Positions 1 to 64,000 of a DNA stretch of 64,000 bases are shown here, piece by piece. The stretch is taken from positions 1,056,001-1,120,000 of the forward strand of contig CAVPIB010000004.1 in assembly GCA_963704885.1 (NCBI GenBank), in the 5' to 3' direction. Both the position numbers and the translations under genes were made by a program. The stretch's first letter is position 1. Each line of letters begins with the position of its first letter. Below the pieces are notes generated by a model, which had not been told where the DNA came from, made no database searches, and saw only the letters and a list, made by a program, of their open reading frames with translations. Origin of the DNA: an uncultured Actinomycetes bacterium. Lineage in GTDB: Bacteria > Actinomycetota > UBA4738 > HRBIN12.

Positions 1-117
1 GAGCGCCTGCGGGCGGCCCGCGCCGCGACGATCCCCGTCTATCGCGGTCGGATCGACGGGCTCATCGCAAGCGTGAACGACGTGGCGGCCGAACTCGAGG
101 CGGTGGCTGCCTGCTGA
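1..117 (+). CDS. 3' end of an unidentified CDS (partial)
   Basis: Frame 1 is open from base 1 (ERLRAARAATIPVYRGRIDGLIASVNDVAAELEAVAAC) to TGA at 115-117; too short to identify. Confidence 0.45.
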   Translation, partial: ERLRAARAATIPVYRGRIDGLIASVNDVAAELEAVAAC

Positions 118-232
118 GCACAGCCTCGAGCGAACATCCGGTCTGAGGCTCGAAGCGTTGAGTTCGGCGTGTGACGGCCGCGAGCCGGATGGGGCAGACT
201 GAACCTTCTCTTCCAAAGGGGGGCTCTGGCCC

Positions 233-1606
233 ATGAGGACGCTCATCACCGGCGGTACCGTCGTCACCGCCATCGAGACCACGCAAGCCGACGTCGTTAT
301 CGAAGACGAGAAGGTCGCCGCGATCGGCCGGGGTATGAGCGTCGAGCCGGACGTCACGATCGACGCCACCGACCGATACGTGATGCCGGGTGGCGTCGAC
401 GTCCACACTCACATGGAGCTGCCGTTCGGCGGAAGCTTCTGCTCGGACGACTTCGAGACCGGCACCCGCGCCGCGGCGTTCGGCGGCACGACCACGATCG
501 TCGACTTCGCGGTGCAGGACTACGGCGAGGGTCTGCGCCAAGGTCTGGATCGGTGGTTCGCCAAGGCGCAGAACGCCTGCACCGACTACGGCTTCCACGT
601 GATCGTCCGCGAGGTGAACGACCAGGTCCTCAAGGAGATGGACGAACTGGTCGGCGAGGGAGTCACGTCATTCAAGCTGTTCATGGCATATCCGGGTGTG
701 TTCATGCTGGACGACGCTTCGATATTCCGAGCCATGCGCCAGGCGGCCGACTCGGGCGCGCTGATCATGATGCACGCCGAGAACGGCGGCCCGATCGACG
801 TGCTGGTCCGTCAGTTCCTGGAGGAAGGCAAGACCGATCCCATCAACCACGGCCTGACGCGCCCCGCCGTCATGGAGGGCGAAGCTGTGCACCGGGTGTT
901 CAAGCTGGCCGAGCTTGCGGGCACGCCTGCCTACATCGTCCACCTGTCCTCGCGGGATGCGCTGAACGCGCTCCGCGAGGCGCGCGATCGCGGTCAAGCC
1001 GCCTTCGCGGAGACGTGTCCGCAGTACCTCTATCTGAGCCAGGACGACATGGCGAAGCCGGGCTTCGAGGGCGCGAAGTACGTCTGCTCACCACCGCTCC
1101 GCACGGCCGACCACCAGGAGGAGCTCTGGATGGGGCTGCGCTCCGGCGACCTCTCGGTCGTGTCCACCGATCACGCGCCGTTCAACTACGAAGGTCAGAA
1201 GGACCTGGGCAAGGGGGACTTCTCCAAGATCCCGAACGGGCTTCCCTCCGTCGAGGATCGGTTCACGCTGCTGTACGGAGGGGTCGAGGCGGGCCACATC
1301 GACCTGAACCGCTTCGTGGAGCTGGTGGCCACCGCGCCGGCCAAGATGTTCGGCCTCTACCCGCGCAAGGGAACGATCGCGCCGGGATCCGATGCCGACA
1401 TCGTGGTTTTCGACCCGAAGAAGGAGCGGACGATCTCCTCGTCCACCCACCACATGCGCGTGGACTACTCGGCCTACGAGGGCCGCGTGGTTCGCGGGCT
1501 CCCCGAGGTCGTCATGCAACGCGGCGAGGTCCTGGTGAGCGGCGGGGAGTTCCTGGGCAAGCCGGGACAGGGACGCTTCCAGCCCAGGAGCCGGCTCACG
1601 GCGTAG
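233..1606 (+). CDS. hydA: Dihydropyrimidinase / D-hydantoinase (HydA/HyuA family)
   Basis: PGGVDVHTH metal motif, GGTTTIVDF, SFKLFMAY (carbamylated Lys), HAENG, CSPPLR, STDHAPF, KIPNG. Confidence 0.95.
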   Translation: MRTLITGGTVVTAIETTQADVVIEDEKVAAIGRGMSVEPDVTIDATDRYVMPGGVDVHTHMELPFGGSFCSDDFETGTRAAAFGGTTTIVDFAVQDYGEGLRQGLDRWFAKAQNACTDYGFHVIVREVNDQVLKEMDELVGEGVTSFKLFMAYPGVFMLDDASIFRAMRQAADSGALIMMHAENGGPIDVLVRQFLEEGKTDPINHGLTRPAVMEGEAVHRVFKLAELAGTPAYIVHLSSRDALNALREARDRGQAAFAETCPQYLYLSQDDMAKPGFEGAKYVCSPPLRTADHQEELWMGLRSGDLSVVSTDHAPFNYEGQKDLGKGDFSKIPNGLPSVEDRFTLLYGGVEAGHIDLNRFVELVATAPAKMFGLYPRKGTIAPGSDADIVVFDPKKERTISSSTHHMRVDYSAYEGRVVRGLPEVVMQRGEVLVSGGEFLGKPGQGRFQPRSRLTA

Positions 1607-3944
1607 CCGTGGCAGTCGGCGGTCCGGACGAGGTCCGTGGCCCGACGAGCCCGACGAGGTCGTCGGGCTTCACCGGTACCCGGTTCAGCTCGCGTCCTGT
1701 CGCATCTCGCAGGGCGGCGACGATGGCCGCGGTGGCCACGACGGTCGACGGCTCGCCGACGCCCTTCGCACCGAAGGGCACGCCCGGCTCCGGTTCCTGC
1801 ACCAGCACCGTCAACATGGGCGGCATGTCGAGGATCGTCGGGATCAGATAGTCGGTGAACGACGCGTTGCGGATGTGGCCATCCTCGAGTAGCAGCTCCT
1901 CCATCAGCGCCAGACCCAGGCCCTGCGCCGTCCCGCCCTCGACCTGTCCCTCCACGCTCTTGGGGTTGAGCGCGTTGCCGACGTCTTGGGCGGCGGCTAT
2001 CTGGATCACGCGGACCAGTCCGAGATCCTGATCCACCTCCACGACCGCGCGTTCGACCGCGAAGGCGAACGAGACGTGGACATCCCCCTGTCCCGACTCG
2101 TCCATGGGTTGGGTAGGACGGTGGTGATAGACGCGGGTCGCTTCGATGGGCTCGCCCAGGAGATCCGCGACCGAACCGAGCGCGGACCCCTCGGCCAACA
2201 CCTGTCCCCCGTCCAGGCGTAGCTCGACGGCCCGGTCGATCGAGGGCGTTCGGGCCCGCACACGATCGAAGAGCTTGTTGCGCACGGCGGCGCACGCGAG
2301 CTGCACCGCCCCTCCAGACATCATGGTCTGCCGCGAAGCCGAGCTGGAACCCGCGGAGCCGATGCTCGTGTCGGATGGATCGAGGATCACTTCTTCCACA
2401 CCCAGCTCGCTGCGAGCGATCTGCATCAAGACGGTGTGCACACCCTGGCCGACCTCCGCCGCCGCGCTGTGTATCTCCACGAGCGGCCCGTCGGCTCCCA
2501 TCGAGAGCCTGACGCTCGCCTCCGACGAGTCGTCGAACCCCTCGCTGTAGGCCGTGTTCTTGTACCCGACCGCGAAGCCGACACCGCGTCTCAAGCCCTC
2601 ACCGTGCCCGACGTTCTGCGCTCCCCCCGGGACGGTGATGGGATCCCTTCCGTCCAGACCCGCCGCCCGCTCGGGCGGCATCGGGATCGCCGCGCATCGC
2701 TCGATGAGCTCCCTGACCGGCGCAGTCCCGCCGATGACCTGGCCCGTGGGCAGGGTCGAGCCGGTGGACAGGGCGTTCTTCAGGCGGAGCTCGACCGGGT
2801 CCATGCCCAGTGCGTGGGCGAGCTTGTCCATCTGTCCCTCGTAGGCGAAGCAGGCCTGGACCGCGCCGAACCCACGCATCGCGCCGCACGGCGGATTGTT
2901 GGTGTAGACGCCCGTCCCTTCGATGAGCGCATTCGGAACCTCGTAGGGCCCGCATGCGAACGTGGCGGCGTTTCCGATCACGGCCGTCGACGACGAGGCG
3001 TAGGCTCCTCCGTCCATCAGCAATCGGGCCCGGACGTTGACGAGGCTGCCGTCAGTGTTGGCTCCGTGACGCATCCAGATCCGCGAGGGATGGCGATGCA
3101 CGTGGCCGAGGAAGGACTCGGCACGTCCGTACGACATCTTCACGGGCCTGCCGGTGTGCAGTGCCAGCATGCTCGCGTGTATCTGCATGCTGAGGTCCTC
3201 GCGTGCGCCGAACGCTCCGCCGACCCCCGCGAGATGCACGCGGACCTTCTCTTCGGGCAGACCCAGGCAGGGTGCCATCTGCTGGCGGTCTACGTGCAGC
3301 CACTGGGTGGCGACGTAGACGTCGATCCCTCCGTCCTCGGCGGGCACCGCCAGACCCGCCTCCGGCCCCAGCGGCGCCTGGTCCTGCATCCCCGTCTCGT
3401 AGTAGCCCTCCACCCACACGTCGGCATCCGTATCGGGATCGCCGTGGACGATGCGGACGTTGCGCAGGATGTTGCCGAGCCCCGCGACCTTCGGCGCGTC
3501 GGGCCTGAGCGCCTCCTCCATGTCGGTGACGGCCGGGAGGATCTCGTAGTCCACCACCACGCTGGCCGCCGCCCGTCGAGCCAGCTCCGGATGCTCGGCC
3601 GCCACGATCACGACCGGCTCTCCCACGTACCGCACCTCGTCCCAAGCCAGGACGGGCTGGTCGGCGACATCCAGGCCGTACGTCCTCTTGCCGGGAACGT
3701 CGTCGGCGGTGAGCACGGCGTAAACCCCGGGGCTCGCCACCGCGCCCGCCACCTGTATCGAGCGGATCCTGGCGTGCGGATGAGGGCTGCGGAGCGTATG
3801 TCCCCAGAGCATCTCGTTCGCCCACAGGTCGCTCCCGTAGGCGAACGAACCCTTGGTCTTGGGGATCCCGTCTATCCGCGCGACGTCTTCCCCCATACCC
3901 CCCCGGGTGCGATCCCTCAGGCGCGTGTCACTCAAGGTCGACAC
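1596..3944 (-). CDS. Xanthine dehydrogenase family molybdopterin-binding subunit (PucD-like)
   Basis: VGGAFGARED, AMRGFG, SSASRQT, GQVEGG, GAKGVGEP. GTG at 3944 directly follows the upstream stop; the ORF-track extension to 4625 overlaps the deaminase and is discarded. Confidence 0.92.
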   Translation of the reverse strand: MSTLSDTRLRDRTRGGMGEDVARIDGIPKTKGSFAYGSDLWANEMLWGHTLRSPHPHARIRSIQVAGAVASPGVYAVLTADDVPGKRTYGLDVADQPVLAWDEVRYVGEPVVIVAAEHPELARRAAASVVVDYEILPAVTDMEEALRPDAPKVAGLGNILRNVRIVHGDPDTDADVWVEGYYETGMQDQAPLGPEAGLAVPAEDGGIDVYVATQWLHVDRQQMAPCLGLPEEKVRVHLAGVGGAFGAREDLSMQIHASMLALHTGRPVKMSYGRAESFLGHVHRHPSRIWMRHGANTDGSLVNVRARLLMDGGAYASSSTAVIGNAATFACGPYEVPNALIEGTGVYTNNPPCGAMRGFGAVQACFAYEGQMDKLAHALGMDPVELRLKNALSTGSTLPTGQVIGGTAPVRELIERCAAIPMPPERAAGLDGRDPITVPGGAQNVGHGEGLRRGVGFAVGYKNTAYSEGFDDSSEASVRLSMGADGPLVEIHSAAAEVGQGVHTVLMQIARSELGVEEVILDPSDTSIGSAGSSSASRQTMMSGGAVQLACAAVRNKLFDRVRARTPSIDRAVELRLDGGQVLAEGSALGSVADLLGEPIEATRVYHHRPTQPMDESGQGDVHVSFAFAVERAVVEVDQDLGLVRVIQIAAAQDVGNALNPKSVEGQVEGGTAQGLGLALMEELLLEDGHIRNASFTDYLIPTILDMPPMLTVLVQEPEPGVPFGAKGVGEPSTVVATAAIVAALRDATGRELNRVPVKPDDLVGLVGPRTSSGPPTATATP

Positions 3945-3945
3945 C

Positions 3946-5301
3946 TCAGCTCTTCCCCGCCAGGCGCCGCCCGACCCGCCGGGCTTCGGCCGCAACCTCG
4001 TCCTCATCGACGTTGGCCAGGCGGCCCTCACGAACGACAACCCTGCCCTCCACGAAGAGATGCCGCACCTGCTTGGGAGCGCACAGGAGCACCGCCGCGA
4101 CCGGGTCGGCCTCGGCGCCGGCGAAGCCGAGGCCATCCAGCCCGACGAGAGCGATATCGGCTCGCTTCCCGGGCTCGAGCGATCCGATGTCGTCCCTGCC
4201 CAGGCACGCCGCGCCGCCCCGCGTTGCCACCCGCAGGACGTCACGGGCGGCCATAGCCTCCGCGCCTCCGAACGCTCGCGCCGACAGCAGAGCCTGACGC
4301 GACTCGGCGAGCATGTTGCCGATGTCGTTCGACGCCGAGCCGTCCACACCCAGGCCGACGATGGCGCCCGCGTCGAGGAGCGATCGGGCGGGAGCGATGC
4401 CCGAGCCGAGCCGCATGTTCGACGAGGGACACCAGGCGACACCGGAGCCGGTCTCCGCGATCCTGTGGATGTCTGCGTCGTCCAGGTGCACGCAGTGGGC
4501 CAGCCAGACGTCTGGCCCCAACCAGCCTTGTTCCTCGAGCAGTTCGATCGGACGTTTCCCGAAGGTCTCCAGGCAGAAGGCCTCTTCGTCCTTCGTCTCG
4601 GCGATGTGCGTGTGGAGCCTGACACCCAGACGACGAGCGAGCTCGGCCGACTCGCGCATCAGCTTGTCGGTGGCGGAGAAGGGCGAGCACGGAGCCACCC
4701 CGATCCGCAGCATCGCGCCCGGCTCGGGGTCGTGGAACCGCCCGACCGTATCCTCGGTCTGCGCCAGGATCGTGTCGGTCTCCTGAACGACCGAGTCGGG
4801 CGGCAGCCCTCCCGCCGAGCTGCCCAGATCCATCGAGCCCCGGCAGGGGTGGAACCGCAGGCCGATCTCGGCCGCCGCCTCGATCTCGGTTTCCAGCAGC
4901 TCCCCCGCCCCCTGGGGGAACACGTAGTGGTGGTCCGCGGTCGTGGAGCATCCGGAGAGGGCGAGCTCGGCCAGGCCCACGGCCGACGCCGCACGCATCC
5001 ACTCCTGGTCGACGCCGGCCCACACGGGGTAGAGCTCGGTGAGCCAACCGAACAACCCCTGGTCGGCCGCCCGAGCCCGGGTCATGGTCTGGTAGAGGTG
5101 GTGGTGCGTGTTCACCAGACCGGGGATGGCCACGGTGCCGCGGCCGTCCACGCGCTCGGCTCCCTCCGCGCCGGGGGGCGCACCCGAACCGGCCCATGCG
5201 ATGACGCCGTCGTTCACAAGGATGGAGCCCCCTGCGATCTCGGATCCTCGGTCGTCCATGGTCACGACGACCTCGCACGACTCGATGAGCACCTGGCCCA
5301 C
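3946..5301 (-). CDS. 8-oxoguanine deaminase-like amidohydrolase
   Basis: VNTHHHLYQT, APCSPFS, HTHIAE, WLAHCVH, CPSSNMRLGSG, GVDGSASND. Confidence 0.85.
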   Translation of the reverse strand: MGQVLIESCEVVVTMDDRGSEIAGGSILVNDGVIAWAGSGAPPGAEGAERVDGRGTVAIPGLVNTHHHLYQTMTRARAADQGLFGWLTELYPVWAGVDQEWMRAASAVGLAELALSGCSTTADHHYVFPQGAGELLETEIEAAAEIGLRFHPCRGSMDLGSSAGGLPPDSVVQETDTILAQTEDTVGRFHDPEPGAMLRIGVAPCSPFSATDKLMRESAELARRLGVRLHTHIAETKDEEAFCLETFGKRPIELLEEQGWLGPDVWLAHCVHLDDADIHRIAETGSGVAWCPSSNMRLGSGIAPARSLLDAGAIVGLGVDGSASNDIGNMLAESRQALLSARAFGGAEAMAARDVLRVATRGGAACLGRDDIGSLEPGKRADIALVGLDGLGFAGAEADPVAAVLLCAPKQVRHLFVEGRVVVREGRLANVDEDEVAAEARRVGRRLAGKS

Positions 5302-5775
5302 CTAGCTCGCCTCCTCGGGCATCCGCTCCGCGGCGAGCCACACCGCATCGAGGATCTTCGCGTACCCCGTGCAGCGACATAGATTGCCCGACAGCGCCTC
5401 TCGAACAACGGGCTCGGTCGGCGCCGGGTCATGCTCCAGCAGGTCGGTCACGGCCACGATCAGGCCCGGCGTGCAGAACCCGCACTGAACCGCGCCCGCA
5501 TCGACGAACGCCCGCTGTACAGGATGGACCTGGTCGGTCGCCGCGAGCCCCTCGACCGTTCGGACCTCTCGCTCATGCGCCTGCGCCGCCAGGACCAGGC
5601 ACGAGCACACCAGCTCGCCGTCCAGCCAAACGGTGCACGAGCCGCATTCGCCTTGTTCGCATGCGTTCTTCGACCCGGGCAGGCCCATCTCCTCCCGCAG
5701 CACATACAGGAGGTTGGAGCCGGGCCAGACGTCGGCCTCCCGCCACTCGCCGTTGACGCTCACCCGGATCAGCAC
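5302..5775 (-). CDS. Xanthine dehydrogenase 2Fe-2S subunit (PucE/CoxS-like)
   Basis: [14 protein letters not shown] and NLCRCTGY motifs; GTG start at 5775 inferred. Confidence 0.92.
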
Positions 5776-5788
5776 CGCCACCCCCCGG

Positions 5789-6667
5789 TCATGTTCGCTC
5801 GATCCCATCCCGGCGCGACGCCAGGGCCCACCCCAGCGCACGTCGCGCCAGGACCAAGCATGCGTGTCGCCGGTACGCGGCCGACCCTCGCACATCGTCG
5901 ATAGGTCTCGCCGCGGCCGCGACCCGTTCGGCGAACCCCTCTATCTCCTCCGAGGCCAGAGCCGCCGCCGGCTCGTCCCATGTGCCGGACCGAGCCAGCG
6001 CCTCGGCCACGAACACCTCAGCGTCGGGCGCACGCAAGACGGTCGGTCCCACGGATCCGAGGGCGACGCGGACCGCGCGGGCGTCCTCGTCCAGCACCAG
6101 ACACAAGCCGGCCACCGAGATCACCATGGCGTTGCGCGTCCCTATCTTCGAGAACGAACCTGGCCCGCGAACCGCTCGCCATCTGGCGCCCAGGATCAGC
6201 TCTTCGGGTTCCAAGGCGGTCTGTTTCGGGCCGAGGTGGAACTCGTCCCAGCGCAAGGTCCGGGTGCGCCTCGCGCTCACGAGGACTATCTGCGCGTCGT
6301 AGGCGGCGAGCACCGGTAGCGCATCGCCGGCGGGCGAACCGGTGCCCAGATTGCCTCCCACCGTTCCGCGGGTGCGGATCTGTGGGGAGCCCACCGTCCG
6401 GGACGCCTGCGCGAGCGGCGTGAGATCGGACAGCTCTCGCAGGATCCGGCCATACGTCACGCCCGCCCCGAGGAAGATGGCGCCCTCCTCTCGCCTCCAC
6501 TCGCGCAGCTCTGGCAGGCGGCAGATGTCGATCATGATCTCCGGCCGGCGCAGGTCGAAGTTCAGCTCGACCATCACGTCAGTACCTCCGGCTATCGGGA
6601 GCGCTCCCGGGTGGGCGGCCCTCATCTCCAGGGCCTCGTCGAGCGTCCGCGCCAGCAACACATCCAT
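5789..6667 (-). CDS. Xanthine dehydrogenase FAD-binding subunit (PucC/CoxM-like)
   Basis: IAGGTD, GTVGGNLGTGSPAGD, PIDDVRGSAAYRR; ATG at 6667. Confidence 0.92.
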   Translation of the reverse strand: MDVLLARTLDEALEMRAAHPGALPIAGGTDVMVELNFDLRRPEIMIDICRLPELREWRREEGAIFLGAGVTYGRILRELSDLTPLAQASRTVGSPQIRTRGTVGGNLGTGSPAGDALPVLAAYDAQIVLVSARRTRTLRWDEFHLGPKQTALEPEELILGARWRAVRGPGSFSKIGTRNAMVISVAGLCLVLDEDARAVRVALGSVGPTVLRAPDAEVFVAEALARSGTWDEPAAALASEEIEGFAERVAAAARPIDDVRGSAAYRRHACLVLARRALGWALASRRDGIERT

Positions 6668-6678
6668 GAAGGATCCCC

Positions 6679-7696
6679 TTAGAACTCCCCGTCGGCGAAG
6701 GCGTCGATCATCGCAGGCACATCGTCTCCGACCGGGTAAAGGATCGGGCAGGTGCAGCCGGCCTCGACGTACTCGCGGACCTTCGCCCTGCACTCGTCGG
6801 GCGTTCCCGCGGCGGAGATCAGCTGCACTGCTTCGTCTGGCACGAGCTTCATGGCGCGGTGGATCTCCTCCGGTCCCGCCGGCCACGTGAGGACCTTGCC
6901 GATCTCCTCGATCAGTGCAGGGTCGATGCCGCTCGCCTTCATGATGTGCGGCTGCTGGCCAAGGTATTGCGTGAGCAGCTCACGAGCTCGATCGAGCGCG
7001 ACGTCTCGATCGTCGTCGAGCGAGCACACGACCAGCTGCGGACGATCGATGTCTTCCACACTTCTACCTACGCGAGCCGCTCCGGCGGCCAGAGCGCGCA
7101 TGGCCTCCTGGTTGTATAGAGGTCCCACCATGTAGTTGAGCACCACTCCGTCCGCGATCTCGCCGGCGAGCTCCATCATCTTCATCCCGGTCGCTCCGAC
7201 GTAGATCGGAACGTTCTTCGGCGAGCGATCGCCGTGCACGATGTCGATCTCGATGTCGTCGACATGGACGAGCTCCCCGTGGAACGTCACGCGTTCCATC
7301 GCCAGGAGCCGTCGCACGACCTCCACGGTCTCGCGCATCGCCAGCAGGGGTTTCCGACGCTGGATCCCGACCTTCGAGGCGAGTGGGTCCCACCAGGCGC
7401 CGATGCCCAGCAGGATCCGTGCCGGGCGCGAGGTCGTCCAGCGTCGAGAACGTGGCCGCGAGCAGACCGACGTTGCGGGTCCAATTGTTGACCACACCCG
7501 AGCCGACCTTGATCCGATCGGTAACGGCGGCGAACGCGGCCATCGGCACGGTCGCTTCTCGGACCAGCCGGCTCTCGGCCTGCCACACCGCCTCGAATCC
7601 CCGCTCCTCGGCGTAGCGCGCATACTCCATCCCCTCGCGGATCGGATGCTTGTCCTGCAGATACAGCGCCACCCTTCCCTCGGTCCTCACGCTCAA
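6679..7696 (-). CDS. LLM-class (Mer-like, probably F420-dependent) oxidoreductase; one frameshift near 7420
   Basis: N-half ([12 protein letters not shown]...TLDDLAPG) and C-half ([10 protein letters not shown]...VPIYVGATG...GEIADGV) lie in different frames; removing one base at ~7420 gives APGRILLGIG. TTG start overlaps the ssnA stop. Confidence 0.85.
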
Positions 7697-9024
7697 GAGG
7701 CGTCTCCTCCCAACGGATCGAAGCCGTGCGGCTCGATCGACGAGTACCGCTCCCACAGGCGTCGGGCGACCTCCGAGGCTTTCGCCGCGAGTTCGTCTTG
7801 GTCGACCTTGACGAGCCGCCGTTCCCGCACCACGAGCTCGCCGGCCACGATGACGTCTCGCACAGCGCGGGAGGCGAGGCCGAACATCCGATGTCCGGCC
7901 AGGTTCTCGGCCGTCAGCGGGGTGGGCACAGGAGCATCGAGCACCACGAGATCCGCGGCGGCCCCGGGCTCGATCCGCCCGAACGCCGTCTCTTCGAAGA
8001 GCCTGCCCACGAGGCGGCCGCCCTCGGCCAGGCGTGCCGACGGCCATCCGATCGGGAACGAGACGTCGTCATCCCTGGCCCGGAAGTACGCAGCCTTGGC
8101 CTCCGCGAACATGTCGGCGCCGATGCCATCGGTGCCCAGCGCGACCCTATCGCCGAGCGCTGCGACCGCCGCATGACCGACCGAGTTGTTCATATTGGAC
8201 GTGGGGTTGTGCGCGACCGACGCACCCGACTCCCGCACGGACGCCGTCTCGGCTTCGTCAAGGTGGATGCAGTGGGCGAGCAGGGCGCCATCATGCAGCA
8301 CGCCCGCCTTCTCGAGCCTCGGAACCACCCTGATGCCGAAGCGCTCGACCGCGTCTCTTTGATCGCTCACGTCTTCAGCGACGTGGATGTGCAGGCCCGC
8401 GCCCGTCCGTGCCGACACATCCACGCACGCGTCGAGCGTCTCAGGCGAGAGCGTGAAGGACGCGTGGGCCCCCACCATGCCTCGCGCCAGGGGCCGGCGC
8501 TGCGCGAGGAACCGTTCGTTCTCAAGTACTCCAGCCGCGGCGATCCCGGCGCCGTCCCTGTCGCTCACCTCGTAGCAGAGCACCGACCGTATGCCGACCT
8601 CCTCGAGCGCGTTGGCCACGATGTCGAGCGAGCCGTCGACGGCGTTCGGGGATGCGTGGTGATCGACCACCGTGGTGGTTCCGCAGAGCAGCGCTTCCAT
8701 GCCGCCGACCAGCGCGGAAGCGCGGATCGACTCCTCATCCAACGCCCGGTCCAGCCGCCACCAGATGCGCTGGAGGATCTGCACGAAGTTCTCAGGTGGG
8801 GCGAGCCCGTAAGGCATGCCGCGCGCGAGAGCGGAATACAGATGGGTGTGGGCGCACACGTTGCCCGGCACGATCAGGCACCCGGTGCAATCGAGCCTGG
8901 TCCCGCCGCCGGTGGCACTCCCCGGCGCCGAAACGTGGCCGCCTTCCACCACCACGTCGGTCCGTTCGATCATGGGGGGCTCGAGCGCGGAGACCACCGT
9001 CCCCCCCGAGAGCACGAGGGTCAT
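7693..9024 (-). CDS. ssnA: SsnA-family amidohydrolase
   Basis: [52 protein letters not shown]; sits next to Se-type xdh and yge genes. Confidence 0.8.
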
Positions 9025-9040
9025 CGTTCGCCCGCTCCGC

Positions 9041-11680
9041 CTACGCCCTCGCGCCTTCACCGGCCTCGGCGCGCGCCGAGGCCAGCCGCGGCACCGCCGC
9101 GCGGGCTGCAGGGGAATCGGTCATCGGCAACCGTGTCCTACGCACCCTGTCGAACGCATACAGCGCTCCGGCGACGGCACCGGCCGTCGGAACCAGGGCT
9201 ATCTCGCCGACGCCCTTAGCACCGTAGGGCCCCTCCGGCTGGTGCTCCTCTACGAAGATGCACTCGAGCGGCGGCATCCCCATCGGAGGGATGATGTTGA
9301 GCGACTTCAGCGTCTGCGTCATCGGGATGCCATCCGCCATCACGAGCTCCTCCGACAGCGAGTGTCCGAGACCCATGTGGAGTCCGCCCTCCACCTGTCC
9401 TTCCAGGAGCGTTGGATTGATGACCTTGCCGACGTCGTGTGCGGCGACGATCTTCTCGATAGCGCCGTCGTCGTCAAGGATCACCACCTGGGTCGCCCAG
9501 CCGTAGGCGAAATGCGTTGCGGACCCCTCGGGCCCTTCGCCGGGCTTGTGCGTCCAGTCGATCAACACCTCGCCATAGAACTCTTGTCCCGCAAGGTCTT
9601 CTAGGCGTCCACCGTTCATCGCGGCCTTGAGCTTGGCCGCCGCCTCGATGACTGCTCGCCCGCCCAGCACGGTCGCGCGTGAGGCTGTCGTCTGCCCCGT
9701 GCCGAGCTCCCGCATCGTGTCGACGACGACCACCACGCGGTCCGGTGTAAGACCGAGCTCCTCGCACGCGATCTGCATCAGAGCCGTGTTCGAGCCCTGG
9801 CCCATCTCGGTCCATGAGTGGAACAGGGTCACGCCGCCGTCAGATCCCGGTCGCAGGATCGCCTTCCCGTACTCCGGGAGGCCGTTGCCGATGCCCGTGT
9901 TCTTCACGCCGCACGCAACGCCAGCGTGTTTCGCGCCTCGATAGGCATCTTTGACCGCGAGCAGCGTTCTCTTGAGACCCACGCCGGGGCCCAGAACCTG
10001 ACCGGTCGAGAACGTATCGCCGACCTCCAGCGCGTTGCGCCAGCGGATCTCCCAGCCGTCGATCCCCACCTTCTCGGCCAAGATGTCCATCATGCCCTCG
10101 ATGGCGAAGTTCGACTGGTTGGCACCGAAGCCGCGCATCGCCCCGCACGGTGGGTTGTTCGTGAAGACCGCGCGAGCCTCGATATCCACGTTCGGCACCC
10201 GGTACGCGCTGCAGGCGTGACCCGCAGCTCGTTCGAGGACCTTGTCGCCCACGCTCGCGTACGCGCCGGTATCTCCCACCATCCGGCTCCGGACCGCCAC
10301 CAGCCGGCCCTCTTCGTCGCAGCCGACCGTGTACTCCATGGTGATGGGGTGTCGCTTCGGGTGGAAGCGGATGCTTTCGGCCCTGGAGAGCGTGAGGAGA
10401 ACGGGCCGTCCCGTCATGCGCGCCAGCAAGCATGCATGCGTCTGGACGTTCAGGTCCTCCTTGGCACCGAAAGCGCCGCCGTTGGAGACCTGGGTCACGC
10501 GCACCTGATCGTTGGGCACCCCGAGGAAGGACGCGATCTGGTCTCGGTCTTCCCAGACACCCTGCCCCTGGGAGAAGCAGTGGATGCCTTCGTCGGTCGG
10601 CATAGCGAAGGCCGACTCGGGCTCCAGGAAGGCATGTTCGATGAACTGCGTCCGGAAGGTCTCGGTGGCAACGTGCGCGGCCGTCGCCAGCGCACCGTCC
10701 ACGTCGCCCCGCTTGACCTCGGAGATCGAGAAGAGATTGCCGTTCTCGTGGATCTCCGGAGCACCGTCGGCGATCGCGTCGAATGGATCGGTGACGGGCT
10801 CGAGGACCTCGTACTCGACATCGATCAGAGCCGCAGCCTCTCGCGCGGCCACGCGGTCTTCCGCCGCTACGACGGCCATGACGTCGCCGACGTAGCTCGT
10901 GATCTCGCCCTCCGCGACGAACTGTCGCCAGTCCTTGACGATCAACCCCTGCCTTCGCTCCCCCGGCACGTCCTTCCACGTGGCGACGGCCGCGACGCCG
11001 GGGTATGCCTCAGCCCTCGACGTGTCGATCTTCGTGATGAGCGCGCGCGGATGCTCGGACCAGGCAACGGCCCCGTGCAGCATGCGGGGCGCCTTCATGT
11101 CGTTGATGTAGGCCTTGTCGCCGAGCGCGAGGTCGTGCCCCTGGTACCTGGCCGTCCTAGACCCGACGCGGCCGCTACGGTCGATCTCGGGCATCGGCTC
11201 GCCACGCCTGGCCCCGGCCACCAACCGGATGGCGTCGATGATCTTGACGTAGCCGGTGCACCGGCAGAGGTTCCCGGCGAGCGCCTTGGCCACATCCTCA
11301 CGAGACGGGTTCGGGCTCTTCGCCAGTAGCGATTCGGACTTCATCACGATGCCGGGCGAGCAGAACCCGCACTGGGACGCTCCGGCCGCGACGAAGCAGT
11401 CCGCCCACTGGTGCCGCCGATCGGGTGTGAGTCCCTCCTGGGTCGTGATGCTCTTCCCGATGAACCTGGCGGCAGGCTGCGCGCACGATACGACGGCCTT
11501 CGCGTCGACCAACACGGTGCAGGCGCCGCACGATCCTTCCGGCGCGCATCCGTCCTTGACCGACGTGACACCGCAGCCCACGCGCAGGAGGTCGAGGAGG
11601 CTGGCGCCCCCGCCGACCTCGACGGACATCGGCTCACCGTTGAGTATGAATTCCACCCTGAGCCTCCGGTCCCGAGCCAT
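9041..11680 (-). CDS. Selenium-dependent-type xanthine dehydrogenase (fused 2Fe-2S + Mo-binding)
   Basis: N-terminal SVKDGCAPEGSCGAC, QCGFC, CRCTGY followed by NGGAFGAKED, RFHPKRH, AMRGFG, TTASR, GAKGVGEI; architecture and context of the Se-dependent Mo hydroxylases. Confidence 0.8.
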   Translation of the reverse strand: MARDRRLRVEFILNGEPMSVEVGGGASLLDLLRVGCGVTSVKDGCAPEGSCGACTVLVDAKAVVSCAQPAARFIGKSITTQEGLTPDRRHQWADCFVAAGASQCGFCSPGIVMKSESLLAKSPNPSREDVAKALAGNLCRCTGYVKIIDAIRLVAGARRGEPMPEIDRSGRVGSRTARYQGHDLALGDKAYINDMKAPRMLHGAVAWSEHPRALITKIDTSRAEAYPGVAAVATWKDVPGERRQGLIVKDWRQFVAEGEITSYVGDVMAVVAAEDRVAAREAAALIDVEYEVLEPVTDPFDAIADGAPEIHENGNLFSISEVKRGDVDGALATAAHVATETFRTQFIEHAFLEPESAFAMPTDEGIHCFSQGQGVWEDRDQIASFLGVPNDQVRVTQVSNGGAFGAKEDLNVQTHACLLARMTGRPVLLTLSRAESIRFHPKRHPITMEYTVGCDEEGRLVAVRSRMVGDTGAYASVGDKVLERAAGHACSAYRVPNVDIEARAVFTNNPPCGAMRGFGANQSNFAIEGMMDILAEKVGIDGWEIRWRNALEVGDTFSTGQVLGPGVGLKRTLLAVKDAYRGAKHAGVACGVKNTGIGNGLPEYGKAILRPGSDGGVTLFHSWTEMGQGSNTALMQIACEELGLTPDRVVVVVDTMRELGTGQTTASRATVLGGRAVIEAAAKLKAAMNGGRLEDLAGQEFYGEVLIDWTHKPGEGPEGSATHFAYGWATQVVILDDDGAIEKIVAAHDVGKVINPTLLEGQVEGGLHMGLGHSLSEELVMADGIPMTQTLKSLNIIPPMGMPPLECIFVEEHQPEGPYGAKGVGEIALVPTAGAVAGALYAFDRVRRTRLPMTDSPAARAAVPRLASARAEAGEGARA

Positions 11681-11703
11681 GCTGGCCCGCGTTCAACGAG
11701 TCG

Positions 11704-12848
11704 TCAATCCGTGCCCACGATCTGGCGATAGGCCTGTGGGTCGGTTGCCCCTTCCGTAGAGACCACCAGCACGGTGCTGCCACCGTCGACGCCCAGCGAG
11801 CGCCGCGCGTCCTCAGCGGAGGGGCCGGTCAGGACTTCGAGCAGCCCGCCCAACCCCGAGGCGCCGGACTCCCCGGAAACGATGCCCTCCTTCGCGAGCA
11901 GTCGCATCGCCTCGCGCGCACGTTCGTCCTCGATCGCGACGAACACATCGATACCACGGGAGAGCACGGGCCAAGCGATCAGCGACGGCGTCCCGCAGTT
12001 GAGGCCAACCATGATCGAGCGGTGAGGACCCGGAACGCTCACGACCGTTCCCGCGCGAGCGGACTCGAGCGCACAGTCGGCGTCGAGGGGCTCGACGCCG
12101 ACGATCGCCGTGTGTCCGACAGCGTCGGGGCTCCGCAGATGCTGCACCACCGCACACGCGAAGGCCCCAACGCCGATCTGGGCGGCCGCGAGGTCGATCC
12201 GGTCGCCTGTCGCATCGAGCGCTCCCTGCACCTCGCGCATCACCGTTCCGTATCCCTCGATGATCCACCGCGGAACGCGGTCGTAGCCGGGCCAGGAGGT
12301 GTCGGAGATCACGAGGCAGTCATCAGACGCCTCGGCCGCCGATCGACGGATCGTCTCGTCGTAGTCGCCGTCCACCACGGTCACGCGGGCGCCCTCCGAC
12401 GCGATCGCAGCGATGCGCGCGTCCGACGTCCCTTCAGGCACGAGGATGTCAGCGCCCAGGCCCAGGAGCGCCGCCATCCGCGCGACCGCTCGGCCGTGGT
12501 TCCCGTCGGTCGCCGCCGCGAGCGAAAGGGGCTTGATCGGTGCCAACAGCTCGCCGAGTTGATCGAACGTCTCCCAAGCGGGGAGCGGATCGCCCAGCTT
12601 CTCCAGGACCGCTCGATAGACGGCCCAGGACGCGCCGAGGATCTTGAACGAGGGCAGGCCGAACCGGCTGGACTCGTCCTTCACGAGGACGCGGGCGACC
12701 CCAAGAGCTGCGGCGATACCAGGCGCGCTCAGCAATGGCGACGGCTCGTACCCAGGCAAGCGCTCGTGGAACCGCAGAGGCTCCGGCGTTGGTGGCTCAT
12801 CCAGGCGGAACCGCCGCGCCTCTTCTAGGTTGTCGAACCGCTCGCTCC

Positions 12849-12852
<4 letters not shown>
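11704..12852 (-). CDS. dpaL: Diaminopropionate ammonia-lyase (YgeX/DpaL)
   Basis: [16 protein letters not shown] (PLP Lys), [39 protein letters not shown]. Confidence 0.9.
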
Positions 12853-14341
<1,489 letters not shown>

Positions 14342-14345
<4 letters not shown>

Positions 14346-15340
14346 ACTCGAAACCCGCCCATGGTGAGAGCCATGAGGGCCTTCCCCGTGTGTAGGCGGT
14401 TCTCGGCTTCCTGGAAGACGACCGAGTGCGGCCCGTCGATCACCTCGTCGGTGACCTCCGAGCCTCGGTCGGCCGGCAGGCAATGCATGTAGAGGGAGTC
14501 CTCTCGCGCGAGCGACATCCGGCGAGCGTCGCAGATCCAGTCCTGATACTTCGAGCCGTCGGCAAGTGCTTCCTGCTCGTTGCCGAACAGATCCAGCCGG
14601 CCCCAAGACTTCGGATAGACCACGTCGGCGCCTTCGAATGCTGCGTCCATGTCGTCTACGAAAGTGATCGAGCCTCCACCCTGCGCGGCGGCGTCTTCGG
14701 CTCGCTTCTGCAGCTCGGGCATGAAGCCGTAGCCCGGCGGATGGGCTACTACAACCTCTGCGCCGAATCGCGGAAGGAGAGCCACCAGGCCCTGCGGCAC
14801 CGAGATCGGCTTCGCGTAGGACGGCGCGTGCGCCCAGCTGACGGCAACACGTAGCCCCCGGATGTCGTTGCCGCGAAGCTCTCTGATGGTCATGAGATCC
14901 GCGAGCGTCTGCGTCGGGTGGTCCACGTCGCACTGGAGGTTGATCACGGGCACCTCCGCCCACTCGGCGACCGCGCGCATATACGCATTGCCCTCATACG
15001 GAACGAGGTCATGACGGATCGCGATGCCGTGCCCGTAGCTCGAGAGGATGATGCCGAAGTCCTTCGGGCTCTCGCCGTGCGCCACCTGCGTCTTCTCGGC
15101 GTCGAGATAGTGGGCGTGTCCCCCCAACTGGGTCATCCCTGCCTCGAAAGCGTTGCGGGTCCTCGTCGACTTGTCGAGGAACAACATGAACAGCGTCTTG
15201 TCGGGAAGCAGGCGGTGCGCCTCGCCCCGCTTGAACTTGTCCTTCAGCTCCCCGGCGACGTCGAGAGCCTCGTCGATCGCCTCGACTGACCAATCGAGCG
15301 TCTCGATGTAGTCGTGTCCGGCCAGCGTCTCGCGATCCAC
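14342..15340 (-). CDS. ygeW: YgeW-type carbamoyltransferase
   Basis: STRT and HCLP transcarbamylase motifs plus YgeW-like [27 protein letters not shown] and VYPKSW; GTG at 15340 preceded by GAGGAGG. Confidence 0.8.
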
Positions 15341-15374
15341 CCCTGGTCCTCCTCTCGCCTCGGAAAGTCTGGGC

Positions 15375-16595
15375 TCAGCTCGACCCCGCACCCGACGCCG
15401 CAAGGTACCGCTCGGGGAAGGCCGCGTACCACGCTGCGGCCGTGGCGAGATGTTCGACCGGACACTGGTCGTCGACGCTGTGCGCGTAGATCTCGTTCGC
15501 GGGCCCGAACCCGATCGTCGGGATCCCGAGCTCCCCGGCGCTCGAGACGCCGTTCGTCGAGAAGATCCAACGGCTGACCTTCGGGGTCCGGCCGAGGGCG
15601 TGCTCGCCGGCCTCGACCCCTGCCTTCACGGAAGGATGAGCTTCATCCGTCACCCAGGTCGGGAAGTACTTGGGCGTCTTGAGCGTGAGCCCGGTGTAGG
15701 CCTTGCCCTCGTACTGCACGAGCTCGATCTGCGCGTCCCCGTCCTGGACGGCCGGCAGCGACTCCAGCTCGGCCTGGGACGACTCCACCGACTCGCCGAT
15801 CGTCAGGCGCCTGTCGAGGAAGATCGTGCATCCGTCCGGCACGGCGTTCAGCGAGGGCGTCTGGCACTCCACCTTCGAGACGACGACGGTCCCTTTGCCC
15901 AGGAACGGATCGGGGGCGAGTCGCTCGTTCAGTTGCTCGATCTGCTGGGCGATCGGAGCCATCATGTAGATGGCGTTGACCCCGCGCTCGGGAGCCGAGG
16001 CGTGGGCCGCCTTGCCGCGCGTGTGGATAGCGAACTCCGCGCGCCCACGGTGCCCCCGGTATACCTGCAGGTTCGTCGCCTCACCGAGCACGACCACCTC
16101 GGCTTTGGGGATCACGTTCGTCAGGAGGTATCCGAGCGCCAACCCGTCGCAGTCCTCCTCTTGGACGGTACCCACTACCCATAATGTGAACCTCGACGTG
16201 TCGATGCCGAGGCGTCGGATGAGCGACGCGCCGTAGACCATCGAGGCGATCGCCGCCTTGTTGTCCGAAGCGCCGCGGCCGTACAGGACGCCACCTTCGA
16301 TCCTGGCTTTGAACGGATCGGACTTCCACAGGCTTAGGTCGCCGGTGTCGACCACGTCGATGTGGGAGTCGTAGACGATGTGGACGGGGCCGTCACCGAT
16401 GCGACCGATCACGCTGCCGAACCCATCGACGATGACCTCGTCGAAACCCATCCGCGTCATCTCGTTGCCGATGCGCTGCACGACCGAGTTCTCGTCCCTC
16501 GACAGGCTCGGCAAGGAGACCAAGTCGGCCAGGAAGGACGTCACCGCCTCGGAATCCCGATCGGCTTCCTTCTGGTAGCGCTCGTCGAGCTTCAT
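15375..16595 (-). CDS. ygeY: YgeY-family M20 hydrolase
   Basis: DSHIDVV, GRGASD, GTVQEEDCDG, YRGHRGR, FLGKG, FSTNGVS, GFGP. Confidence 0.85.
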   Translation of the reverse strand: MKLDERYQKEADRDSEAVTSFLADLVSLPSLSRDENSVVQRIGNEMTRMGFDEVIVDGFGSVIGRIGDGPVHIVYDSHIDVVDTGDLSLWKSDPFKARIEGGVLYGRGASDNKAAIASMVYGASLIRRLGIDTSRFTLWVVGTVQEEDCDGLALGYLLTNVIPKAEVVVLGEATNLQVYRGHRGRAEFAIHTRGKAAHASAPERGVNAIYMMAPIAQQIEQLNERLAPDPFLGKGTVVVSKVECQTPSLNAVPDGCTIFLDRRLTIGESVESSQAELESLPAVQDGDAQIELVQYEGKAYTGLTLKTPKYFPTWVTDEAHPSVKAGVEAGEHALGRTPKVSRWIFSTNGVSSAGELGIPTIGFGPANEIYAHSVDDQCPVEHLATAAAWYAAFPERYLAASGAGSS

Positions 16596-16696
16596 CCGTC
16601 AACCCTCCGGCCCCAGGCCGTCCCCCGGCGGGTAGCCATCCGCGATAGCCGTCGACATCCCGCCGACAAGCCTTCACCGGCAGTAAACCACAGGCG

Positions 16697-16729
16697 GCTG
16701 GACGGGCTGCCGTAGGCAGCCCGTCCAGC
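16697..16729 (-). terminator. Perfect 15-bp GC-rich hairpin between the SBP gene and ygeY (terminator or mRNA-stabilising stem)
   Basis: GCTGGACGGGCTGCC-gta-GGCAGCCCGTCCAGC; no long U tract. Confidence 0.6.
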
Positions 16730-16773
16730 TACTCCACCCGACCTCAGGCCGGCTCAGTCACCCGCGGCGATCC

Positions 16774-17932
16774 TTACGCGCCGCCCTCCTCGAGCGTGAC
16801 CTCCGTCGGCGCATAGCTATCGCCGGACGTGTCAACGCCCAGATCGGCCAAGGCCGCGAGCGCCTCGTTCACGATGTCGTTCGTCCACGCCCCATCGGTC
16901 GGCTCCGCGGTAAGCACCGTGGCTCCCTCCAGGTTCGGAGTATCCATCGCGATCTGGACCGTGCGGTCCCACGCGGCCTCGTCGATCACGCCGATCCCGT
17001 TCGAGGACGGCCAGATCAGCTGGTTGATCTCGTTCATCTGCCACAGCTGGTGGCTGTTGCCGAGCTTCGAGCCCTTCGCCACGACGATGTCGCGGCACTC
17101 CTCGACGTTGTCCCGGCAGTAAGCCCATCCCTGCAGCGACGCGGTCACGAACCGTACCGCCATGTCGCGGTATGCGGCGTCGGACTCGAGCTTGTCGGCG
17201 TTCGCCCAGATCGCATCCTGCAGCATGCCGACGCCCTCGCCCTCGTAAGACACGACGTTCAGCTCGTCCGGCGTGTACAGCTCACCCGTGTCCGGGTTCA
17301 CGGCCTCCAGCACCTGCGCGTACTCGTTGTAGATCATGGCCTCGGCGGCGTCGATGTCGCCCGACAGCAGCCCAAGCATGTCGAACTGCTGCTGCACCAA
17401 CGAGACGTCGTTAGCGGGGTCGAGGCTCTTCCTTGGCCAGGGCGGCGAAGATCTCGTACTCGTTGCCGAAACCCCAGTTGCCGATCGTCTTTCCGGCGAA
17501 GTCGGCGGCCGACGTGATCCCGGCGTCCTTGAACGAGACCTGCAGCGTGCCGGAACGCTGGAACACCTGCGCGATGTTCACGATGTTCGCCCCGGCCTCG
17601 CGGCTCGCGAGGGCCTTCGGGACCCACGCCATCGCGAAGTCCACGGCGCCATCGGCGAGCTGCTGCTGGGGCACGATGTCGACGCCGCCCTCGACGATCG
17701 TCACGTCCAGGCACTGGTCGGCGTAGAAGCCCTTGTCCTGCGCCGCGAAGAACCCTGCGAACTGAGCCTGGATGAACCACTGCAGCTGGAGCTTGACCGA
17801 GTCGGTCGTCGTGCACTCCTCTTCGCCGCCGCCGCCGCCCCCGCCTCCTCCGTCGTCGTTGCTACATGCTGCGCCCACGAGCGCGAGCGCCACCACCCCT
17901 GCGGCGATGAGACGGAATCGATGACCCCTCAT
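16774..17932 (-). CDS. ABC substrate-binding lipoprotein, NMT1/THI5 family; frameshift near 17427
   Basis: Lipobox GAAC, Gly linker, LQLQWFIQAQFAG; removing one base at ~17427 joins AKE to GLDPANDVSLVQQQF. Confidence 0.88.
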
Positions 17933-18000
17933 GTGTTGCCTCCTCCCCCCGGGGCGACAGCCCCGCTCGAACTTCTCTCAAGACGATCGGCCATCATGCC

Positions 18001-18813
18001 CTATCGAGACGTCGGCCGCCGACCCGGCGTGGCGACGCGCTCCAACCCCACCGCGATCAGGTAGAACGTGAGCCCCAGGAGGCAGGCCCCCATCACGTAG
18101 GCCCAGGCCGATGCGTTCTTCGAGATCGCGATGCTCGCGACTATCCGGCTCCCCAGGCCGTTCTGGCTGCCGCCGAAGTACTCCGAGACGAACGCCGTGA
18201 TAACGGCGGCCGGCGCCGCGATCCTGAGCGCCGTGAACAGGTACGGCACCGCGTTCGGCACCCGGACCTTCCGCAGGATCGCGACCTCGCTGGCCGCGTA
18301 GGAGCGCATCAACTCGAGCTGCGTCGGACCGACCTCCCTTAGACCTCTGGCCACATTCACCAATACGATGAAATAGACGACGAGGCTCACCATCAGCCGC
18401 CGAGGCACCTCGCTGGTGATCGAGAACATGTTATTGAACACCGACACCAGGACGAAGATCGGTACCGCGTTGAGTCCGATCGCGAGCGGCGTGACCAGGT
18501 CGTTCAACAGGCGGAACCGCACCAGCAGGAAGCTCATCGTGATGCCGAGCCCGGTTCCCACCAGCAACCCGATCAGGGCGTTCAGCCCGGAGACCTTCGT
18601 CGCGTTCCATATCAGGGTCGTGTTCTCGTTGAACTGCTGCCAGATCGAAGTCGGTGCCGGCAGGAAGTAGGGCTTGAAGTCGAACACCTTCACGGCGAGC
18701 TCCCAGAGCACGAGGAACCCGAGACCGAACACGACCGGCGGCCACAGGGACTGGAACAGCGACCCGGTCGAGCGGGTCCGCCGGGCCTGGCTGGACGCCA
18801 GCGCGGAGCTCAC
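18001..18813 (-). CDS. ABC permease (SsuC/TauC/ThiX type)
   Basis: Multiple TM segments; ELMRSYAAS...KVRVPNAVPYLF, SEYFGG. Confidence 0.9.
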   Translation of the reverse strand: MSSALASSQARRTRSTGSLFQSLWPPVVFGLGFLVLWELAVKVFDFKPYFLPAPTSIWQQFNENTTLIWNATKVSGLNALIGLLVGTGLGITMSFLLVRFRLLNDLVTPLAIGLNAVPIFVLVSVFNNMFSITSEVPRRLMVSLVVYFIVLVNVARGLREVGPTQLELMRSYAASEVAILRKVRVPNAVPYLFTALRIAAPAAVITAFVSEYFGGSQNGLGSRIVASIAISKNASAWAYVMGACLLGLTFYLIAVGLERVATPGRRPTSR

Positions 18814-19649
18814 GGTTCCAGCACCGCCTCGTCCAGGTCGGTCACCTGCATCCCGCGGAGTGCCTCGCGCACCTCCGTGACCTTCCGGAAGAAGGCAGCG
18901 TCCTCGCGCGTGTCGACGTCGCGCCGAGCACCCAGGTCAACGTCGATCATGGTCTTGATCCGGCCCGGCCGCGGAGACATCACGACCACTCGGGTCGACA
19001 GGTAGACAGCCTCTGGGATCGAGTGGGTCACGAACACGACCGTGGTCTCGGTCTCGCCGCAGATCCGAAGGAGCTCGGTCTGCATGTGCTCGCGGGTCAT
19101 CTCGTCCAGGGCGCCGAACGGCTCGTCCATCAGCAGCAGCGGCGGGTGCGCGGCCAGCGCGCGGGCGATCGCCACGCGCTGTTGCATGCCACCCGAGAGC
19201 TGCCACGGAAGATGATCCGCGAACTCCGGTAGCTTCACGAGCTCCAACATCTCCATCGCGCGCTTGCGCCGTTCCTCCTTGCCACGGCCCTTCAGCTCCA
19301 GCGGCAGCTCCACGTTCTTCGCAACCGTGCGCCATTCGAACAGGCCGGCATGCTGGAACGCCATGCCGTAGTCCTGGTCCAACCGCGCCTGCCGCGCAGG
19401 CTTTCCGTTCACCAGGACCTCGCCGGAGGTGGGCTCCAGCAGGTTCGCGATCAACCGGAGCTGTGTGGACTTCCCGCATCCCGACGGCCCGATCAGCGAG
19501 ACGAACTCCCCAGGCGAGATCGTCAGGTCTATGTCCACCAGCGCGTCGACCGCATTGGGCAGCCCGGCGTTGAACGTCTTCGTCAGGTCCCTGACCTCGA
19601 CGGCAGCCGCGGCCGGCGCATCGGAGATCACGCTCTTGGGATCGCTCAT
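18810..19649 (-). CDS. ABC ATP-binding protein
   Basis: GPSGCGKST, LSGGMQQR, LLMDEPF, VTH; ATG at 19649 overlaps the upstream stop. Confidence 0.95.
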   Translation of the reverse strand: MSDPKSVISDAPAAAAVEVRDLTKTFNAGLPNAVDALVDIDLTISPGEFVSLIGPSGCGKSTQLRLIANLLEPTSGEVLVNGKPARQARLDQDYGMAFQHAGLFEWRTVAKNVELPLELKGRGKEERRKRAMEMLELVKLPEFADHLPWQLSGGMQQRVAIARALAAHPPLLLMDEPFGALDEMTREHMQTELLRICGETETTVVFVTHSIPEAVYLSTRVVVMSPRPGRIKTMIDVDLGARRDVDTREDAAFFRKVTEVREALRGMQVTDLDEAVLEP

Positions 19650-20551
19650 CCCGCGGCCTCCTTCGGCGGACGGTTCCGCATCGTGGCCAGGTCGATGACG
19701 GCGACCAGCCCTGCCATCACAAGCCCGATCGCCGCGGCCCCGAACACCGCCGTGAAGACCTTCGCGGGATCGCTCGTCGCCTCTCGCGCGTACTCGATGA
19801 TCAGCCTCCCCACTCCCCCGGCCAGCCCGGTCGAGATCTCGGCCACGACCACCCCGATCACCGAGGCCGTTGCCGCCAGCTTCAGAGCCGGGATCATGAA
19901 CGGAACCGCCGCTGGGAACCGCAGCTTGAAGAGCGTCTGGCGCCAAGACGCCGCGTAGGAGTCCATCAGCTCCAGCGATGTCGGCTGCGGCGCCGAGGTC
20001 AGGCCCTTCAACGTCCCGACGGCGACCGGGAAGAACGCCAGGAACGCGCCCAGCACGGCCGCCGAGAGCCATCGCGGCCACTCGAACCCACCGATGTGGA
20101 GCTTGCCTCCCCAGCTCACGACGAGCGGCGCCAGCGCGATCAGCGGCACCGTCTGGCTGATCACCAGGTACGGCAGCAGGCCGCGCTCCACGACCTTGTA
20201 CCGCGCCATCAGCACGGCCAGGCCGATGCCGATCAACGTCCCGAAGACGAAGCCCGTCATCGCCAAACGGAACGAGAACCACGCGCCCGACAGGACCACC
20301 AGGAAGATCGAGCTGGACGCGCCTCGCCGCTCGGGCCGGGCATAACGCGAGAGCATCTCCCACACGTGCGGCATCGCGGTGTCGTTCGCCCGCGGCAGGA
20401 TCTTCATGCCGAAGACCTGCCCGCCGTCCTGCGGACCCACCAGCTTGTAGAGCTCCCACAGGACCGCGACAGATACGAGCGCCAGCATGAACATCCAGGC
20501 GCGCCGTATCCGCGGTCGCGACAGCGCTCCCCCCAACCCCGCGGTCGTCAC
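19646..20551 (-). CDS. ABC permease (SsuC/TauC/ThiX type)
   Basis: TM helices; SQTVPLIALAP, KLRFPAAVP, VVAEIS. Confidence 0.9.
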   Translation of the reverse strand: MTTAGLGGALSRPRIRRAWMFMLALVSVAVLWELYKLVGPQDGGQVFGMKILPRANDTAMPHVWEMLSRYARPERRGASSSIFLVVLSGAWFSFRLAMTGFVFGTLIGIGLAVLMARYKVVERGLLPYLVISQTVPLIALAPLVVSWGGKLHIGGFEWPRWLSAAVLGAFLAFFPVAVGTLKGLTSAPQPTSLELMDSYAASWRQTLFKLRFPAAVPFMIPALKLAATASVIGVVVAEISTGLAGGVGRLIIEYAREATSDPAKVFTAVFGAAAIGLVMAGLVAVIDLATMRNRPPKEAAG

Positions 20552-21570
20552 GACTTCGCGAGCGCGCTTTCTGCGATGGCGGGGAGCACCTTCTCGCCGT
20601 AGGCCTGCAGGGTCCCGTCTTTGTCGTCGTGTTGCAGGTAGACGGCGAACTGGTCCACGCCCAAGCTCCTGAGCTCCTCAAGCCGGCGCACGTGCTCCTC
20701 GACCGGTCCGAGGATGCAGAATCGGTCGACGATCTCGTCGGGCACGAACTGCGTGTGGACGTTGCCCGCCTGGCCGTGTTGGTTGTAGTCGTATCCCTCG
20801 CGACCCTTGATGTAGTCGGTCAGCGCGGCCGGAACCTCCGACGACTCGCCGTAGCGCGCGACGATGTCGGCGACGTGATTGCCCACCATGCCGCCGAACC
20901 ACCGCGTCTGGTCGCGCGCGTGGCCGAGGTCGTCGGTCACGTAGGCGGGCGCCGCGACGCAGATCGTGATCTCCGACGGATCCCGCCCGGCTTCCTCGGC
21001 CGCCTTCCGCACCGCTCCGATCGTCCACGCCGCGATGTCGGGATCGGCCAGCTGCAGGATGAACCCGTCGCCTACCTCACCGATCAGCTTCAACGCCTTC
21101 GGGCCGTAGCCCGCGATCCACGCCTCCATCCGGCTCTTCCCCGCCCACGGGAACCGGAGCATCGAGTCCCGGTACTTCACCTCGCGGCCGTTCGCCAACT
21201 CGCGGATGACGTGGACGGCGTCGCCCAACCCGGCGAGCGTCGAGGGTTTTCCGTCGATCACCCGTACCGCCGAGTCGCCGCGTCCGATCCCCATCACGGT
21301 CCTGTTGCCGAACATCTCGTTCATGGTGGCGAAGAGGCTGGCGGTGACGGTCCAGTCTCGCGTGAGCGGATTCGTGACCATGGTGCCAACGGTGACGTTG
21401 CGTGTCTCGGCGAGGATCTGCGTGAAGATCGGGAAAGGCTCCTGCCAAAGCAGGTGACTGTCGAACGCCCAGACGTTACTGAAGCCGTACGTCTCCGCCC
21501 TCTTCGCCAGGTCCACCACCCGCGCGCTCGGCGGGGTGGTCTGCAGGACGACTCCGATGTCCATCGTCAT
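20548..21570 (-). CDS. LLM-class F420-dependent oxidoreductase, TIGR03842-like
   Basis: DSHLLWQEP, MVTNP, GIGRGDSA, ILQLADP, WFGGMVGNHV, YLQHD; this family typically lies beside hydA and a nitrilase-family gene. Start may be 21564. Confidence 0.85.
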   Translation of the reverse strand: MTMDIGVVLQTTPPSARVVDLAKRAETYGFSNVWAFDSHLLWQEPFPIFTQILAETRNVTVGTMVTNPLTRDWTVTASLFATMNEMFGNRTVMGIGRGDSAVRVIDGKPSTLAGLGDAVHVIRELANGREVKYRDSMLRFPWAGKSRMEAWIAGYGPKALKLIGEVGDGFILQLADPDIAAWTIGAVRKAAEEAGRDPSEITICVAAPAYVTDDLGHARDQTRWFGGMVGNHVADIVARYGESSEVPAALTDYIKGREGYDYNQHGQAGNVHTQFVPDEIVDRFCILGPVEEHVRRLEELRSLGVDQFAVYLQHDDKDGTLQAYGEKVLPAIAESALAKS

Positions 21571-22409
21571 CACCTGGCCACGATGTCGTCGTACGCGTCG
21601 GGCCGACGGTCGCGGTAGAACGCCCAGCGGTCGCGAACGGCGCGGATCTTGTCCAGGTCCAGGTCTCGCACGATCAGCTCGGGCTTGTACGCGTCTGCGG
21701 GCTCGCCCACGAACTGCCCCTCCGGATCGACGAAGTAGCTCTGCCCGTAGAAATCGTTCTCGCCCAGCGGTTCGATCCCGACGCGGTTGATCGCACCCAC
21801 GTAGTACATGTTCGCGACCGCGGCGGCCGGCTGCTCCAGGCGCCAGATGTACTCGGAGAGCCCGCGATGCGTTGCCGACGGGTTGAATACGATCTCGGCG
21901 CCGTGCAGGCCGAGCATGCGCCACCCCTCGGGGAAGTGGCGGTCGTAGCAGATGTAGACACCGACCTTGCCGACGGCCGTCTCGAAGACCGGGAACCCTT
22001 CGGTCCCGGGCGTGAAGTAGAACTTCTCCCAGAAGCCCTTCACCTGGGGGATGTGATGCTTGCGGTACTTGCCCAGGTAGGTGCCGTCGGCGTCGATCAC
22101 CGCGGCGGTGTTGAAGTACTGGCCCGCCTGCACGATCTCGTACATCGGCAGCACGAGCACCATCCCCAGTTCCTTAGCGACGCTCTGGAACCGCTTGGTG
22201 GTCGGCCCGTCGGGGATCGGCTCCGTGTAGCTGTAGTACTCCGCGTCCTGAACCTGGCAGAAGTACGGCCCGTAGAAGAGCTCCTGGAAGCACATCACCT
22301 GAGCGCCCTGGGCGGCGGCGTCTCGGGCGGCTTCCTCGTGCTTGTCGATCATGGACGCCTGGTCGCCCGACCAGTCGGTCTGCAGCAATGCGGCCTTCAC
22401 GGTGGTCAT
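21570..22409 (-). CDS. Nitrilase-family C-N hydrolase (beta-ureidopropionase / N-carbamoylase)
   Basis: Glu-Lys-Cys triad in FQELF, YRKHHIP, ICYDRHFPEG; FWEKFYF. Confidence 0.9.
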   Translation of the reverse strand: MTTVKAALLQTDWSGDQASMIDKHEEAARDAAAQGAQVMCFQELFYGPYFCQVQDAEYYSYTEPIPDGPTTKRFQSVAKELGMVLVLPMYEIVQAGQYFNTAAVIDADGTYLGKYRKHHIPQVKGFWEKFYFTPGTEGFPVFETAVGKVGVYICYDRHFPEGWRMLGLHGAEIVFNPSATHRGLSEYIWRLEQPAAAVANMYYVGAINRVGIEPLGENDFYGQSYFVDPEGQFVGEPADAYKPELIVRDLDLDKIRAVRDRWAFYRDRRPDAYDDIVAR

Positions 22410-22528
22410 CGCGCAACTCCCTCTTCCGGCTCTGGGTGCCATGGTAGTCAGCCGGTCCGAACGGCGCGACCCTAACGCCCCGCGACAGGCGGTGGCGCTC
22501 GGCATCCCATCGGCCGTAGGCTCGACGG

Positions 22529-25500
22529 ATGCTGACCTGCGGCAACTGTGGCCGGGAGAGCCCGCAGGATCATGCGTTCTGTCCGGCGTGCGGTGCGTCG
22601 CTCGTTCCTCAGACACCGGTCCGCGAGGTCCGCAAGACGGTCACCGTCGTGTTCTGCGACGTCACGGGCTCCACCGCCCTCGGCGAGCGCCTGGATCCCG
22701 AATCGCTCCGTGACGTGCAGTCACGCTATTTCGACGCGATGCGCGAGGCGATCGAGCGCCATGGGGGAACCGTCGAGAAGTACATCGGCGACGCGGTCAT
22801 GGCCGTGTTCGGGATCCCCCAGCTCCATGAGGACGACGCGCTTCGGGCCGCGCGGGCGGTCGTCGACATGCGTGAAGGGCTCGCCGCGTTGAACAAGGAG
22901 CTCGAGCGCGATCGGGGCGTCACGATCGCGGTGCGCATAGGCGTGAATACCGGCGAGGTCGTGGCAGGCGATCCGACCGCCGGGCAGGCGCTCGTGACAG
23001 GCGACGCCGTCAACGTAGCCGCCCGTCTGGAGCAGCACGCGGCTCCCGGCGAGATCCTCCTGGGAGAGGACACCCACCGGCTCGTGCGCGACGCGGTGGA
23101 CGTGGAACCGGTCGAGCCGCTCGAGCTGAAGGGCAAGGCCGAACGTGTCCCGGCTTGGCGACTCCTCGGCGTGCGGGACGTGACCTCTGCCGTGCCGAGA
23201 CACATGGGCTCGCCGATGGTCGGGCGCGAGCGGCAGCTCGCCCAGCTCCGTCAGGCGTTCGAGGCCGCGGTCGAAGATGCGGGGTGTCAGCTCTTCACGC
23301 TCCTCGGTTCAGCCGGAGTGGGCAAGTCCCGTCTGGTCGAGGAGTTCATCTCCGGACTCGGAACCGGAGCGACCGTCCTGGTTGGCCGATGCCTGCCCTA
23401 CGGCGAGGGGATCACCTACTACCCGGTCGTAGAGGCGATCAAGCAGGCCACCGGGCTGGCCGACTTCGACCTGCCGGAGGTCGTCGAAGCGAAGGTCTGC
23501 TCGATCCTGGAGGGCGACGAGCACCAGGAGCGGGTCTGCCGTCATGTCGCCCAGCTGATGGGCGTGGCCGAGTCTGCCGCCGGCGAGGAGACGTTCTGGG
23601 CGATCCGCAGGTTCTTCGAGGCATCCGCGCGTGAAGGTCCGCTCGTGCTCGTGTTCGACGACATCCATTGGGGCGAGCCCACGTTCCTGGATCTCGTCGA
23701 GCACATCGCGGACTGGTCGCGGGGCTCACCCATCCTCTTGCTGTGCATGGCGCGTTCCGATCTACTCGACATCCGGCCGGCGTGGGGAGGCGGGAAGCTG
23801 AATGCCGCCAGCGTGTCGCTCGAGCCCCTCAACGAGGAACAGGCGGGGGCGCTCGTGGCCAACCTCCTCGGCGCGGCCGAACTGCCGACAGAGCTCGCTG
23901 AGGGGATCGTCGAGAAGGCCGAAGGGAATCCGCTGTTCGTGGAGGAGACCCTCGCGATGCTGATCGACGACGGCGTCCTCATCCGCCAGGACGAAGGGTG
24001 GCTCGTGATCGGTGATCTGTCCGCCGTCACGGTTCCACCTTCGATCCACGCGCTGCTCGCTGCTCGCCTGGATCGCCTCACCCCTGAGGAGCGCACGGTG
24101 CTCGAGGCGGCGGCGGTCATCGGGAAGGACTTCTTCGTCGGCGCCGTCCGAGACCTGGTGCCCGAGGACGCCCGCCAGCGCGTGCCATCGGATCTGATGG
24201 CGCTCGTACGCAAGGAACTGATCCAGCCAGAGCGCACCACCCTTCCGGGCGAAGACGCGTTCCGGTTCCGCCACCTGCTGATCCGCGATTCGGCGTACGA
24301 CGCGATCGCGAAGACCCGCCGCGCCGAGCTGCATGAGCGGGTGGCGGAATGGCTGGAGCGGGTGGCAGGGGACGGGGTCTTCGAGCAGGAGGAGATCGTC
24401 GGTTATCACCTGGAGCAGGCCCATGCCTACCGCACCCAGCTCGGTCCCCCAGACGATCGTTCGGACGCGATCGGACGGCGGGCGGCTGCCCGCCTTGCGA
24501 CGGCGGGACGTCGGGCGACTGGTCGAGGCGACTTCCCGGCTTCGGCGAACCTCCTCCGCCGGGCCTTGAGGGTCGGTCCGAGCGACGATGCCGAGCAGGC
24601 CGCGAACCTCTACCACCTCGGCGTCGCCCTGGACGAGGTCGGCGATATCCAAGCGACGTTAGAGGCGTTCGACGAGGCCGTACGGCTCGCCGCCGCCTCC
24701 GGCGACCGTTCGCTGGAGTGGCTCGCCCGCATCTGGCGCTCTGAGGTGCTGACGAACGCCGATCCGCGCAATACGTCTACGCAGGAGTGCCGCGAGCAGC
24801 TCGAAGAGGCCATCCGCCGGTTCGAGGAGCTCAGCGACGAAGCCGGACTGGCGACGGCGTGGGCGAAGCTCGCATTCCTCGAGTTCATCCCATGCCGGTA
24901 CGATCACGCTCAGCGAGCGGCGCGCCGAGCCGTGGACCACGCACGTCGGAGCGGCGACGATCGGCTCCTCACCGACGCCATCCGATACCTGCTCTTATCG
25001 CAGTGTTTCGGGCCCGCCACGCCGGAGGAAGGACGCCGGACGCTGGACGAATTGACCGAAGACATCTCCCGCACCCGATCGCTCGAGGCGACTGCCCTCG
25101 CCGTCCGCGGGTCGTTCCGGGCCATGGAAGGGTCGTTCGACGAAGCACGCCGACTGACGGGACTCAGCATCGAGATCGCGGAGGCCCTCGGGTCCCGGGT
25201 GATGGTCGCGGTGTACGAGTCATTCGTGGGTTCCGTAGAGCGAGAGGCCGGCGATGCGATCGCAGAGGAGCGCTCCTTCCGGCGGAACTACGAGATCTTG
25301 GACCAGATGGGTCAGGAGGGCTTCAAGTCGACGGCCGCGGCCGAACTGGCTCAGACCCTTTGCGCGCTCGGCCGGTTCGATGAAGCCGAGACGTTCGCCA
25401 CGATCGCCCGAGACGTCGCAGCCGAGGACGACCTTTCGTCCCAGGTGTTCGGACGGTCGGCGCAGGCGCTGGTGCTCGCCGAACGCGGCGAGTTCGACGA

Positions 25501-25729
25501 AGCCGAGCGACTCGCCCATGAGGCTGTCCAGATGCTCGAGGACGCCGAGAATCCGAACGGCCAGGGCGGCGTGAACATGGATCTGGCGCAAGTCCTACGG
25601 ACGGCCGGGAAGACCGCGGCAGCCGCCGACGCTGCCCGCGAAGCGCTCGCTTTCTTCGAGCGCAAGGGGAACCGGCCGTCGGCCGCCTCCACCCGAGCAT
25701 TCCTCCAGGAGCTCGGCGCCACCAGCTGA
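22529..25729 (+). CDS. Zinc-ribbon + class III adenylate/guanylate cyclase + STAND ATPase + TPR-like protein
   Basis: CxxC...CxxC N-terminus, FCDVTGST, KYIGD, GDAVNVAAR, Walker A GSAGVGKS, VFDDIHW, GNPLF, FRHLLIRD. Confidence 0.92.
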   Translation: MLTCGNCGRESPQDHAFCPACGASLVPQTPVREVRKTVTVVFCDVTGSTALGERLDPESLRDVQSRYFDAMREAIERHGGTVEKYIGDAVMAVFGIPQLHEDDALRAARAVVDMREGLAALNKELERDRGVTIAVRIGVNTGEVVAGDPTAGQALVTGDAVNVAARLEQHAAPGEILLGEDTHRLVRDAVDVEPVEPLELKGKAERVPAWRLLGVRDVTSAVPRHMGSPMVGRERQLAQLRQAFEAAVEDAGCQLFTLLGSAGVGKSRLVEEFISGLGTGATVLVGRCLPYGEGITYYPVVEAIKQATGLADFDLPEVVEAKVCSILEGDEHQERVCRHVAQLMGVAESAAGEETFWAIRRFFEASAREGPLVLVFDDIHWGEPTFLDLVEHIADWSRGSPILLLCMARSDLLDIRPAWGGGKLNAASVSLEPLNEEQAGALVANLLGAAELPTELAEGIVEKAEGNPLFVEETLAMLIDDGVLIRQDEGWLVIGDLSAVTVPPSIHALLAARLDRLTPEERTVLEAAAVIGKDFFVGAVRDLVPEDARQRVPSDLMALVRKELIQPERTTLPGEDAFRFRHLLIRDSAYDAIAKTRRAELHERVAEWLERVAGDGVFEQEEIVGYHLEQAHAYRTQLGPPDDRSDAIGRRAAARLATAGRRATGRGDFPASANLLRRALRVGPSDDAEQAANLYHLGVALDEVGDIQATLEAFDEAVRLAAASGDRSLEWLARIWRSEVLTNADPRNTSTQECREQLEEAIRRFEELSDEAGLATAWAKLAFLEFIPCRYDHAQRAARRAVDHARRSGDDRLLTDAIRYLLLSQCFGPATPEEGRRTLDELTEDISRTRSLEATALAVRGSFRAMEGSFDEARRLTGLSIEIAEALGSRVMVAVYESFVGSVEREAGDAIAEERSFRRNYEILDQMGQEGFKSTAAAELAQTLCALGRFDEAETFATIARDVAAEDDLSSQVFGRSAQALVLAERGEFDEAERLAHEAVQMLEDAENPNGQGGVNMDLAQVLRTAGKTAAAADAAREALAFFERKGNRPSAASTRAFLQELGATS

Positions 25730-25748
25730 GGCGCTGAGGCGCTGAGAC
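25725..25748 (+). repeat. 8-bp tandem repeat (GCTGAGGC x2 + GCTGAGAC) at the cyclase stop
   Basis: Read directly; TGA at 25727, 25735 and 25743. Confidence 0.6.
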
Positions 25749-25773
25749 CGACGAAGACCCTGGGTGCCCTCGC

Positions 25774-27084
25774 TCAGCGACGACGTTGAGGTTGGCGCGT
25801 CGCCTGCGGCTGACGGTTGCCGCGACCATTGGATCGGGGTCTGGGGCGTGGAGTCGCCCCTCGATCGGGGCCATCCGCGTTTCCCATCCCGGCGTCGCGC
25901 CATTCGGCGTGCAGGTCGAGCTCGTTCGCGATCCTGCGAACGTCAGCCCGTTGGTCGGGCATCACGAACGTGATGCCCTCTCCCCCGCGTCCGGCTCGCG
26001 CCGTGCGACCAACCCGGTGAACGTACGCCTTCCCGTCCTCGGGCGGATCGAAGTTCACCACGTGCGTGATGTGCTCCAGATCCAGGCCGCGAGCGGCGAC
26101 ATCTGTGGCGACCAACACGTCGTTGCGACCCCTGGCGAACTGCGCGAGAGCGCGGTCGCGCTGCGGTTGTGACATGTTTCCGTGCAACGCACCCGCGCTG
26201 AACCCCTGCTGCGTCAACCGCTGCTTCAAGCGGTCGGCGCCGCGCTTGGTCCGCACGAACACCAGTGTCAGTCCGCGGTCTGCGGCGAGCTCGCGCACCA
26301 GCGTGGAGACCTTGTGCTGGTGCTCCACCGCGATGAAGCGGTGGTCAGCCTCCGTCACCACCGGGCGTGGATCGTCGATCTCGTGCAGGACGGGCTCGAT
26401 CGTGAACTCCTTGGCGAGGCGTCCCACCTCGCCATCGAGCGTCGCGGAGAAGAGCATGGTCTGACGACCGGTAGGCAGCTGCTCCAAGATCCTTCGGACG
26501 TCGGGCAGGAACCCCATGTCCAGCATGCGGTCGGCCTCGTCCAGCACGCAGATGCGCGCCTTGTCCAGGCGGAGCATCTTGCGGCCCAACAGGTCGAGCA
26601 AGCGGCCCGGTGTCGCGATCACGACATCGGCGCGGCGCGCGCGCTTCGCCTGGTCGTGCATCCCGACGCCGCCGTAGACGGTCGCGATCTGCATCCGGCG
26701 CACGTCGGCGATCGCACGGAACTCCTCGGCCACCTGACTGGCCAGCTCGCGCGTAGGGACCAGGATCAGGGCCTTCGGGCTGCGGCCGTCGGGCTGGATC
26801 CGTTCCACGATCGGCACGGCGAACGCGAGCGTCTTGCCCGAGCCCGTCCTCGAGCGCGCCAGCACGTCGCGCCCGGCGAGCGCGTCGGGCAGCACGAGCG
26901 CCTGGATCGCGAACGGCGCGGTGAAGCCGCGCATCGCGAGCGCCTGGGCGACCGGCCGAGAGACGCCGAGCTGGTCGAACGACGCGAGGGACGGGTCGGC
27001 GGCCTGCTGAACCGCGGGCGCGGTAGGTCTGGGTGCGTCGCGTCGGGGCGTGTTGCGACGGTGTTCGGTACGGGTGGTGGTCAA
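25774..27084 (-). CDS. DEAD-box RNA helicase
   Basis: GSGKT, PTRELA, TPGR, DEAD, SAT, ARGLD, HRVGRTAR, basic C-terminal tail. Confidence 0.95.
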   Translation of the reverse strand: MTTTRTEHRRNTPRRDAPRPTAPAVQQAADPSLASFDQLGVSRPVAQALAMRGFTAPFAIQALVLPDALAGRDVLARSRTGSGKTLAFAVPIVERIQPDGRSPKALILVPTRELASQVAEEFRAIADVRRMQIATVYGGVGMHDQAKRARRADVVIATPGRLLDLLGRKMLRLDKARICVLDEADRMLDMGFLPDVRRILEQLPTGRQTMLFSATLDGEVGRLAKEFTIEPVLHEIDDPRPVVTEADHRFIAVEHQHKVSTLVRELAADRGLTLVFVRTKRGADRLKQRLTQQGFSAGALHGNMSQPQRDRALAQFARGRNDVLVATDVAARGLDLEHITHVVNFDPPEDGKAYVHRVGRTARAGRGGEGITFVMPDQRADVRRIANELDLHAEWRDAGMGNADGPDRGATPRPRPRSNGRGNRQPQATRQPQRRR

Positions 27085-27271
27085 TGTGGGCCTTCCTGCA
27101 TGGCGCGACAGCGGTTACGAGGAGCGTGGCGCGCGCAAGGGCTCGGATGAGCCACCAGGATCCTTCGGGCGAGCGCCCGAGGTATCCAGAGTACTACGTG
27201 GATGCCCACCGCGAGCTGAAGAAGCCGGGCGAAGGTGTTGGCTCACACCGGGAGGCTCCTATACTCCCGGC

Positions 27272-27850
27272 GTGAGCAGGCGTTCGCTCCCTCTCCTGCT
27301 GGCGGCGACGATCTTCGCGTCGCTGATGGTTAGCCCCGGCTCCGCGACCGCGAGGCAGGCCCCTTACCGGCCCGATGCATGGATCAAGCTGTGCGGCCTC
27401 AGCACGGGCTGCACGATCGATCCTCTCCCGCATCCATGGCTCGGCGACAACGTCTACAACCGGACGGGAGCAAGGCAGAAGATCGCCGTTCGGTTGGAGG
27501 ACGGAGAGGACGTCCGGTTCTGGATCACGCTTCAGAACGACAGCGAACAAGAGGACTCGATCAGGGTCAAAGGCTGTAAGGGAACCCGGCTGTTCGTGAT
27601 CATCGCGGTGAAGATCGGCTTCCTGAAGCGCCCGGACTGGCGACCGAAGGACGTCACCGTCGAGTTCAAGAACGGCACGTTGACGTTCCCGTTCCCACCC
27701 GCGTCTGAGGGCAAGAAGGTTCCGCTGACGCTCGCGTTCATCGCACCGACAACGGCCGAGGGTGTCACTTACCGCTGCCCGATCACGATCCGGTCCCAGA
27801 ACGACCCGACCCGGCGGGACAGGATCATGGCCATCATGACCACGTACTGA
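27272..27850 (+). CDS. Hypothetical secreted protein
   Basis: Signal-peptide-like N-terminus (SRRSLPLLLAATIFASLMVSPGSATA), four Cys, beta-rich; TATACT 6 nt before the GTG. Confidence 0.7.
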   Translation: MSRRSLPLLLAATIFASLMVSPGSATARQAPYRPDAWIKLCGLSTGCTIDPLPHPWLGDNVYNRTGARQKIAVRLEDGEDVRFWITLQNDSEQEDSIRVKGCKGTRLFVIIAVKIGFLKRPDWRPKDVTVEFKNGTLTFPFPPASEGKKVPLTLAFIAPTTAEGVTYRCPITIRSQNDPTRRDRIMAIMTTY

Positions 27851-27882
27851 GCCGGGCGGCCCAGAACCCTAGACTCCGGCGG

Positions 27883-28780
27883 ATGGACAGAACCTTCCGC
27901 GTCGGCGTGCAGCTACCAGAGGTCGAACGCGAGGTGCGCTTCCCGGAGTACGCGGCCATGGCCCGGGCGGCCGAGGAGGTCGGGTTCGACTCGATCTGGA
28001 TGGGCGACCATCTGCTCTACCGTGGCGACGGACGCCCCGAGCGCGGGCCCTGGGAGGCGTGGACGCTCCTAGCCGCGCTGGCCGCGGTCACCGACCGAGT
28101 CCGGCTCGGTCCATTGGTCGCTTGCGCCGGGTTCCACGCGCCCGCGATGCTCGCGAAGATGGCCGCGACGGTCGACGAGATCAGCGGTGGGCGCCTGGTC
28201 CTTGGTCTAGGCGCCGGGTGGAACCGCGAGGAGTTCGACGCGTTCGGCCTGCCGTTCGACCATCGGGCGTCCCGATTCGAGGAGTCGTTCGAGGTCGATC
28301 CGGCGCCTGCTCTCCGGCGAGCGCGTCACGCTTCACGGGCGGTTCTCCCACGTTGACGATGCGGTGCTCCTTCCGGCTCCGGCGCGTCGTCCGACCTTGA
28401 TGATCGGCAGCAGCGGTGAGCGAGTGTTGCGGGCCGCACTGCCCCACGTAGACGCGTGGAACACGTGGTACGACCTCTACGGCAACACGCCCGAGGGGTT
28501 CGCGGCAGAGAACGCGAAGATCGACGAGGCGGCCGCGCTGGCTGGCCGGAGGCCTGGCGAGATCATGCGGAGCGCGTGCGTCCGCGTGGTGCTCGACCGC
28601 TCGGCGGACGAGCGACCTATCGACCCCGCGTGCCCGCCGCTCGAGGGTGGCGCGGATCGGATCGCCAACGGCTTGCGCGCGATATCCGAAGCGGGCGCGG
28701 ATGAGGTGATCCTGGTCGTGACACCGATCACGGAGACGTCGATCCGCGAACTGGGTGCGGTGCTCGTCGAACTGCGGTAG
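27883..28780 (+). CDS. LLM-class oxidoreductase; frameshift near 28296
   Basis: GFDSIWMGDH, AKMAATVDEISGGRLVLGLGAGW; removing one base at ~28296 gives EVIRRLL and joins the 28364-28780 frame. Confidence 0.85.
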
Positions 28781-28998
28781 TCACGCGCGGACCGGCGTGG
28801 GTGAGTGGTTCGACGGCCCGCATCGACACCATCGCGTCCACGGATCGACACCGACCAGATGCGGCTCAAGCCACCGCCGATAAGGCCACTCCCCGTCTAT
28901 ACCCTTCAGCCGGTGCACGCCGCGGTTCAGGAACGCGATCTCGGACCCGACCACCAGATCCCCGGCGCGCGGCCGGTCCCTCTGTCCATACTTGACCC

Positions 28999-30399
28999 AT
29001 GAGCTCGGCCGAGCACGTCGACCTGGTGGTGGTCGGGGGCGGCGCGGCCGGCGAGAAGGGCGCCGCACAGGCCGCCTACTTCGGCAAGCGCGTGGTGGTG
29101 GTCGAGCGCCGGTCCGAGCCCGGGGGTGCCACCATCCACACGGGCACGCTCCCCTCGAAGACCCTACGTGAGGCAGCGCTGTTCCTCTCGGGGTATCGCC
29201 AGCGGGACTTGTACGGGGTGTCGGTGGAGGTGTCGCGCGACCTCAGCGTGTCCAGGTTGATCCACCGGAAGGACGCCGTCCGCCGGATGGAGACCGAGCG
29301 GATGCGCACCAACCTCGACCGCCACCACGTCGAGCTGGTGCACGGTGTGGCGCGCCTGGTGGACGCCACCTCGGTCGAGGTGACCGACAGCGACGGTGGC
29401 AGGCGTGGGTTCGTCGCCGACGCCGTCCTGATCGCCACGGGCTCCCACCCGTTCCGCCCGCCCGGCATCCCCTTCGACGACCCGGACGTGCACGACTCCG
29501 ACAGCATCCTCGAGATCGACCGGCTGCCCGCCTCGCTCGCGGTCCTGGGCGGTGGAGTGATCGGCTGCGAGTACGCATCGACGTTCGCGGCGTTGGGCAC
29601 CGAGGTGCACGTGCTCGAACGGCGGACGCCTCTGCTGTCGTTCCTGGACGGCGAGATCGTCGAGCGGATGATGGAGGGTATGACGGCTCTAGGCGTGCGG
29701 TTCCACCTGGGCGAACGAGCCGACGCCGTCATGCGCCGCGACGCCGAACTCGTGTGCACGCTGACGTCGGGCGACGAGCTCGCGGCGGAGAAGGTGCTCG
29801 TGACGTCGGGCCGTGTAGGCAACACGGCAGAGCTGGGGCTGGAGGCGGTCGGCGTGCAGGTCGACGATCGCGGCCGGGTCGCGGTGGACGGATCGTTCCG
29901 CACCGCCGTGCCGAGCATCTACGCGGCCGGAGATGTGATCGGGTCGCCGGCCCTGGCGTCCGCGTCGATGGAGCAGGCGCGCGTGGCCGTGTGCAAGGCG
30001 TTCGGGTTCGAGTACAAACAGGAGATATCGAGCCTGATGCCGTTCGCGGTGTACACGATCCCAGAGGTGAGCAGCGTCGGGCTCTCGGCGCAGGAGGCCG
30101 CGGACCGGGGGGTCGACGCCGTCGTCGGGCGCGCGCCGTTCCACGACAACGCTCGTGGGGCGATCATCGGGGACCGCGAGGGGATGACGAAGCTGGTGTT
30201 CGACCGCGCGACGCGGCGGCTGATCGGGATCCAGTGCGTCGGCGAGCGGGCATCCGAGTTGGTGCATGTGGGCCATGCCGTGCTGACGCTGGGGGGAACG
30301 GTCGAGACCTTCATCGACATGGTCTTCAACTACCCAACACTCAGCGAGACCTATAAGTACGCGGCCTACGACGCGCTGGGGAAGATGGAACAAAGGTAG
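28999..30399 (+). CDS. sthA: Soluble pyridine nucleotide transhydrogenase
   Basis: GGGAAG FAD motif, HTGTLPSKTLRE (no redox CxxxxC), GGGVIGCEYAS, FNYPTLSETYKYAA. Confidence 0.9.
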   Translation: MSSAEHVDLVVVGGGAAGEKGAAQAAYFGKRVVVVERRSEPGGATIHTGTLPSKTLREAALFLSGYRQRDLYGVSVEVSRDLSVSRLIHRKDAVRRMETERMRTNLDRHHVELVHGVARLVDATSVEVTDSDGGRRGFVADAVLIATGSHPFRPPGIPFDDPDVHDSDSILEIDRLPASLAVLGGGVIGCEYASTFAALGTEVHVLERRTPLLSFLDGEIVERMMEGMTALGVRFHLGERADAVMRRDAELVCTLTSGDELAAEKVLVTSGRVGNTAELGLEAVGVQVDDRGRVAVDGSFRTAVPSIYAAGDVIGSPALASASMEQARVAVCKAFGFEYKQEISSLMPFAVYTIPEVSSVGLSAQEAADRGVDAVVGRAPFHDNARGAIIGDREGMTKLVFDRATRRLIGIQCVGERASELVHVGHAVLTLGGTVETFIDMVFNYPTLSETYKYAAYDALGKMEQR

Positions 30400-30406
30400 G
30401 CGCCGA

Positions 30407-31552
30407 TCAGGAAGCTGGCACCTTCTTCTGTGGGTCGACGAACGGGATAGGGGCCGTCAGGCCGACACGCCCCCCGTCATCCGTCTCGACGTCCAGGCGT
30501 GTGCCGGGAGCCGCGAGCTCGATCGGCACCCAGACGTAGCCGATGTTCTTCTCCAGACGCGGCGACCAGCACGCGTCGGTGACGTGGCCGACCGCCTCGC
30601 CCCCGTGCGACACCGGCCAGTGCTGCGTCGGCTGGTCCACCGGCTCGCCTTCCAGTTCGATGCCTACTAGCTTGCGCGACACGCCCTCTCGCCGGATCCG
30701 CTCGAGCGCGGCCTTGCCGATGTAGTCGGCCTCTTGATCCTCCACCAGGCGCTCGAGGCCCGTGATCTCTAACGGGTTGTCTCCCAGGCCGATGTCGGAC
30801 CCCCAATCGAAGATGCCCGCCTCCATACGTCGGATATCCGAGGAGGGCGTGACACGGATGCCGTGCGGCTTGCCGGCGTCGAGGATGCGCTCCCACAGGT
30901 CGTCGCCACGGCTCGGGTCGCGCAGGTAGATCTCGTAGCCGACCACAGCGGTCCAGCCGGTCCGGCTGATCACGACGGGGATGCCGTCGAGGTCCGTCTC
31001 GTCGCACCAGTAGTACTTCATGTCCAACACCCAGTCGCCGAAGAGATCGCGCATCGTGTCCTTGGCCTTGGGTCCCTGTACCTGAACGGGGTAGACCTCG
31101 GGGTGCGTGACCTTCACGTCCATGCCGGAGTTCACGGCGACACCCATCGCATAGAGGCCGGCATCGGAGTCGGCCAGGGCGAGCCACCACCGGTTCTCCT
31201 CGATCCGCAGCAGCACAGGGTCGTTCACGATGCCGCCGTCCTCGGCAGTCATCAGAACGTACTTGCCCTGCTTCACCGCGCACTTGGTGAGATCGCGGCA
31301 GGTCAGCAGGTTCGTGAACGCGCTCGAGTCGGGTCCCGTGATCTCGACGATGCGCTCGACGCTCACGTCCCAGAGCGTCACGTCGTTCACGAGCGCCCAG
31401 TACTCCTCGATGGGATCGCCGTACGTGTTCGGGTGGTACATGTGCTGGTAGACGTCATAGGCGGAGCAGCCTGCTCGCAGCGTCGCTTCGAAGAACGGCG
31501 ACCTGAGGTACCAGGGCCCCCAGTTGAGCGTGGTGTTGTCCGGTATCGCCAT
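30407..31552 (-). CDS. GcvT/DmdA-family THF-dependent aminomethyltransferase or demethylase
   Basis: LWDVSVER, GGIVNDP, VQGP, SRTGW, RMEAG, SPRLEKNIG; GAGGAGG RBS. Confidence 0.85.
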   Translation of the reverse strand: MAIPDNTTLNWGPWYLRSPFFEATLRAGCSAYDVYQHMYHPNTYGDPIEEYWALVNDVTLWDVSVERIVEITGPDSSAFTNLLTCRDLTKCAVKQGKYVLMTAEDGGIVNDPVLLRIEENRWWLALADSDAGLYAMGVAVNSGMDVKVTHPEVYPVQVQGPKAKDTMRDLFGDWVLDMKYYWCDETDLDGIPVVISRTGWTAVVGYEIYLRDPSRGDDLWERILDAGKPHGIRVTPSSDIRRMEAGIFDWGSDIGLGDNPLEITGLERLVEDQEADYIGKAALERIRREGVSRKLVGIELEGEPVDQPTQHWPVSHGGEAVGHVTDACWSPRLEKNIGYVWVPIELAAPGTRLDVETDDGGRVGLTAPIPFVDPQKKVPAS

Positions 31553-31676
31553 CGGATCCTCCTCGGCTCGGTCGGTTGCGGAGTCTACGGGCGTCTGCCT
31601 CGTAGCCGGTAGCTGGGTTCCCGCACCTGCGCATCATCTTCTCGGTCGTGCTACGAAGACGACGGGAGGGAGTTCG

Positions 31677-31931
31677 TTGGAGAGAGAACGTTCGAGGCTC
31701 ACCAGACCGCGGTATCCGATGCCGTCGTCCGTGCGTGATGCACTCACGCGACGGGGGCTCATGGACGCCTATCGGGCGCGCCCCGACTACCAGCAGAATG
31801 ACTACATCGGCTGGATCACGCGAGCCAAGCGCGAGGAGACGCAGCAGAGGCGCCTCCAGCAGATGCTGGACGAGCTTCGGCGCGGAGACACGTATATGAA
31901 GATGACCTACCGCCCGAAGGACGGCGCCTAG
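31677..31931 (+). CDS. YdeI/OmpD-associated small protein
   Basis: RPDYQQNDYIGWITRAKREETQQRRLQQMLDEL; TTG start inferred from upstream GGAGGGG. Confidence 0.75.
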   Translation: MERERSRLTRPRYPMPSSVRDALTRRGLMDAYRARPDYQQNDYIGWITRAKREETQQRRLQQMLDELRRGDTYMKMTYRPKDGA

Positions 31932-32404
31932 GCGTGCCCCTCGTTCCATACGTCGGTGATCTCCGCGTAGCGGACCGACTGGGATCCGAAGAGCGGCTTG
32001 ACGTCCACCTTCACCGACTCCGTTTGCGTGCCAGCCGCGAAGATCACCGAGCCGTGGTCGTGCACGGTCGGGTCCACGATCATCTCGACTTCGAGTAGCG
32101 GCGCAACCGGTGGGAGGGCCCCAAGCTCGAAACCGCCGAAGTCGTGGGTGATCTCGCTCTCATGCGCCAAAGTGACATCGCGATCGTCCAGGACGTTCCG
32201 CACGAGCGCCATGTCCAGGCGCTCGTCGCTCGGCAGCACCAAGGCCACATGCCGGCCACCGGTGTCGACTATCACTGTCTTCAGCACCTCGTCGGCCTCG
32301 ATCCCGAGCGCCTGAGCCTCCGCGATGCCGGTGAACGCCCGTTCGTGCTTCAGGATCTCGTACTCGATCTCCTGCTGCTCCAGGTAGTCCGTCAACGTCG
32401 TCAT
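31928..32404 (-). CDS. YbaK/EbsC-family aminoacyl-tRNA deacylase
   Basis: VLKTVIV, ELGALPP, FAAGTQTES. Confidence 0.85.
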   Translation of the reverse strand: MTTLTDYLEQQEIEYEILKHERAFTGIAEAQALGIEADEVLKTVIVDTGGRHVALVLPSDERLDMALVRNVLDDRDVTLAHESEITHDFGGFELGALPPVAPLLEVEMIVDPTVHDHGSVIFAAGTQTESVKVDVKPLFGSQSVRYAEITDVWNEGHA

Positions 32405-32670
32405 GACCTCACCCCCGACGACATGAAACACCACCGGGCATCGGTCTGGCAGCGCAGTCCGACCCGCCGCGGGGGGGACCTTTGGCGGGCTCCCGGCAGC
32501 GTCGTTGTCACCGCTGGGCCGTCAAAGTGAACGAGCCGATAGGTCGAGAATCGACACCTGGTTTCGCGTGCCGAAAGACTGACCTCGGGACGGCCAGCTC
32601 CCTTTACCGTACCGTGCCCCCCGGTGTACAAGAGCTTTCCGTAGGGAACATGAGACACGAGGGGGTTCGC

Positions 32671-33951
32671 ATGACGCATCCGAAGGACCGCATCCCGCCG
32701 CTTTCTCGGAGGGAGTTCCTGCGACGAGCGGCGGTAACGGGCGCGGCCGTGCCCAGCCTGGCGGCGATCCTAGCCGCCTGCGACTCCTCGACGGGATCCG
32801 GCGGCGATGGTGGCTCGAGCGCGAGCCCGTCTGGCGGACTGCAGCTGGCTCGCCCCGACAGCCCCGTGACCCTGCCCGTCACCGATGCCAACCCCGCGAT
32901 CGTGGACGGGCTGACGCCCGAGCAGGGTCCACTCAAGATCTTCGGATACAACGACTACATCTGGAAGAAGGTGCGGAACGGCTTCGGCGACCGGTACGGC
33001 GTGGAAGTGGAATACACCGTCTTCGACACGCCAGACGAGATGGTCGCGAAGATGCAGTCCAACGGCGCCGACTTCGATCTGATCGTGACGGTTACGCTCG
33101 ACAACATCGGGAAGCTGGCCCAAGGCGGCCTGATCCAACCGCTGAACGAAACCTATATCCCCGCGGTCCAGGAGCAGCTTTGGTCGGCGATCCCGGACTT
33201 CTACGACGTCGGGCGCCAGTACTCGGTCCCTTACGTGGTGTTCACCACCGGCATCGCGTGGCGGAACGATCTGGTGAGCGACGACATCGGCGCCATGGAT
33301 AACCCCTATGACGTGATGTGGGATCCGGCGTATCAGGGACAGGTCCACCTCCTGAACGGCTCTCGCGACATGATCGCGACAGGTCTGCTCCGCAAGGGCT
33401 ACGACCCGAACGAGTCGGACCCCGCGATCCTGGAGCAGGTGAAGCAAGACCTGCTCGCCGGCGCCGATTCGATGGGGTGGAAGTACGACCACGTCGACTA
33501 CACCGAGCTGTCGAACAGCCTGTGGGAGATCCACGGGACTTGGTCCGGGCAGATGGTCTACTACCAGTACTACCTACCGAAGGGCCTGGACATCACGGCG
33601 GTCTCCTACGCCTGGCCCCCACAGGGCCCGGGCGGGCAGAAGGGCCTGATCTCTCACGACCTGTTCGCGATCTCGAAGGGCGCTGCCAACCCGGTCCTGG
33701 CACACCTGTTGATCGACTACCTCTACGAACCGGACAACGCCCTCCAGAACTACACGTACGAGGGGTATCAGCCAACGGTGCTGTCGCTCGACAAGGAGAC
33801 GGCGCTCGACAAGGGGTACCTGCCCCCCAGCCTGGACTACACGTTCGTGACCGAGGACATGCTCCCTCTCGGGGTGAGCGAGCTGGAGCTCGCCCCCGCA
33901 GTGAACCAGCTCTACCAGCAGATCTACCAAGAAGTGACAGGTGGGGCGTAG
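32671..33951 (+). CDS. PotD/PotF-like ABC substrate-binding Tat lipoprotein
   Basis: SRREFL Tat motif, LAAC lipobox, YNDYI, YSVPY, WSG. Confidence 0.88.
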   Translation: MTHPKDRIPPLSRREFLRRAAVTGAAVPSLAAILAACDSSTGSGGDGGSSASPSGGLQLARPDSPVTLPVTDANPAIVDGLTPEQGPLKIFGYNDYIWKKVRNGFGDRYGVEVEYTVFDTPDEMVAKMQSNGADFDLIVTVTLDNIGKLAQGGLIQPLNETYIPAVQEQLWSAIPDFYDVGRQYSVPYVVFTTGIAWRNDLVSDDIGAMDNPYDVMWDPAYQGQVHLLNGSRDMIATGLLRKGYDPNESDPAILEQVKQDLLAGADSMGWKYDHVDYTELSNSLWEIHGTWSGQMVYYQYYLPKGLDITAVSYAWPPQGPGGQKGLISHDLFAISKGAANPVLAHLLIDYLYEPDNALQNYTYEGYQPTVLSLDKETALDKGYLPPSLDYTFVTEDMLPLGVSELELAPAVNQLYQQIYQEVTGGA

Positions 33952-34861
33952 GGACGACTCGGAGGGAACCTGGTTCCCTCGCGCCTTCTGGCCGTCGTTC
34001 GCGGCGCCGGCGACCGTGTGGGTCCTGCTCTTCTTCGTCGCGCCGTTCTACGTCATCTTGTCCGTGGCGTTCGGGGGCCTCGACCAGATCTTCCTGACAG
34101 CCACCCCCATCTACAACCCGCTGCGCTGGAACACGGGTCCATTCCGAGAGGTGACGTCCCAGTTCTTCACGAGTCAGTCGATCACCCAGCAGACGTTCGT
34201 CCGAACGCTGGTGTACGTGGGGATCGCCACGACGATCAGCCTGCTGATCGGCTACCCGGTCGCCTACTTCATCGCGCGACACGCCGGTCGCGCCAGGACC
34301 GTGTTCCTGGTGGCGTTCATCGCGCCGTTTTGGATCAGCTACATGATGCGGATGTTCGCCTGGGTGAACCTGCTGCAGCCCAAGGGGTACGTGAACAAGA
34401 TCCTGCAGTGGCTCGGCATCTTGAATGAACCACGCCTGTGGCTGAACGGGAAGCCTACGACCGTAGTGATGGGGTTGGTCTACGGGTACGTGCCATACAT
34501 GATCCTGCCGCTGTACGCCATGCTCGATCGGATCGATCGATCCACGATCGAGGCCGCGCGCGACCTGGGCGCGAGCCAAGCCAGGACGTTCTTCCGGGTC
34601 ACCCTGCCACTCTCCCGGCAGGCCATCCTGGCGGGGTGCGTGATCGTCGCCCTGCCGATGTTCGGCGACTACTTCACGCAGACCCTGCTCGCGAGCACGC
34701 GCCAAACGTCCATGTTCGGCAACCTGATCGTGAGCTCCATGGACAGCTCGCTCGTGAACCAGGGAGCGTCGCTCGTGATCATCCTGATCTTGGTCTTGAT
34801 CGCGCCGATGCTCTACTACCTGAGGAGCACGAACGCCGCCCGGGAGCTGGCGCGCCGATGA
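33941..34861 (+). CDS. PotB-like ABC permease
   Basis: GYPVAY, PFWISY, YVPYMILPLY, IEAARDLGA. Confidence 0.9.
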   Translation: MGRRDDSEGTWFPRAFWPSFAAPATVWVLLFFVAPFYVILSVAFGGLDQIFLTATPIYNPLRWNTGPFREVTSQFFTSQSITQQTFVRTLVYVGIATTISLLIGYPVAYFIARHAGRARTVFLVAFIAPFWISYMMRMFAWVNLLQPKGYVNKILQWLGILNEPRLWLNGKPTTVVMGLVYGYVPYMILPLYAMLDRIDRSTIEAARDLGASQARTFFRVTLPLSRQAILAGCVIVALPMFGDYFTQTLLASTRQTSMFGNLIVSSMDSSLVNQGASLVIILILVLIAPMLYYLRSTNAARELARR

Positions 34862-35739
34862 GCACGCGCGATAGAAGCCCGAAAGCCAAGTCACGAGTCT
34901 TCGCGTGGACGATGAATCCCTGGGCTCGGGCTCACTTCCTCTGGCTCATCGCTATCGCCTACGTGGTGTGGACCCTGCTTCCCGTGTTCATCGCGGTCGC
35001 CTTCTCCTTCAACGCCGGGAAGGCACAGACCGCGTGGCAGGGCTTCTCTTTGACGCGCTGGTACGTGACGGACGTGAACTCGGTGTGGCAGAACGGCGAG
35101 CTCCGCTCAGCCCTCTTCCAGAGCCTGAAGCTGTCGGGCGTCACGGTCCTGATAGCTGTGCCCTTCGGGGTCATGTTCGCGCTGGCACTCGACCGATGGG
35201 AGGCGCGCAGCGCCTCCGCCGCGAACTTCTTGATGCTCTTCTCCTTCATCACACCCGAGATCGCGGTCGGCGTGGGCCTGTTCCTGATGTTCACGCAGCT
35301 GGTGTCGGGGATCGGCTTGGGGTTCCAAGCGCAGGTGTTCGGCCTGTCGATGTTCGAGTTGGCCTATCCGGTGATCGTGGTCCGAGCTCGCCTGCTCTCG
35401 ATCGGCCGAGAGTACGAGGAAGCGGCCATGGACCTGGGTGCCTCGCCGATCGGGGCGATGCGTCGGGTACTCCTACCGTTACTCGCGCCCGCGATATTCG
35501 CGAGCGTGGCTATCGTCTTCGCGTCGGCGATAGACAACTTCGTGATCTCGCAACGGCTGTCGGTGAACGCCTCTACGCAGACGATCCCGATCATCATCTA
35601 TAGCTCGGCGCGGCGGTCGCCGCTGCCCTCGCTGAACGCCCTCGCCACGATCACGCTTGTATCGTCCACGATCCTGGTCGCCGCGGCAGCGATCGTCTAT
35701 CGACGGTTCACGCGCAACGAACGCCGGGTACCCGACTAG
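34858..35739 (+). CDS. PotC-like ABC permease
   Basis: FSFN, YEEAAMDLGA, DNFVIS; ATGA overlap with the upstream gene. Confidence 0.9.
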   Translation: MSTRDRSPKAKSRVFAWTMNPWARAHFLWLIAIAYVVWTLLPVFIAVAFSFNAGKAQTAWQGFSLTRWYVTDVNSVWQNGELRSALFQSLKLSGVTVLIAVPFGVMFALALDRWEARSASAANFLMLFSFITPEIAVGVGLFLMFTQLVSGIGLGFQAQVFGLSMFELAYPVIVVRARLLSIGREYEEAAMDLGASPIGAMRRVLLPLLAPAIFASVAIVFASAIDNFVISQRLSVNASTQTIPIIIYSSARRSPLPSLNALATITLVSSTILVAAAAIVYRRFTRNERRVPD

Positions 35740-35749
35740 GCTCGCTCCC

Positions 35750-36583
35750 GTGGAATACCTCGTTCCGGCCGATGTTGCAGCCGCCGTCGAGATACGGGGT
35801 ACGGGCTGCGCCGTGCTGGCGGGCGGCACCGACCTCTACCCGCAGCACGTCGGGCGTGCGATGACGGGGCCCGTCCTCGACATCGGCGGGCTCTCAGAGC
35901 TCCGCGGCATCGAGCAGACCGCGGACGCCTACAGGATCGGCGCGCTCACGCGATGGGCCGACGTGGCCGCAGCTGCGCTCCCGGCCTGTTTCGACGGCAT
36001 CCGAGCCGCCGCCCGCGAGGTCGGATCGGTTCAGGTGCAGAACTCCGCCACGGTGGGGGGCAACCTGTGCAATGCATCACCTGCCGCCGACGGTATCCCT
36101 CCCTTGCTCACGCTGGACGCCTCCGTCGAACTGACGTCGGTGGCCGGGAGTCGCGTGCTGCGGCTCGAGGACTTCCTCACCGGGTACCGCCAGACGGCGC
36201 TCCGGCCCGATGAGCTACTCACCGCGGTCCTCGTTCCTCACGACGCGGACAACGCCCGGTCGGCGTTCCTGAAGCTCGGGCTTCGACGCTATCTGGTGAT
36301 CTCGGTCGTGATGACGGCGGTCGTGGTCGCGGTGGATCTGGATGGTCGGATCGCCGACGCCCGGGTTGCGGTCGGGGCGTGCTCGCCTGTGGCGCAACGC
36401 CTGCCTTCGCTCGAGGCGCAGCTGGTGGGCCGCTCCACCGACGAGCTCGACGAGGCTTCGATCCCCGAGCATCTCTCAACGCTCAGTCCGATCGACGATG
36501 TGCGAGCGACGGCCGACTACCGGCGCCGGTCCGCGGCGATCCTTCTGCGGCGCGCTCTCCAGAGCTGCGGGGCCGGCCGGTGA
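35750..36583 (+). CDS. Mo hydroxylase FAD subunit (nicotinate dehydrogenase-like by context)
   Basis: LAGGTD, ATVGGNLCNASPAADG, PIDDVRATADYRR; TAGGCT 7 nt before the GTG. Confidence 0.88.
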   Translation: MEYLVPADVAAAVEIRGTGCAVLAGGTDLYPQHVGRAMTGPVLDIGGLSELRGIEQTADAYRIGALTRWADVAAAALPACFDGIRAAAREVGSVQVQNSATVGGNLCNASPAADGIPPLLTLDASVELTSVAGSRVLRLEDFLTGYRQTALRPDELLTAVLVPHDADNARSAFLKLGLRRYLVISVVMTAVVVAVDLDGRIADARVAVGACSPVAQRLPSLEAQLVGRSTDELDEASIPEHLSTLSPIDDVRATADYRRRSAAILLRRALQSCGAGR

Positions 36584-39312
36584 GCGCGGTGACGCTGAAC
36601 GTCAACGGTTCGCCGGTCCAGACCGAGGGGTCGGCCCGCCGCCTGAGCGATGTCTTGCGGGACGAGCTGGGGCTCACCGCCACCAAGGTGGGATGCGACG
36701 CCGGCGACTGCGGCGCGTGCACGGTCCTGTTGGACGGCGAGCCTGTGAGCGCGTGCATGACGCCTGTCGGGCGCATGGAGGGCCGCCGTGTGGAAACGCT
36801 CGAGGGGCTCGATTCCAGCGGAGAGGCACTCGCACTTCAAGCGACGTTCCTGGCGCACGGTGCCGCGCAATGCGGCATCTGCACGCCGGGCATGCTGGTC
36901 GCGGCGACCGCGCTCCTGCGGGCGACGCCGGCGCCCACCGAGCCACAGGTGATGGACGCCCTGGGAGGAGTGCTCTGTCGCTGCACCGGCTACCGCAAGA
37001 TCATCTCGGCAGTGATGGATGCGCATGCGGCTGAGGAGGTCGAACCGCCGCCTCCCGTTGGCAAGGCGGTCGGTCATCGCGTGCGTCGCGTCGACGGCGA
37101 ACGCAAAGTGAACGGCACCGACGTGTTCGGATCCGACCAAGCGCCCGACGGGGCGCTCGTCATCCGGATCGTGCGATCGCCGCACCACAGGGCTCGATTC
37201 GAGCTGGGCGACCTGGCCGGATACGTCGCCGCCACGCCGGGAGTGGTCGCGGTGATGACCGCTGCCGACATAGACGGCCTCAACCGCTTCGGCGTCATCC
37301 CCGCCACTGCCGACCAGCCGGTCTTCGCTGAGGAGGAGGTGCGGTTCCGCGGCGAGGCCGTCGCGATGATCGTCGGCGAGCCCTCGCCTATGACTGCGCT
37401 GGACCTGTCGTCTTTCCCAGTTACGTGGGAGGAGCTGCCGCCGGTCATGTCGATGGACGACGCGCAGGCTCCAGACGCGCCTCGCATCCACCGATCGCGC
37501 GAGGGCAACGTCCTGATCCGAGGCAACGTGCGCCGCGGCGACCTGGACCAGGCGTTCGCGGCGGCCGAGGTAACGGTCGAGGGCGTCTTCCAGACCGGCT
37601 CCATCGAACACGCCTACATCGAGCCTGAGGCCGGCTACGCCGAACGCGTCGGCGACCGGGTGGAGGTGCAGGTGACGACGCAGTCCCCGCACATGGACCG
37701 CATGGAGCTGGAGGCGATCCTTGGTCTGCCCGAGGGAGCGGTCAGGATCAAACCGACCGCGGTCGGCGGCGGGTTCGGAAGCAAGCTCGATCTGTCGGTA
37801 CAGCCCTACCTGGCACTCGCCGCGTGGAAGCTCGACCGGCCGGTTCGCCTCACGTACACCAGGCCCGAGTCGATGATGTCCACGACGAAACGCCATCCCT
37901 CAACGCTCCGTGCGCGGATCGGCGCAACAAGCGACGGCCGCCTGACCGCCATGGACTTCACCGGGGAGTTCAACACCGGTGCCTACGCCTCGTGGGGACC
38001 GACCGTCGCGAACCGGGTCCCGGTCCACGCGGGCGGGCCCTACATCTACGACGCGTACCGCGCGCGCACCGTGGCTGTGCACACGAACGCTCCGCCCTCG
38101 GGTGCGTTCCGCGGATTCGGCGTTCCGCAGTCCACGATCGCGCAGGAGTGCCTGTTCGACGAGCTCGCGGACGCCGTGGGGATGGATCGGCTCGAGTTCC
38201 GGTACGTGAACGCGCTCACGACTGGCGTGCCGACGGTCACCGGCCAGGTATTCCCATCGGGCGTCGGGTATCGCGATTGCCTAGAGGCGCTCCGGCCTCA
38301 CTGGAAGCGTGCACGGACCGAGGCGGCAGCGGCGAACTCCGACGGAGGCTCGACCCGCAGCGGGGTCGGCCTCGCAGGCATGTGGTACGGCTGTGGCAAC
38401 ACGGCTATGCCGAATCCCTCGACGATCAAGGTCGGGCTCCACCGCGACGGCTTCATCGCGCTCTATCAGGGAGCGGTCGACATGGGACAGGGCGCCAACA
38501 CCGTGATGACCCAGATCTGCGCCGACGCCTTGGGCGTGGACCTGTCGTGCATCGTGACGCTCGGTGCCGACACCGACACCACGCCCGATGCCGGCAAGAG
38601 CTCCGCGTCGCGACAGACATTCATCTCGGGGAACGCGACCTTCCTGGCGGCGACGGCGCTCCGCGCGCGGCTCCTTCTGATGTGCGGCGCGTCGGATGAG
38701 GCCTACCTCGAGTTCGACGGTCGACACCTGGTGGTCCACGATCAGGGTGCGACGACGGTTCTGGACCTTCGCGCCTTAGATGCCGACGCGGGTGGCCTGG
38801 TCGCGGCCGACACCGAGACCTACGACCCGCCGACGACGGCGCTTGATGAGGACGGCCAGGGTGAGCCTTACGCGCAGTTCGGGTTCGGGGCACACATGGC
38901 CGAACTGCAGATCGACCTCGAGCTCGGCACGGTCCACCTCCGCCGGATCACGGCCGCGCACGACGTCGGGCGCGCCGTGAACCCCACGTTGGTCGAGGGC
39001 CAGATCGAGGGCGGCGTCGCCCAGGGGATCGGCATGGCGTTGATGGAGGAGTACATCCCAGGGCGGAACGAGAACCTGCACGACTACCTGATCCCCACGA
39101 TCGGCGACGTGCCGGAGGTCGTGAGCATCCTGGTGGAATCGGGTGATCCCGCCGGCCCTTACGGGGCGAAGGGGATCGGCGAGCACTCGCTGATCCCTAC
39201 CGCTCCGGCCATCCTGAACGCGATCCGCGACGCGGTCGGTGCGGGCATCCGCCATCTGCCCGCTACCCCCGAACGCGTGCTCGCCGCGATCGCGGAGGGA
39301 GCCGCGCGGTGA
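36580..39312 (+). CDS. Fused 2Fe-2S + Mo-binding hydroxylase (probable nicotinate dehydrogenase)
   Basis: GCDAGDCGAC, QCGIC, CRCTGY, GGGFGSK, AFRGFG, SASRQT, GAKGIGEH; coupled to an hnr-like gene. Confidence 0.82.
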   Translation: MSAVTLNVNGSPVQTEGSARRLSDVLRDELGLTATKVGCDAGDCGACTVLLDGEPVSACMTPVGRMEGRRVETLEGLDSSGEALALQATFLAHGAAQCGICTPGMLVAATALLRATPAPTEPQVMDALGGVLCRCTGYRKIISAVMDAHAAEEVEPPPPVGKAVGHRVRRVDGERKVNGTDVFGSDQAPDGALVIRIVRSPHHRARFELGDLAGYVAATPGVVAVMTAADIDGLNRFGVIPATADQPVFAEEEVRFRGEAVAMIVGEPSPMTALDLSSFPVTWEELPPVMSMDDAQAPDAPRIHRSREGNVLIRGNVRRGDLDQAFAAAEVTVEGVFQTGSIEHAYIEPEAGYAERVGDRVEVQVTTQSPHMDRMELEAILGLPEGAVRIKPTAVGGGFGSKLDLSVQPYLALAAWKLDRPVRLTYTRPESMMSTTKRHPSTLRARIGATSDGRLTAMDFTGEFNTGAYASWGPTVANRVPVHAGGPYIYDAYRARTVAVHTNAPPSGAFRGFGVPQSTIAQECLFDELADAVGMDRLEFRYVNALTTGVPTVTGQVFPSGVGYRDCLEALRPHWKRARTEAAAANSDGGSTRSGVGLAGMWYGCGNTAMPNPSTIKVGLHRDGFIALYQGAVDMGQGANTVMTQICADALGVDLSCIVTLGADTDTTPDAGKSSASRQTFISGNATFLAATALRARLLLMCGASDEAYLEFDGRHLVVHDQGATTVLDLRALDADAGGLVAADTETYDPPTTALDEDGQGEPYAQFGFGAHMAELQIDLELGTVHLRRITAAHDVGRAVNPTLVEGQIEGGVAQGIGMALMEEYIPGRNENLHDYLIPTIGDVPEVVSILVESGDPAGPYGAKGIGEHSLIPTAPAILNAIRDAVGAGIRHLPATPERVLAAIAEGAAR

Positions 39313-40724
39313 CCGAGGCCGCGACCGACACCGTCGTCTGCGACGCCTGCCCCATCCGGTGCGTGATCAAGCCGGGGCGGACCGGTGCGTGCGACCGTTA
39401 CGGCAACGTTGACGGCGTGCTCGCGCGCATGGATCCGCTCCTGGTGCTGGAGCGCACCCAAGAGCAAGGCGGCGCGCTGGTCCCGTTCGCGTCGCGGCTG
39501 GGCGATTGGGAGGGCGAGCTGGTCCCGACCGGGGAGGTGTTCCTGACCGGGGCCGGTTCCGGCACGACGTATCCCGACTACAAGCCCGCGCCGTTCATCG
39601 TGTCGTCGAAGATCGCGGGTGTCGACATGGTGACGGTGGTGACCGAGGCGATATTCAGCTACTGCGGCGTGGACTTGAAGATCGACACGGATCGTCATGT
39701 GGGCGCCGAACGGCAGATCGTGCGTGCCCGCGGCGAGGCCGTGGGACATGTCACCACCGGTCAGTACGGATCCCAGATGCTCTCGCTGGGCGGGGTGAAC
39801 CATCTGACCGGCGGCTCTAAGCGCGAGGGCGTGGTGACGATGGAGACGCTGCTGGCGCTCTGCAGCGGTGAGGCGGTCGAGTTGTCCGTGGACGAAGGCT
39901 CGGAGCTGATCCTTCAGGCCGGGAAGCCGCCGGTGATCAACGGCGTCGTCGAGGAACGGATGCGCGTGGGTTGCGGGTCCGCCACCATCGGCATGTTCGC
40001 GCAGCAGTGGTACGAACACGTCGACGAGGTCGTGGTGGTCGACGATCACATCACCGGTGTGCTCTCCGAGCACCAGGCGGGCAGGTATCTGGACATCCCG
40101 GCGACCGGTATCAAGGTCAAGGGCCGTCGATCGACACCCGGTCGGTACTTCAACGTCGCGAAGCCCGGGACCGGGTGGGGCGGAACCGACATCGAGGACC
40201 CCCTCACGATCCTCGATGCGTTCGACCCGAAGGTGGCGAAGCCCGGCCTCACGTTGCTGATGATCGGCACGACCGGCGAGCATCACGCGTACTTCGTGCT
40301 CGATGACGAACTCCGCCCCATGCCGGCTCCGCTCCCCGACGACCTGCGCCTGTCCGTCGAACGGATCCGCGAGAATTGCGAGCCGGCCATGACCTCGGTC
40401 CTGTTCATGGCGGGAGCGGGCGGGTCGCTCCGCGCGGGGGCCACGGTGAATCCCGTAGCGCTCACCCGTTCGGTCAATCAGACCCTCACCAGGGTCACGT
40501 GCGGCGGCGCGCCCGTCTACGTCTGGCCCGGCGGCGGCATCACGTTCATGGTGGACGTCACGCTCGTCCCGCCGGGCGCGTTCGGATACGTGCCCACTCC
40601 CGCCCTGGTCGCGCCACTCGAGTTCACGATGCGTCAAGACGATTACGCAGCGCTCGGCGGTCACATGGAGGCGATCGTTCCCATGGAGGAGGTGCTCGCA
40701 CGCCCCGACGTGCGCCATCTATGA
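39309..40724 (+). CDS. hnr: 6-hydroxynicotinate reductase-like Fe-S protein
   Basis: CDACPIRC...GAC, YPDYKPAP, FSYCG, MRVGCGSA, VDDHITG, WPGGGI; lies between a Mo hydroxylase and enamidase. Confidence 0.8.
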   Translation: MTEAATDTVVCDACPIRCVIKPGRTGACDRYGNVDGVLARMDPLLVLERTQEQGGALVPFASRLGDWEGELVPTGEVFLTGAGSGTTYPDYKPAPFIVSSKIAGVDMVTVVTEAIFSYCGVDLKIDTDRHVGAERQIVRARGEAVGHVTTGQYGSQMLSLGGVNHLTGGSKREGVVTMETLLALCSGEAVELSVDEGSELILQAGKPPVINGVVEERMRVGCGSATIGMFAQQWYEHVDEVVVVDDHITGVLSEHQAGRYLDIPATGIKVKGRRSTPGRYFNVAKPGTGWGGTDIEDPLTILDAFDPKVAKPGLTLLMIGTTGEHHAYFVLDDELRPMPAPLPDDLRLSVERIRENCEPAMTSVLFMAGAGGSLRAGATVNPVALTRSVNQTLTRVTCGGAPVYVWPGGGITFMVDVTLVPPGAFGYVPTPALVAPLEFTMRQDDYAALGGHMEAIVPMEEVLARPDVRHL

Positions 40725-41584
40725 CCGGGCCGGTCGCGGCGATGACGACGGACGGTTCGCGGCTGCATCTGCAGCACGGACCGATCGATCTGATCATCGA
40801 GGGTTGGGGCTCACCCGAGGAGGTCGCGGCCGCGTACCGGCGGGCGTGGGAGCGGTTCCAACCGCTGCTGGATGAGCTTGTCGCGGAGCTGCCGTTGCTC
40901 CGGCGGCCGCTGGACCCCGCACTCGGCGATCCTTCGGGTTCGGTCGCCCGGCGGATGGCTGACGCCGTCCGCCCGTTCGCCGATCGCTTCATCACCCCGA
41001 TGGCCGCGGTGGCCGGCGCCGTCGCCGACGAGATCTGCGCGGAGATGGTGTCGGGCGGCGGCCTGCGCCGCGCGTACGTGAACGACGGCGGAGATATCGC
41101 GCTCCATCTCTCACCGGGCGAGACCTTCGACGTCGGGCTCGTGCCCGTGCCGAACCGGCCGGCACTGCTCGGGAAGATGACCGTTCACGCGGATGAGCCG
41201 ATCCGCGGCGTGGCCACCAGCGGACGACACGGGCGGAGCTTCTCGCTCGGGATCGCGGACGCGGTGACGGTGCTGGCCGACTCGGCGGCCCGAGCCGACG
41301 CGGCGGCCACCCTGATCGCCAACGCCGTGAACCTCGCGGACCACCAGGCGATCCGGCGCGTCCCCGCGTCCGAGCTGCAGCCAGACACCGACCTCGGGAC
41401 CCAACTCGTGACGACCGAGGTCGGCGTTCTCACCTCCGACGAGATCGAACGGGCGCTCTCCCCCGGCGTGGCCGAAGCCGAACGCATGCGATCCGATGGG
41501 GTGATCGGTGCCGCGGTGCTGTGCCTGAACGATCGGGTCGCGACGGTCGCGACACCCGTGCTAGCGTCGGCGATCGGAGGCTAG
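40721..41584 (+). CDS. UPF0280 family (ApbE-like) protein
   Basis: HLQHGPIDL, TPMAAVAG, NDGGDIA, ATSGRHGRSFSLGIADAVTV, ADAAAT. Confidence 0.85.
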   Translation: MTGPVAAMTTDGSRLHLQHGPIDLIIEGWGSPEEVAAAYRRAWERFQPLLDELVAELPLLRRPLDPALGDPSGSVARRMADAVRPFADRFITPMAAVAGAVADEICAEMVSGGGLRRAYVNDGGDIALHLSPGETFDVGLVPVPNRPALLGKMTVHADEPIRGVATSGRHGRSFSLGIADAVTVLADSAARADAAATLIANAVNLADHQAIRRVPASELQPDTDLGTQLVTTEVGVLTSDEIERALSPGVAEAERMRSDGVIGAAVLCLNDRVATVATPVLASAIGG

Positions 41585-42157
41585 ATGGACATCCGGAAGA
41601 TCGTCTCGATCGTCGAAGACGTTCGTATCGAGGCCGCGCGGCCGGTCGACCCGCCGATCAGGCGAGTCGTGACCGCCGCCGTGCTCCATAACCCGTTCGC
41701 CGGCCGCTACGAGCAGGACCTGAGCGAGCTGATCGCCCGGAGCATCGAGCTCTCGGGGACGCTATCCGCGATCGCGGTCGAGCACCTGGGAGGCAACCCG
41801 GTCCACAGCTACGGCAAGGGCGGCATCGTCGGGACCAAGGGTGAGCTGGAGCACGTCGCCGCCATGCTCCATCCGGAGTTCGGCGCGCCGCTGCGCGAGG
41901 CGTGCGGTGGCGGGAAGGCCATCATCCCTTCGGCTAAGAAGCGCGGCGGCCCGGGCGTCACGCTGGACGTCCCGCTCCACTACAAGGACGCCGCGTTCGT
42001 CCGCAGCCACTTCGATGCGGTGGAGCTCCGGATCGTGGATGCGCCCGACGACGACGAGATGGTGATCGCCGTCGCGGTCACGGATGGCGGCCGCCCGCTT
42101 CCGCGTGTCGGAGGGCTGAAGGTGTCGGAGATCGTGGGAGAAGACGGTCTCCGGTGA
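41585..42157 (+). CDS. 'Amino acid synthesis' family (DUF1185) protein
   Basis: NPFAGRY, SYGKGGIVG, GELEH, RSHFD, GRPLPR. Confidence 0.82.
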   Translation: MDIRKIVSIVEDVRIEAARPVDPPIRRVVTAAVLHNPFAGRYEQDLSELIARSIELSGTLSAIAVEHLGGNPVHSYGKGGIVGTKGELEHVAAMLHPEFGAPLREACGGGKAIIPSAKKRGGPGVTLDVPLHYKDAAFVRSHFDAVELRIVDAPDDDEMVIAVAVTDGGRPLPRVGGLKVSEIVGEDGLR

Positions 42158-43317
42158 GCGACCTGGTCATCCGCAACATCGGCACGATCGTGACCGGTGA
42201 CGTCGACGCGCCGATCGCAGATGGAGACACGATCGTCGTGAGAGATGGCGTGATCGCGGCGGTCGGTGACTCGTCGAGCGCCGACGCGGACGGCATCTCC
42301 GCCGCGATCGACGCCGCCGGCGCGACCGTGACGCCTGGGTTCTGCGACAACCACACGCACCCAGTGATCGGCGACTTCACGCCGCGCCAGCTCCAGGTCG
42401 ACTTCATCGATTCGTACCTGCACGGGGGGACGACGACGATGATCTCGGCCGGTGAGCCTCACACGCCCGGTCGTCCGACCGATCCCGCAGGCGTGAAGGC
42501 GCTCGCGATCCTTGGGCACAAGTCATTCGCGAACCTACGCCCCTCGGGCGTCAAGGTGCATGCGGGAGCTGTGTTGCTGGAACCCGGCCTCACCGAAGCC
42601 GACTTCCAGGAGATGGCGGCGGCCGGGGTCGATCTGGTCGGTGAGATCGGGATCTCGGGCGTGAAGGACGCCGCCGCTGCCGCGGAGATGACGCGCTGGG
42701 CGCAGGCGCTCGGGATGCGCGTGATGGTTCACACCGGTGGAGCGTCGATCCCCGGGAGCGGGATCGTCGGTGCGGACTTCGTGGTGCAGGTACAGCCCGA
42801 CGTGGCCGGTCACGTGAACGGAGGCCCGACGGCGCTCCCGCTAGATCATGTGGAGCGGATCTTGGAAGAAACGTCGGCCCGGGTCGAGATCGTGCACAAC
42901 GGGAACGTGAAGGCGGCGGGCGAGGTCGCTGCGCTGGTCGCGCGCAGGGGAGAGCTCCGCCGTCTGGTGATCGGGACCGACAGCCCCGCGGGATCGGGTG
43001 TGCAGCCCCTCGGCATGCTGCGGACGGTGTCGTGGGTGGCCTCGCTGGGCGAGATCGACGCTTCACTCGCGGTCGCCGCCGCCACTGGGAACGTCGCGGC
43101 TCTGCACGGCCTGAACACAGGGGTGATCGCGGTCGGTCGCGAGGCCGACCTGCTCGTCGTGGACGCACCCCTTGGATCGCAAGCCGCCGATGCGCTCGGC
43201 GCGCTCGCGATAGGCGACACGCTCGCCGTGGCCACGGCGATCATCGACGGGAAGCCGCGCTTCACGAAGAGCCGGAACACGCCACCTGCCGTGCGTCCGG
43301 TGTCGTTCTCGAGTTAG
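42154..43317 (+). CDS. ena: Enamidase-like amidohydrolase
   Basis: DNHTHPVIGDFTPRQ, ISAGEPH, HTGG, GHVNGG, VHNGN, GTDSPAGSG, SRNTPP. Confidence 0.82.
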   Translation: MSDLVIRNIGTIVTGDVDAPIADGDTIVVRDGVIAAVGDSSSADADGISAAIDAAGATVTPGFCDNHTHPVIGDFTPRQLQVDFIDSYLHGGTTTMISAGEPHTPGRPTDPAGVKALAILGHKSFANLRPSGVKVHAGAVLLEPGLTEADFQEMAAAGVDLVGEIGISGVKDAAAAAEMTRWAQALGMRVMVHTGGASIPGSGIVGADFVVQVQPDVAGHVNGGPTALPLDHVERILEETSARVEIVHNGNVKAAGEVAALVARRGELRRLVIGTDSPAGSGVQPLGMLRTVSWVASLGEIDASLAVAAATGNVAALHGLNTGVIAVGREADLLVVDAPLGSQAADALGALAIGDTLAVATAIIDGKPRFTKSRNTPPAVRPVSFSS

Positions 43318-43913
43318 CCGGCAGGCCGTAGCGTCGCGCCCGCGGCCCCCATCTGGGCGAGCGCGGCGTCTCCGTCGCCCGGCCTGAGGTCGACCGCCCG
43401 CACGGCGTCGGTGAGCAGGGTGACCGAGAACCCCTCGGTGAGTCCGTCGAGCACGGTCGACTTCACGCAGTAGTCGGTGGCGAGTCCGGTCACGACGAGC
43501 GTGGTGACGCCCGCGTTCCGCAGCAGCTTCGCGAGCTCCGTCGGCTCGGTTCGATCGGTCGACGGGTCGCGGGTCGAGAACCCCGAGTAGCCGTCCTGCC
43601 CGTCGACGCCCTTGCGGACGATCGGGCCGGACACGATCAGGTCGGGGTGGAACTCCGCGCCCCACGAGTCGCCGACGCAATGCACGGGCCAGATGCCGCC
43701 GTCCTTGGCGAAGTGCGGGGTCGACGCCGGGTGCCAGTCTGCGGTGTAGAAGACGTGGGCGCCGCTCTGCCGCGCCTCCGCGATCTGCGCGTTGATGAGC
43801 GGGACCACGGCCTCGCCCCCGCTCACGTACAGGTTGCCGCCGGCGTCGGCGAAATCGTTCTGCACGTCGACCACGATGAGCGCGGTCTGCGGGTCGTAAG
43901 GGATGCTATCCAT
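43314..43913 (-). CDS. pncA: Nicotinamidase/pyrazinamidase
   Basis: VDVQNDF, DWHP, WPVHCV, RKG, GLATDYCV. Confidence 0.9.
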   Translation of the reverse strand: MDSIPYDPQTALIVVDVQNDFADAGGNLYVSGGEAVVPLINAQIAEARQSGAHVFYTADWHPASTPHFAKDGGIWPVHCVGDSWGAEFHPDLIVSGPIVRKGVDGQDGYSGFSTRDPSTDRTEPTELAKLLRNAGVTTLVVTGLATDYCVKSTVLDGLTEGFSVTLLTDAVRAVDLRPGDGDAALAQMGAAGATLRPAG

Positions 43914-43952
43914 GACCGGACCGATGATACCCAGGGTGGATGGAGGGAAGCC

Positions 43953-44348
43953 ATGGACGTAGCGCGAGCGATCGACGGAAGTTTCGAACGGGGAGACGAG
44001 GGCCGGTTCACCGGTGAGGTATGGCTGCGATCGGCGCTAGGCGACGGCGCGACGTCTATCGCGGTGGTTCACTTCTCTCCCGATGCGCGCACGAGATGGC
44101 ACCGTCATGCGACGGGGCAGTTCCTTTACGCGATCAGCGGCCGCGGTCGCGTGCGCACGCGCGGCGAGGCCGGCCATGCGCTCGAACCCGGTGACGTGAT
44201 CCACGTGGGACCCGACGAGTGGCACTTCCACGGCGGATCGCGCGGCGCACCCATGGTGCACGTGGCGGTCTCGGGCGGAACCGTCGAATGGGGCGAGCCC
44301 GTGAACGATGAGGAGTTCGACCAAGGGTTCGCCGACCACCCCAGGTGA
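43953..44348 (+). CDS. Cupin-domain protein
   Basis: FTGEVW, ARTRWHRH, GQ, WHFHG; ATG at 43953 with GGAGG upstream. Confidence 0.82.
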   Translation: MDVARAIDGSFERGDEGRFTGEVWLRSALGDGATSIAVVHFSPDARTRWHRHATGQFLYAISGRGRVRTRGEAGHALEPGDVIHVGPDEWHFHGGSRGAPMVHVAVSGGTVEWGEPVNDEEFDQGFADHPR

Positions 44349-44395
44349 TCGCGCGCCTCTCGCGCGAAGACGAAGAAGAAGGATGTGACCAACCA

Positions 44396-44445
44396 CGCGA
44401 CACGGCCCTGCCGGTGCGGGTCTTGTGGACCGGGGCCGTGACGCG
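44396..44445. other. Intergenic inverted repeat (12/13 bp stem)
   Basis: CGCGACACGGCCC (44396-44408) pairs with GGGCCGTGACGCG (44433-44445) with one mismatch. Confidence 0.4.
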
Positions 44446-44478
44446 CGGCCGGGATACGGTTGCGTAAGGAGGTCCCCG

Positions 44479-45150
44479 ATGCACCGGCGAACCTTCCTGG
44501 CGACCGCCACACTGGCCGCGCTAGGCGCGTGCACGAACGAGCCCGGCGCTATCGCAGCGCTCACCTCCGGCCGAAAGACGGTCCTGCCATCGGCCGAACG
44601 TGAGAGGCGCGCAGGTCTCGACGACGTCCTGGCTCGAAGGCGATCGATCCGCTCCTTCACGGACGAACCCGTAGATGCGGGAACGATCTCGCAGCTCCTT
44701 TGGGCGGCGCAAGGCGTCACGGCACCTTGGGGCGGGCGGACCGCTCCCTCGGCCGGCGCCCTGTACCCGATCGAGATCTACGTGGCGACGGCGGACGTCC
44801 TGTTCCGATACGTGCCCGACGAGCATCGCGCGGTGGAGCTAACCCCCGAGGACCGGCGCGCGCGGATCGCAGCGGCGGCCGGCGAGCAGGAGGCGGCCGT
44901 GAACGCACCGACGTTGTTCGTGATCACAGGAGTCGTTGAACGAACGGCCGCGAAGTACGGCGAGCGAGCCGAGCGGTACGTGCAGCTGGAGGCGGGACAC
45001 GTCTGTCAGAACCTCCTACTCGAGGCGACCTCGCTGGGCCTCGCTGCCGTGCCGATGGGGGCCTTCTCGGACGAGCTGCTGCGTGTCGCCCTAGGCGTGG
45101 GCGACCACGAGCTACCCCTCTACATCGTGCCCGTCGGGCACCCGTCATGA
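44479..45150 (+). CDS. SagB/ThcOx-type nitroreductase with Tat/lipoprotein signal
   Basis: MHRRTFL...LGAC, RRSIRSF, RTAPSAGALYP, LEAGHVCQN. Confidence 0.85.
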   Translation: MHRRTFLATATLAALGACTNEPGAIAALTSGRKTVLPSAERERRAGLDDVLARRRSIRSFTDEPVDAGTISQLLWAAQGVTAPWGGRTAPSAGALYPIEIYVATADVLFRYVPDEHRAVELTPEDRRARIAAAAGEQEAAVNAPTLFVITGVVERTAAKYGERAERYVQLEAGHVCQNLLLEATSLGLAAVPMGAFSDELLRVALGVGDHELPLYIVPVGHPS

Positions 45151-45172
45151 GGTGACGCACAGACCTCGGCGA

Positions 45173-46003
45173 CTAGTTCGGCGGCGCCAGGCGCGTCTTC
45201 AACGCCGAGACGTCCAGATCCGTTCGAGGGTATCGCGGGTCCATACGCTCGAGCGTCTCGACGAGGATCCTTCCGATCGCCCAGTTCCGGTACCACTTGC
45301 GGTCGGCAGGGATCACGTACCACGGAGCCACATCGGCTGCGCACCGAGCGATCGCGTCGTTGTAGGCGGCCATGTAGTCCCGCCAGAGCGCGCGCTCGTC
45401 TATGTCGCTCTCGCGAAACTTCCAGTGTTTGGAGGGGTCGTCAAGGCGCGCCAGCAGTCGTTCGCGTTGCTCGTCGTAGGAGATGTGCAGGAAGCACTTC
45501 ACGATCGTCGTGCCGGCTTCGGCCACCCGGCGTTCGAAGTCGTTGATCTGCTCGTAGCGCGCCCTCCACACGGGCTCGTCCACCAACCCGTGCACCCGCA
45601 CGACCAGTACGTCCTCGTAGTGCGACCGGTCGAACACGACGACCTGGCCGGGTCCCGGCAGGTGCTTCTCGATCCGCCACAGGAAGTCGTGCGCCAGCTC
45701 CTCATCGGTCGGCTTCTTGAAGGCGGCCACGTCGACCCAGGCCGGGTTCATCGAGGAGAGCACGTGAGCGACGGTGCCGCCCTTGCCGCTGGTGTCCATC
45801 CCCTGCAGCACCAGCAGCATCGAGCGGGTTCCCTCGGCCCAGAGCTTCTCCTGCAGTTCGTCCAGCTTCTCCGCCAGCTCGGGGAGCTCAGCTTCGGCGT
45901 CCTCACGGTCCTTCACGCCGGGGGTGGCGTTCGTCTCGACGCTCGATGCCGGCGCGGCCGCCGGCGCGGTCAAGCGCTCGGTGAGCGAAGGCGCTTTCGG
46001 CAT
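45173..46003 (-). CDS. ppk2: Polyphosphate kinase 2 family protein
   Basis: QGMDTSGKGG, FKKP, HDFLWR, FDRSHYEDVL, KHWKF, ADRKW. Confidence 0.9.
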   Translation of the reverse strand: MPKAPSLTERLTAPAAAPASSVETNATPGVKDREDAEAELPELAEKLDELQEKLWAEGTRSMLLVLQGMDTSGKGGTVAHVLSSMNPAWVDVAAFKKPTDEELAHDFLWRIEKHLPGPGQVVVFDRSHYEDVLVVRVHGLVDEPVWRARYEQINDFERRVAEAGTTIVKCFLHISYDEQRERLLARLDDPSKHWKFRESDIDERALWRDYMAAYNDAIARCAADVAPWYVIPADRKWYRNWAIGRILVETLERMDPRYPRTDLDVSALKTRLAPPN

Positions 46004-46068
46004 GGCGAGCACGCTAACAGGACGCCCGTCCACCGGCCGACCCCTGCCGTCTGTGAGCCCTTCGCGGT

Positions 46069-47076
46069 TCAGTCGAGAAGGCCGAGCACACGTCCGAAGT
46101 TGTCGCCCAGGATCCCATCGATCTTGTGCTGGGGGATCGGCGGCAGCCCGCACGCATCGGCTTCCTCGTTCACACCGACCAACTTCTCCATCAGCTTCAC
46201 CGGGTCGTACAGGAACCCGGGGTAGTCGGTACCGAAGAAGATCTTCTCGAGCGGGACGAACATCGGCTCGCAGCGGGACAGCAACAGGAACAGGTCCCTC
46301 CTCGTGATGCTCGCGATCAGGTAGGACAGCTCCGCGTAGAAGTTGGGATGTTTCGTGAGCAGGAACAGAGCCTCGTCGACCCACGGCAGTCCGCAATGCG
46401 CGACGATCACGCGCAGATCCCTGAACACGCGGCCGATATCGTCCAGGAGCGCGGGCCGCCCGAGCTCGAGCTTGGCGTCGATGCGGGTCGAGCCCGCCTG
46501 GTGGATCATCACGGGGATCCCCAGTTCCTGAGCCTTGGCATAGACCGGGAAAGCGACGTCTGGATCGTTGGGCGCCCAATGCTGGTACATCGGGTAGAGC
46601 TTCACTCCCGAGAGTCCGAGCTCGACGACGGCCCGTTCGAGCTCGGCGACCGCCGCCTCTGGTCCGTTGTACATCGGGTTCACCGACGCGAACCCGATGA
46701 ACCGGTCGGGGTCGGTGTGCACGACCGCAGCGATGTAATCGTTGCAGAGGTCGGGGTGCTTCGGCCCGTCGACCCCGAGGAGCCCCGTCGTGTCGACGGT
46801 CCCGATCAGTCGCCCATCCAGCCACTGCGGCGAGATCGCCAGGACGACCACCTTGTCGAACCCGGGGTGATCGCGAAGCGACTCCTCCGGCCCGATCACC
46901 GGCCACCCCTTGCGCGTGAAGCCGCTCGCCTCCCACTCCTCCTCGGTCGGCATCCGGTGCGACGGAAGGAGTCCCATGCTCCTGTAGATGCACAGCGACC
47001 CCTCGCGGCCGTACTCGATGGTGAACTCCGGATCCTCGGCGAGGCTGAGGATGTGGCTGTGCGCGTCGATGATCAC
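46069..47076 (-). CDS. Amidohydrolase_2 family metalloenzyme
   Basis: IIDAHSH, GVKLYP, PVMIH, AHCG, FGTDYP; GTG at 47076 overlaps the corrected upstream stop (GTGA). Confidence 0.82.
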   Translation of the reverse strand: MIIDAHSHILSLAEDPEFTIEYGREGSLCIYRSMGLLPSHRMPTEEEWEASGFTRKGWPVIGPEESLRDHPGFDKVVVLAISPQWLDGRLIGTVDTTGLLGVDGPKHPDLCNDYIAAVVHTDPDRFIGFASVNPMYNGPEAAVAELERAVVELGLSGVKLYPMYQHWAPNDPDVAFPVYAKAQELGIPVMIHQAGSTRIDAKLELGRPALLDDIGRVFRDLRVIVAHCGLPWVDEALFLLTKHPNFYAELSYLIASITRRDLFLLLSRCEPMFVPLEKIFFGTDYPGFLYDPVKLMEKLVGVNEEADACGLPPIPQHKIDGILGDNFGRVLGLLD

Positions 47077-48654
47077 GACGCCACTCCCGGTGGCCGCTTC
47101 GCGTTGTAGGCATAGGCGGGCTCGACGGGCATCCCATACCAGCGCTGATAGAAGTCGATCACGTACGGCTCGACCAGCCGACCGAGCTCCGCCCACCTCT
47201 GCACGTCGCTCGGGGAGCCGGTAGACGCGCTCGTGCACCGCTGCCGCGAACCGTTCCTTCACGGCGTCCTCGTCGACAACGGTCACGCGCCCGCCTTCGA
47301 CCAGGACGCGGCCCTGCACCATCACCGTGTCGATGTCGGACGCCTCCGCCCGGTCGAGCACCACGTCCAGGAACGGCTCCTGGTCGTAGCGACCCGGCGG
47401 GAACATGATCCGTTCCTTGTCGACGATCAGCAGGTCGGCCAGCCGGCCGGGCGCGAGGGATCCAAGCCGGTCTTCCATCCCCAGAGCGCGAGCACCGTTG
47501 ACGGCGGCAGCCCGAAGCACCGCTTCGCTATCGAGCCGTTGCCGTTCGAACGTGTGTGGCATCCGCTGCAGGTAGCAGGCGAGCCGCAGCTCCTGGAAGA
47601 AGTCCTCGCGATCGGAGAACGAGATGCCGTCCGTGCCGAAGGCGATCCGCCCGCCGGTATCCATGATGTCGCGCACACGACAGATCCCGCTCGACAACCT
47701 GAGGTTCGACCCGGGATCGTTCGACGCGACGGCCCCTGAATCCGCGAAGATCTGTAGCTCGTCGTCCGTCACCCAGACGAAGTGCTCCAGCACGGTCTCG
47801 GGTGTCAACACCCCGATGTCGGCCAGACGCTGGAGCGCGGGCTTCCCGTACCGCTCGAGGTTGTAGAGCATCTCCGATCGCGTTTCGAGCGCGTGCGTGA
47901 TCATCCCCGTTCCGTGCTCGTCCGCCGTTCGTCGGCAGAGACGATAGAGGTCGTCGGAGCACGCCGGTGTCCAGTCCGGCGCCGTCACGATCCTGAAGCG
48001 GTCGTCTCGGCCATGCCAGGTGGAGTGCAGACGCTCGAACGACGCCATCACGTCCTCGATCGGCCAGGCATAGCCCATCGGTGAACCGCGAACCTCATCA
48101 GCCAGGTCGGCGGGCAGGCGTTCGAGGAAGCGTTCGTTGGGCTCGTGGACGTAGATGTTCTCGTCACGACTCACGAGGCCGAACGCGGTCCGCATGCCGA
48201 TGTCCTCGTAGGCCCTCAGCGCCGGAGGGCATCCGAAGTCGGACATGCCCGGCCTCCCGTAGTACATGTCGACCGTCGCGGTCTGCCCACCCTTCAGCGC
48301 GTTGACCAGCCCCCAGAGGACCCCTGTGTAGAGGTCTTCTTCCTCGATGTCGCCGGTCGCCGCCTGGATGAAGACGTTCGCACGCTCGAAGATGAACTGA
48401 TACAGCCCCGGACCGATGGCGAGCTCGGAGTGGTAGTGACAGTTCACGAATCCCGGCATCACGAAGTGGGCGCCCGACCCGAGCACGGCGTCGAACGGAC
48501 CCCGACCTTCGAGCTCGGTGCGTGCACCAGCCGCCACGATCGTCGAGCCCTCGACGATCAGCGCGCCGTCGGGGATCAGCGCCTGCTCACCCAGCGCGAC
48601 GATCGGGTCACCCAGGATCAGTCTTCGCCCAACGGGTGTATCTACGAGCGTCAT
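47073..48654 (-). CDS. Deaminase-type (AtzA/TrzA-like) amidohydrolase; frameshift near 47212
   Basis: NCHYH, HALE, EH, SNLRLSSG, GTDG; removing one base from the G run at 47212-47215 gives the C-terminus DVQRWAELGRLVEPYVIDFYQRW...AS* ending at 47073. Confidence 0.82.
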
Positions 48655-48666
48655 CGTGCGGCCTTC

Positions 48667-49992
48667 CTACGAGGGCACGACCATCCTTTCGAGCACGTGC
48701 TGGAACGCAAGGTTCGCCTCGTGCAGAGTGCGTCCCTCATCGATCGTCGTGAACTCTCGGTCGCGGTAGAGGATCTTCCCGTCGACGATCGTCGTGTTCA
48801 CCGCACTCCCGTTAGCGGCGAAGACCAGATGTGAGTACAGGTGCGCCTTCGACTCGGGGAACAACGGTGTGAACATCTGGTTGCCGAGGTCCACCGTGAT
48901 CACATCGGCCTTCTTGCCCACCGTCAGCTCGCCCGTGTCGTGCCTAAGCGCAGCGGAACCGTTGCGCGTGGCCATCCGCACCACGTCGGGCGCCTGCTGC
49001 AGGCTTGGGTCCACCCGGCTCGCGCGATGTATCAGCGACGCGAACTTCATCACCTCGAACAGGTCGCGGCTGTTGTTGCACTCAGCGGCGTCGTGACCGA
49101 GCCCGACGTTCAGCCCGGCGGCGAGCATCTCCGGAACGCGGGCGATCCCGTTGCCGAGCTTCGCGTTCGAGGACGGGTTGTGTGAGATCTGCGTTCCCGT
49201 CTCCCGCATCAGCGCGATCTCGGTATCGGAGAGCCAGACGCAGTGCGCCGCGATGCATCGATCGAATAGGATGCCGCAGTCGTACGCGACCTCGGTCGGA
49301 CGCCGGCCGAACCGTTCCTTGGAGTTCTCGACCTCGGTCAGTGACTCGTTCAGGTGGATGTGGATCCCCGTATCCAGATCGTCCGCGAGCATCCTCGTGT
49401 CTCTCAGAAGTCCTTCCGAGGCGAGCGGCAGCCACTCGATGCCGATGTACACCTCGATGCGGCCGTTCGCCGCGCCGTTTGATTGCTCGTAGGCGGCCTT
49501 GTTGTCCTCCAAGGTGTCGAGGTCGTGCTCGTCGTCGGCGACGTCGTTAGACAAGACGGCCCGGATCCCGATCTCCTCCGCCGCCCTGGCCAGCCCGCCC
49601 AACTGGCGGTACATGTCGTTGACCGTCGTTACGCCGCACTTGATCGACTCGCTGTAACTCGCGAGAGCCGCCCAGTAGGCCTCCTCCGGGTTCAAGGCCC
49701 GGATGATCGGATACCAACACGTGTCGAGGTACTCCCACAGCGGCAGGTGGTCGCTCCAGCCCTTGCCGACCGCGGTGTGGTAGTGCAGGTCGACGAGGCC
49801 GGGGAGGACCGCCTTGTCGGAGGCGTCGATCACGGTCGCGCCGGCCTCTTCGGTCCTGCCGGCGACATCGGCTGCGGTGCCGACGTCGGTGATCCGGTCG
49901 TTCTCGATCACGACGGTGCCGCCGAAGATCACGTCGTCCGCGTCGTTCATGGTGACCACGGTGCCGTTCTTGATGATGATCCGATCGCTCAT
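48667..49992 (-). CDS. Deaminase-type amidohydrolase (MTA/SAH deaminase-like)
   Basis: DLHYH, HIHLNE, AHCV, HNPSSNAKLGNG, GHDA. Confidence 0.85.
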   Translation of the reverse strand: MSDRIIIKNGTVVTMNDADDVIFGGTVVIENDRITDVGTAADVAGRTEEAGATVIDASDKAVLPGLVDLHYHTAVGKGWSDHLPLWEYLDTCWYPIIRALNPEEAYWAALASYSESIKCGVTTVNDMYRQLGGLARAAEEIGIRAVLSNDVADDEHDLDTLEDNKAAYEQSNGAANGRIEVYIGIEWLPLASEGLLRDTRMLADDLDTGIHIHLNESLTEVENSKERFGRRPTEVAYDCGILFDRCIAAHCVWLSDTEIALMRETGTQISHNPSSNAKLGNGIARVPEMLAAGLNVGLGHDAAECNNSRDLFEVMKFASLIHRASRVDPSLQQAPDVVRMATRNGSAALRHDTGELTVGKKADVITVDLGNQMFTPLFPESKAHLYSHLVFAANGSAVNTTIVDGKILYRDREFTTIDEGRTLHEANLAFQHVLERMVVPS

Positions 49993-50005
49993 CGCGTCCC
50001 CCTTC

Positions 50006-51517
50006 CTATCGAGAGATCCCTTGCCCCGACTGGGGCACCGCCGAGGTCAGGTCGACCCAGACCGACTTCGAGTGCAGGTATGGCTCCAACGCCTCCTCGC
50101 CTAGCTCCTTGCCGAACCCGGAGTGCTTCCGACCGCCGAACGGCACCGCGACGTCGAACATCCCGTAGGTGTTGATCCATACGGTGCCGGCGTCGAGGCG
50201 GTCGGCCAGACGCAACGCCTTGCTCACATCCGACGTCCAGATGCCGGAGGCGAGACCGTAGTCGACGCCGTTCGCGAGCGCGAGCAGCTCCTCCTCGTCC
50301 TTCCACGGTATGACCGAAAGAACGGGACCGAAGATCTCCTCCTGGGCGACCTTCATGTCGTTGCGCACCCCGCTGATGACCGTCGGTTCCAGGAAGAAGC
50401 CGCCCTCGTGTCCGCTCACGCTCGCGTCCGAACCCCCGACGACCACGTCCGCGCCCTGCTCCCGGGCCGACTCGACGTAGCTCTTCACGCGCGTCCGATG
50501 GGCCGCCGAGATGAGCGGCCCCATCTGAGTGTCGGGATCGAGGCCGGAGCCCAGTCGGATCTGGCCCGCCCGTTCGCTGACCACGGCTGCGAGCTCGTCG
50601 GCCACCGATGCTTCCACGAAGAGTCGCGACCCGGCGACGCAAGCCTGGCCCTGGTTGAAGAAGATGCCGCCGAAGGCTCCGCTCGCGGCCGCATCGAGGT
50701 TCGCGTCCGCGAACACGATGTTAGGGCTCTTGCCTCCGAGCTCCAGGGACACGCGCTTCAGACCGTCGGCTGCGCTCCGCATGATCTCCTTCCCGGTGGC
50801 CGTCTGACCCGTGAAGGCGATCTTCTGCACGCCGGGATGCCGCACGAGCGCGGCACCGATGTCGGGTCCCCCGATCACGACGTTGACGACGCCGGGTGGG
50901 AAGCCGGCCTCGTGGACCAACTCCATCAGGCGGAGCGTGGAGAGCGGCGCGAGCTCGGATGGCTTGATCACGATCGTGCAGCCAGCCGCAAGCGCGGGAC
51001 CGAGCTTGTAGCCGACCTCCAGCAGCGGGAAGTTCCACGGTGTTATCGCCGCGACGACGCCGACGGGCTCCCGCTTGGCCACCGTGAACATCCCCGGGAT
51101 CGAGTTGGGCAGGACCTTCCCCTCGATCTTCGTCGTCCATCCCGCGTAGTAGCGCAGCAGCTCGATCGTCAGCGCGATGTCGACGGCCTCCGCCTCCCAC
51201 ATCGGCTTGCCGTTGTCCAGGACCTCGATCGTCGCGAACTCGTCCTTGTTCGCCTCGAGGAGGTCGGCGAGCGTCCACATCAGCCGGGCTCGCTGGGTCG
51301 CGGGCGTGGATCGCCACACGTCGAACGCGCGAGCCGCGGCCGCGACCGCGGCATCGACCTCGCGTTCGGTCGCGAGCGGCGCCTCGGCGAGGGTCTGGCC
51401 CGTCGCCGGGTTGATCGTCGCGAGCGAACCGTCCGTCTCCACGAACGCCCCGTCGATGTACAGGCGGAGCGGCCGGTCCAAGAACCCCATCGTCTGCTCG
51501 GAGATCGTGGATGCCAT
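50006..51517 (-). CDS. NAD-dependent aldehyde dehydrogenase
   Basis: PWNFP, KPSE, FTGQ, LELGGKSP, GQACVAGS, EEIFGP. Confidence 0.95.
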   Translation of the reverse strand: MASTISEQTMGFLDRPLRLYIDGAFVETDGSLATINPATGQTLAEAPLATEREVDAAVAAAARAFDVWRSTPATQRARLMWTLADLLEANKDEFATIEVLDNGKPMWEAEAVDIALTIELLRYYAGWTTKIEGKVLPNSIPGMFTVAKREPVGVVAAITPWNFPLLEVGYKLGPALAAGCTIVIKPSELAPLSTLRLMELVHEAGFPPGVVNVVIGGPDIGAALVRHPGVQKIAFTGQTATGKEIMRSAADGLKRVSLELGGKSPNIVFADANLDAAASGAFGGIFFNQGQACVAGSRLFVEASVADELAAVVSERAGQIRLGSGLDPDTQMGPLISAAHRTRVKSYVESAREQGADVVVGGSDASVSGHEGGFFLEPTVISGVRNDMKVAQEEIFGPVLSVIPWKDEEELLALANGVDYGLASGIWTSDVSKALRLADRLDAGTVWINTYGMFDVAVPFGGRKHSGFGKELGEEALEPYLHSKSVWVDLTSAVPQSGQGISR

Positions 51518-51533
51518 ATCTCGTTTGCCTCCT

Positions 51534-52562
51534 TCAGCTCGTGAGCTCGAGCACCTGACGCCCCAATACGGCGCGCCTGCGCAGCGCATCGAGCGCTTCG
51601 TGGATCCCTTCGAGCGGATAACGGCCCGCGATGGGCACCGTCAAAGCGCCCGCCGCCGCGAGCGTGAGCGCGTCCTGCAGGTCCAGACGCGTCGCCGCCA
51701 CCGTGGACACGAACGACGTCTCCGGCAGGATGAATTCGATCGGATGGATCTCGAGTAACTGGTCCGTGTAGCCCGTCGACACGAAACGCCCGCCCTTGGC
51801 GAGGGACCGGATGCCCGCGTTCATGGTCTGGGTCGTCCCCACGAGCTCGTAGAAGACGTCGGTGCCTCGTCCGTCCGTGAGCGCTCGCACTCGGTCCGGC
51901 ACGGTCTCGTAGCTCTCCGGCGAGTCGACCAGCACCCCATCGCTCGCACCATGTGATCTCGCAAGCTCGAGCTTCTCCTCCGAGTCGCCGATCGCGATCA
52001 CTCGTGCGCCGGCGTGGGCCGCCGCCTGAACCACGATGATGCCGACGCCACCGATCCCGTTCACGACCGCGGTGTCTCCCAGGCGCAGCCCCGAGAGCTT
52101 GGTCGCGTGTATCGCCGTCATCCCTGCGCACGTGAGGACGGAGGCGGCCGCCAGGTCGACGTCGTCGGGAACCGGCACGGCGTTCTGCTCGGGGACGACG
52201 ACGTACTCGGCGTCGCCTCCGTCCCGGTTGAAACCGAGCTGTTCGGGCTCGTTGTCGCAGATGTTCGTCCGGCCCTTGAGGCACTGCTCGCACCGACCGC
52301 AGAAGATCTTGTTGTAGATCGCGACGCGCGATCCGGTCGTCAAGGACACTCCATCTCCGACGCCCTCGACCATGCCGGCGGCCTCGTGCCCGAGCGTCAT
52401 CGGGTACGGGTCCGGCTTGATCATGCCGTCGAGGATGTGGAGATCGGTCCCACACACACCCGCGGCGTGGATCCGGATCAGCACCTCGCCCGGCCCCGGG
52501 ATCGGGTCGTCGATCTCGTCCAAACGCAGAGATAGGTCTTCGTGGATCCGTACCGCACGCAT
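51534..52562 (-). CDS. Zn-dependent alcohol dehydrogenase (MDR)
   Basis: GVCGTD, GHE, CGRCEQC...C, GIGGVG. Confidence 0.92.
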   Translation of the reverse strand: MRAVRIHEDLSLRLDEIDDPIPGPGEVLIRIHAAGVCGTDLHILDGMIKPDPYPMTLGHEAAGMVEGVGDGVSLTTGSRVAIYNKIFCGRCEQCLKGRTNICDNEPEQLGFNRDGGDAEYVVVPEQNAVPVPDDVDLAAASVLTCAGMTAIHATKLSGLRLGDTAVVNGIGGVGIIVVQAAAHAGARVIAIGDSEEKLELARSHGASDGVLVDSPESYETVPDRVRALTDGRGTDVFYELVGTTQTMNAGIRSLAKGGRFVSTGYTDQLLEIHPIEFILPETSFVSTVAATRLDLQDALTLAAAGALTVPIAGRYPLEGIHEALDALRRRAVLGRQVLELTS

Positions 52563-53270
52563 CTACGCTCCTTCTCCCTCGGTGGGACCGGCAGAATGGT
52601 CGTCGCCATACGCCATGTCCCAGAACTCGGCCTCGTACCGTGTGGATCGCTCGAAGATCCGCGAGAGGCTCGCCATGCGGCCCTCGTCGCTCGGATCGAC
52701 GAGTCTGTCGAGCAGAGCCGTGCTCTGCGCCACCAGCCCGTCGTATTCGTCGTTGCCGAACATCCCGATCCAGTCGGCGTAGATCGGGTCATCCGGCGGG
52801 TGCGCCGTGAGCGGCCGCGCCAACTCCCCGTAGCTCCACTGGCACGGCAGCACCGCGGTGAGTCCATCCGCGCAGTCGCCGAGAGCGCAGACGGAAAGGA
52901 GGTGCCGCGTGTACCCGTAGGTGGCCGGGAACATCTCGCCTCGGCCGGCGAACGTGTCGGGATCACCTCCAAGGCGATCGAGGAAAGCGAGGTTGGCAGG
53001 GATCTCGCCCTCGACGATCCGCGCCTGGAACCTCGTGAGGACCGTGATCGCATCCCGGTCGGGGGCCTTCCCGACGATCATGCCGATGGCTCGCGCATAG
53101 TCCTCGAGATACGGGATGTTCTGAGTGAAGTACCGCCTGAAGGTCTCGTGCGGGAGCGAGCCGTCCGCGATGCCCCTTACCATCGGGTGATGGACCGCTG
53201 CATCCCACGAATCCCTCCCTTGCCGGTGAAGGATCGAAGCCACGCGGCCATCTGGCCGTTCCCCGGTCAC
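52563..53270 (-). CDS. tenA: TenA / thiaminase II family protein (Cys-type, variant)
   Basis: HPMVRGIADGSL, YTRHL, LPCQWSY (catalytic Cys), YADWIGMF, YEAEFWDMAY. Confidence 0.88.
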   Translation of the reverse strand: MTGERPDGRVASILHRQGRDSWDAAVHHPMVRGIADGSLPHETFRRYFTQNIPYLEDYARAIGMIVGKAPDRDAITVLTRFQARIVEGEIPANLAFLDRLGGDPDTFAGRGEMFPATYGYTRHLLSVCALGDCADGLTAVLPCQWSYGELARPLTAHPPDDPIYADWIGMFGNDEYDGLVAQSTALLDRLVDPSDEGRMASLSRIFERSTRYEAEFWDMAYGDDHSAGPTEGEGA

Positions 53271-53989
53271 TCAACCACCTCGTCTTCGAACGCCGCCCTC
53301 GTGGCCAGCTGATCTGCCAGGACGCTGCCGATGTGGACCCGCATCAGCCGCTCCGCCTCGTCCGGATCGCGCGCGACGATCGCCTCCACGATCGCTGCGT
53401 GTTCCTCGACGGATGACTCGACCCGTCCGGGGATGCTCTCCGTGAGCTTGCCGATCCTCGTGAGGTGCGCCCGCAGGTTGTCGATCAGGGCCCCGATCCG
53501 CTCGTTCTTCACCTGTGCGTACACGATCACGTCGAACCGCTCCAACAGTCCCGCCAGCCCGACCAGATCGCCCGCGTCCCGGAGCTCACGGCTGCGGTCG
53601 ACCACGTCGCGCAGCGCGCCGACGGTTTCATGGTTCGACCCCTCGGCAGCTGCACGCGCGGCGGCCCCTTCCAGTAGCGCGCGCAGCTCGTAGATCTCCA
53701 TCAGATCCCGCTCCGAGTAGCCCGATACGACCGCGCCTTTGAAGGTGGTCGTCTCCACGAGTCCCTCCAGCTTGAGTCGCGCGAAGGCTTCGCGGAGCGG
53801 CGTCTTGCTCACCCCCAGCTGTTCGGCCAGCGCCGCCTCCCGCAGCGGCTCGCCGGGAAGGAGACGAAGCTCGATGATCGCGTCACGGAGCTCCTCCCAC
53901 ACCCAATCGGTCATGTTGCGGCGGTCGGGGCGTCCCGTGAACACGGGCCGTTCTTCACTCGTCTCCGCGCTTCGCAGGTCGTCCATCAA
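53267..53989 (-). CDS. GntR/FCD-family transcriptional regulator
   Basis: LREAALAEQLGVSKTPLREA HTH; EIYELRALLEG and EEHAAI in the FCD domain. Confidence 0.92.
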   Translation of the reverse strand: MMDDLRSAETSEERPVFTGRPDRRNMTDWVWEELRDAIIELRLLPGEPLREAALAEQLGVSKTPLREAFARLKLEGLVETTTFKGAVVSGYSERDLMEIYELRALLEGAAARAAAEGSNHETVGALRDVVDRSRELRDAGDLVGLAGLLERFDVIVYAQVKNERIGALIDNLRAHLTRIGKLTESIPGRVESSVEEHAAIVEAIVARDPDEAERLMRVHIGSVLADQLATRAAFEDEVVE

Positions 53990-54438
53990 TCGTCTCCTTG
54001 TCCGAACCGGCGTTCATCTCCCGCTGGGGTCGATGCCTCCTCGACGAGCTCGACGAGCACGCCGCCGAAGGCTGCAGGATGCAGGAAGGCGATACGCGTT
54101 CCCATACCTCCAGGCCGCGGCTCACTATCGATGAGCGGAACGCCGCGCTCAGCCAGGTCGGCGAGCGCCGGCGCGATCGCGTCGACCGCGAAAGCGACGT
54201 GGTGCAGCCCAGGGCCCCGCTTGTCGAGGAACCGCTGGACCGTGCCGTCCCCCGTTGCCTCCAGCGTCTGAACGTACGAGGGTCCGAGCTCGTACATGCG
54301 CTCCAGGAACCCGGGCCCTTCCTCCGCGTGCACGGAGGGACCGATCAGCGATCCGAGCGCGTCCTCGCAGACCGGGTCGTCGCCGTGGGCGATCGCGACG
54401 TGGTGCAGACCCGTGACGTGCCAGCCCTCGGTGCTCAT
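53986..54438 (-). CDS. VOC-family methylmalonyl-CoA epimerase-like protein
   Basis: HHVAIA, FLDKRGPGLHHVAF, IAFLHP, GVLVELVE. Confidence 0.85.
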   Translation of the reverse strand: MSTEGWHVTGLHHVAIAHGDDPVCEDALGSLIGPSVHAEEGPGFLERMYELGPSYVQTLEATGDGTVQRFLDKRGPGLHHVAFAVDAIAPALADLAERGVPLIDSEPRPGGMGTRIAFLHPAAFGGVLVELVEEASTPAGDERRFGQGDD

Positions 54439-55439
54439 CTGGCGCCTCCCTCCGACGACTGCGTGAAACAACGGGAGAAGGCCTCGACCGTCTCCATCCG
54501 TCGGGCGCCCAGCGGGAAGACGTGGACCGAATCGGCGCCTGCGGCGGCCACGGCCTCGATGCGCTCCCGAGCCTGACTCGCGTTGCCGGCCAGCGCCACA
54601 GCCCGAACGAACTCGTCCGGCAGCAAGCGCGCCGCCTCCTCGGCCTCCTGGAACTCCCCACCCGCGTAGCGTTCGCGGACCTGCTCGATGAGCGACGACG
54701 GGAGGCCCGCGAGCTCACAGATGACGGGAGCCGTCTGCGGGAACCACGCGGCGATCGACCGGGCTGATGCGAGCGCGGCGTCCTCGTCGTCGTCGATCGC
54801 CCCGTACGCGAACACGGCCACGTGCGGCCGCGGTCGCCCCGCCTTCGCGGCGCCCCGGTCCACGTGTTCGAGCGCCCACGCGAGCGCGTCGGGGAACAGG
54901 CCGACGAGCAGGATCACCCCATCGGCGATCTCGCCGGCCAGCTCGAGCGTCTTCGGTCCGCTCGCCGAGATGTAGACGGGGATGTCGGGACGGGCGCCGA
55001 ATCGAAGATGCGCGTCGTGAAGCTCGAAGCCTGCGTCCTCGACCGTTACCTCCTCGCCCGACCACAGCGCACGGATCGCGCCGATCGTCGCTCGGAGCGA
55101 GGCGAGTCTCGCCGGTCGCATCCCCAGCGCGAGGAGGGGTCGGTCACCGGCGCCGATCCCCAGGATCATGCGGCCGTCGGAGATCTCGTCCACCGTCGCG
55201 GCCGCCACCGCCGTGATCGCGGGATGGCGAGTGAGCGGGTTCGTGACGGCGGTCCCGAGCAGTAACCGGGGAGACGTCATCGCCGCGAGGGTGAGGTAGG
55301 CGTAGGAGTTGCGAGCGTGCAGGGACGAATCGGTGAGCCAGAGGTTCGAGTAGCCCAGAGCATCGATCCTTTCGACCATCGATCGGAACTCGCCGGGCGG
55401 ATACGCCCCCTGGAGCACCACGCCCGACCGAAGGCTCAT
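54435..55439 (-). CDS. LLM-class (Mer-like, probably F420-dependent) oxidoreductase
   Basis: [40 protein letters not shown]; ATG at 55439. Confidence 0.87.
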   Translation of the reverse strand: MSLRSGVVLQGAYPPGEFRSMVERIDALGYSNLWLTDSSLHARNSYAYLTLAAMTSPRLLLGTAVTNPLTRHPAITAVAAATVDEISDGRMILGIGAGDRPLLALGMRPARLASLRATIGAIRALWSGEEVTVEDAGFELHDAHLRFGARPDIPVYISASGPKTLELAGEIADGVILLVGLFPDALAWALEHVDRGAAKAGRPRPHVAVFAYGAIDDDEDAALASARSIAAWFPQTAPVICELAGLPSSLIEQVRERYAGGEFQEAEEAARLLPDEFVRAVALAGNASQARERIEAVAAAGADSVHVFPLGARRMETVEAFSRCFTQSSEGGAR

Positions 55440-56517
55440 GCGGAAAGCTCCTCGAACCGCTCGACCGTCCGCGCCAGTGCCCGCACCCCGTCCTCGATCG
55501 GACCCGTCTCGATCCATTCCTCCGGCGTGTGCTCGCCCGATCCTGTGGTCACTCCCACGGCGATCGCCGGGATCCCACGGGCGTGGGCGGCGTTCGCATC
55601 GGTGCTCGTGGGTGGAGTCACCGAAGCTATGCCGACCTCGCCGAGCGCGTCCTGCGCGGCGCGGACGAGGGCATGTTCCTGGTCCACGCGGCCGGCGGGC
55701 CGGTCGCCGAGCACCTCTTGCTCCAGCGAGAGGGGTGGATCTACCTGCATGGCCAAGTCGTCCACCTGGCGCGCCAGCGCCGCGAGAGCATCCGGATCGT
55801 CGGCCCGGAGGTCGAGCTCGAACCACGCCTCGCGTGCCCGCATGTTGATGCCCTCGCCACCGCCGATGCGACCGATGTTCACGGAGGTCCCCTCGCGGCG
55901 AGGGATCGCGGCGATCGACCCGACGAGCTCGGGCGACACGGTGGACCGCGCTCGGCATCTCGGCGGCCTCCCACGCGTGACCACCAGGACCGCTCACGCG
56001 GATGCGACGGCGAACCGATCCGACGCCGACCGTCGACACGCGGCCCAGGTAGTTCCCTTCGACGGCGACGAACCCGGCGACCGGCGAGGGCGAGGCGTCG
56101 AGCGCTGCGATCGCTCCGCGCAGGTTGCCGAGACCCTCTTCACCCACGCTGGCGAGCAGCCAGACGGCCCCTCCATCGTCGTGCGAGCAACGCGCCGGCC
56201 GAGGACAGGGCTGCGACGCCGACGGAGTCGTCGCCGACGCTCGGACCGACGAGCGTCTCGCCTTCGACACGCACGATGTGGGGCACCCCGGATCCGAACA
56301 CGGTGTCGAGGTGTGCGCACAGGATGACGATCGGACCGTCACCACTCCGCGCCCGTCCCCAGACGTTGCCGGCCGCGTCTACGTGCACCTCATCGAGCCC
56401 ATCGAGCTCCCACCACGATCGGACCAACGCGGCTCGCTCCCCTTCGGCCCCCGTCGGCGCGGGCACCTCGGCGATCTCGATCGTTCGACGCACCACGGTC
56501 TCCGTGACGTCGCTCAC
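55436..56517 (-). CDS. M20 metallohydrolase; frameshifts near 56180 and 55932
   Basis: AHLDTVF, GPSVGDD | VGEEGLGNLRG, GGHAW | NIGRIGGG, STDAN, HTPEEW spread over three frames; each junction is repaired by removing one base. Confidence 0.8.
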
Positions 56518-57716
56518 GAGGCGATCGCCACCCCTTCGGCCACCAGCGCGCCGACGTCCTCCCGGCTGTAGCCGAGCTCGGTCAAGACGTCGAACGTGTG
56601 CTCCCCGAGCGCGGGCGCCGGCGACGGATAGTCGAGCGGCTCCAGGTCGAACCGCACCGGCGTCCCCACGACGCGGTAGTCGCCGGCGCTCGCGTGATGC
56701 AGCTCCTGCACCGCGCCCAGAGCCCGCGTCTGTTCGCTCGCGAGGATCTGCGCGATGTCTTGGACCTCGGCCGCCGGGACGCCTTCGGCGCCGAGCAACG
56801 CCAGCCAGTGCTCGCTCGGCTCCCGGCGAAGAACCTCTTCCAGCGCGGCCGTCAACTCGTCGCGGTGGCTGACGCGAGAGGCGTTATCTGCGAACCGGGG
56901 ATCGTCGAGCAGGTGCTGGGCACCGAGCACCCCGCAGCACCGGACCCACAGGTCTTCGGAGCCGGCCCCCGCCAGCACGATCCAACCGTCGGCGGTGCGG
57001 AACCCGCCGTAGGGCGCGAAGGTCGGAGAGTGCGTCCCCAGCAGGCCGGGCACCTGCCCCGAGACGAACGTGCTCGCCGCGAGCGACCCGAGGGCGGCGA
57101 GCGCGAACTCGAGCAACGAGGACGACACGTGCCTCCCGATCCCGGTGCGCTCCCGTTCGACGTGCGCGGCCAAGAGGCCGAACGCGCAGCACATGCCCGC
57201 GCCGACGTCCAGCACGGGAGCGCCGACCTTCACCGGGCCCGACCCCTCGCTGCCGGTGACGCTCATCAGCCCGCTCTCGGCCTGAAGGATCAGATCGAAC
57301 CCGCCGCGGGCCGCGTCGGGCCCGACGTCGCCATAGCCGGAGATAGAGCCGTAGACGATCGACGGGAAGCGCTCGTGCACGGTCTCCCAGTCCAGCCCGT
57401 AACGCGCGAAGCTTCCCGGCCGGGCGTTCTCGACCAGGAAGTGCGAGGAGGCGAGCAACCGGTCGACCGCCTCGGTCGCCAGAGGCGAGCGGAAGTCCAG
57501 AGCGAGGCTCCGCTTGCCCGAGTTCAGCGAGAGGAACAGCACCGACTGATCCCCGAGCCGCTCGGTCCCTTGCACCCGGTACGGATCTCCCCCCGGCGGC
57601 ACCTCGAGCTTCACGACGTCGGCGCCGAACGCCGCCAACAGCGCGGTCGTCTGCGATCCGGCCACGAAACGCGTCAGATCGAGAACGCGCAGGCCTTCGA
57701 GCGGCCGGCTCACCAT
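56514..57716 (-). CDS. Family III CoA-transferase (CaiB/BaiF)
   Basis: [51 protein letters not shown]. Confidence 0.92.
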
Positions 57717-59305
57717 GGATGCGGCTCCCTGAACTCGCCGAATACCGATCGGAAGACATCCGACAGCTCTCCCAAAGTGGCCCCGACTCGCACAGCGTCG
57801 ACCAGCGAGGGCATCACGTTGGAGCCGTCACGGGCGGCGGCCTCCACGACGGCCGTCGCGTCAGCGCACGCCGCCTGGTCGCGGGCAGCCACGCGCGACG
57901 CGGTGCGCGCCACCTGCCGGTCCGCGATCGAAGGATCCAGCGCGAACAGCTCCGGGGTCTCGGCGGAGGTCTCAGCTGGGTCCGCGTACACGTTCACCCC
58001 GACCCGCGGTCGCGTTCCGTCGGCGGTCTCGCGTTCGATCCGGTACGCGGACTCTGCGATCCAGCGTTGCGACACGCCTCGTTCGATCGCCTCCACCGCG
58101 CCTCCGAGCGCCGCGATCTCGGTCAGGACCTCGTTCGCACGCGCCTCGAGCTCGTCGGTCAGCGTCTCCAGGTAGTAGGAACCGGCCAAAGGATCGACCG
58201 TCCGAGGCACGCCCGACTCCAGGGCGACGATCTGCTGCGTGCGGAGCGAGAGCGTCACCGCCTCCTCCGACGGGATCTCGAACGCCTCGTCGTAGCCCAT
58301 CACGTGGATCGACTGCGCTCCCCCGAGCACCGCCCCGAGGCACTGGATCGTCGAGCGGATGATGTTGTTGAGAGGCTGCTGCGCGGTAAGCGTGGTGCCT
58401 GAATTGCCCGAGAAGAACCGCAGCCGCCCGGAGTTCGGGTCCTTCGCGCCGAACCGTTCGGTGGCGATCCGGTACCACATCCGTCGCGCCGCGCGGAGCT
58501 TCGCCACCTCCTCGAACAGGTCCATCGTGGTGGCGAAGTGGAACGAGAGCCGCGGTGCGAACGAATCGAAGTCCAAGCCGCGAGCGACCAGAGCTTCCGC
58601 GTACGCGATCGCCGACGCCAGCGTCAGTGCCAGCTCCTGGACCGCGTCGCAGCCAGCCTCACGCGCGTGGTATCCGGTGATCGAGATCGGATTGAACCTC
58701 GGGAGCCGCCCCGACGCGAACTCGATCACGTCGCAGGACAACCGCATCGACGGCTCGGGCGGGAAGACGAAGGTCTTGCGGGCGAGGAACTCCTTCAAGA
58801 TGTCGTTCTGAAGCGTGCCGGCGAGCGCTCCCTGGGACACGCCCTGCCGCTCGGCGGCCACGAGGTACATCGCCAGGATGATGGGGGCGGTCGCGTTGAT
58901 CGTGAAGTTCACCGAGATCTCGTCCAGCGGCAGCCCCGCGAACAGGTCGACCATGTCCTCCGCGGTGTCGATCGCCACCCCGACCCGCCCGACCTCCGAC
59001 CGCGCCACGGGATGACCGGAGTCGTAGCCGAGCTGCGTTGGAAGATCGAACGCGACCGACAATGCCGTCTGGCCTCGATCGAGCAGGAAGCGGAACCTCT
59101 CGTTCGCCTCCTCGGGAGACCCGAAGCCTGCGAACTGACGCATGGTCCACAGCCGTCCGCGATACATCGAGGGATAGGGACCGCGCGTGAACGGCGGCGC
59201 TCCGGGGGCGCCGAGCCGTTCGGCCAACCCGGGCGCCAGGTCGTCTTCCGCATAGACCTCGCGCACAGGGATGCCGGCGTCGGTCACGTCGCGGACCTCG
59301 CTCAC
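57710..59305 (-). CDS. B12-dependent acyl-CoA mutase, large (substrate-binding) subunit
   Basis: [51 protein letters not shown]; GTG at 59305. Confidence 0.92.
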
Positions 59306-59707
59306 GGCTCCACCCGCTCTCGCGACGCCAGCGCGAGTACCCCCTCGACCACCTCGTGCAGTCCCGTGCCGACCGGGTAGACGGCCGCGACGCCCAGCTC
59401 CCGTGAGCGCTGCGGCGTCCACATCGGGGACCGTGCCGCCCACGACGACCGGGATGTGGACGCCCTCGGCATCCCGCGCCTGCAGGAGGTCGGCCGCGAG
59501 CGGCATGTGCGCGCCCGACAGCACCGAGATCCCGATCACGTCGACGTCTTCCTGGATCGCCGCCTGCACGATCTCAGGGGCCGTCCGGCGCAGGCCCAGA
59601 TAGACGACCTCCGCGCCGGCGTCCCGCAGCGCCATCGCGATCACCTTGATGCCGCGGTCGTGCCCGTCCAGTCCGGGCTTCGCGAGCAGGACGCGCGGCT
59701 GCCTCAC
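59302..59707 (-). CDS. Cobalamin-binding small subunit of the mutase; frameshift near 59400
   Basis: [10 protein letters not shown] (DxHxxG), SVLSGAH, GG; removing one base at ~59400 gives [12 protein letters not shown]...RVEP* with the stop overlapping the large-subunit GTG. Confidence 0.88.
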
Positions 59708-60666
59708 ACGAGCTCCCCCGCAACCATCACGGGCCGCCCATCCAGCTCGAGAGTCGCATCGCGCATCACGCAGTCCAGATGCGCGATCGCGTCCACGTTG
59801 CCGCCGTATGCGATGGAGTTCCCCAATGCGATGTGCGCCGTGCCGAGCGCCGACTCCGTCTCCATCGCCACCCCGCACACCCGTCCCGACGGATTGAACG
59901 CCATCGAGACCTCCGCCAGGTTGCCCATCCGGTCGTCGGCGCATCGCGCGAGCATCTCCTGGAGCCGGCCCGCCTCCTCCCCCTCGACGCCGGCCAGCTC
60001 GCCGGCCGCGAAGTGGAGCACGACGGGCGAGGGCAGCGGCCCCTGGCCCATGAACAACAGGTCGGCGTCCACGACGACGATGCCCTCGCTCGAGCCCTCG
60101 ACCGGAGCCGTCCCCGACTCGATGTCGGGCGGCGCCATGTAGTCGCCGTCATCACGAGCGAGTCCGTGCAACACCCGGCCGGGACGGCCTTCGACCGATC
60201 CGCGCAGATCGGTGCCGGCAGGCGTCGTTAGGTGGAAGGCGGCGGCCTTCCCCCATGCGGCGCCCACCCGTTCGGCGTCGGCACGGATCGCGTCGAAGTC
60301 GACCGCGAGCGGGCCATCGTCGCGGAACGTCTCCAGCCGAACGCCGGGCATCGCGAGGTAGCGCACGCCCGCCTGGGTGGCGCTGCGTCGGGCCGCGCTC
60401 GAGCCGATGAACAGGCTCGTCAGCTCGATGACGGCACCCGCCTCGAGCATCGCGGCCGCAGCGGTGCTGGGTGGCTCCGAACCGGGCAACGGGGGCGTGG
60501 GGATCTTCGAGACCACGGCCACGCCGTTGCGAGCCTCGATGCCCGTGACCAACCCGGCCACGACGTCCAGGTCGGTCCCGTCGTCGGTCAGCAGCAGGAC
60601 CTGTTCACCCGACCGAACGGCCAGACACCGATCGAGCAGGTTGTCGAAGCCCTTCGGCACGTCCAC
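59704..60666 (-). CDS. M29 'leucyl aminopeptidase'-like / NicX-like metalloenzyme
   Basis: [41 protein letters not shown]. Confidence 0.7.
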
Positions 60667-60670
60667 GCCA

Positions 60671-61855
60671 TCAGGTCCCTTCGGCTGACGTCAGCGCCAG
60701 CGCGGCAAAGACCGAGTAGACCTTCGTCGCCTCGTGGATGTCCTCGACCGTCAGGTGCTCGTCGGGGCAGTAGACGGGAGGTCCTCCGGGTCCGAAGATC
60801 ACGGTCGGCACCTTCTCCCCGAAGCTGGCCGTGTCGCCTAGCCAGTTCTCCACGACGAGCGGCGGCTCCTCCCCTCGCACGTCGCGCACCGCCGCTCGCA
60901 TCAGTCGCACGACGTCGTCGTCCGGAGCTGCGAGGTACCCCGCCTTCACGTCGGCCAGCACGACCTCCGCACGGAAGCGCGGGTCGGCCTTAGCCGCCTC
61001 GCCCAGGCACCTGTCGATCTCGGCGCGAACTTCGTCGATCGATACGCCGGGCTGCGGCCGGCAGTCGACGCGGATCACGCACTCGTCCGGGATCATGGAG
61101 GGACCACCGGGCGCGAGCCCACCGTAGATCCGGCCCGGGACTATGAAGGTCTCGGCTCCGAACAGGTCGACGATCCAGGGCTCCAGCTGCGGCTCGTACT
61201 TCGACGCGTCCAGGGCCAGCACCGCCTGGGCCGCGAGCACGTTCGCGTTGATCGCCTGTGGTTTGTGGCACGTGTGGGCGGACCGGCCGACCGTCGTGAT
61301 ATCGAAGTAGTAGCGACCCCTGTGTCCCAGGCAGACCTGGTTGTCGGTCAGCTCCCCGAGGACGCATAGGTCGGCGTCGAACTCGTCGAAGTACGCGATC
61401 GAACCGAGCTGGTCGCCCATATGGTCGGCCACCGCGGCCATGCTGACGGTGCCCTTCAGCGGCAACCCCGATGCGCGGACCGATTCGATCGCCACGATCT
61501 GACACGCCAGCGCGGCCTTCATGTCCATGACGCCGTGGCCGTATACCGACCCATCGATCAGGGCACCCGAGAACGGCTCCGTGACGCTCCACCCTTGCGA
61601 TACCGGCTTCGTGTCCATATGGCCGGTGAGGACAACCCTCGGGCCATCCCCGAACGAGGCGTGCCCGACGGCGTTGGGTCGGTCCGGAAGCACCGGTTGA
61701 AGCTGCACGCCCTCGAAGCCCGACTCGGACATAACGGAGGCCAGGAACGCAGCCAGTTCGCCCTCCTCACCGAGGACGGACGGGATCCGGCACACCTCCT
61801 GGACGAGCTCCACAGCGCGATCCAGATCGAGCGCATCCAGGACGTCGGTGGTCAC
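60671..61855 (-). CDS. ArgE/DapE/YlmB-like M20 deacylase
   Basis: GHMDT, GHGVMDMK, LGE, GRSAH; the usual DEE segment reads ADHM. Start uncertain (61855 or 61882). Confidence 0.8.
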   Translation of the reverse strand: MTTDVLDALDLDRAVELVQEVCRIPSVLGEEGELAAFLASVMSESGFEGVQLQPVLPDRPNAVGHASFGDGPRVVLTGHMDTKPVSQGWSVTEPFSGALIDGSVYGHGVMDMKAALACQIVAIESVRASGLPLKGTVSMAAVADHMGDQLGSIAYFDEFDADLCVLGELTDNQVCLGHRGRYYFDITTVGRSAHTCHKPQAINANVLAAQAVLALDASKYEPQLEPWIVDLFGAETFIVPGRIYGGLAPGGPSMIPDECVIRVDCRPQPGVSIDEVRAEIDRCLGEAAKADPRFRAEVVLADVKAGYLAAPDDDVVRLMRAAVRDVRGEEPPLVVENWLGDTASFGEKVPTVIFGPGGPPVYCPDEHLTVEDIHEATKVYSVFAALALTSAEGT

Positions 61856-61862
61856 CGAGGTG

Positions 61863-61988
61863 GTATCTGATATCTCACGCACCAGGGCGGAAAGGTAACG
61901 TCTGCACTGCCGATGGGTCAAACCCATCGTGGATCAGGTGCAAGGTCTTCGTTTGACAACGGTTCGCATCTCGTATCTCATATGCCGC
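61863..61988. promoter_or_regulatory. Divergent promoter region with 7-bp periodic RYATCTS repeats (putative GntR operator)
   Basis: GTATCTG-ATATCTC at 61863-61876; GCATCTC-GTATCTC at 61966-61979; TTGACA at 61953-61958; 8-bp inverted repeat at 61911-61929. Confidence 0.5.
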
Positions 61989-62750
61989 ATGACAGCCCTC
62001 GCCACCCCGGCGATAGAGCTCAGAGGTGTGCGCCAGCGATTCGGTGATGTCGTCGCGCTCGCCAACGTGGACTTCACGGTCAACCGGCACGAGCGGCTGG
62101 GGATCGTGGGCCCGAGCGGCTGTGGCAAGTCCACCCTCCTCTCCGAGATCGCGGGACTCATCCAGCCCGACGAGGGGACGGTCTCGATCGACGAGGCAAC
62201 GACGCCGAAGGAGCGCCTCAAGCGGTGTGCACTGATGCCGCAGCGAGATCTCCTGCTCCCCTGGCGGACCGCCATCGACAACGCCGCGATCGCCCTGCAG
62301 AACCGGGGCATGAAGATCGCCCCGGCACGGGAGAAGGCGCGGCCGCTGTTCGAGCGGTTCGGTCTCGCGCAGTTCGAGGAGCGGATGCCTGCCGAGCTCT
62401 CCGGCGGCATGCGCCAGCGCGTCGCGTTCCTGCGGACCCTCATGGCCGAGAAGGACATCCTCCTCCTCGACGAGCCGTTCGCGGCCCTCGACTCGATCAC
62501 CCGGTCCAGCATGCAGGAGTGGCTGCTCTCCGCGCTCGAGCAGGAACCCCGGACGGTCCTGCTCGTTACCCACGACGTGGACGAGGCACTCTTGCTCACC
62601 CATCGGGTCATGGTGATGTCCGCGCGCCCCGGGCGGATCGTCCGCACGCTCGAGACGGACCTACCGCGCGATCGTTCGCGCCGCGAAGTCGTCACATCGC
62701 CGCAGTTCTCGGCCTTGAAGGAGTCCGCACTAGAGGCGCTGGAACTATGA
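61989..62750 (+). CDS. ABC ATP-binding protein (ThiZ-like)
   Basis: GPSGCGKST, MPQRDLLLPWRT, LSGGMRQRVAFLRT, LLDEPF. Confidence 0.92.
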   Translation: MTALATPAIELRGVRQRFGDVVALANVDFTVNRHERLGIVGPSGCGKSTLLSEIAGLIQPDEGTVSIDEATTPKERLKRCALMPQRDLLLPWRTAIDNAAIALQNRGMKIAPAREKARPLFERFGLAQFEERMPAELSGGMRQRVAFLRTLMAEKDILLLDEPFAALDSITRSSMQEWLLSALEQEPRTVLLVTHDVDEALLLTHRVMVMSARPGRIVRTLETDLPRDRSRREVVTSPQFSALKESALEALEL

Positions 62751-63553
62751 ACGAGCAGGCAAGCGACCTCACACCGAAGCCGAGCGGGTCGAGCGTGCGC
62801 CGGATCGTGGATCGATACGGACCCCCGGCGCTCGTGGTGGTGGTCACGATCGCACTGTGGGAGATCGTCATCCAGATCCTCGACGTGCCGACCTACATCT
62901 GGGCGCCCCCAACGCTCATCGCCCAAACCATCCAAGAGCGTTTCCCGGAGCTGATCCATCACGGAGGCGTCACGTTGATGGAGACCATGATCGGCTTCTT
63001 CTTCGCGATCTTCTTCGGCCTGTCCTTCGGGTTCCTCCTGCACTTCTCGACGATGGCCAGGCGTGCGCTCTATCCGATCCTCATCGCCTCGCAGAGCATC
63101 CCGACCGTGGTGCTCGCGCCGGTGTTCGTGCTGGTCCTGGGGTTCGGCCTGTGGCCGAAGGTCGGGGTCGTGACCCTCTTCTGCTTCTTCCCCATCGTGG
63201 TGGGCACGATCGACGGGTTGTCGGGTGTGGACCGCGAGTACATCCGGATGATGCTTACGCTGGACGCGACGCGGATGGGCATCTTCCGGCGGGTCGAGTT
63301 CCCTTCAGCCCTGCCGCAGATCTTCTCCGGCACGCGCGTGGCCGCCACCTACGCGGCGATCGGGGCGGTCTTCGGGGAGTGGGCCGGCTCGCAATCCGGT
63401 CTGGGCTGGCAGATGCTCCAGGCGAAAGGCCGACTCGACACGCCCCTCGTATTCGCCGACATCGTATTCATCACCGTGATGGCACTGGCGCTCTTCGGCG
63501 CCGTGTCGCTCGTCGAGCGCCTGACCATCCCCTGGGCGCGGAAAGGGGGGTGA
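62747..63553 (+). CDS. ABC permease (ThiX-like)
   Basis: SQSIP, FGLWPK, FFPIVV, PSALPQIFSG, GAVFGEW. Confidence 0.9.
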   Translation: MNEQASDLTPKPSGSSVRRIVDRYGPPALVVVVTIALWEIVIQILDVPTYIWAPPTLIAQTIQERFPELIHHGGVTLMETMIGFFFAIFFGLSFGFLLHFSTMARRALYPILIASQSIPTVVLAPVFVLVLGFGLWPKVGVVTLFCFFPIVVGTIDGLSGVDREYIRMMLTLDATRMGIFRRVEFPSALPQIFSGTRVAATYAAIGAVFGEWAGSQSGLGWQMLQAKGRLDTPLVFADIVFITVMALALFGAVSLVERLTIPWARKGG

Positions 63554-63632
63554 CCGAGGCTCTCGAGCACGCGGTGCCAACTCACCGCAAGCAGCAGATC
63601 AGGGCAACAACGGACGAACGGAGGAGGTACCT

Positions 63633-64000
63633 ATGGATCTGAAGAAGCGGAACATCCGTTCCCGCTTGCTCGCCCTCGGCGTCGTGATGGGCGTCTTGCT
63701 GGCGGCCTGCGGGAGCGACGCGGAAACCCCGGCGGCATCGCCGTCTTCCGGAGAGAGCCCCACCACGGCAGAGAGCCCAACGATGGCGCCCGCCACGCTT
63801 AAGGTGGCGCTGGACTGGTTCGCGAACCCCGATCACGTCGCGCTCTACTACGCGCAGGACAACGGGTTCTTCGCCGACCAGAACCTGACCGTTGAGTTCG
63901 AGGTCCCCTCGGACGTCACCGCAGGCCTCAAGCTCGTCGGGACGAACAAGTTCGACCTCTCGATCTTCTATCAGGGCGACATGTTCTTCGCCGCGCAAGA
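63633..64000 (+). CDS. NMT1/THI5 (ThiY-like) substrate-binding lipoprotein, partial
   Basis: Hand translation from ATG 63633: MDLKKRNIRS...LLAAC lipobox, then LDWFANPDH; GGAGG RBS; runs off the window. Confidence 0.85.
   Translation, partial: MDLKKRNIRSRLLALGVVMGVLLAACGSDAETPAASPSSGESPTTAESPTMAPATLKVALDWFANPDHVALYYAQDNGFFADQNLTVEFEVPSDVTAGLKLVGTNKFDLSIFYQGDMFFAAQ

Follow-up and report, generated by a model that had tools for sequence, protein, structure and literature searches.

A cluster of purine-catabolic genes on a 64,000-nucleotide stretch of DNA (64 kb; hereafter the window) carries, directly after ssnA, a gene for a luciferase-like oxidoreductase (LLM; minus strand, 6679..7696). The question that this locus raises is whether the LLM takes the place of YgfK, the reductase acting ahead of SsnA in the reductive urate (2,8-dioxopurine) pathway, as an earlier note on this DNA had proposed.

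Gene content of the purine cluster

Reading along the minus strand towards the LLM gene, we annotated a YgeY-family hydrolase (15375..16595; NF009555, 476.9 bits against a cut-off of 321), a carbamoyltransferase resembling ornithine carbamoyltransferase and YgeW (14342..15403), a cysK-like protein that is the second PLP enzyme of the cluster (12849..14012, start approximate), a YgeX-type diaminopropionate ammonia-lyase (11704..12852; NF006058, 363 bits, cut-off 276), an XdhD-like molybdenum hydroxylase with N-terminal 2Fe-2S domains (9041..11680; TIGR03311, 981.2 bits, cut-off 830.45) and an SsnA-type amidohydrolase (7693..9060). Beyond the LLM gene, the same strand encodes the FAD-binding subunit of a molybdenum hydroxylase (5789..6667; XdhB-like at 150.8 bits, under the cut-off), which starts 11 nt past the LLM stop, followed by a 2Fe-2S subunit (5302..5811, from the NCBIfam scan), an 8-oxoguanine deaminase (3946..5301; NF006055, 657.2 bits, cut-off 532) and a PucD-type xanthine dehydrogenase molybdenum subunit (1596..3905; TIGR03196, 864.3 bits, cut-off 783.65). 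A D-hydantoinase/dihydropyrimidinase, the counterpart of HyuA, lies on the plus strand (233..1606; TIGR02033, 591.1 bits, cut-off 393.25; 44% identity to E. coli HyuA).

All five members of the reductive urate set (SsnA, XdhD-type, HyuA, YgeY and YgeX) reached a curated cut-off, SsnA barely so, with 444.1 bits against 444 for NF005540, 426.6 bits against 455.5 for TIGR03314, and 37% identity to E. coli SsnA. The carbamoyltransferase scored under the cut-offs of both its families, that of YgeW included (36% identity to E. coli YgeW). No match to YqeA (carbamate kinase) was found in the 64-kb window. Among the 51 ssnA–LLM loci described below, taken from the best 80 of 575 relatives, YqeA was found in 15 and the cysK-like enzyme, which is absent from the E. 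coli cluster, in 34. In the available text of Li et al. 2025 (PMC12507026), Glu606 of E. coli XdhD is proposed to orient urate; sequence comparison showed the insertion bearing this residue to be missing from the XdhD-like protein of the window, which is therefore only putatively a maker of 2,8-dioxopurine.

The claim that the window contains no ygfK-like Fe-S flavoprotein was borne out. E. coli YgfK gave no tblastn match in the 64 kb at E <= 1e-3, nor did E. coli PreA and PreT (PydA type), and neither a YgfK nor a PF01180 architecture was present in the 19 ORFs of the NCBIfam scan or the 39 ORFs of the Pfam scan. That ygfK normally adjoins ssnA also agrees with E. coli K-12, where it stands directly before that gene. 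Every step of the pathway but that of YgfK has an enzyme in the cluster, and the LLM is the sole oxidoreductase there without an assigned role; both points speak for the LLM as the reductase. A second luciferase-like protein encoded in the window (20548..21561), which passes the cut-off of the F420-class family TIGR03842, was considered for a link with the LLM, which was rejected (22% identity, different family).

Reading frame and class of the luciferase-like protein

The overlap of the LLM gene with ssnA, which the earlier note read as translational coupling, could be confirmed on the minus-strand sequence: the TTG start codon at 7696 overlaps the TGA stop of ssnA in the motif TTGA (7693..7696; plus-strand bases tcaa). 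A Shine-Dalgarno-like run, GGGAGGAG, can be read in the end of ssnA 7 nt 5' of the TTG (7704..7711, minus strand). From 7696, the first frame encodes the N-terminus through ...LDDLAPG, and the next frame runs from ...ILLGIGAWW... to the TAA stop at 6679-6681. The stretch measures 1018 nt, i.e. 339 codons plus one base, and gives 338 codons if read through. We located the extra base in the codon of Arg93 (7417..7420, minus strand) by DNA alignment of the window with five related loci, which read AGG or CGG where the window reads ACGG. All nine aligned homologues read LDDLAPG-R-I/V across the break in a single frame. The frame-corrected read-through protein used below (P0001) takes ACGG as T, so that position 93 is T versus R in the homologues.

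A programmed frameshift was ruled out, as there is no slippery site and no nearby stop in the 0 frame (which stays open for ~118 codons further), and the homologues are all in one frame. The same lack of a slippery motif or near stop would fit a genuine mutation, which would make the LLM a fresh pseudogene in this organism, with the pathway switched off or served by a reductase encoded outside the window. The extra base is, after all, present in the sequence as given, and it lies outside a homopolymer run, the commonest location of long-read errors. Against this reading, the 338 codons hold no second lesion, and the protein is up to 97% identical to intact homologues. Relative to the related locus L003, the gene as a whole has a dN/dS ratio of 0.055 (0.024 5' of the break and 0.07 3' of it), as low past the break as ahead of it, and the branch of the window LLM in the tree (0.08) is not longer than that of L003 (0.085). 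At least three further genes in the 64 kb are likewise split between frames (27883-28780, 16774-17932 and 55436-56517), a rate easier to reconcile with an assembly prone to errors than with the genome of a free-living organism, and the matches to ssnA are fragmented also in related long contigs (5/51). Since relatives use both AGG and CGG, ACGG could be a two-strain consensus. The low dN/dS and the further split genes make it likelier that the extra base arose in assembly, or as a mutation of very recent date, than that it reflects old decay; a real frameshift with loss of function strikes us as rather doubtful, though by no means far-fetched.

The assignment to a Mer-like, F420-type class was upheld by family, profile and fold searches. 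P0001 matched PF00296 with 231 bits over residues 13-315, and its 17 top NCBIfam matches were all F420-type LLM families, led by Mer. In a profile search of the PDB, Mer came first (168 bits), followed by FGD, FGD2 and Adf, with FMN enzymes at about E = 1e-6; SsuD, LuxA and SfnG scored far below the F420 enzymes. The AlphaFold model (pLDDT 89.6) has alternating strands and helices, and its top eight Foldseek hits were all Mer (TM-score 0.83-0.86), FMN enzymes following later (0.64-0.74). According to the available text on jMer (PMC11094777), F420 is backed there by Gly-Val at a non-prolyl cis-peptide, and Mer uses F420H2 as the hydride donor for an iminium carbon. Gly61-Val62 of jMer align with the invariant Gly67 and the nearly invariant Val68 of the LLM, the cis conformation being a property not readable from sequence. 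The pterin site differs: Trp102 replaces jMer Asp96 and Gln243 replaces Phe233, both invariant in 42 sequences (the comparison covers these two positions, Glu6 falling outside the alignment). Tyr12, Trp101, Asn187 and Tyr244 of the LLM are likewise invariant. P0001 also stays under both curated Mer cut-offs (NF002619/TIGR03555; 178.7 versus 276 and 172.3 versus 348.7 bits). Because of these scores and the differing pterin-binding residues, the protein is, judged by its sequence, not a Mer; it is probably a Mer-like, F420-class hydride transferase of the PF00296 family, as profile matches and the predicted fold suggest.

Genomic links to F420 itself are few. CofC and CofD gave no tblastn match in the window, and no Pfam family of F420 biosynthesis appeared among the scanned ORFs. 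Direct links were seen in the neighbourhoods of 3 of the best 80 of 575 relatives, one adjoining CofC and CofD (L065) and two with an Fno-like gene (PF03807) next after them (L063, L071). According to the available text of a review, F420 genes occur in Actinobacteria, Chloroflexi and Acidobacteria. The available text of Mascotti et al. 2018 (PMC6279831) offers no usable sequence motif separating F420 from FMN enzymes.

Pairing with ssnA in other genomes

A genome scan with the LLM returned 597 matched stretches, of which 575 encode relatives, and we kept the best 80 loci. Carriers among these are mainly Actinomycetota, largely from soil. In 67 of the 80, at least 1300 bp of sequence was available upstream of the LLM gene, and in 51 of these 67 the gene immediately upstream, in the same orientation, is ssnA, so the adjacency exceeds chance. 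The pair spans Gaiellales, Acidimicrobiales, Nocardioidaceae, Streptosporangiaceae and other groups, and ssnA is its constant partner; the FAD subunit that follows the LLM in the window occurs in no more than 23 of these 51. Where the ssnA ORF is unbroken (42 loci), it overlaps the LLM start in 27 (by 4 nt in 13 and by 1 nt in 5), and a gap of 0-10 nt separates the genes in 11 more of the 42. The pair is present in two strains available in culture, Fodinibacter luteus JCM 17809 (L041) and Aciditerrimonas ferrireducens JCM 15389 (L060), which makes the question directly testable.

Longer proteins matching the LLM (n = 18) combine PF00296 with PF01979 in 11 cases; the remaining ones are joined to the downstream carbamoyltransferase, the FAD subunit or an ABC ATPase. 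Each forms a single-sequence cluster, and we interpret them as artefacts of reading through overlapping genes rather than as true fusions. A predicted complex of SsnA and LLM for the natural pair of L003 scored 0.00, a value that counts neither way.

In 16 of the 67 loci the gene directly upstream is not ssnA; 13 of these make up the Acidobacteriota/Chloroflexota/Deinococcota part of the tree, with identities of 73-77%. None of the six Chloroflexota relatives among the best 80 loci adjoins ssnA where upstream DNA exists. In seven loci of Acidobacteriota relatives, an Amidohydro_3 gene stands divergently beside the LLM gene. The surroundings of the LLM gene include a CN hydrolase, an SsnA-like gene (47-48%) and a PLP enzyme in L057 and L064, and a CN hydrolase and an SsnA-like gene (47%) in L075.

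YgfK was found in none of the best 80 of 575 loci at E <= 1e-2. Mutual exclusion is not strict: L029, one of these 80, encodes a PF01180 protein immediately ahead of ssnA in addition to the LLM behind it.

Proposed function, alternatives and known systems

We propose, with a probability of roughly 0.55, that the LLM is an F420H2-dependent 2,8-dioxopurine reductase standing in for YgfK/DOPOR in Actinomycetota; which substrate it acts on, with which cofactor and in which direction, we infer. F420H2 would sit on the C-terminal face of the barrel, with the conserved Gly67-Val68 as its putative backstop, and would pass a hydride to C6 of 2,8-dioxopurine (the N1=C6 bond). SsnA, translated from a shared mRNA through translational coupling, would hydrolyse the dihydro product and so draw the unfavourable reduction onward, after which hydantoinase, carbamoyltransferase, YgeY and YgeX would carry the product to pyruvate and ammonia. 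The pathway itself, and the need to couple the reduction to SsnA, have been shown for E. coli and Clostridium only; there, YgfK formed product only with SsnA present. Of the displacement proposal as originally worded, the Mer-like class, the spare oxidoreductase and the conserved coupling to ssnA have stood, whereas the idea had already been published, the gene is broken as given, and mutual exclusion is not strict. Prior publication as a prediction and the frameshift in the window copy lower the value of the finding.

The protein might instead act in the purine cluster at another step or with another cofactor, for example on another intermediate or, in these aerobic lineages, as a RutA-like, FMN-dependent ring-opening oxygenase. 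Luciferase-like proteins do include pyrimidine ring-opening FMN monooxygenases, and the NCBIfam RutA model matched another LLM of the window; TIGR03612 (RutA), however, gave no match at E <= 1e-6 to P0001 or to protein P0002, and FMN families ranked far under F420 families in the sequence searches and lower in the fold search. Soil Actinomycetota make up most of the carriers, the pocket is unlike that of Mer at Trp102 and Gln243, and the XdhD-like enzyme is a putative source of 2,8-dioxopurine, all of which would suit a different reaction. Yet the NCBIfam and Pfam ORF scans noted no flavin reductase gene beside the LLM, and reduction is the one step of the cluster that wants an enzyme; we consider this alternative unlikely. 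Still less probable, in our judgement, is that the protein serves as a general F420 enzyme, acts on a substrate unrelated to purines and came to ride behind ssnA in the operons of Actinomycetota. The family is strongly conserved across phyla, and relatives of 73-77% identity in Chloroflexota and other groups adjoin a fructose-bisphosphate aldolase, a competence protein, or Fno with a DAO oxidoreductase. A mere passenger is hard to square with the 51 of 67 loci, across many actinomycete groups, in which ssnA stands directly upstream, often with overlapping stop and start codons, or with the amidohydrolase neighbours of the Acidobacteriota relatives as well (the seven Amidohydro_3 loci, L057, L064 and L075). 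The relatives in other contexts do mean that the substrate of the proposed reductase may be broader or different.

A wider version of the reductase proposal would have the ssnA-coupled, F420H2-dependent LLM run the reductive urate pathway, so far labelled anaerobic, in hundreds of soil Actinomycetota species, most of them aerobic, with the same lineage, joined to other amidohydrolases in Acidobacteriota, forming a more general F420-driven route for dearomatising and opening N-heterocycles; this we offer tentatively, at slightly short of even odds. Should the reductase function be true, coenzyme F420 would be tied to purine catabolism, in what would be the first physiological purine-breakdown role for an F420-dependent enzyme, and the reductive urate pathway, newly described in gut anaerobes, would be common in soil Actinomycetota with another reductant. 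The LLM would then also be a small, soluble, single-domain candidate, more amenable to testing than YgfK with its Fe-S clusters and flavin.

Among known systems, Mer (PDB 8qpl, 1z69, 1f07 and 1ezw) is the best match in sequence and fold (25-32% identity, the TM-scores given above). Its Gly-Val backstop for F420 aligns with conserved residues of the LLM, and it transfers hydride to a C=N carbon, as proposed for the LLM; it differs in its cut-off scores, in the residues at Asp96 and Phe233 and in the purine-catabolic context of the LLM. YgfK/DOPOR of E. coli and C. sporogenes (NADPH:2,8-dioxopurine oxidoreductase; TIGR03315, IPR017701) resembles it in the proposed reaction and in adjacency to ssnA. 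YgfK, however, is a 1032-aa Fe-S flavoprotein using NAD(P)H and encoded before ssnA, while the LLM is a 338-aa TIM barrel, probably using F420H2 and encoded after it; on sequence grounds the latter can only be an analogue, with no homology to YgfK. UacX of C. difficile, a PydA homologue (PF01180), likewise replaces YgfK non-orthologously in this type of cluster, but has an FMN/DHO_dh fold with ferredoxin as the suggested donor, and no PF01180 protein occurs in the window. Closest of all is the suggestion by Li et al. 2025 (Life Metab, PMC12507026), bioinformatic in the available text, that an F420-dependent PF00296 protein in Chloroflexota SsnA neighbourhoods stands in for YgfK/UacX; replacement of YgfK is thus already in print for that phylum, and our literature search returned this prediction and no assay of a family member. 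The proposal is the same (PF00296 near SsnA, F420 as reductant), whereas carriers of the window type are mainly Actinomycetota. Since the six Chloroflexota relatives do not stand beside ssnA where upstream DNA exists, the published protein may belong to another lineage or rank below the best 80 of 575 relatives. New relative to the available text of that work are the membership of Actinomycetota, the tight coupling of the genes and the wide spread of the pair.

The luciferase-like gene within the purine cluster

The luciferase-like (LLM, PF00296) gene at 6679–7696 (minus strand) lies in a purine-catabolic cluster that spans about 233–16595 of the window (67% G+C) and is read almost entirely from the minus strand. 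Based on NCBIfam models with curated cut-offs, applied to 19 ORFs, the cluster comprises, in order of transcription: YgeY (15375–16595; 476.9 bits, cut-off 321); a carbamoyltransferase (14342–15403) scoring under both the ornithine carbamoyltransferase and the YgeW cut-offs; a cysK-like PLP enzyme (about 12849–14012) without counterpart in the E. coli cluster; YgeX (11704–12852; 363 bits, cut-off 276); an XdhD-type molybdenum hydroxylase (9041–11680; TIGR03311, 981 bits, cut-off 830); SsnA (7693–9060; 444.1 bits, cut-off 444); the LLM gene, in two frames; an FAD subunit (5789–6667) with a score under its cut-off; a 2Fe-2S subunit (5302–5811); an 8-oxoguanine deaminase (3946–5301); a PucD-type molybdenum subunit (1596–3905), all on the minus strand; and, on the plus strand, a D-hydantoinase (233–1606; 591 bits, cut-off 393). 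Neither E. coli YgfK nor the carbamate kinase YqeA gave a tblastn match in the 64-kb window (E ≤ 1e−3), PreA and PreT of E. coli likewise had no tblastn match there, and Pfam identified no YgfK-like or PF01180 protein among 39 further window ORFs.

The plus strand reads tcaa at 7693–7696, so that on the minus strand the TTG start of the LLM gene overlaps the TGA stop of ssnA; this TTG is preceded, at a distance of 7 nt, by a GGGAGGAG run. The first frame runs from 7696 through ...LDDLAPG, and the next continues from ...ILLGIGAWW to the TAA at 6679–6681. Aligning the DNA with five relatives placed one extra base within the Arg93 codon (7417–7420), where the window has ACGG and the relatives AGG or CGG; LDDLAPG-R-I/V occurs at the break in all nine aligned homologues, and the extra base was the sole lesion found in the gene. 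Every part of what the earlier note had observed here, namely the TTGA overlap and the lack of ygfK in the window, was thus borne out.

Compared with locus L003, its closest row in the tree, the window gene has a dN/dS of 0.055 (dS 0.89), with 0.024 for the part ahead of the break and 0.07 for the part behind it; its GC3 is 0.87 before and 0.83 after the break, and its branch in the tree is no longer than the neighbouring one. Purifying selection acted on the gene up to the very recent past, or continues to do so. The reading frame is also interrupted in at least three other window genes, adjacent ORFs each holding successive portions of one family: an F420-class LLM (27883–28356/28364–28780, plus strand), an NMT1-type solute-binding protein (17411–17932/16774–17400, minus strand) and an M20 peptidase (56140–56517/55436–55984, minus strand); they bear on whether the frameshifts of the window are technical. 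The ACGG could be a consensus artefact, since relatives have both AGG and CGG at this codon. Our estimate is about two to one in favour of an artefact, or an event of very recent date, against a pseudogene that is already established.

Elsewhere in the window, a second LLM on the minus strand (20548–22616 region; 569.9 bits to the F420-class model TIGR03842, cut-off 295) is unrelated to the ssnA-linked one (22% identical). It directly follows a CN hydrolase (aguB/beta-ureidopropionase-like); the genes of an ABC transporter, including an NMT1-type binding protein, come next (16774–20681). This LLM may represent a further F420-linked reaction, in the breakdown of N-heterocycles or pyrimidines. 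A third molybdenum hydroxylase set (35657–43913) looks like a separate heterocycle-degrading cluster; it consists of an FAD subunit (35657–36583), a fused 2Fe-2S/Mo subunit (36379–39312) that matches E. coli XdhD best within the window, a 471-aa ORF without family, AA_synth (PF06684), an amidohydrolase and an isochorismatase-family gene. At 46069–49992 (minus strand), two further amidohydrolases lie beside an aldehyde dehydrogenase: an 861-aa Amidohydro_1 and Amidohydro_2 fusion, and a 441-aa SsnA/chlorohydrolase-like paralogue that scores 246 bits with the SsnA model, under its cut-off.

Linkage to ssnA among related loci

Scanning species-representative genomes with a family alignment (A1) gave 597 matching stretches, and relatives are encoded in 575 of them; the best 80 of these loci (71–91% identity) were kept and searched by tblastn with proteins from the window's cluster and from E. 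coli. At least 1300 bp of DNA upstream of the LLM was available in 67 of the 80 loci, and ssnA lay directly upstream on the same strand in 51 of these 67 (with the ssnA match broken into frames in 5); of the remaining 13, whose upstream DNA is short, 5 break off within an ssnA-like gene. Where the ssnA ORF was unbroken (n = 42), its stop overlapped the LLM start in 27 loci (13 by 4 nt, 5 by 1 nt; one overlap, of 263 nt, is implausible), and the two were separated by 0–10 nt in 11 and by 11–60 nt in 4. Other neighbours of the 51 ssnA–LLM pairs were the XdhD-type protein (37/51), the carbamoyltransferase (36/51), the cysK-like PLP gene (34/51, at 65–72% identity), the FAD subunit (23/51) and YqeA (15/51). 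The constant partner of the LLM is ssnA, while its other neighbours vary.

YgfK was detected in none of the best 80 loci (tblastn, E ≤ 1e−2). Exclusion of the UacX type is not absolute, because an Acidimicrobiales contig (L029, 3735–11011) carries in a row a pyruvate:ferredoxin oxidoreductase, a PF01180 protein (DHO_dh, UacX-like; 38.7 bits) directly before ssnA, ssnA itself and the LLM; among the best 80 loci, only this one had both candidate reductases. Predicted long proteins (P0122–P0138) in which the LLM is joined to an amidohydrolase, as in 11 of 18, or to a carbamoyltransferase, FAD subunit or ABC ATPase were also considered as true fusions and rejected: all are single-sequence clusters and probably arise by artefactual read-through between overlapping genes.

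In a tree of 79 sequences (L057 and L058 being omitted for a stop codon and short length), the window LLM fell on a 58-row, mostly actinomycetotal side, nearest to L003 (91% identity, same gene order); carriers on this side include Gaiellales, Thermoleophilia, Acidimicrobiales, Nocardioidaceae, Streptosporangiaceae and Frankiaceae. A simple picture is complicated by 16 of the 67 loci, which had no ssnA directly upstream. Three of them (L011, L026, L039) belong to the actinomycetotal side, L026 having a partial ssnA 9.5 kb away; the other 13 (73–77% identity) lie on the opposite side, with Acidobacteriota, Chloroflexota, one Deinococcus MAG and one proteobacterial MAG. Pfam on 88 ORFs of 14 such loci, together with tblastn, gave the following contexts. 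In seven Acidobacteriota loci (L023, L038, L047, L056, L057, L058, L064) the LLM (74–77% identity) is divergent to a conserved 540–580-aa Amidohydro_3 protein, which takes the place of SsnA. L057 and L064 also have, near the LLM, a CN hydrolase, an SsnA-like amidohydrolase (47–48%) and a PLP enzyme; L075 has a CN hydrolase and an SsnA-like amidohydrolase (47%). Three loci show F420-related neighbours: in L063 (10287–12369) and L071 (10971–12805) the LLM is followed by a PF03807 (Fno-like) gene as well as a DAO oxidoreductase, and in L065 (4320–5930) CofC and CofD lie about 1 kb away. The neighbours are unrelated in L066 and L080.

Family, predicted fold and active site

The read-through translation (P0001, 338 residues) matches PF00296 at 231 bits. 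A word-based search returned at least 8000 candidate homologues at E ≤ 1e−20, of which the best 120 were 84–97% identical to it and 96 were exactly 338 aa long (the others 330–350 aa). No NCBIfam model claims the family: the top matches were to Mer, the F420-dependent methylene-H4MPT reductase, under the cut-offs (178.7 bits versus 276; 172.3 versus 348.7), followed by 15 more F420-class LLM families, with FMN families lower and no RutA match at E ≤ 1e−6. A PDB profile search likewise ranked Mer first (168 bits), then FGD, FGD2 and Adf, with SsuD and LuxA near E = 1e−6. The AlphaFold model, built from a 42-sequence alignment (mean pLDDT 89.6), had Mer as all top eight Foldseek hits in the PDB (TM-score 0.83–0.86, 25–32% identity), other F420 enzymes next, and FMN enzymes at 0.64–0.74.

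Structural work on Mer (jMer; PMC11094777) describes a non-prolyl cis-peptide, Gly61-Val62, as the backstop under F420, and a pterin site including Glu6, Asp96, Gln178 and Phe233. In the ungapped PDB-profile alignment, with conservation taken from the 42 sequences, Gly61-Val62 pairs with Gly67-Val68 (Gly67 invariant, Val68 nearly so), and Asp96, Phe233 and position 178 pair with invariant Trp102, Gln243 and Asn187, respectively. Relative to Mer, the site thus looks preserved where the cofactor would bind and is different on the side of the substrate. By sequence and predicted fold, the LLM is a Mer-like, probably F420-dependent enzyme rather than a Mer itself.

Comparison with the published pathway

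The pathway was established in two 2025 preprints: Liu et al. (bioRxiv 10.1101/2025.04.24.650524) demonstrated that XdhAC produces 2,8-dioxopurine and that YgfK acts as an NADPH:2,8-dioxopurine oxidoreductase, and Li et al. (bioRxiv 10.1101/2025.05.19.654654; PMC12507026) demonstrated product formation from YgfK only with SsnA, and the use of a PydA homologue, UacX, in place of YgfK in C. difficile. Li et al. also propose a urate-orienting role for Glu606 of E. coli XdhD; the insertion bearing this residue is missing from the window's XdhD-like protein (9041–11680). Nor is it present in E. coli XdhA, in the XdhD-like proteins encoded at L003 and L016, or in either of the other two molybdenum subunits of the window.

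From an SsnA similarity network with 15-gene neighbourhoods, Li et al. report Chloroflexota without YgfK and UacX, and suggest as their stand-in a PF00296 protein from the SsnA neighbourhood with F420 as reductant; a full-text literature search linking F420 to SsnA or dioxopurines returned Li et al. and one commentary only. The earlier note's proposal, that an F420-dependent LLM replaces YgfK, was therefore already in print as a prediction, for that other phylum. The feature itself is real, and the inference of a replacement is, at the family level, well supported by gene context and predicted fold class; its activity and cofactor, and the state of the window copy, we infer. F420 biosynthesis genes are reported in Actinobacteria, Chloroflexi and Acidobacteria, among others (review, PMC8498797), which fits the occurrence of the LLM family. 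Relative to the printed prediction, what is new is the actinomycetal carriers, the tight coupling to ssnA and the wide spread of the family.

Follow-up and report, generated by a model that had tools for sequence, protein, structure and literature searches.

The window is a 64,000-nt stretch of DNA, and the gene cluster occupies 46069-64000 of it and extends past its end. Between 46069 and 64000, 15 genes were found on the minus strand, all in one direction and divergent from an ABC importer. The preliminary description had given 14 tightly packed minus-strand genes. The packing stood (neighbours mostly overlap by 1–4 nt), each family was confirmed by Pfam, NCBIfam or fold search, and the count became 15 with the mutase subunits taken separately. 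The rest of the binding protein gene and then TenA2 lie past the window end; with TenA2 and the three genes of the transporter, the total comes to about 19. The features are listed below, the minus-strand genes of the window in order of transcription.

60671..61927, minus: M20a, deacylase of the ArgE/DapE family, at the head of the long operon (Pfam M20 and M20_dimer; TIGR01910 170 vs cut-off 218; PDB relatives DapE and ArgE)
59704..60666, minus: NicX/M29-fold metalloprotein (fold search; AlphaFold2 pLDDT 97.5)
59302..59707, minus: acyl-CoA mutase small (B12-binding) subunit (Pfam PF02310; DxHxxG motif; 1-nt frame break near 59388-59410)
57710..59305, minus: acyl-CoA mutase large (substrate-binding) subunit (Pfam PF01642, E 7e-194; GTG start)
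56514..57716, minus: family III CoA-transferase, dicarboxylate type (Pfam PF02515, E 1.9e-112)
55436..56517, minus: M20b, second M20 deacylase/carbamoylase-like hydrolase (pieces in three frames, two frame breaks)
54435..55439, minus: luciferase-like oxidoreductase (LLM), F420-dependent branch (Pfam PF00296; NCBIfam top matches F420 Mer-type)
53986..54438, minus: glyoxalase-fold protein resembling methylmalonyl-CoA epimerase (Pfam Glyoxalase_4; TIGR03081 90.8 vs cut-off 115)
53267..53989, minus: GntR/FCD transcriptional regulator (Pfam GntR and FCD)
52563..53270, minus: TenA1, thiaminase II-like, with the catalytic Cys and Asn for Asp44 (Pfam PF03070, E 4.9e-34; TIGR04306 126 vs cut-off 130)
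51534..52562, minus: Zn-dependent alcohol dehydrogenase (ADH) (Pfam ADH_N and ADH_zinc_N; below all NCBIfam cut-offs)
50006..51517, minus: NAD(P)-aldehyde dehydrogenase (ALDH), start at 51517 likely (Pfam PF00171, E 4.6e-181)
48667..49992, minus: AH1b, deaminase-type Amidohydro_1 (Pfam, E 2e-59; top PDB match 5-methylthioadenosine/SAH deaminase 4f0r, E 5e-54)
47073..48654, minus: AH1a, Amidohydro_1, deaminase/chlorohydrolase (TRZ/ATZ) group (Pfam PF01979, E 2.5e-46; 1-nt frame break near 47195-47217)
46069..47076, minus: AH2, Amidohydro_2 (ACMSD/decarboxylase-hydratase superfamily), about 335 aa (Pfam PF04909, E 2.5e-33; GTG start overlaps the AH1a stop)
61863..61873, no strand assigned: first copy of the candidate operator, GTATCTGATAT, at the 5' end of M20a, either within it or immediately upstream
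61973..61983, no strand assigned: second copy of the candidate operator, GTATCTCATAT, within the 61-bp spacer that precedes the start of the ABC ATPase
61989..62750, plus: ABC transporter ATPase, nitrate/sulfonate/taurine-type, ThiZ-like (Pfam PF00005; NCBIfam taurine/nitrate-type models, below cut-off; ATG start)
62747..63553, plus: ABC transporter permease, ThiX-like (Pfam BPD_transp_1; NCBIfam SaoP and SsuC types, below cut-off)
63633..64000, plus: NMT1/ThiY-type substrate-binding protein, truncated at the end of the window and continuing to window-equivalent 64703 (Pfam NMT1, E 8.9e-50, for the full protein from L003)
64762-65463 (window-equivalent), minus: TenA2 (TIGR04306, the NCBI thiaminase II equivalog, 163.3 vs cut-off 130)

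The sequence as written has four 1-nt frame breaks, one in the mutase small subunit, one in AH1a and two in M20b. The true C-termini and stops of the small subunit and AH1a (TGA in AH1a) sit in another frame; as written, the small subunit reads into the frame of the large subunit and AH1a reads into AH2. In relatives the broken genes are intact and separate (e.g., in G001, with mutase genes of 135 aa and 537 aa), and M20b occupies a single frame in both G001 and G013. The relatives thus bear out the "split mutase" and the three amidohydrolases of the preliminary description.

The plus-strand genes encode an ATPase, a permease and an NMT1-type binding protein, in agreement with the divergent ThiZXY-like transporter proposed earlier. 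The top PDB match of the binding protein was ThiY, which binds formylaminopyrimidine (FAMP) (3ix1, E 1.8e-35), followed by the hydroxymethylpyrimidine phosphate (HMP-P) synthases THI5 and THI13. Both of the genome's TenA genes lie in the cluster. TenA2 is canonical, with Asp44, Cys135 and Glu205 present. Alignment to B. subtilis TenA showed that TenA1 retains Cys135, Tyr47, Tyr112 and Glu205, and Asn replaced Asp44 in all of the TenA1 orthologues (73/73). According to the available part of PMC5623701, Asp44 of TenA is the hydrogen-bond partner of the HMP-P amino groups. M20a adjoins the transporter genes in most arrangements showing both; other genes intervene in L110 and L118. The ThiY-like binding protein, TenA2 above its cut-off and the catalytic Cys in both TenA proteins support the suggested link to aminopyrimidines for this front end of the cluster.

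AH1b was the most conserved gene of the cluster, with 72-93% identity across classes. It retains all the catalytic motifs of deaminases (HxH, HxxE, His and Asp), and the solved structures closest to it belong to enzymes that act as deaminases on adenine nucleosides, at the 4-aminopyrimidine ring. All NCBIfam matches of AH1a (5'-deoxyadenosine deaminase, TRZ/ATZ and HutF types) were below cut-off, and the HutF models matched both AH1a and AH1b weakly. AH2 had no NCBIfam match and weak PDB relatives (BB4693 and ACMSD, E ~1e-10); in relatives it has either the same orientation or a convergent one, and some of them lack it. ALDH was below every NCBIfam equivalog cut-off (top BADH, 542 vs 669), and the intact G001 orthologue of M20b gave only weak DapE and hydantoinase/carbamoylase-family matches. 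Ten of the 11 PDB matches of LLM were named F420 enzymes (top Mer, 147 bits), the eleventh being an unspecified "luciferase family protein", and the RutA model gave only 27 bits. An F420 ligase is encoded in the genome, and an F420-type LLM would fit the ring-reduction step predicted in the preliminary description.

The NicX/M29-like protein had no match in the local Pfam copy. Its model matched NicX, the 2,5-dihydroxypyridine 5,6-dioxygenase (7cn3), over the whole length (Foldseek TM 0.81), and its family profile matched NicX with an E value of 3.9e-41. The conserved residues of the family are E183, E252, H278, H296 and D298. The HxD aligns with the NicX ligands His318 and Asp320, whereas a Glu stands where NicX has its third ligand, and the His and Glu typical of the two-metal M29 peptidases (PepS, AmpS and AmpT) are conserved as H278 and E183. 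These features make a hydrolase with M29-type metal ligands probable and a ring-cleaving dioxygenase unlikely, and the NicX-like reading as first worded found no support.

The nearest NCBIfam models of the CoA-transferase were succinate-glutarate and succinyl-CoA:mesaconate CoA-transferases, with a score far under cut-off. The large mutase subunit scored 651 against the MCM equivalog cut-off of 876; its top PDB match was HcmA (519 bits), and human MCM gave about 505 bits over the whole protein, or 450 over the substrate-binding stretch. Like HcmAB and IcmAB, the cluster mutase is divided into a small and a large subunit, and it retains the Tyr243-His244 pair and the B12 motif (DxHxxG) of acyl-CoA mutases. 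Comparison with the MCM, ICM and HCM signature patterns gave a Phe/Arg signature, with Phe at Tyr89 in 67/74 and Arg at Arg207 in 76/76. The carboxylate-binding Arg207 is shared with MCM (Tyr/Arg), but Phe replaces Tyr89; ICM has Phe/Gln, and 2-hydroxyisobutyryl-CoA mutase (HCM) has Ile/Gln plus Asp117. The most distant cluster mutases have Tyr at position 89 and thus the canonical Tyr/Arg MCM signature. The cluster mutase is the third paralogue of the genome, besides Tyr/Arg (MCM-type) and Phe/Gln (ICM-type) genes. No MeaB-like G-protein was seen in the cluster.

Conservation of the gene set elsewhere, on which the preliminary description depended, was found. More than 100 species-level genomes, from Actinomycetota classes and from Dormibacterota, carry the set in rearranged form, as does one contig labelled Acetobacteraceae; the hosts are uncultured soil bacteria. 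Starting from the NicX-like gene, the set was met in 34 loci; starting from AH1b, 153 relatives were found, and it recurred in the 80 loci that were kept. The mutase was beside the NicX-like gene in 31 of those 34 loci, and two of the remaining three are cut off at that point. The 46 AH1b-centred loci with full 10-kb flanks carried TenA (37), GntR (36), LLM (34), mutase (33), ADH (33), M20b (33), CoA-transferase (32) and ALDH (26). Gene order varies by lineage and content persists: the transporter is divergent here and co-directional in G001 and G013, and the mutase module lies at the opposite end in L131, L123 and L125. Some loci are without ALDH or AH1a. One variant cluster includes an aspartase. 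The mutase module was missing from 13 of the 46 fully flanked loci, which marks the B12-mutase ending proposed earlier as an accessory end-piece.

The strict AT-rich motif had two copies in the 3.0-Mb genome, both at the divergent promoter of the cluster (window expectation 0.23; two matches reached in 1 of 100 shuffles). Related motifs were found at the cluster promoters of Thermoleophilia and Solirubrobacterales loci. The Rfam search of the window and the next 18 kb gave no match, hence no TPP riboswitch at the cluster; the single TPP riboswitch of the genome precedes thiE. ThiD and ThiE are present. The search for ThiC gave no match in this genome (97% complete; all but 16 kb searched), nor in the 41 searched genomes of its order. 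In family f1, TenA was present in 7/7 genomes with a strong NicX-like match and in 2/18 others (order and family counts include the unpublished G008).

Deaminases, a reductase, hydrolases for ring opening and a B12 mutase are coupled here to uptake and trimming enzymes of the FAMP type, which makes pyrimidine breakdown probable. We put at about even the chance that the cluster is a GntR-controlled, inducible, patchily distributed operon for the catabolism of thiamine-derived 4-aminopyrimidines (FAMP, aminomethylpyrimidine (AmMP) and hydroxymethylpyrimidine (HMP)), ending in the CoA-transferase/epimerase/B12-mutase module. Sequence similarity supports the first steps, in which the substrate would be imported by the ThiXYZ-like transporter, the formyl group would be removed by an M20 deacylase, probably M20a, and TenA2 would convert the C5-aminomethyl to a hydroxymethyl group. 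We infer every step after TenA and HMP from family membership. The hydroxymethyl group would be oxidized to the 5-carboxylate by ADH and ALDH, and C4 would be hydrolytically deaminated by AH1b; TenA1, with Asp44 changed to Asn, may serve the 4-oxo analogues. The F420H2-dependent LLM could reduce the C5=C6 bond, and the NicX/M29-like hydrolase, AH1a (a HutF-like deiminase) and M20b could open the ring, with C2 and its methyl leaving as acetate plus ammonia. The branched C4 dicarboxylate (C4-C5(C7')-C6) would be activated by the CoA-transferase, epimerized and then rearranged into an unbranched C4 acid in the B12 mutase step. With N1 retained on C6 this acid would be aspartate, and with N1 lost it would be succinate or malate; the CoA would be passed back to the next substrate molecule. 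HMP from the front end may also supply ThiD for cofactor synthesis in this ThiC-less organism. The literature search found no paper on such a pathway, and in the available part of a 2024 paper the pyrimidinecarboxylic acid is an orphan product of unknown fate (PMC11223231). If true, the route for the breakdown of the pyrimidine half of vitamin B1 would be new.

Several points count against the catabolic reading. Thiamine vitamers are scarce in nature, so a dedicated set of about 19 genes looks costly, and an organism without ThiC would degrade a compound that it needs itself. Most cluster enzymes are below all NCBIfam equivalog cut-offs, the Tyr at position 89 of the distant mutases means that the Phe/Arg signature is not general, and the loci without the mutase module, ALDH or AH1a indicate that there is no single fixed pathway. 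If the frame breaks are real, this strain may carry a partly inactive operon. Other heterocycles, too, are among the ligands of NMT1-type binding proteins; the available part of PMC7373994 ties an NMT1-associated riboswitch to xanthine and urate.

This variety of ligands would also suit another C5-substituted pyrimidine or an antivitamin as substrate (5-hydroxymethylcytosine, 5-hydroxymethyluracil, hypermodified phage DNA bases, bacimethrin, oxythiamine or amprolium-like compounds), treated by the same logic of TenA-type substitution at the C5 methylene, deamination, oxidation of the side chain, ring reduction and opening, and delivery of the C4 skeleton to the mutase. TenA1, which departs at the amino-binding Asp and falls just below the thiaminase II cut-off, points the same way, as do the carbamoylase-type amidases among the weak matches of M20b, which would suit a 2-oxo ring. 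The Amidohydro_2 superfamily includes isoorotate decarboxylase, AH2 itself having only ACMSD-like matches. We nevertheless consider such a substrate fairly unlikely, with ThiY and then THI5 and THI13 as the best solved relatives of the binding protein, TenA2 above the thiaminase II threshold, and no nucleoside- or DNA-processing gene in the cluster.

The missing ThiC, the presence of ThiD and ThiE and the confinement of TenA to the cluster would agree with salvage by an HMP auxotroph, in which imported thiamine fragments give HMP for ThiD and ThiE and the other genes detoxify unusable analogues or are mere neighbours. ThiC was present in 2/10 other cluster-bearing genomes; however, it was missing in 92/121 genomes of the comparison class, where absence is the base state, and the 2/10 figure carries no signal. 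Both ThiC and TenA were missing in 16/25 genomes of family f1, so TenA is not the general HMP source of the family. The most conserved core gene is a deaminase that would destroy the 4-amino group, and the hydrolases, mutase and ALDH have no role in HMP production. The lack of a TPP riboswitch together with the GntR regulator in the operon fits catabolism rather than salvage, which we judge unlikely. Two unrelated units side by side, one for aminopyrimidine uptake and trimming and the other an ordinary methylmalonate or propionate module, with no shared pathway, would account for the 13 loci without the module and for the distant mutases with the MCM signature. This is very improbable: clusters that were rearranged independently in several classes (L103, L106, L113, L118, L123, L125 and L131) still combine the module with TenA, AH1b, ADH and ALDH, the NicX-like gene and M20b flank it here within the operon, where stop and start codons overlap, and an MCM-type paralogue already exists elsewhere in the genome.

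The Bacillus ThiXYZ-YlmB-TenA system for formylaminopyrimidine salvage was reportedly described by Jenkins and colleagues in 2007. Both have a ThiY-like NMT1 protein with ABC partners, a TenA that carries the catalytic Cys, and an M20 deacylase beside the transporter. The cluster differs in lacking a TPP riboswitch, in its GntR regulator and the candidate operator motif that goes with it, and in its two TenA paralogues, one with Asn at Asp44; with about 10 further enzymes, the proposed route would go beyond HMP. Reductive pyrimidine catabolism uses dihydropyrimidine dehydrogenase, dihydropyrimidinase and beta-ureidopropionase, and then methylmalonyl-CoA epimerase and mutase for the thymine carbon. 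The proposed logic would be alike, with C5=C6 reduction, hydrolytic opening, an M20-type amidase removing the C2 fragment, and a branched C4 skeleton passing through epimerase and B12 mutase. However, the canonical families are unused: the cluster has an F420-type LLM for the flavin/FeS dehydrogenase, and deaminase-type (TRZ/ATZ) amidohydrolases and an M29/NicX-fold protein for dihydropyrimidinase. It has no aminotransferase, and with a methyl on C2, acetate rather than CO2 would leave. By analogy, ectoine degradation (DoeA/DoeB) offers a chemical precedent for the hydrolysis of a 2-methyl cyclic amidine to an N-acetyl compound followed by deacetylation, although the protein families differ, and histidine degradation (HutF) offers one for N-imidoyl hydrolysis by an amidohydrolase of the TRZ/ATZ group.

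The source genome (G000, an uncultured Actinomycetes bacterium of HRBIN12) consisted of 3.0 Mb in 20 contigs with a GC content of about 68%. Genes were called from an ORF listing with a GC3 filter and assigned to families with Pfam and NCBIfam; all of the gene families named in the preliminary description were recovered in this way. The cluster consisted of a minus-strand operon, in which neighboring genes mostly overlapped by 1–4 nt, a divergent ABC importer, and a second TenA gene. It extended past the window, the binding protein gene ending at window-equivalent position 64703. The genome contained two TenA genes in all, both in the cluster. The genes were arranged as follows:

46069–61927, minus, first part in order: first M20 hydrolase (M20a), NicX-like protein (320 aa), B12-binding small mutase subunit, large mutase subunit, family III CoA-transferase, second M20 hydrolase (M20b)
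46069–61927, minus, second part in order: luciferase-like oxidoreductase (LLM), glyoxalase-fold epimerase, GntR/FCD regulator, TenA1, Zn-dependent alcohol dehydrogenase (ADH), aldehyde dehydrogenase (ALDH), two Amidohydro_1 proteins (AH1b, then AH1a), Amidohydro_2 protein (AH2)
from 61989, divergent: ABC ATPase, permease, NMT1-type binding protein
64762–65463 (window-equivalent), minus: second TenA (TenA2)

As written, the sequence contained an 861-aa frame joining Amidohydro_1 and Amidohydro_2, a 744-aa frame joining the B12-binding and mutase domains, and M20b spread over three frames. Three-frame reading showed that the small mutase subunit really ends in another frame, where its C-terminus and TGA stop overlap the GTG start of the large subunit, and that AH1a likewise ends in another frame, overlapping the start of AH2; after this analysis, genuine AH1a–AH2 and mutase fusions were rejected. 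In the related genome G001, distinct genes with a 4-nt overlap encoded the small mutase subunit (135 aa) and the large one (537 aa), and M20b was a single frame in G001 and G013. Four 1-nt indels were located within about 12 kb, in AH1a (47195–47217), M20b (two, 55436–56517), and the small mutase subunit (59388–59410). These breaks may have arisen in assembly or may reflect real decay of the genes; the G005 assembly showed many similar breaks in the same genes. In a search of sequencing runs, the best DNA runs shared at most 0.13 of the words, and no matching RNA run was listed.

Two other gene groups were observed in the window. The segment 41585–46225, adjoining the cluster upstream, encoded an AA_synth protein (PF06684), an amidohydrolase, an isochorismatase-family hydrolase (minus strand), a cupin, a nitroreductase, and a 357-aa ORF without a family; none of these genes recurred beside the cluster among the 120 related loci searched. 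A second nitrogen-compound cluster, which also included two ABC permeases, was located at 15375–22640 on the minus strand:

15375–16598, minus: M20 peptidase
about 16774–17977, minus: NMT1-type binding protein, in two frames
21570–22640, minus: carbon-nitrogen hydrolase

A search of 41 relatives for the NicX-like gene gave nine genomes with a match at an E-value of 0.001 or better, seven of them strong (a count that includes the unpublished G008), and synteny was complete in G001, G005, and G013. Scanning one genome per species yielded 34 NicX-like loci, all from uncultured Actinomycetota. The mutase lay beside the NicX-like gene in 31 of them; two of the other three were truncated there, and L050 lacked both the mutase and the CoA-transferase. 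A scan with AH1b revealed 153 relatives, and the best 80 of the 153 had 72–93% identity and were labeled as Actinomycetota, Streptosporangiaceae, Thermoleophilia, Gaiellales, Solirubrobacterales, Acidimicrobiia, Dormibacterota, and one Acetobacteraceae contig. Co-occurrence was counted in the 46 AH1b loci with full 10-kb flanks, with matches of at least 38% identity: TenA was present in 37, GntR in 36, AH1a/AH2 in 36, LLM in 34, mutase, ADH, and M20b in 33 each, CoA-transferase in 32, and ALDH in 26. In the long form of the cluster, the transporter often lay outside the 10-kb flank.

The arrangement differed among lineages. In G001 and G013, the transporter was co-directional with the operon. 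The Gaiellales/Thermoleophilia form contained AH1b, the transporter, GntR, M20a, the NicX-like gene, M20b, ALDH, TenA, ADH, and LLM, without the mutase. The minimal form, the Thermoleophilia locus L128, was reduced to a TenA gene, the transporter, and a pair of AH1 genes amid housekeeping genes. Its flanks (1–3027 and 11902–15483) carried DXP synthase, a tlyA-like gene, and NAD kinase on one side and CTP synthase, an M20 gene, and a NUDIX gene on the other; these surroundings are a housekeeping neighborhood, not a catabolic island. In the Solirubrobacterales form L131, the mutase, epimerase, and CoA-transferase came first, and hydantoinase-B/oxoprolinase-type and metallo-beta-lactamase-fold proteins (16600–21147) stood in place of LLM, M20, and the NicX-like gene. 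The Acetobacteraceae-labeled locus L121 (473–5003 and 11338–12618) carried an amidase, a GMC oxidoreductase, and a histone-deacetylase-type amidohydrolase. The extra ring- or amide-processing genes of L131 and L121 may be alternative solutions to the same steps. The preliminary description had made its reading depend on the gene set being conserved elsewhere, and both the NicX-like and the AH1b scans found it so. The cluster is real and its conservation strong; the transporter, TenA, and AH1b form its core, which is often accompanied by the mutase module as an accessory.

The best PDB relative of the binding protein was the formylaminopyrimidine (FAMP)-binding ThiY (3ix1, E-value 1.8e-35), followed by the HMP-P synthases THI5 and THI13. 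TenA2 scored 163.3 against the thiaminase II equivalog TIGR04306 (cut-off 130) and had Asp44, Cys135, and Glu205 (B. subtilis numbering). TenA1 scored 126, just below the cut-off, and kept Cys135, Tyr47, Tyr112, and Glu205, with Asn at the Asp44 position in all 73 orthologues (73/73). According to PMC5623701, Asp44 of TenA forms hydrogen bonds to the amino groups of HMP-P in the complex, and the D44A substitution impairs catalysis; Asn44 of TenA1 might suit a 4-oxo ring. M20a was assigned at the family level to the ArgE/DapE deacylases. Alignment of AH1b to 4f0r showed the catalytic HxH, HxxE, His, and Asp motifs to be retained, and by these motifs AH1b is a TRZ/ATZ (COG0402-type) hydrolytic deaminase; its nearest solved relatives were adenine nucleoside deaminases. 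Between G000 and Thermoleophilia, Acidimicrobiia, and Dormibacterota, AH1b shared 72–78% identity, whereas M20a, the NicX-like protein, and TenA shared merely 40–56% in the same loci. AH1b is either an unusually constrained enzyme or was transferred separately.

The NicX-like protein had no Pfam match in the local copy, and its family comprised 2604 cluster representatives at an E-value of 0.001 or better. An AlphaFold2 model built from a 117-sequence alignment (pLDDT 97.5) matched NicX over the whole length (7cn3, TM 0.81), followed by M29 aminopeptidases; the family profile matched NicX with an E-value of 3.9e-41, and protein-atlas features agreed. Residues E183, E252, H278, H296, and D298 were conserved in the 117-sequence alignment. 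In NicX, a 2,5-dihydroxypyridine dioxygenase, a mononuclear Fe(II) is bound by two His residues and an Asp. The NicX-like protein shares the NicX fold but not this site: in the profile alignment, Glu occupied the position of the first iron ligand (His), and the M29-type His of H-I-A-x-G was retained. Because of these features, the protein is likely a metallohydrolase rather than a dioxygenase, and the dioxygenase assignment was set aside as less likely given the conserved M29-type ligands. The best NCBIfam matches of LLM were F420 enzymes, with scores below every NCBIfam cut-off; 10 of its 11 solved relatives were named F420 enzymes, Mer being the best, and an F420 ligase was encoded in the genome. 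A RutA- or SsuD-type monooxygenase was rejected, since the RutA model TIGR03612 scored 27.3 (cut-off 498) and the closest relatives were F420 enzymes.

The nearest NCBIfam models of the CoA-transferase were of the dicarboxylate type. The mutase subunits matched PF02310 (B12-binding) and PF01642, with DGHDRG as the DxHxxG motif, and the Tyr243–His244 pair was present in 73 of 76 cluster mutases; by these domains and motifs, the cluster mutase is a coenzyme B12-dependent acyl-CoA mutase. The large subunit scored 651 against the methylmalonyl-CoA mutase (MCM) equivalog NF006944 (cut-off 876). Among solved structures, HcmA was closest (519 bits), and human MCM scored about 505 over the whole length and 450 over the substrate-binding stretch. 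The residue signatures of isobutyryl-CoA mutase (ICM), 2-hydroxyisobutyryl-CoA mutase (HCM), and MCM that we assumed were partly read off alignments. MCM has the carboxylate pair Tyr89/Arg207, whereas the cluster mutase has Phe/Arg: Phe replaced Tyr89 in 67 of 74 sequences and Arg207 was kept in 76 of 76. The most distant cluster mutases (L123, L125, L131, L118, and L048) had Tyr at position 89. In HcmAB, the corresponding residues are Ile90, Asp117, and Gln208, in contrast to Phe, Ala, and Arg in the cluster mutase (alignment to 4r3u_A). Phe89 with Arg207 appears to be a new residue signature relative to those of MCM, ICM, and HCM. A homologue search gave no subfamily assignment; among the 120 matches listed, all were metagenomic orthologues with generic "methylmalonyl-CoA mutase" names. 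Two mutase paralogues were found elsewhere in the genome:

G000:C4:594657–596216: mutase paralogue, ICM-type Phe/Gln, in an 874-aa open frame
G000:C1:869586–871130: mutase paralogue, MCM-type Tyr/Arg

In L131, an aspartate ammonia-lyase gene (NF008909, 692.5, cut-off 510) lay between the GntR gene of the mutase module and the transporter; a 120-residue remnant was present in L123 and none was found in L125. The aspartase evidence is one intact gene and one remnant; the 80 matches listed in an aspartase scan were ordinary aspA genes of at most 65% identity from many phyla and added no cluster context.

The motif GTATCT(G/C)ATAT occurred twice in the divergent promoter region, at 61863 and 61973, which were the only copies in the genome. 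It was identified by visual inspection and pattern search. Its expectation in the window was 0.23, and two matches were reached in 1 of 100 shuffles. No inverted repeats were detected in the promoter at the settings used. A looser form of the motif was present in 31 of the 120 loci scanned, including Thermoleophilia and Solirubrobacterales clusters, typically in promoters of the transporter, GntR/M20a, or ALDH. The motif is a candidate operator of the cluster GntR. An Rfam search revealed no family at gathering score within the window and the next 18 kb, and the single TPP riboswitch of the genome preceded thiE.

ThiC (PF01964) was found in none of the 41 genomes of the order (G000 and 40 relatives, including the unpublished G008, G029, and G037; 25 of the 41 were of high quality); the G000 genome was 97% complete and all but 16 kb of it was searched. 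With ThiC not found and with ThiD and ThiE present in G000, the lineage is probably HMP-auxotrophic, and these soil lineages appear to be so as a rule. Two of 10 other cluster-bearing genomes had ThiC. An association between the cluster and ThiC was not retained, because 92 of 121 genomes in the comparison class (that of G041) also had no ThiC (29 had it) and the test was without power; an AH1b orthologue was present in only one of these 121 genomes, the center genome itself.

Taken as a whole, the operon is best read as serving the catabolism of thiamine-derived pyrimidines, a reading to which we give roughly an even chance; its single steps are less certain. FAMP, aminomethylpyrimidine (AmMP), or HMP would be imported by the ABC system, as its similarity to ThiY suggests. 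By position and family, M20a would remove the formyl group, and TenA2, by similarity, would turn AmMP into HMP. ADH and ALDH could then oxidize HMP to the 5-carboxylate, a known microbial product; a 2024 paper (PMC11223231) still counts the pyrimidinecarboxylic acid as an orphan of unknown fate. AH1b would deaminate C4, TenA1 taking the 4-oxo analogues, and C5=C6 would be reduced with F420H2. The ring could be opened by the NicX-like hydrolase, AH1a, and M20b with release of acetate and ammonia, and the CoA-transferase, epimerase, and mutase may isomerize the leftover branched C4 dicarboxylate. Should N1 remain on C6, a new B12 reaction can be conceived: oxidation of the hydroxymethyl group and reductive ring opening would leave 2-(aminomethyl)malonate, which would pass through aminomethylmalonyl-CoA and aspartyl-CoA to aspartate. 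We regard this reaction as improbable, although it would account for the lack of an aminotransferase in the cluster, for Phe89 with Arg207 in the main-clade mutase, and for the aspartase in L131 with its remnant in L123.

Other explanations were considered. The substrate could be another C5-substituted pyrimidine or an antivitamin, which we consider unlikely. A cluster devoted mainly to salvage seems unlikely as well. In family f1, TenA was present in all seven genomes with a strong cluster marker (including the unpublished G008) but in only two of the other 18 (G002 and G011); TenA here therefore goes with the accessory cluster and is no part of a general means of salvage. That two unrelated modules simply adjoin each other is very unlikely. 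The reversed reading, a ThiC-independent synthesis of HMP, was dropped because hydrolases and deaminases are irreversible in water and most relatives without ThiC have no cluster.

The preliminary description knew of no described pathway with this gene set, and a full-text search on thiamine and HMP catabolism, with subscription journals largely uncovered, likewise listed no report of such a pathway or gene set. Earlier work in this field includes that of Neal in the 1960s. To our knowledge, what happens biologically to the pyrimidine half of thiamine has been an open question since that decade. As far as our search shows, current studies of the environmental B1 cycle regard FAMP, AmMP, and HMP as salvage currency only. 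A conserved operon that plausibly mineralizes them offers a concrete, testable gene set. Most of its parts have no assigned function: a binding protein resembling ThiY, a pair of TenA variants, a deaminase of very strong conservation, a predicted F420 reductase, an uncharacterized branch of the NicX/M29 fold, and the acyl-CoA mutase with its apparently new signature. Probably HMP-auxotrophic soil Actinomycetota would thereby carry a route consuming a precursor that they need, which bears on vitamin competition in soil. If the aspartate-forming mutase and the rest of the operon work as proposed, together they would make up the first complete pathway for breaking down the pyrimidine moiety of vitamin B1, and would add to the environmental B1 cycle a sink not seen before.

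The cluster can also be compared with known systems. In the Rut pathway, RutA is an FMN-dependent LLM, whereas the cluster LLM is not of the RutA type. The ThiXYZ/YlmB/TenA system of Bacillus, in which YlmB is an M20 deformylase and ThiY an NMT1-type binding protein, is an aminopyrimidine salvage pathway under TPP riboswitch control, whereas the Rfam search of the window and the next 18 kb placed no TPP riboswitch at the cluster. The Bacillus TenA has Asp44, Cys135, and Glu205, a set that TenA2 shares and from which TenA1 differs at position 44.

Follow-up and report, generated by a model that had tools for sequence, protein, structure and literature searches.

To our knowledge, TenA proteins are annotated everywhere as salvage enzymes. 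Members of the TenA_E branch lack the active-site Cys and carry one or more conserved Glu residues instead. In thymidylate synthase-type chemistry, a Cys adds to C6 of the pyrimidine, an intermediate with an exocyclic C5-methylene group is formed, and either water or hydride then adds to it; in the thymine salvage of fungi, thymine 7-hydroxylase acts first and is followed by isoorotate decarboxylase. The active-site Cys is what defines TenA_C in the accessible portions of two reports (PMC5635689, PMC10277260), and passages of PMC5635689 and PMC10470507 describe the salvage of FAMP, in which the amidohydrolase YlmB yields AmMP and TenA converts AmMP into HMP. According to sections of PMC5623701, the D44A exchange cripples B. 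subtilis TenA, and the Asp equivalent to Asp44 in a P. furiosus homologue forms hydrogen bonds to amino groups of HMP-P in the bound state. For thymidylate synthase (Asn177), an excerpt of PMC8670742 states that Asn or Asp at the edge formed by N3 and the 4-substituent sets the choice between oxo and amino pyrimidines.

The window analysed here, i.e., the whole stretch of 64,000 nucleotides, encodes a TenA_C-type protein that differs from the B. subtilis enzyme in three pocket residues. The gene and its key codons, placed by alignment with PDB entries, are as follows.

52563..53270, minus strand: TenA_C-type protein, Asn/Asn/Phe variant, 235 aa (PF03070, B. subtilis TenA match, TIGR04306 score)
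53118..53120, minus strand: Asn51, AAC codon, in place of Asp44 of B. subtilis TenA
52992..52994, minus strand: Asn93, AAC codon, in place of His86 of B. subtilis TenA
52842..52844, minus strand: Cys143, TGC codon, aligned with catalytic Cys135
52758..52760, minus strand: Phe171, TTC codon, in place of Tyr163 of B. subtilis TenA
52632..52634, minus strand: Glu213, GAG codon, aligned with Glu205

The protein belongs to the TenA/THI-4/PQQC superfamily, scoring above the gathering threshold of PF03070 (118.4 bits, with 22 required; E 4.9e-34; match over 209 of the model's 210 positions), and a phmmer search of the PDB matched it to B. subtilis TenA (1yaf/1yak, 1tyh, 1to9 and 2qcx) at E about 1e-26, with roughly 30% identity across ~205 residues. 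Around the site of substitution the alignment is free of gaps—'frryftqNipyl' in the window protein against 'fkyyvlqDsyyl' in B. subtilis TenA—and the literature numbering of the latter (Asp44) was obtained by counting the offset in the printed alignment. The motifs YFTQNIPYL, LPCQW and YEAEFW are all found, and the preliminary description had read them correctly: the AAC codon encodes Asn51, aligned with the Asp of QDSYYL, while the catalytic Cys (Cys143 = Cys135) and the C-terminal Glu (Glu213 = Glu205) are kept. The aromatic cage is likewise preserved (Tyr54 = Tyr47, Tyr120 = Tyr112, Phe216 = Phe208). Because the active-site Cys is present, the protein is not a TenA_E; with that Cys, Glu205 and the cage it conforms to TenA_C, and it departs from that class at Asp44 (Asn51) and at the pocket Tyr163 (Phe171). 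Against the salvage_TenA equivalog TIGR04306, it scores 126 bits, below the curated cut-off of 130. The changes of Tyr163 to Phe171 and of His86 to Asn93 had escaped the preliminary description, as had the ThiY-like importer, the M20 deacylases and the alcohol-oxidation step beside TenA.

The three substitutions are shared by the closest relatives of the protein. Asn occupies the Asn51 position, and Phe the Phe171 position, in all 81 sequences drawn from genomic loci (the query plus 80 loci); the complete Asn/Asn/Phe set is fixed in 120 of the 120 closest 90%-cluster representatives. The invariance of Asn, Asn and Phe extends to sequences only 54% identical to the query. Cys is found at the Cys143 position in every one of these representatives, and both Cys and Glu are kept in 118 of the 120. 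We compared 85 representatives of the Asp/Tyr type with 76 members of the query clade, excluding five loci with damaged C-termini: the Asp44 position holds Asp in 85/85 of the former and Asn in 76/76 of the latter, and the His86 position holds His in 67/85 and Asn in 75/76, respectively. A phylogenetic tree was built from 105 of 150 representatives, the query and eight loci, leaving out representatives shorter than 190 aa or longer than 300 aa, those with gaps in key columns and those missing the Cys or the Glu. Among these 114 intact Cys-type rows, Asp/His/Tyr is the commonest triad (67 rows), followed by Asn/Asn/Phe (17) and mixed combinations. The query clade consists of rows with Asn and Phe throughout (12/12; SH-aLRT 99) and is linked to this neighbourhood at 80 loci, which supports the earlier suggestion of a distinct TenA subfamily. 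Asn-type TenAs also occur beyond the query clade, as distant clades with Asn and Phe (e.g., Nocardioides mangrovi WP_224123860.1) or with Asn and Tyr. When Asn was set against the loss of either Tyr163 or His86 in independent-pairs tests, just two to three independent Asp/Asn transitions were found on the tree, a number at which significance is not possible; we therefore claim co-occurrence of the three residues and not co-evolution. In a tblastn search of 72,556 plasmids, TenA matched 125 records, all of them under 60% identity and annotated as ordinary tenA; the matches listed were 33-36% identical, and the records offered no usable setting for the variant.

The gene is embedded in a tightly packed operon, with start/stop overlaps at TenA and at further junctions: the GTG at which TenA starts shares the letters GTGA with the stop of the GntR gene upstream, and its TAG is followed immediately by the ATG of the gene after it. 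The neighbouring features are listed below in order of position.

46069..47196, minus strand: AH2C, an Amidohydro_2 protein (PF04909)
47085..48654, minus strand: AHN, a second TRZ/ATZ-type Amidohydro_1 protein (domain and PDB matches, frame comparison)
48667..49992, minus strand: AH1, an Amidohydro_1 hydrolase of the TRZ/ATZ / SAH-deaminase type (domain and PDB matches)
50006..51589, minus strand: aldehyde dehydrogenase, ALDH (PF00171, E 5e-181)
51534..52562, minus strand: Zn-dependent alcohol dehydrogenase, Zn-ADH, starting directly after the TenA stop (ADH_N and ADH_zinc_N)
53267..53989, minus strand: GntR/FCD regulator, its stop overlapping the TenA start (PF00392 and PF07729)
53986..54471, minus strand: VOC / methylmalonyl-CoA-epimerase-like protein (PF13669; TIGR03081 90.8 bits, under the 114.95 cut-off)
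54435..55400, minus strand: luciferase-like (LLM) oxidoreductase of the Mer/F420 type (PF00296, F420 LLM models)
55442..56517, minus strand: M20a, an M20 deacylase broken over three frames (frame comparison)
56514..57716, minus strand: family III CoA-transferase (PF02515, E 2e-112)
57710..59701, minus strand: B12-dependent acyl-CoA mutase (profile matches, frame comparison)
59704..60666, minus strand: conserved protein of 320 aa, unmatched in Pfam and NCBIfam
60671..61927, minus strand: M20b, an M20 deacylase of the ArgE/DapE family (family match)
61929..63553, plus strand: ABC transporter, ATPase at 61929-62750 and permease at ~62744-63553 (domain scan)
63633..63998, plus strand: NMT1/THI5-like (ThiY-like) substrate-binding protein, running off the window (PF09084, E 6e-11)

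The two deaminase-type genes reported earlier downstream of TenA are real: ORF 48667-49992 encodes an Amidohydro_1 protein, as does ORF 46069-48654 in its N-terminal part. The MTA/SAH deaminase 4f0r is the best solved relative of AH1 (E 5e-54) and of AHN (E 6e-41), and the HxH and HxxE motifs, inspected by eye in the translations, are kept in both. The last ~43 residues of AHN lie in another frame, and AH2C, which reads as a fusion with AHN in the window, is a separate gene in relatives; an 861-aa fusion of Amidohydro_1 and Amidohydro_2 was rejected on account of the frameshift at the junction relative to locus L003, a close relative, and a 744-aa fusion of the B12-binding and mutase parts fell for the same reason. 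The mutase accordingly comprises a small B12-binding subunit (~59323-59701) and a large subunit (57713-59305), while the counterpart of M20a in L003 is an intact gene of 359 aa. Altogether, four frameshifts separate the genes neighbouring TenA from this relative (near 47200, 55940, 56200-56360 and 59400), and this copy of the cluster may be decaying or poorly assembled; the TenA gene itself aligns with its L003 relative in a single frame over 236 residues. The true start of the ALDH is probably internal to the open reading frame given above. AH2C is distantly related to aromatic-acid decarboxylases and to LigJ hydratase; isoorotate decarboxylase was absent from its matches in a PDB search carried to E 1, so a homology of the 'IDCase-like' kind was dropped and only the analogy retained.

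Judged from its sequence family, M20b is a candidate for the counterpart of YlmB, which deformylates FAMP: its L003 counterpart scores 170.6 bits against TIGR01910, under the cut-off of 217.6, and both ArgE/DapE-family deacylases fall below equivalog cut-offs, their assignment being by family only. The binding protein is of the ThiY type by sequence (PF09084; 3ix1), and a full-length homologue from locus L061 has the FAMP-binding protein 3ix1 as its best match (E 1e-35, residues 59-351); at roughly 35% identity, a ThiY-like protein can also bind other ligands. A second NMT1-type transporter lies in the window within an unrelated cluster, and the wider window is rich in other genes of N-heterocycle catabolism, including three Mo-hydroxylases.

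The neighbourhood was followed over the 80 loci, counting relatives at 50% identity or more, or any hit for the LLM oxidoreductase, the ABC parts, M20b and the 320-aa protein. The GntR regulator has such a relative in 72/80 loci and AH1 in 69/80, followed by the Amidohydro_2 protein and the CoA-transferase (59/80 each), the mutase (54/80), the ALDH (36/80) and the epimerase-like VOC protein (35/80). The LLM oxidoreductase was hit in 70/80 loci, M20b in 44/80, the 320-aa protein in 39/80, the ATPase of the importer in 32/80 and its permease in 35/80, and there are two to three TRZ/ATZ-type hydrolases per locus. The Zn-ADH adjoins TenA in 52/80 loci and a GMC oxidoreductase takes its place in 21 others, with no overlap between the two sets, such that an alcohol-oxidising gene adjoins TenA in 73/80 loci. 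Seventeen loci have an alternative gene order with unchanged partners. Related Actinomycetota are the source of 79 of the 80 loci; since most of the loci come from related lineages, the synteny may be partly inherited rather than selected.

Signs of thiamine salvage were sought in the same DNA. Neither the window nor seven related loci contained an Rfam family at its gathering score, so no TPP riboswitch was found in them, and a Pfam scan of the window's ORFs—covering all but a few short stretches—found neither an HMP-kinase nor a thiamine-phosphate-synthase domain, and no thiD, thiE or thiM neighbour. Within the sequence scanned, the gene lacks the marks of a thiamine salvage regulon, whether such a riboswitch or such neighbours.

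We give even chances to the reading, drawn from sequence and gene context, that these proteins form a distinct Cys-type TenA subfamily that works in a catabolic operon rather than in thiamine salvage and makes a 5-hydroxymethyl pyrimidine for breakdown. The strongest clue to this role is the alcohol-oxidation step encoded beside TenA. In the proposed sequence of events, the importer would take up a pyrimidine that bears a substituted methyl group at C5 and is of the kind formed in thiamine breakdown (FAMP or an aminomethylpyrimidine-like compound), and an M20 enzyme would remove its N-acyl group. The Cys of TenA would then add at C6, the group on the C5-methylene would be expelled, and addition of water would yield the 5-hydroxymethyl pyrimidine, to be oxidised to the 5-carboxylate by the ADH/ALDH pair or the GMC enzyme. 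The deaminases, the LLM reductase, the second M20 enzyme and the Amidohydro_2 protein, acting as either decarboxylase or hydratase, could subsequently strip the amino groups and open the ring, and the branched C4 remnant may enter central metabolism via the CoA-transferase, the epimerase-like protein and the mutase. The decarboxylation step is a guess, because no sequence relationship between the Amidohydro_2 protein and isoorotate decarboxylase could be detected.

What the altered pocket recognises is a separate matter. The earlier proposal, in which Asn would mark a 4-oxo substrate, draws its plausibility from the analogous Asn/Asp switch of thymidylate synthase; the support once sought for it in a match with the two downstream deaminases falls away, as gene order is silent on whether these enzymes act before or after TenA and is evidence for neither order. 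That the Asn/Phe/Asn pocket as a whole reads the neutral lactam edge (4-oxo, N3-H) in place of the 4-amino/N3 edge is a tentative suggestion, to which we attach clearly less than even probability; a pocket of this kind would place a deaminase before TenA. The most far-reaching version—a full, hitherto undescribed route by which soil Actinomycetota would take up and mineralise the vitamin B1 pyrimidine, or FAMP and AmMP as products of its alkaline breakdown, with TenA retuned to the 4-oxo form by Asp to Asn together with Tyr to Phe and His to Asn—has in our judgement perhaps one chance in four. Such a route would mean that the one-residue rule for amino and oxo substrates was arrived at independently of thymidylate synthase and dCMP hydroxymethylase, in an unrelated fold. 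Natural supplies of thiamine breakdown products are low. On the catabolic reading, this scarcity sits oddly with a cluster of at least 15 catabolic genes.

That same scarcity would favour a commoner substrate, and we see some possibility, albeit a minor one, that the cluster degrades another N-heterocycle whose ring-attached methylene likewise holds a leaving group—a pyrimidine of the 2-oxo or 2,4-dioxo type (for instance, a uracil or cytosine derivative with an aminomethyl or hydroxymethyl group at position 5), a bacimethrin-type compound or a pterin/folate fragment—and that the pocket reflects that ring. Two to three TRZ/ATZ-type hydrolases are more than a thiamine pyrimidine would require, since its ring carries one amino group only, the pocket departs from canonical TenA at three positions, and the window as a whole is an N-heterocycle catabolism island with its three Mo-hydroxylases. 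Against a different ring speak the retention by TenA of its Cys, its Glu and an unaltered aromatic cage, the FAMP-binding protein as best solved relative of the binding protein, and the combination of TenA, M20 deacylase and ThiY-like importer, which mirrors the FAMP salvage route as outlined in parts of PMC5635689 and PMC10470507.

An ordinary thiamine-salvage TenA, in which a lineage-specific Asp to Asn change is tolerated at unaltered specificity and the catabolic neighbours are merely syntenic, would account for the retention of the remaining named active-site residues, the shortfall of only 4 bits from the salvage_TenA cut-off, the proximity of the partners with which a salvage TenA works (an importer of the ThiY-like kind and a deacylase of the M20 family), and the origin of the loci in mostly related lineages. 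We nevertheless judge it improbable. The strong loss of activity of B. subtilis TenA upon D44A, as given in part of PMC5623701, means that the position is not neutral, and Asn, Asn and Phe are invariant down to 54% identity; neither a TPP riboswitch (window and seven loci) nor, among the scanned ORFs, an HMP kinase was found, and TenA overlaps or abuts its adjacent genes. Moreover, an alcohol-oxidising neighbour, which would destroy the product of salvage, persists through changes of gene order and of enzyme family.

A non-enzymatic role, as a regulator like LysR2 or as a binding protein, appears very unlikely: transcription activators are known in the TenA family (part of PMC12817078) and the protein weakly matches LysR2 (9wdg, E 6.7e-6), yet the regulator-like TenA group described in part of PMC5623701 lacks the Cys and the Glu that 118/120 relatives keep here, and a dedicated GntR regulator is already encoded alongside. 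Finally, an erroneous Asn codon, a risk that the preliminary description had raised, deserves next to no credence, for the neighbouring frameshifts reveal an assembly that is not error-free but consist of indels rather than substitutions, TenA stays in one frame, and Asn recurs in every independent relative (all 80 related loci and the 120 closest clusters).

Should the catabolic reading prove true, a clade-wide fixed change of the Asp within an operon that dismantles the product would show TenA chemistry recruited for catabolism, and would offer the first gene-level handle on the removal from soil of the thiamine pyrimidine or a close analogue; our literature search found no paper describing genes for the removal of thiamine pyrimidine from soil. 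The opposition of Asp/His/Tyr and Asn/Asn/Phe constitutes a testable specificity rule, one that could correct the automatic 'thiaminase II' annotation of hundreds of metagenomic proteins and, if true, would inform models of vitamin-B1 vitamer cycling.

Compared with known systems, the window TenA shares with B. subtilis TenA the PF03070 fold family, Cys135, Glu205, Tyr47, Tyr112 and Phe208, whereas Asn, Asn and Phe replace Asp44, His86 and Tyr163, the TIGR04306 score lies below the cut-off, and the gene stands outside any thiamine-regulon context, inside an operon with predicted roles in oxidation, deamination and ring breakdown. The cluster holds a ThiY-like binding protein, M20 deacylases of the ArgE/DapE type and a TenA, which would correspond to the three component types of the Bacillus FAMP salvage system (ThiXYZ, YlmB and TenA); in contrast to that system, neither an HMP kinase (among the ORFs scanned) nor a TPP riboswitch was found in it, and the cluster appears to oxidise the hydroxymethyl product, through ADH/ALDH or GMC enzymes, and to dismantle the ring. 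Thymidylate synthase, with Asn for dUMP, and dCMP hydroxymethylase, with Asp for dCMP, perform chemistry of the same type as TenA, although their fold is unrelated and their substrates are nucleotides, and the discriminating role of Asp44 in TenA is one that we infer. Relative to fungal thymine salvage, the cluster would use dehydrogenases or a GMC enzyme for oxidation, and its Amidohydro_2 protein, when searched against the PDB, did not detectably match isoorotate decarboxylase; the logic of the two pathways would nevertheless be shared, with a 5-hydroxymethyl group oxidised to a 5-carboxylate that is then removed by a decarboxylase of the Amidohydro_2 family.

The GTG start of the TenA ORF (52563-53270, minus strand, 235 residues) overlaps the TGA stop of the GntR gene lying upstream, and the ATG of the next gene comes directly after the TAG of TenA. 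The protein matched PF03070 (E 4.9e-34), and the best hits of a phmmer search of all PDB chains were the B. subtilis TenA structures 1tyh, 1to9, 1yaf/1yak and 2qcx (E 1.4e-26 to 5.8e-26). In the alignment, gap-free in the site region, 'ftqNipyl' of the query falls on 'vlqDsyyl' of B. subtilis TenA, and counting along the printed alignment gave the equivalences Asn51 = Asp44, Tyr54 = Tyr47, Asn93 = His86, Tyr120 = Tyr112, Cys143 = Cys135, Phe171 = Tyr163, Glu213 = Glu205 and Phe216 = Phe208. The motif YFTQNIPYL is present in the ORF, with Asn51 encoded by AAC (53120-53118, minus strand). Because of this alignment, the PF03070 match and the codon, the preliminary description was right to place Asn at the Asp44 position—it missed two further replacements, Tyr163 to Phe and His86 to Asn.

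Among 1283 matches to the query in 5.8 billion protein clusters, the best 120 (68-94% identical, all from uncultured Actinomycetota) carried Asn, Asn and Phe in place of Asp44, His86 and Tyr163, with the Cys kept, in 120/120 cases. Scanning one genome per species yielded 107 relatives, of which 80 loci at 54-83% identity were retained: 79 from Actinomycetota (Actinomycetes, Streptosporangiaceae, Acidimicrobiales) and one from a Dormibacterota MAG. Together with the query, 81/81 sequences carry Asn51 and Phe171; the eight-residue signature is complete in 76, the remaining five having damaged C-termini. The recurrence of Asn in both sets removes the earlier worry that its codon is a sequencing error, an explanation of negligible probability.

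Searched exhaustively with phmmer, 1.84 billion 50%-cluster representatives gave 2562 matches, and 128 representatives of at least 190 aa, drawn from the best 150, were aligned with the query (129 rows). Asp with Tyr occurred as 60 DYYCYYEF and 24 DFYCYYEF signatures, Asn with Phe as 10 NYYCYFEF plus fragments, and mixed signatures comprised four Asn with Tyr and two Asp with Phe. In a maximum-likelihood tree of 114 intact Cys-type rows (105 representatives, the query and eight loci), the query's clade consists of 12 rows, 12/12 of them N/F (residues at the Asp44 and Tyr163 positions; SH-aLRT 99), which gives the Asn variants the clade that the preliminary description had asked for. A looser group of 30 rows (support 92, not starred) unites it with two further clades: one of three N/Y rows and one N/F row (support 100), and a 14-row clade (support 98) of six N/F rows and eight nested Asp rows without Tyr163 or His86. 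Of 85 Asp/Tyr rows, 83 lie outside the 30-row group and two inside the 14-row clade; one stray N/Y row falls among the Asp/Tyr rows. Asn variants are therefore a minority (14/105 representatives, in a sample skewed towards the query) and cluster in a single region of the tree. Residue triads, with the His86 position added, were DHY in 67 of the 114 rows and NNF in 17, the others being mixed; co-evolution of the three pocket residues found no statistical support and is statistically undemonstrable, since this tree holds only two to three independent Asp/Asn transitions. Clade-specific positions include Met30 (Phe in 78/85 Asp/Tyr rows), Pro91, Ala92, Gln144, Ser146 and Gly148.

Elsewhere in the tree, the 14-row clade contains TenAs that again have Asp, with Leu, Phe or Val for Tyr163 and Asn for His86 (triads DNL, DNF and DNV), which suggests, from sequence, further pocket variants. 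The cultured Nocardioides mangrovi encodes an N/F-type TenA of a more distant clade (WP_224123860.1, 38% identical to the query) and may serve as a practical starting point for experiments.

In the window, the TenA cluster is tightly packed from its first M20 gene to Amidohydro_2, all on the minus strand, and none of its proteins reached an NCBIfam equivalog cut-off.

Genes of the TenA cluster, in cluster order
60671-61927, minus: M20 deacylase (M20b)
59704-60666, minus: conserved 320-aa protein of no known family, next to the mutase
57710-59701, minus: B12 acyl-CoA mutase, small and large subunits
Next, all minus: family III CoA-transferase; second M20 (M20a, 55442-56517); F420-type LLM oxidoreductase; VOC/epimerase-like protein
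Next, all minus: GntR/FCD regulator; TenA; Zn-ADH; ALDH
Last, all minus: TRZ/ATZ-type Amidohydro_1 (AH1, 48667-49992); second Amidohydro_1 of the same type; Amidohydro_2
Divergent: ABC ATPase; permease; NMT1/THI5-type binding protein, running off the window

The 320-aa protein had no match in Pfam or NCBIfam; by eye, it may resemble M29/aminopeptidase-T-like proteins. Comparison with locus L003, from a close relative, revealed frameshifts in M20a and, close to where the genes end, in the mutase small subunit and the second Amidohydro_1. M20a, between the CoA-transferase and LLM genes, is split among three frames, which implies two frameshifts, the result of assembly indels or of gene decay; its L003 counterpart (6765-7844) is intact at 359 aa. 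The other frameshifts account for two apparent fusions. A 744-aa B12-binding/mutase ORF (57710-59944, minus) is an artefact: around 59400 the small-subunit C-terminus slips into another frame, and the ORF reads on into the large subunit, whereas L003 has separate genes of 133 and 532 aa with a 4-base overlap. Likewise, we rejected an 861-aa Amidohydro_1/Amidohydro_2 fusion (46069-48654, minus), since L003 has separate genes in different frames; a frameshift near 47200 puts the final ~43 residues of the second Amidohydro_1 out of frame, and in several loci the two genes lie on opposite strands. Being indels, these defects are of the sort that assembly error or early decay typically leaves behind and have no bearing on the Asn codon; TenA aligns with the L003 copy in a single frame.

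The link between the Asn clade and this neighbourhood, also raised in the preliminary description, is borne out by partners recurring across the 80 loci. Relatives with 50% identity or more across 100 aa or more were found for GntR in 72 loci, AH1 in 69, Amidohydro_2 and CoA-transferase in 59 each, mutase in 54, ADH in 52, ALDH in 36 and VOC in 35, and matches of any level for LLM in 70, M20a in 57, M20b in 44, the 320-aa protein in 39 and ABC parts in 32-35—all lower bounds, many loci being on short contigs. The outlying PPK2, nitroreductase, isochorismatase and AA_synth genes had counterparts in 0/80 loci, which bounds the conserved unit. ADH directly follows TenA in 52 loci. A second order, in 17 loci, runs mutase, CoA-transferase, M20, LLM, two Amidohydro_1, Amidohydro_2, a third Amidohydro_1 (opposite strand) and TenA, with a GMC oxidoreductase, GntR and three ABC genes beyond it on the opposite strand. 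The GMC gene adjoins TenA in 21 loci, with an adjacent Zn-ADH in 0/21, so that an alcohol-oxidising gene lies beside TenA in 73/80. In one of these loci, L061, the GMC-family FAD oxidoreductase (10705-12165, minus) is convergent with TenA, as in 20 others, and its top NCBIfam match is an MftG-type mycofactocin dehydrogenase, under cut-off. Of the context evidence, this exchange of one alcohol-oxidising family for another, kept in position despite a rearrangement, is the strongest; it indicates that TenA yields an alcohol, which then undergoes further oxidation.

Beside these conserved residues, conserved partners and the ADH/GMC alternation, we place a catabolic reading of the cluster, to our mind an even call. 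For the full-length binding protein of L061, the best solved match was 3ix1 (E 1e-35, nearly whole length), deposited as an N-formyl-4-amino-5-aminomethyl-2-methylpyrimidine binding protein, followed by an uncharacterised ABC binding protein and THI5/THI13 HMP-P synthases. A 5-(substituted-methyl)pyrimidine would be imported and deacylated by an M20 enzyme; TenA would swap the C5-methylene substituent for water in a Cys-dependent reaction, and the product would be oxidised to the acid. The later steps are guesses: deamination, decarboxylation or hydration, and ring reduction and opening might follow, an acetamidine remnant might be hydrolysed (cf. HutF-type iminohydrolases, of the same Amidohydro_1 subgroup), the other M20 might deacetylate, and a branched C4 acid might enter metabolism via the CoA-transferase, epimerase-like protein and mutase.

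The substrate could instead be a different heterocycle, which we consider rather unlikely. Outside the TenA cluster, the window forms an N-heterocycle catabolism island with three molybdenum hydroxylases, more Amidohydro_1, a second transporter of NMT1 type and a hydrolase of the nitrilase family. An ordinary salvage TenA is improbable: a hydroxymethyl group is what a TenA-type reaction yields, its further oxidation being opposite to salvage needs. On the salvage_TenA equivalog TIGR04306, the query reached 126 bits, just under the cut-off of 130. A regulatory protein is very improbable; Cys143 is retained.

Within the island, positions 1-22700 form a second N-heterocycle catabolic block with two molybdenum hydroxylase large subunits and 2Fe-2S partners, three Amidohydro_1, a PLP enzyme, an M20 peptidase, a CN-hydrolase, and a transporter of two permeases with an NMT1/THI5-type binding protein (17414-17977) that looks truncated or split. 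Positions 35636-43913 hold the third molybdenum hydroxylase (FAD subunit and fused 2Fe-2S/MoCo subunit), followed by a 471-aa protein without family match, an AA_synth protein (PF06684, E 4e-68), an amidohydrolase and an isochorismatase-family hydrolase, a set that presumably resembles nicotinate or nicotinamide breakdown genes.

Both the TenA variant and its context stand on firm ground and lend themselves to direct testing. We found no paper on an Asp-to-Asn TenA or a gene cluster for thiamine-pyrimidine catabolism, in a search that left most subscription-journal literature uncovered, so absence is unproven. Thymidylate synthase-type enzymes have Cys-at-C6, exocyclic-methylene chemistry in common with TenA. 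In thymidylate synthase, Asn177 to Asp changes the preference from dUMP to dCMP, according to PMC8670742, so that Asn versus Asp at the pyrimidine edge sets oxo versus amino preference. According to PMC5623701, the Asp at this position in the P. furiosus enzyme forms hydrogen bonds to the amino groups of HMP-P in the bound state, and B. subtilis TenA loses much of its activity when mutated to D44A. If the analogy is carried over to TenA, an Asn combined with the missing Tyr hydroxyl and His might tentatively fit a lactam (4-oxo) edge, in agreement with the preliminary description, and a deaminase would then act before TenA. In Bacillus salvage of base-degraded thiamine, the YlmB amidohydrolase converts FAMP to AmMP and TenA converts AmMP to HMP (PMC5635689 and PMC10470507), YlmB matches looking like ArgE/DapE-type M20 proteins (PMC10470507). 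The cluster differs from that system in having no TPP riboswitch (zero Rfam matches in the window or in seven loci spanning both arrangements) and, among the scanned window ORFs, neither an HMP kinase nor a thiamine-phosphate synthase domain; it resembles it, by family, in holding a candidate counterpart of each of the three parts—importer binding protein, M20 and TenA—given the 3ix1 match, the M20 deacylases and TenA.
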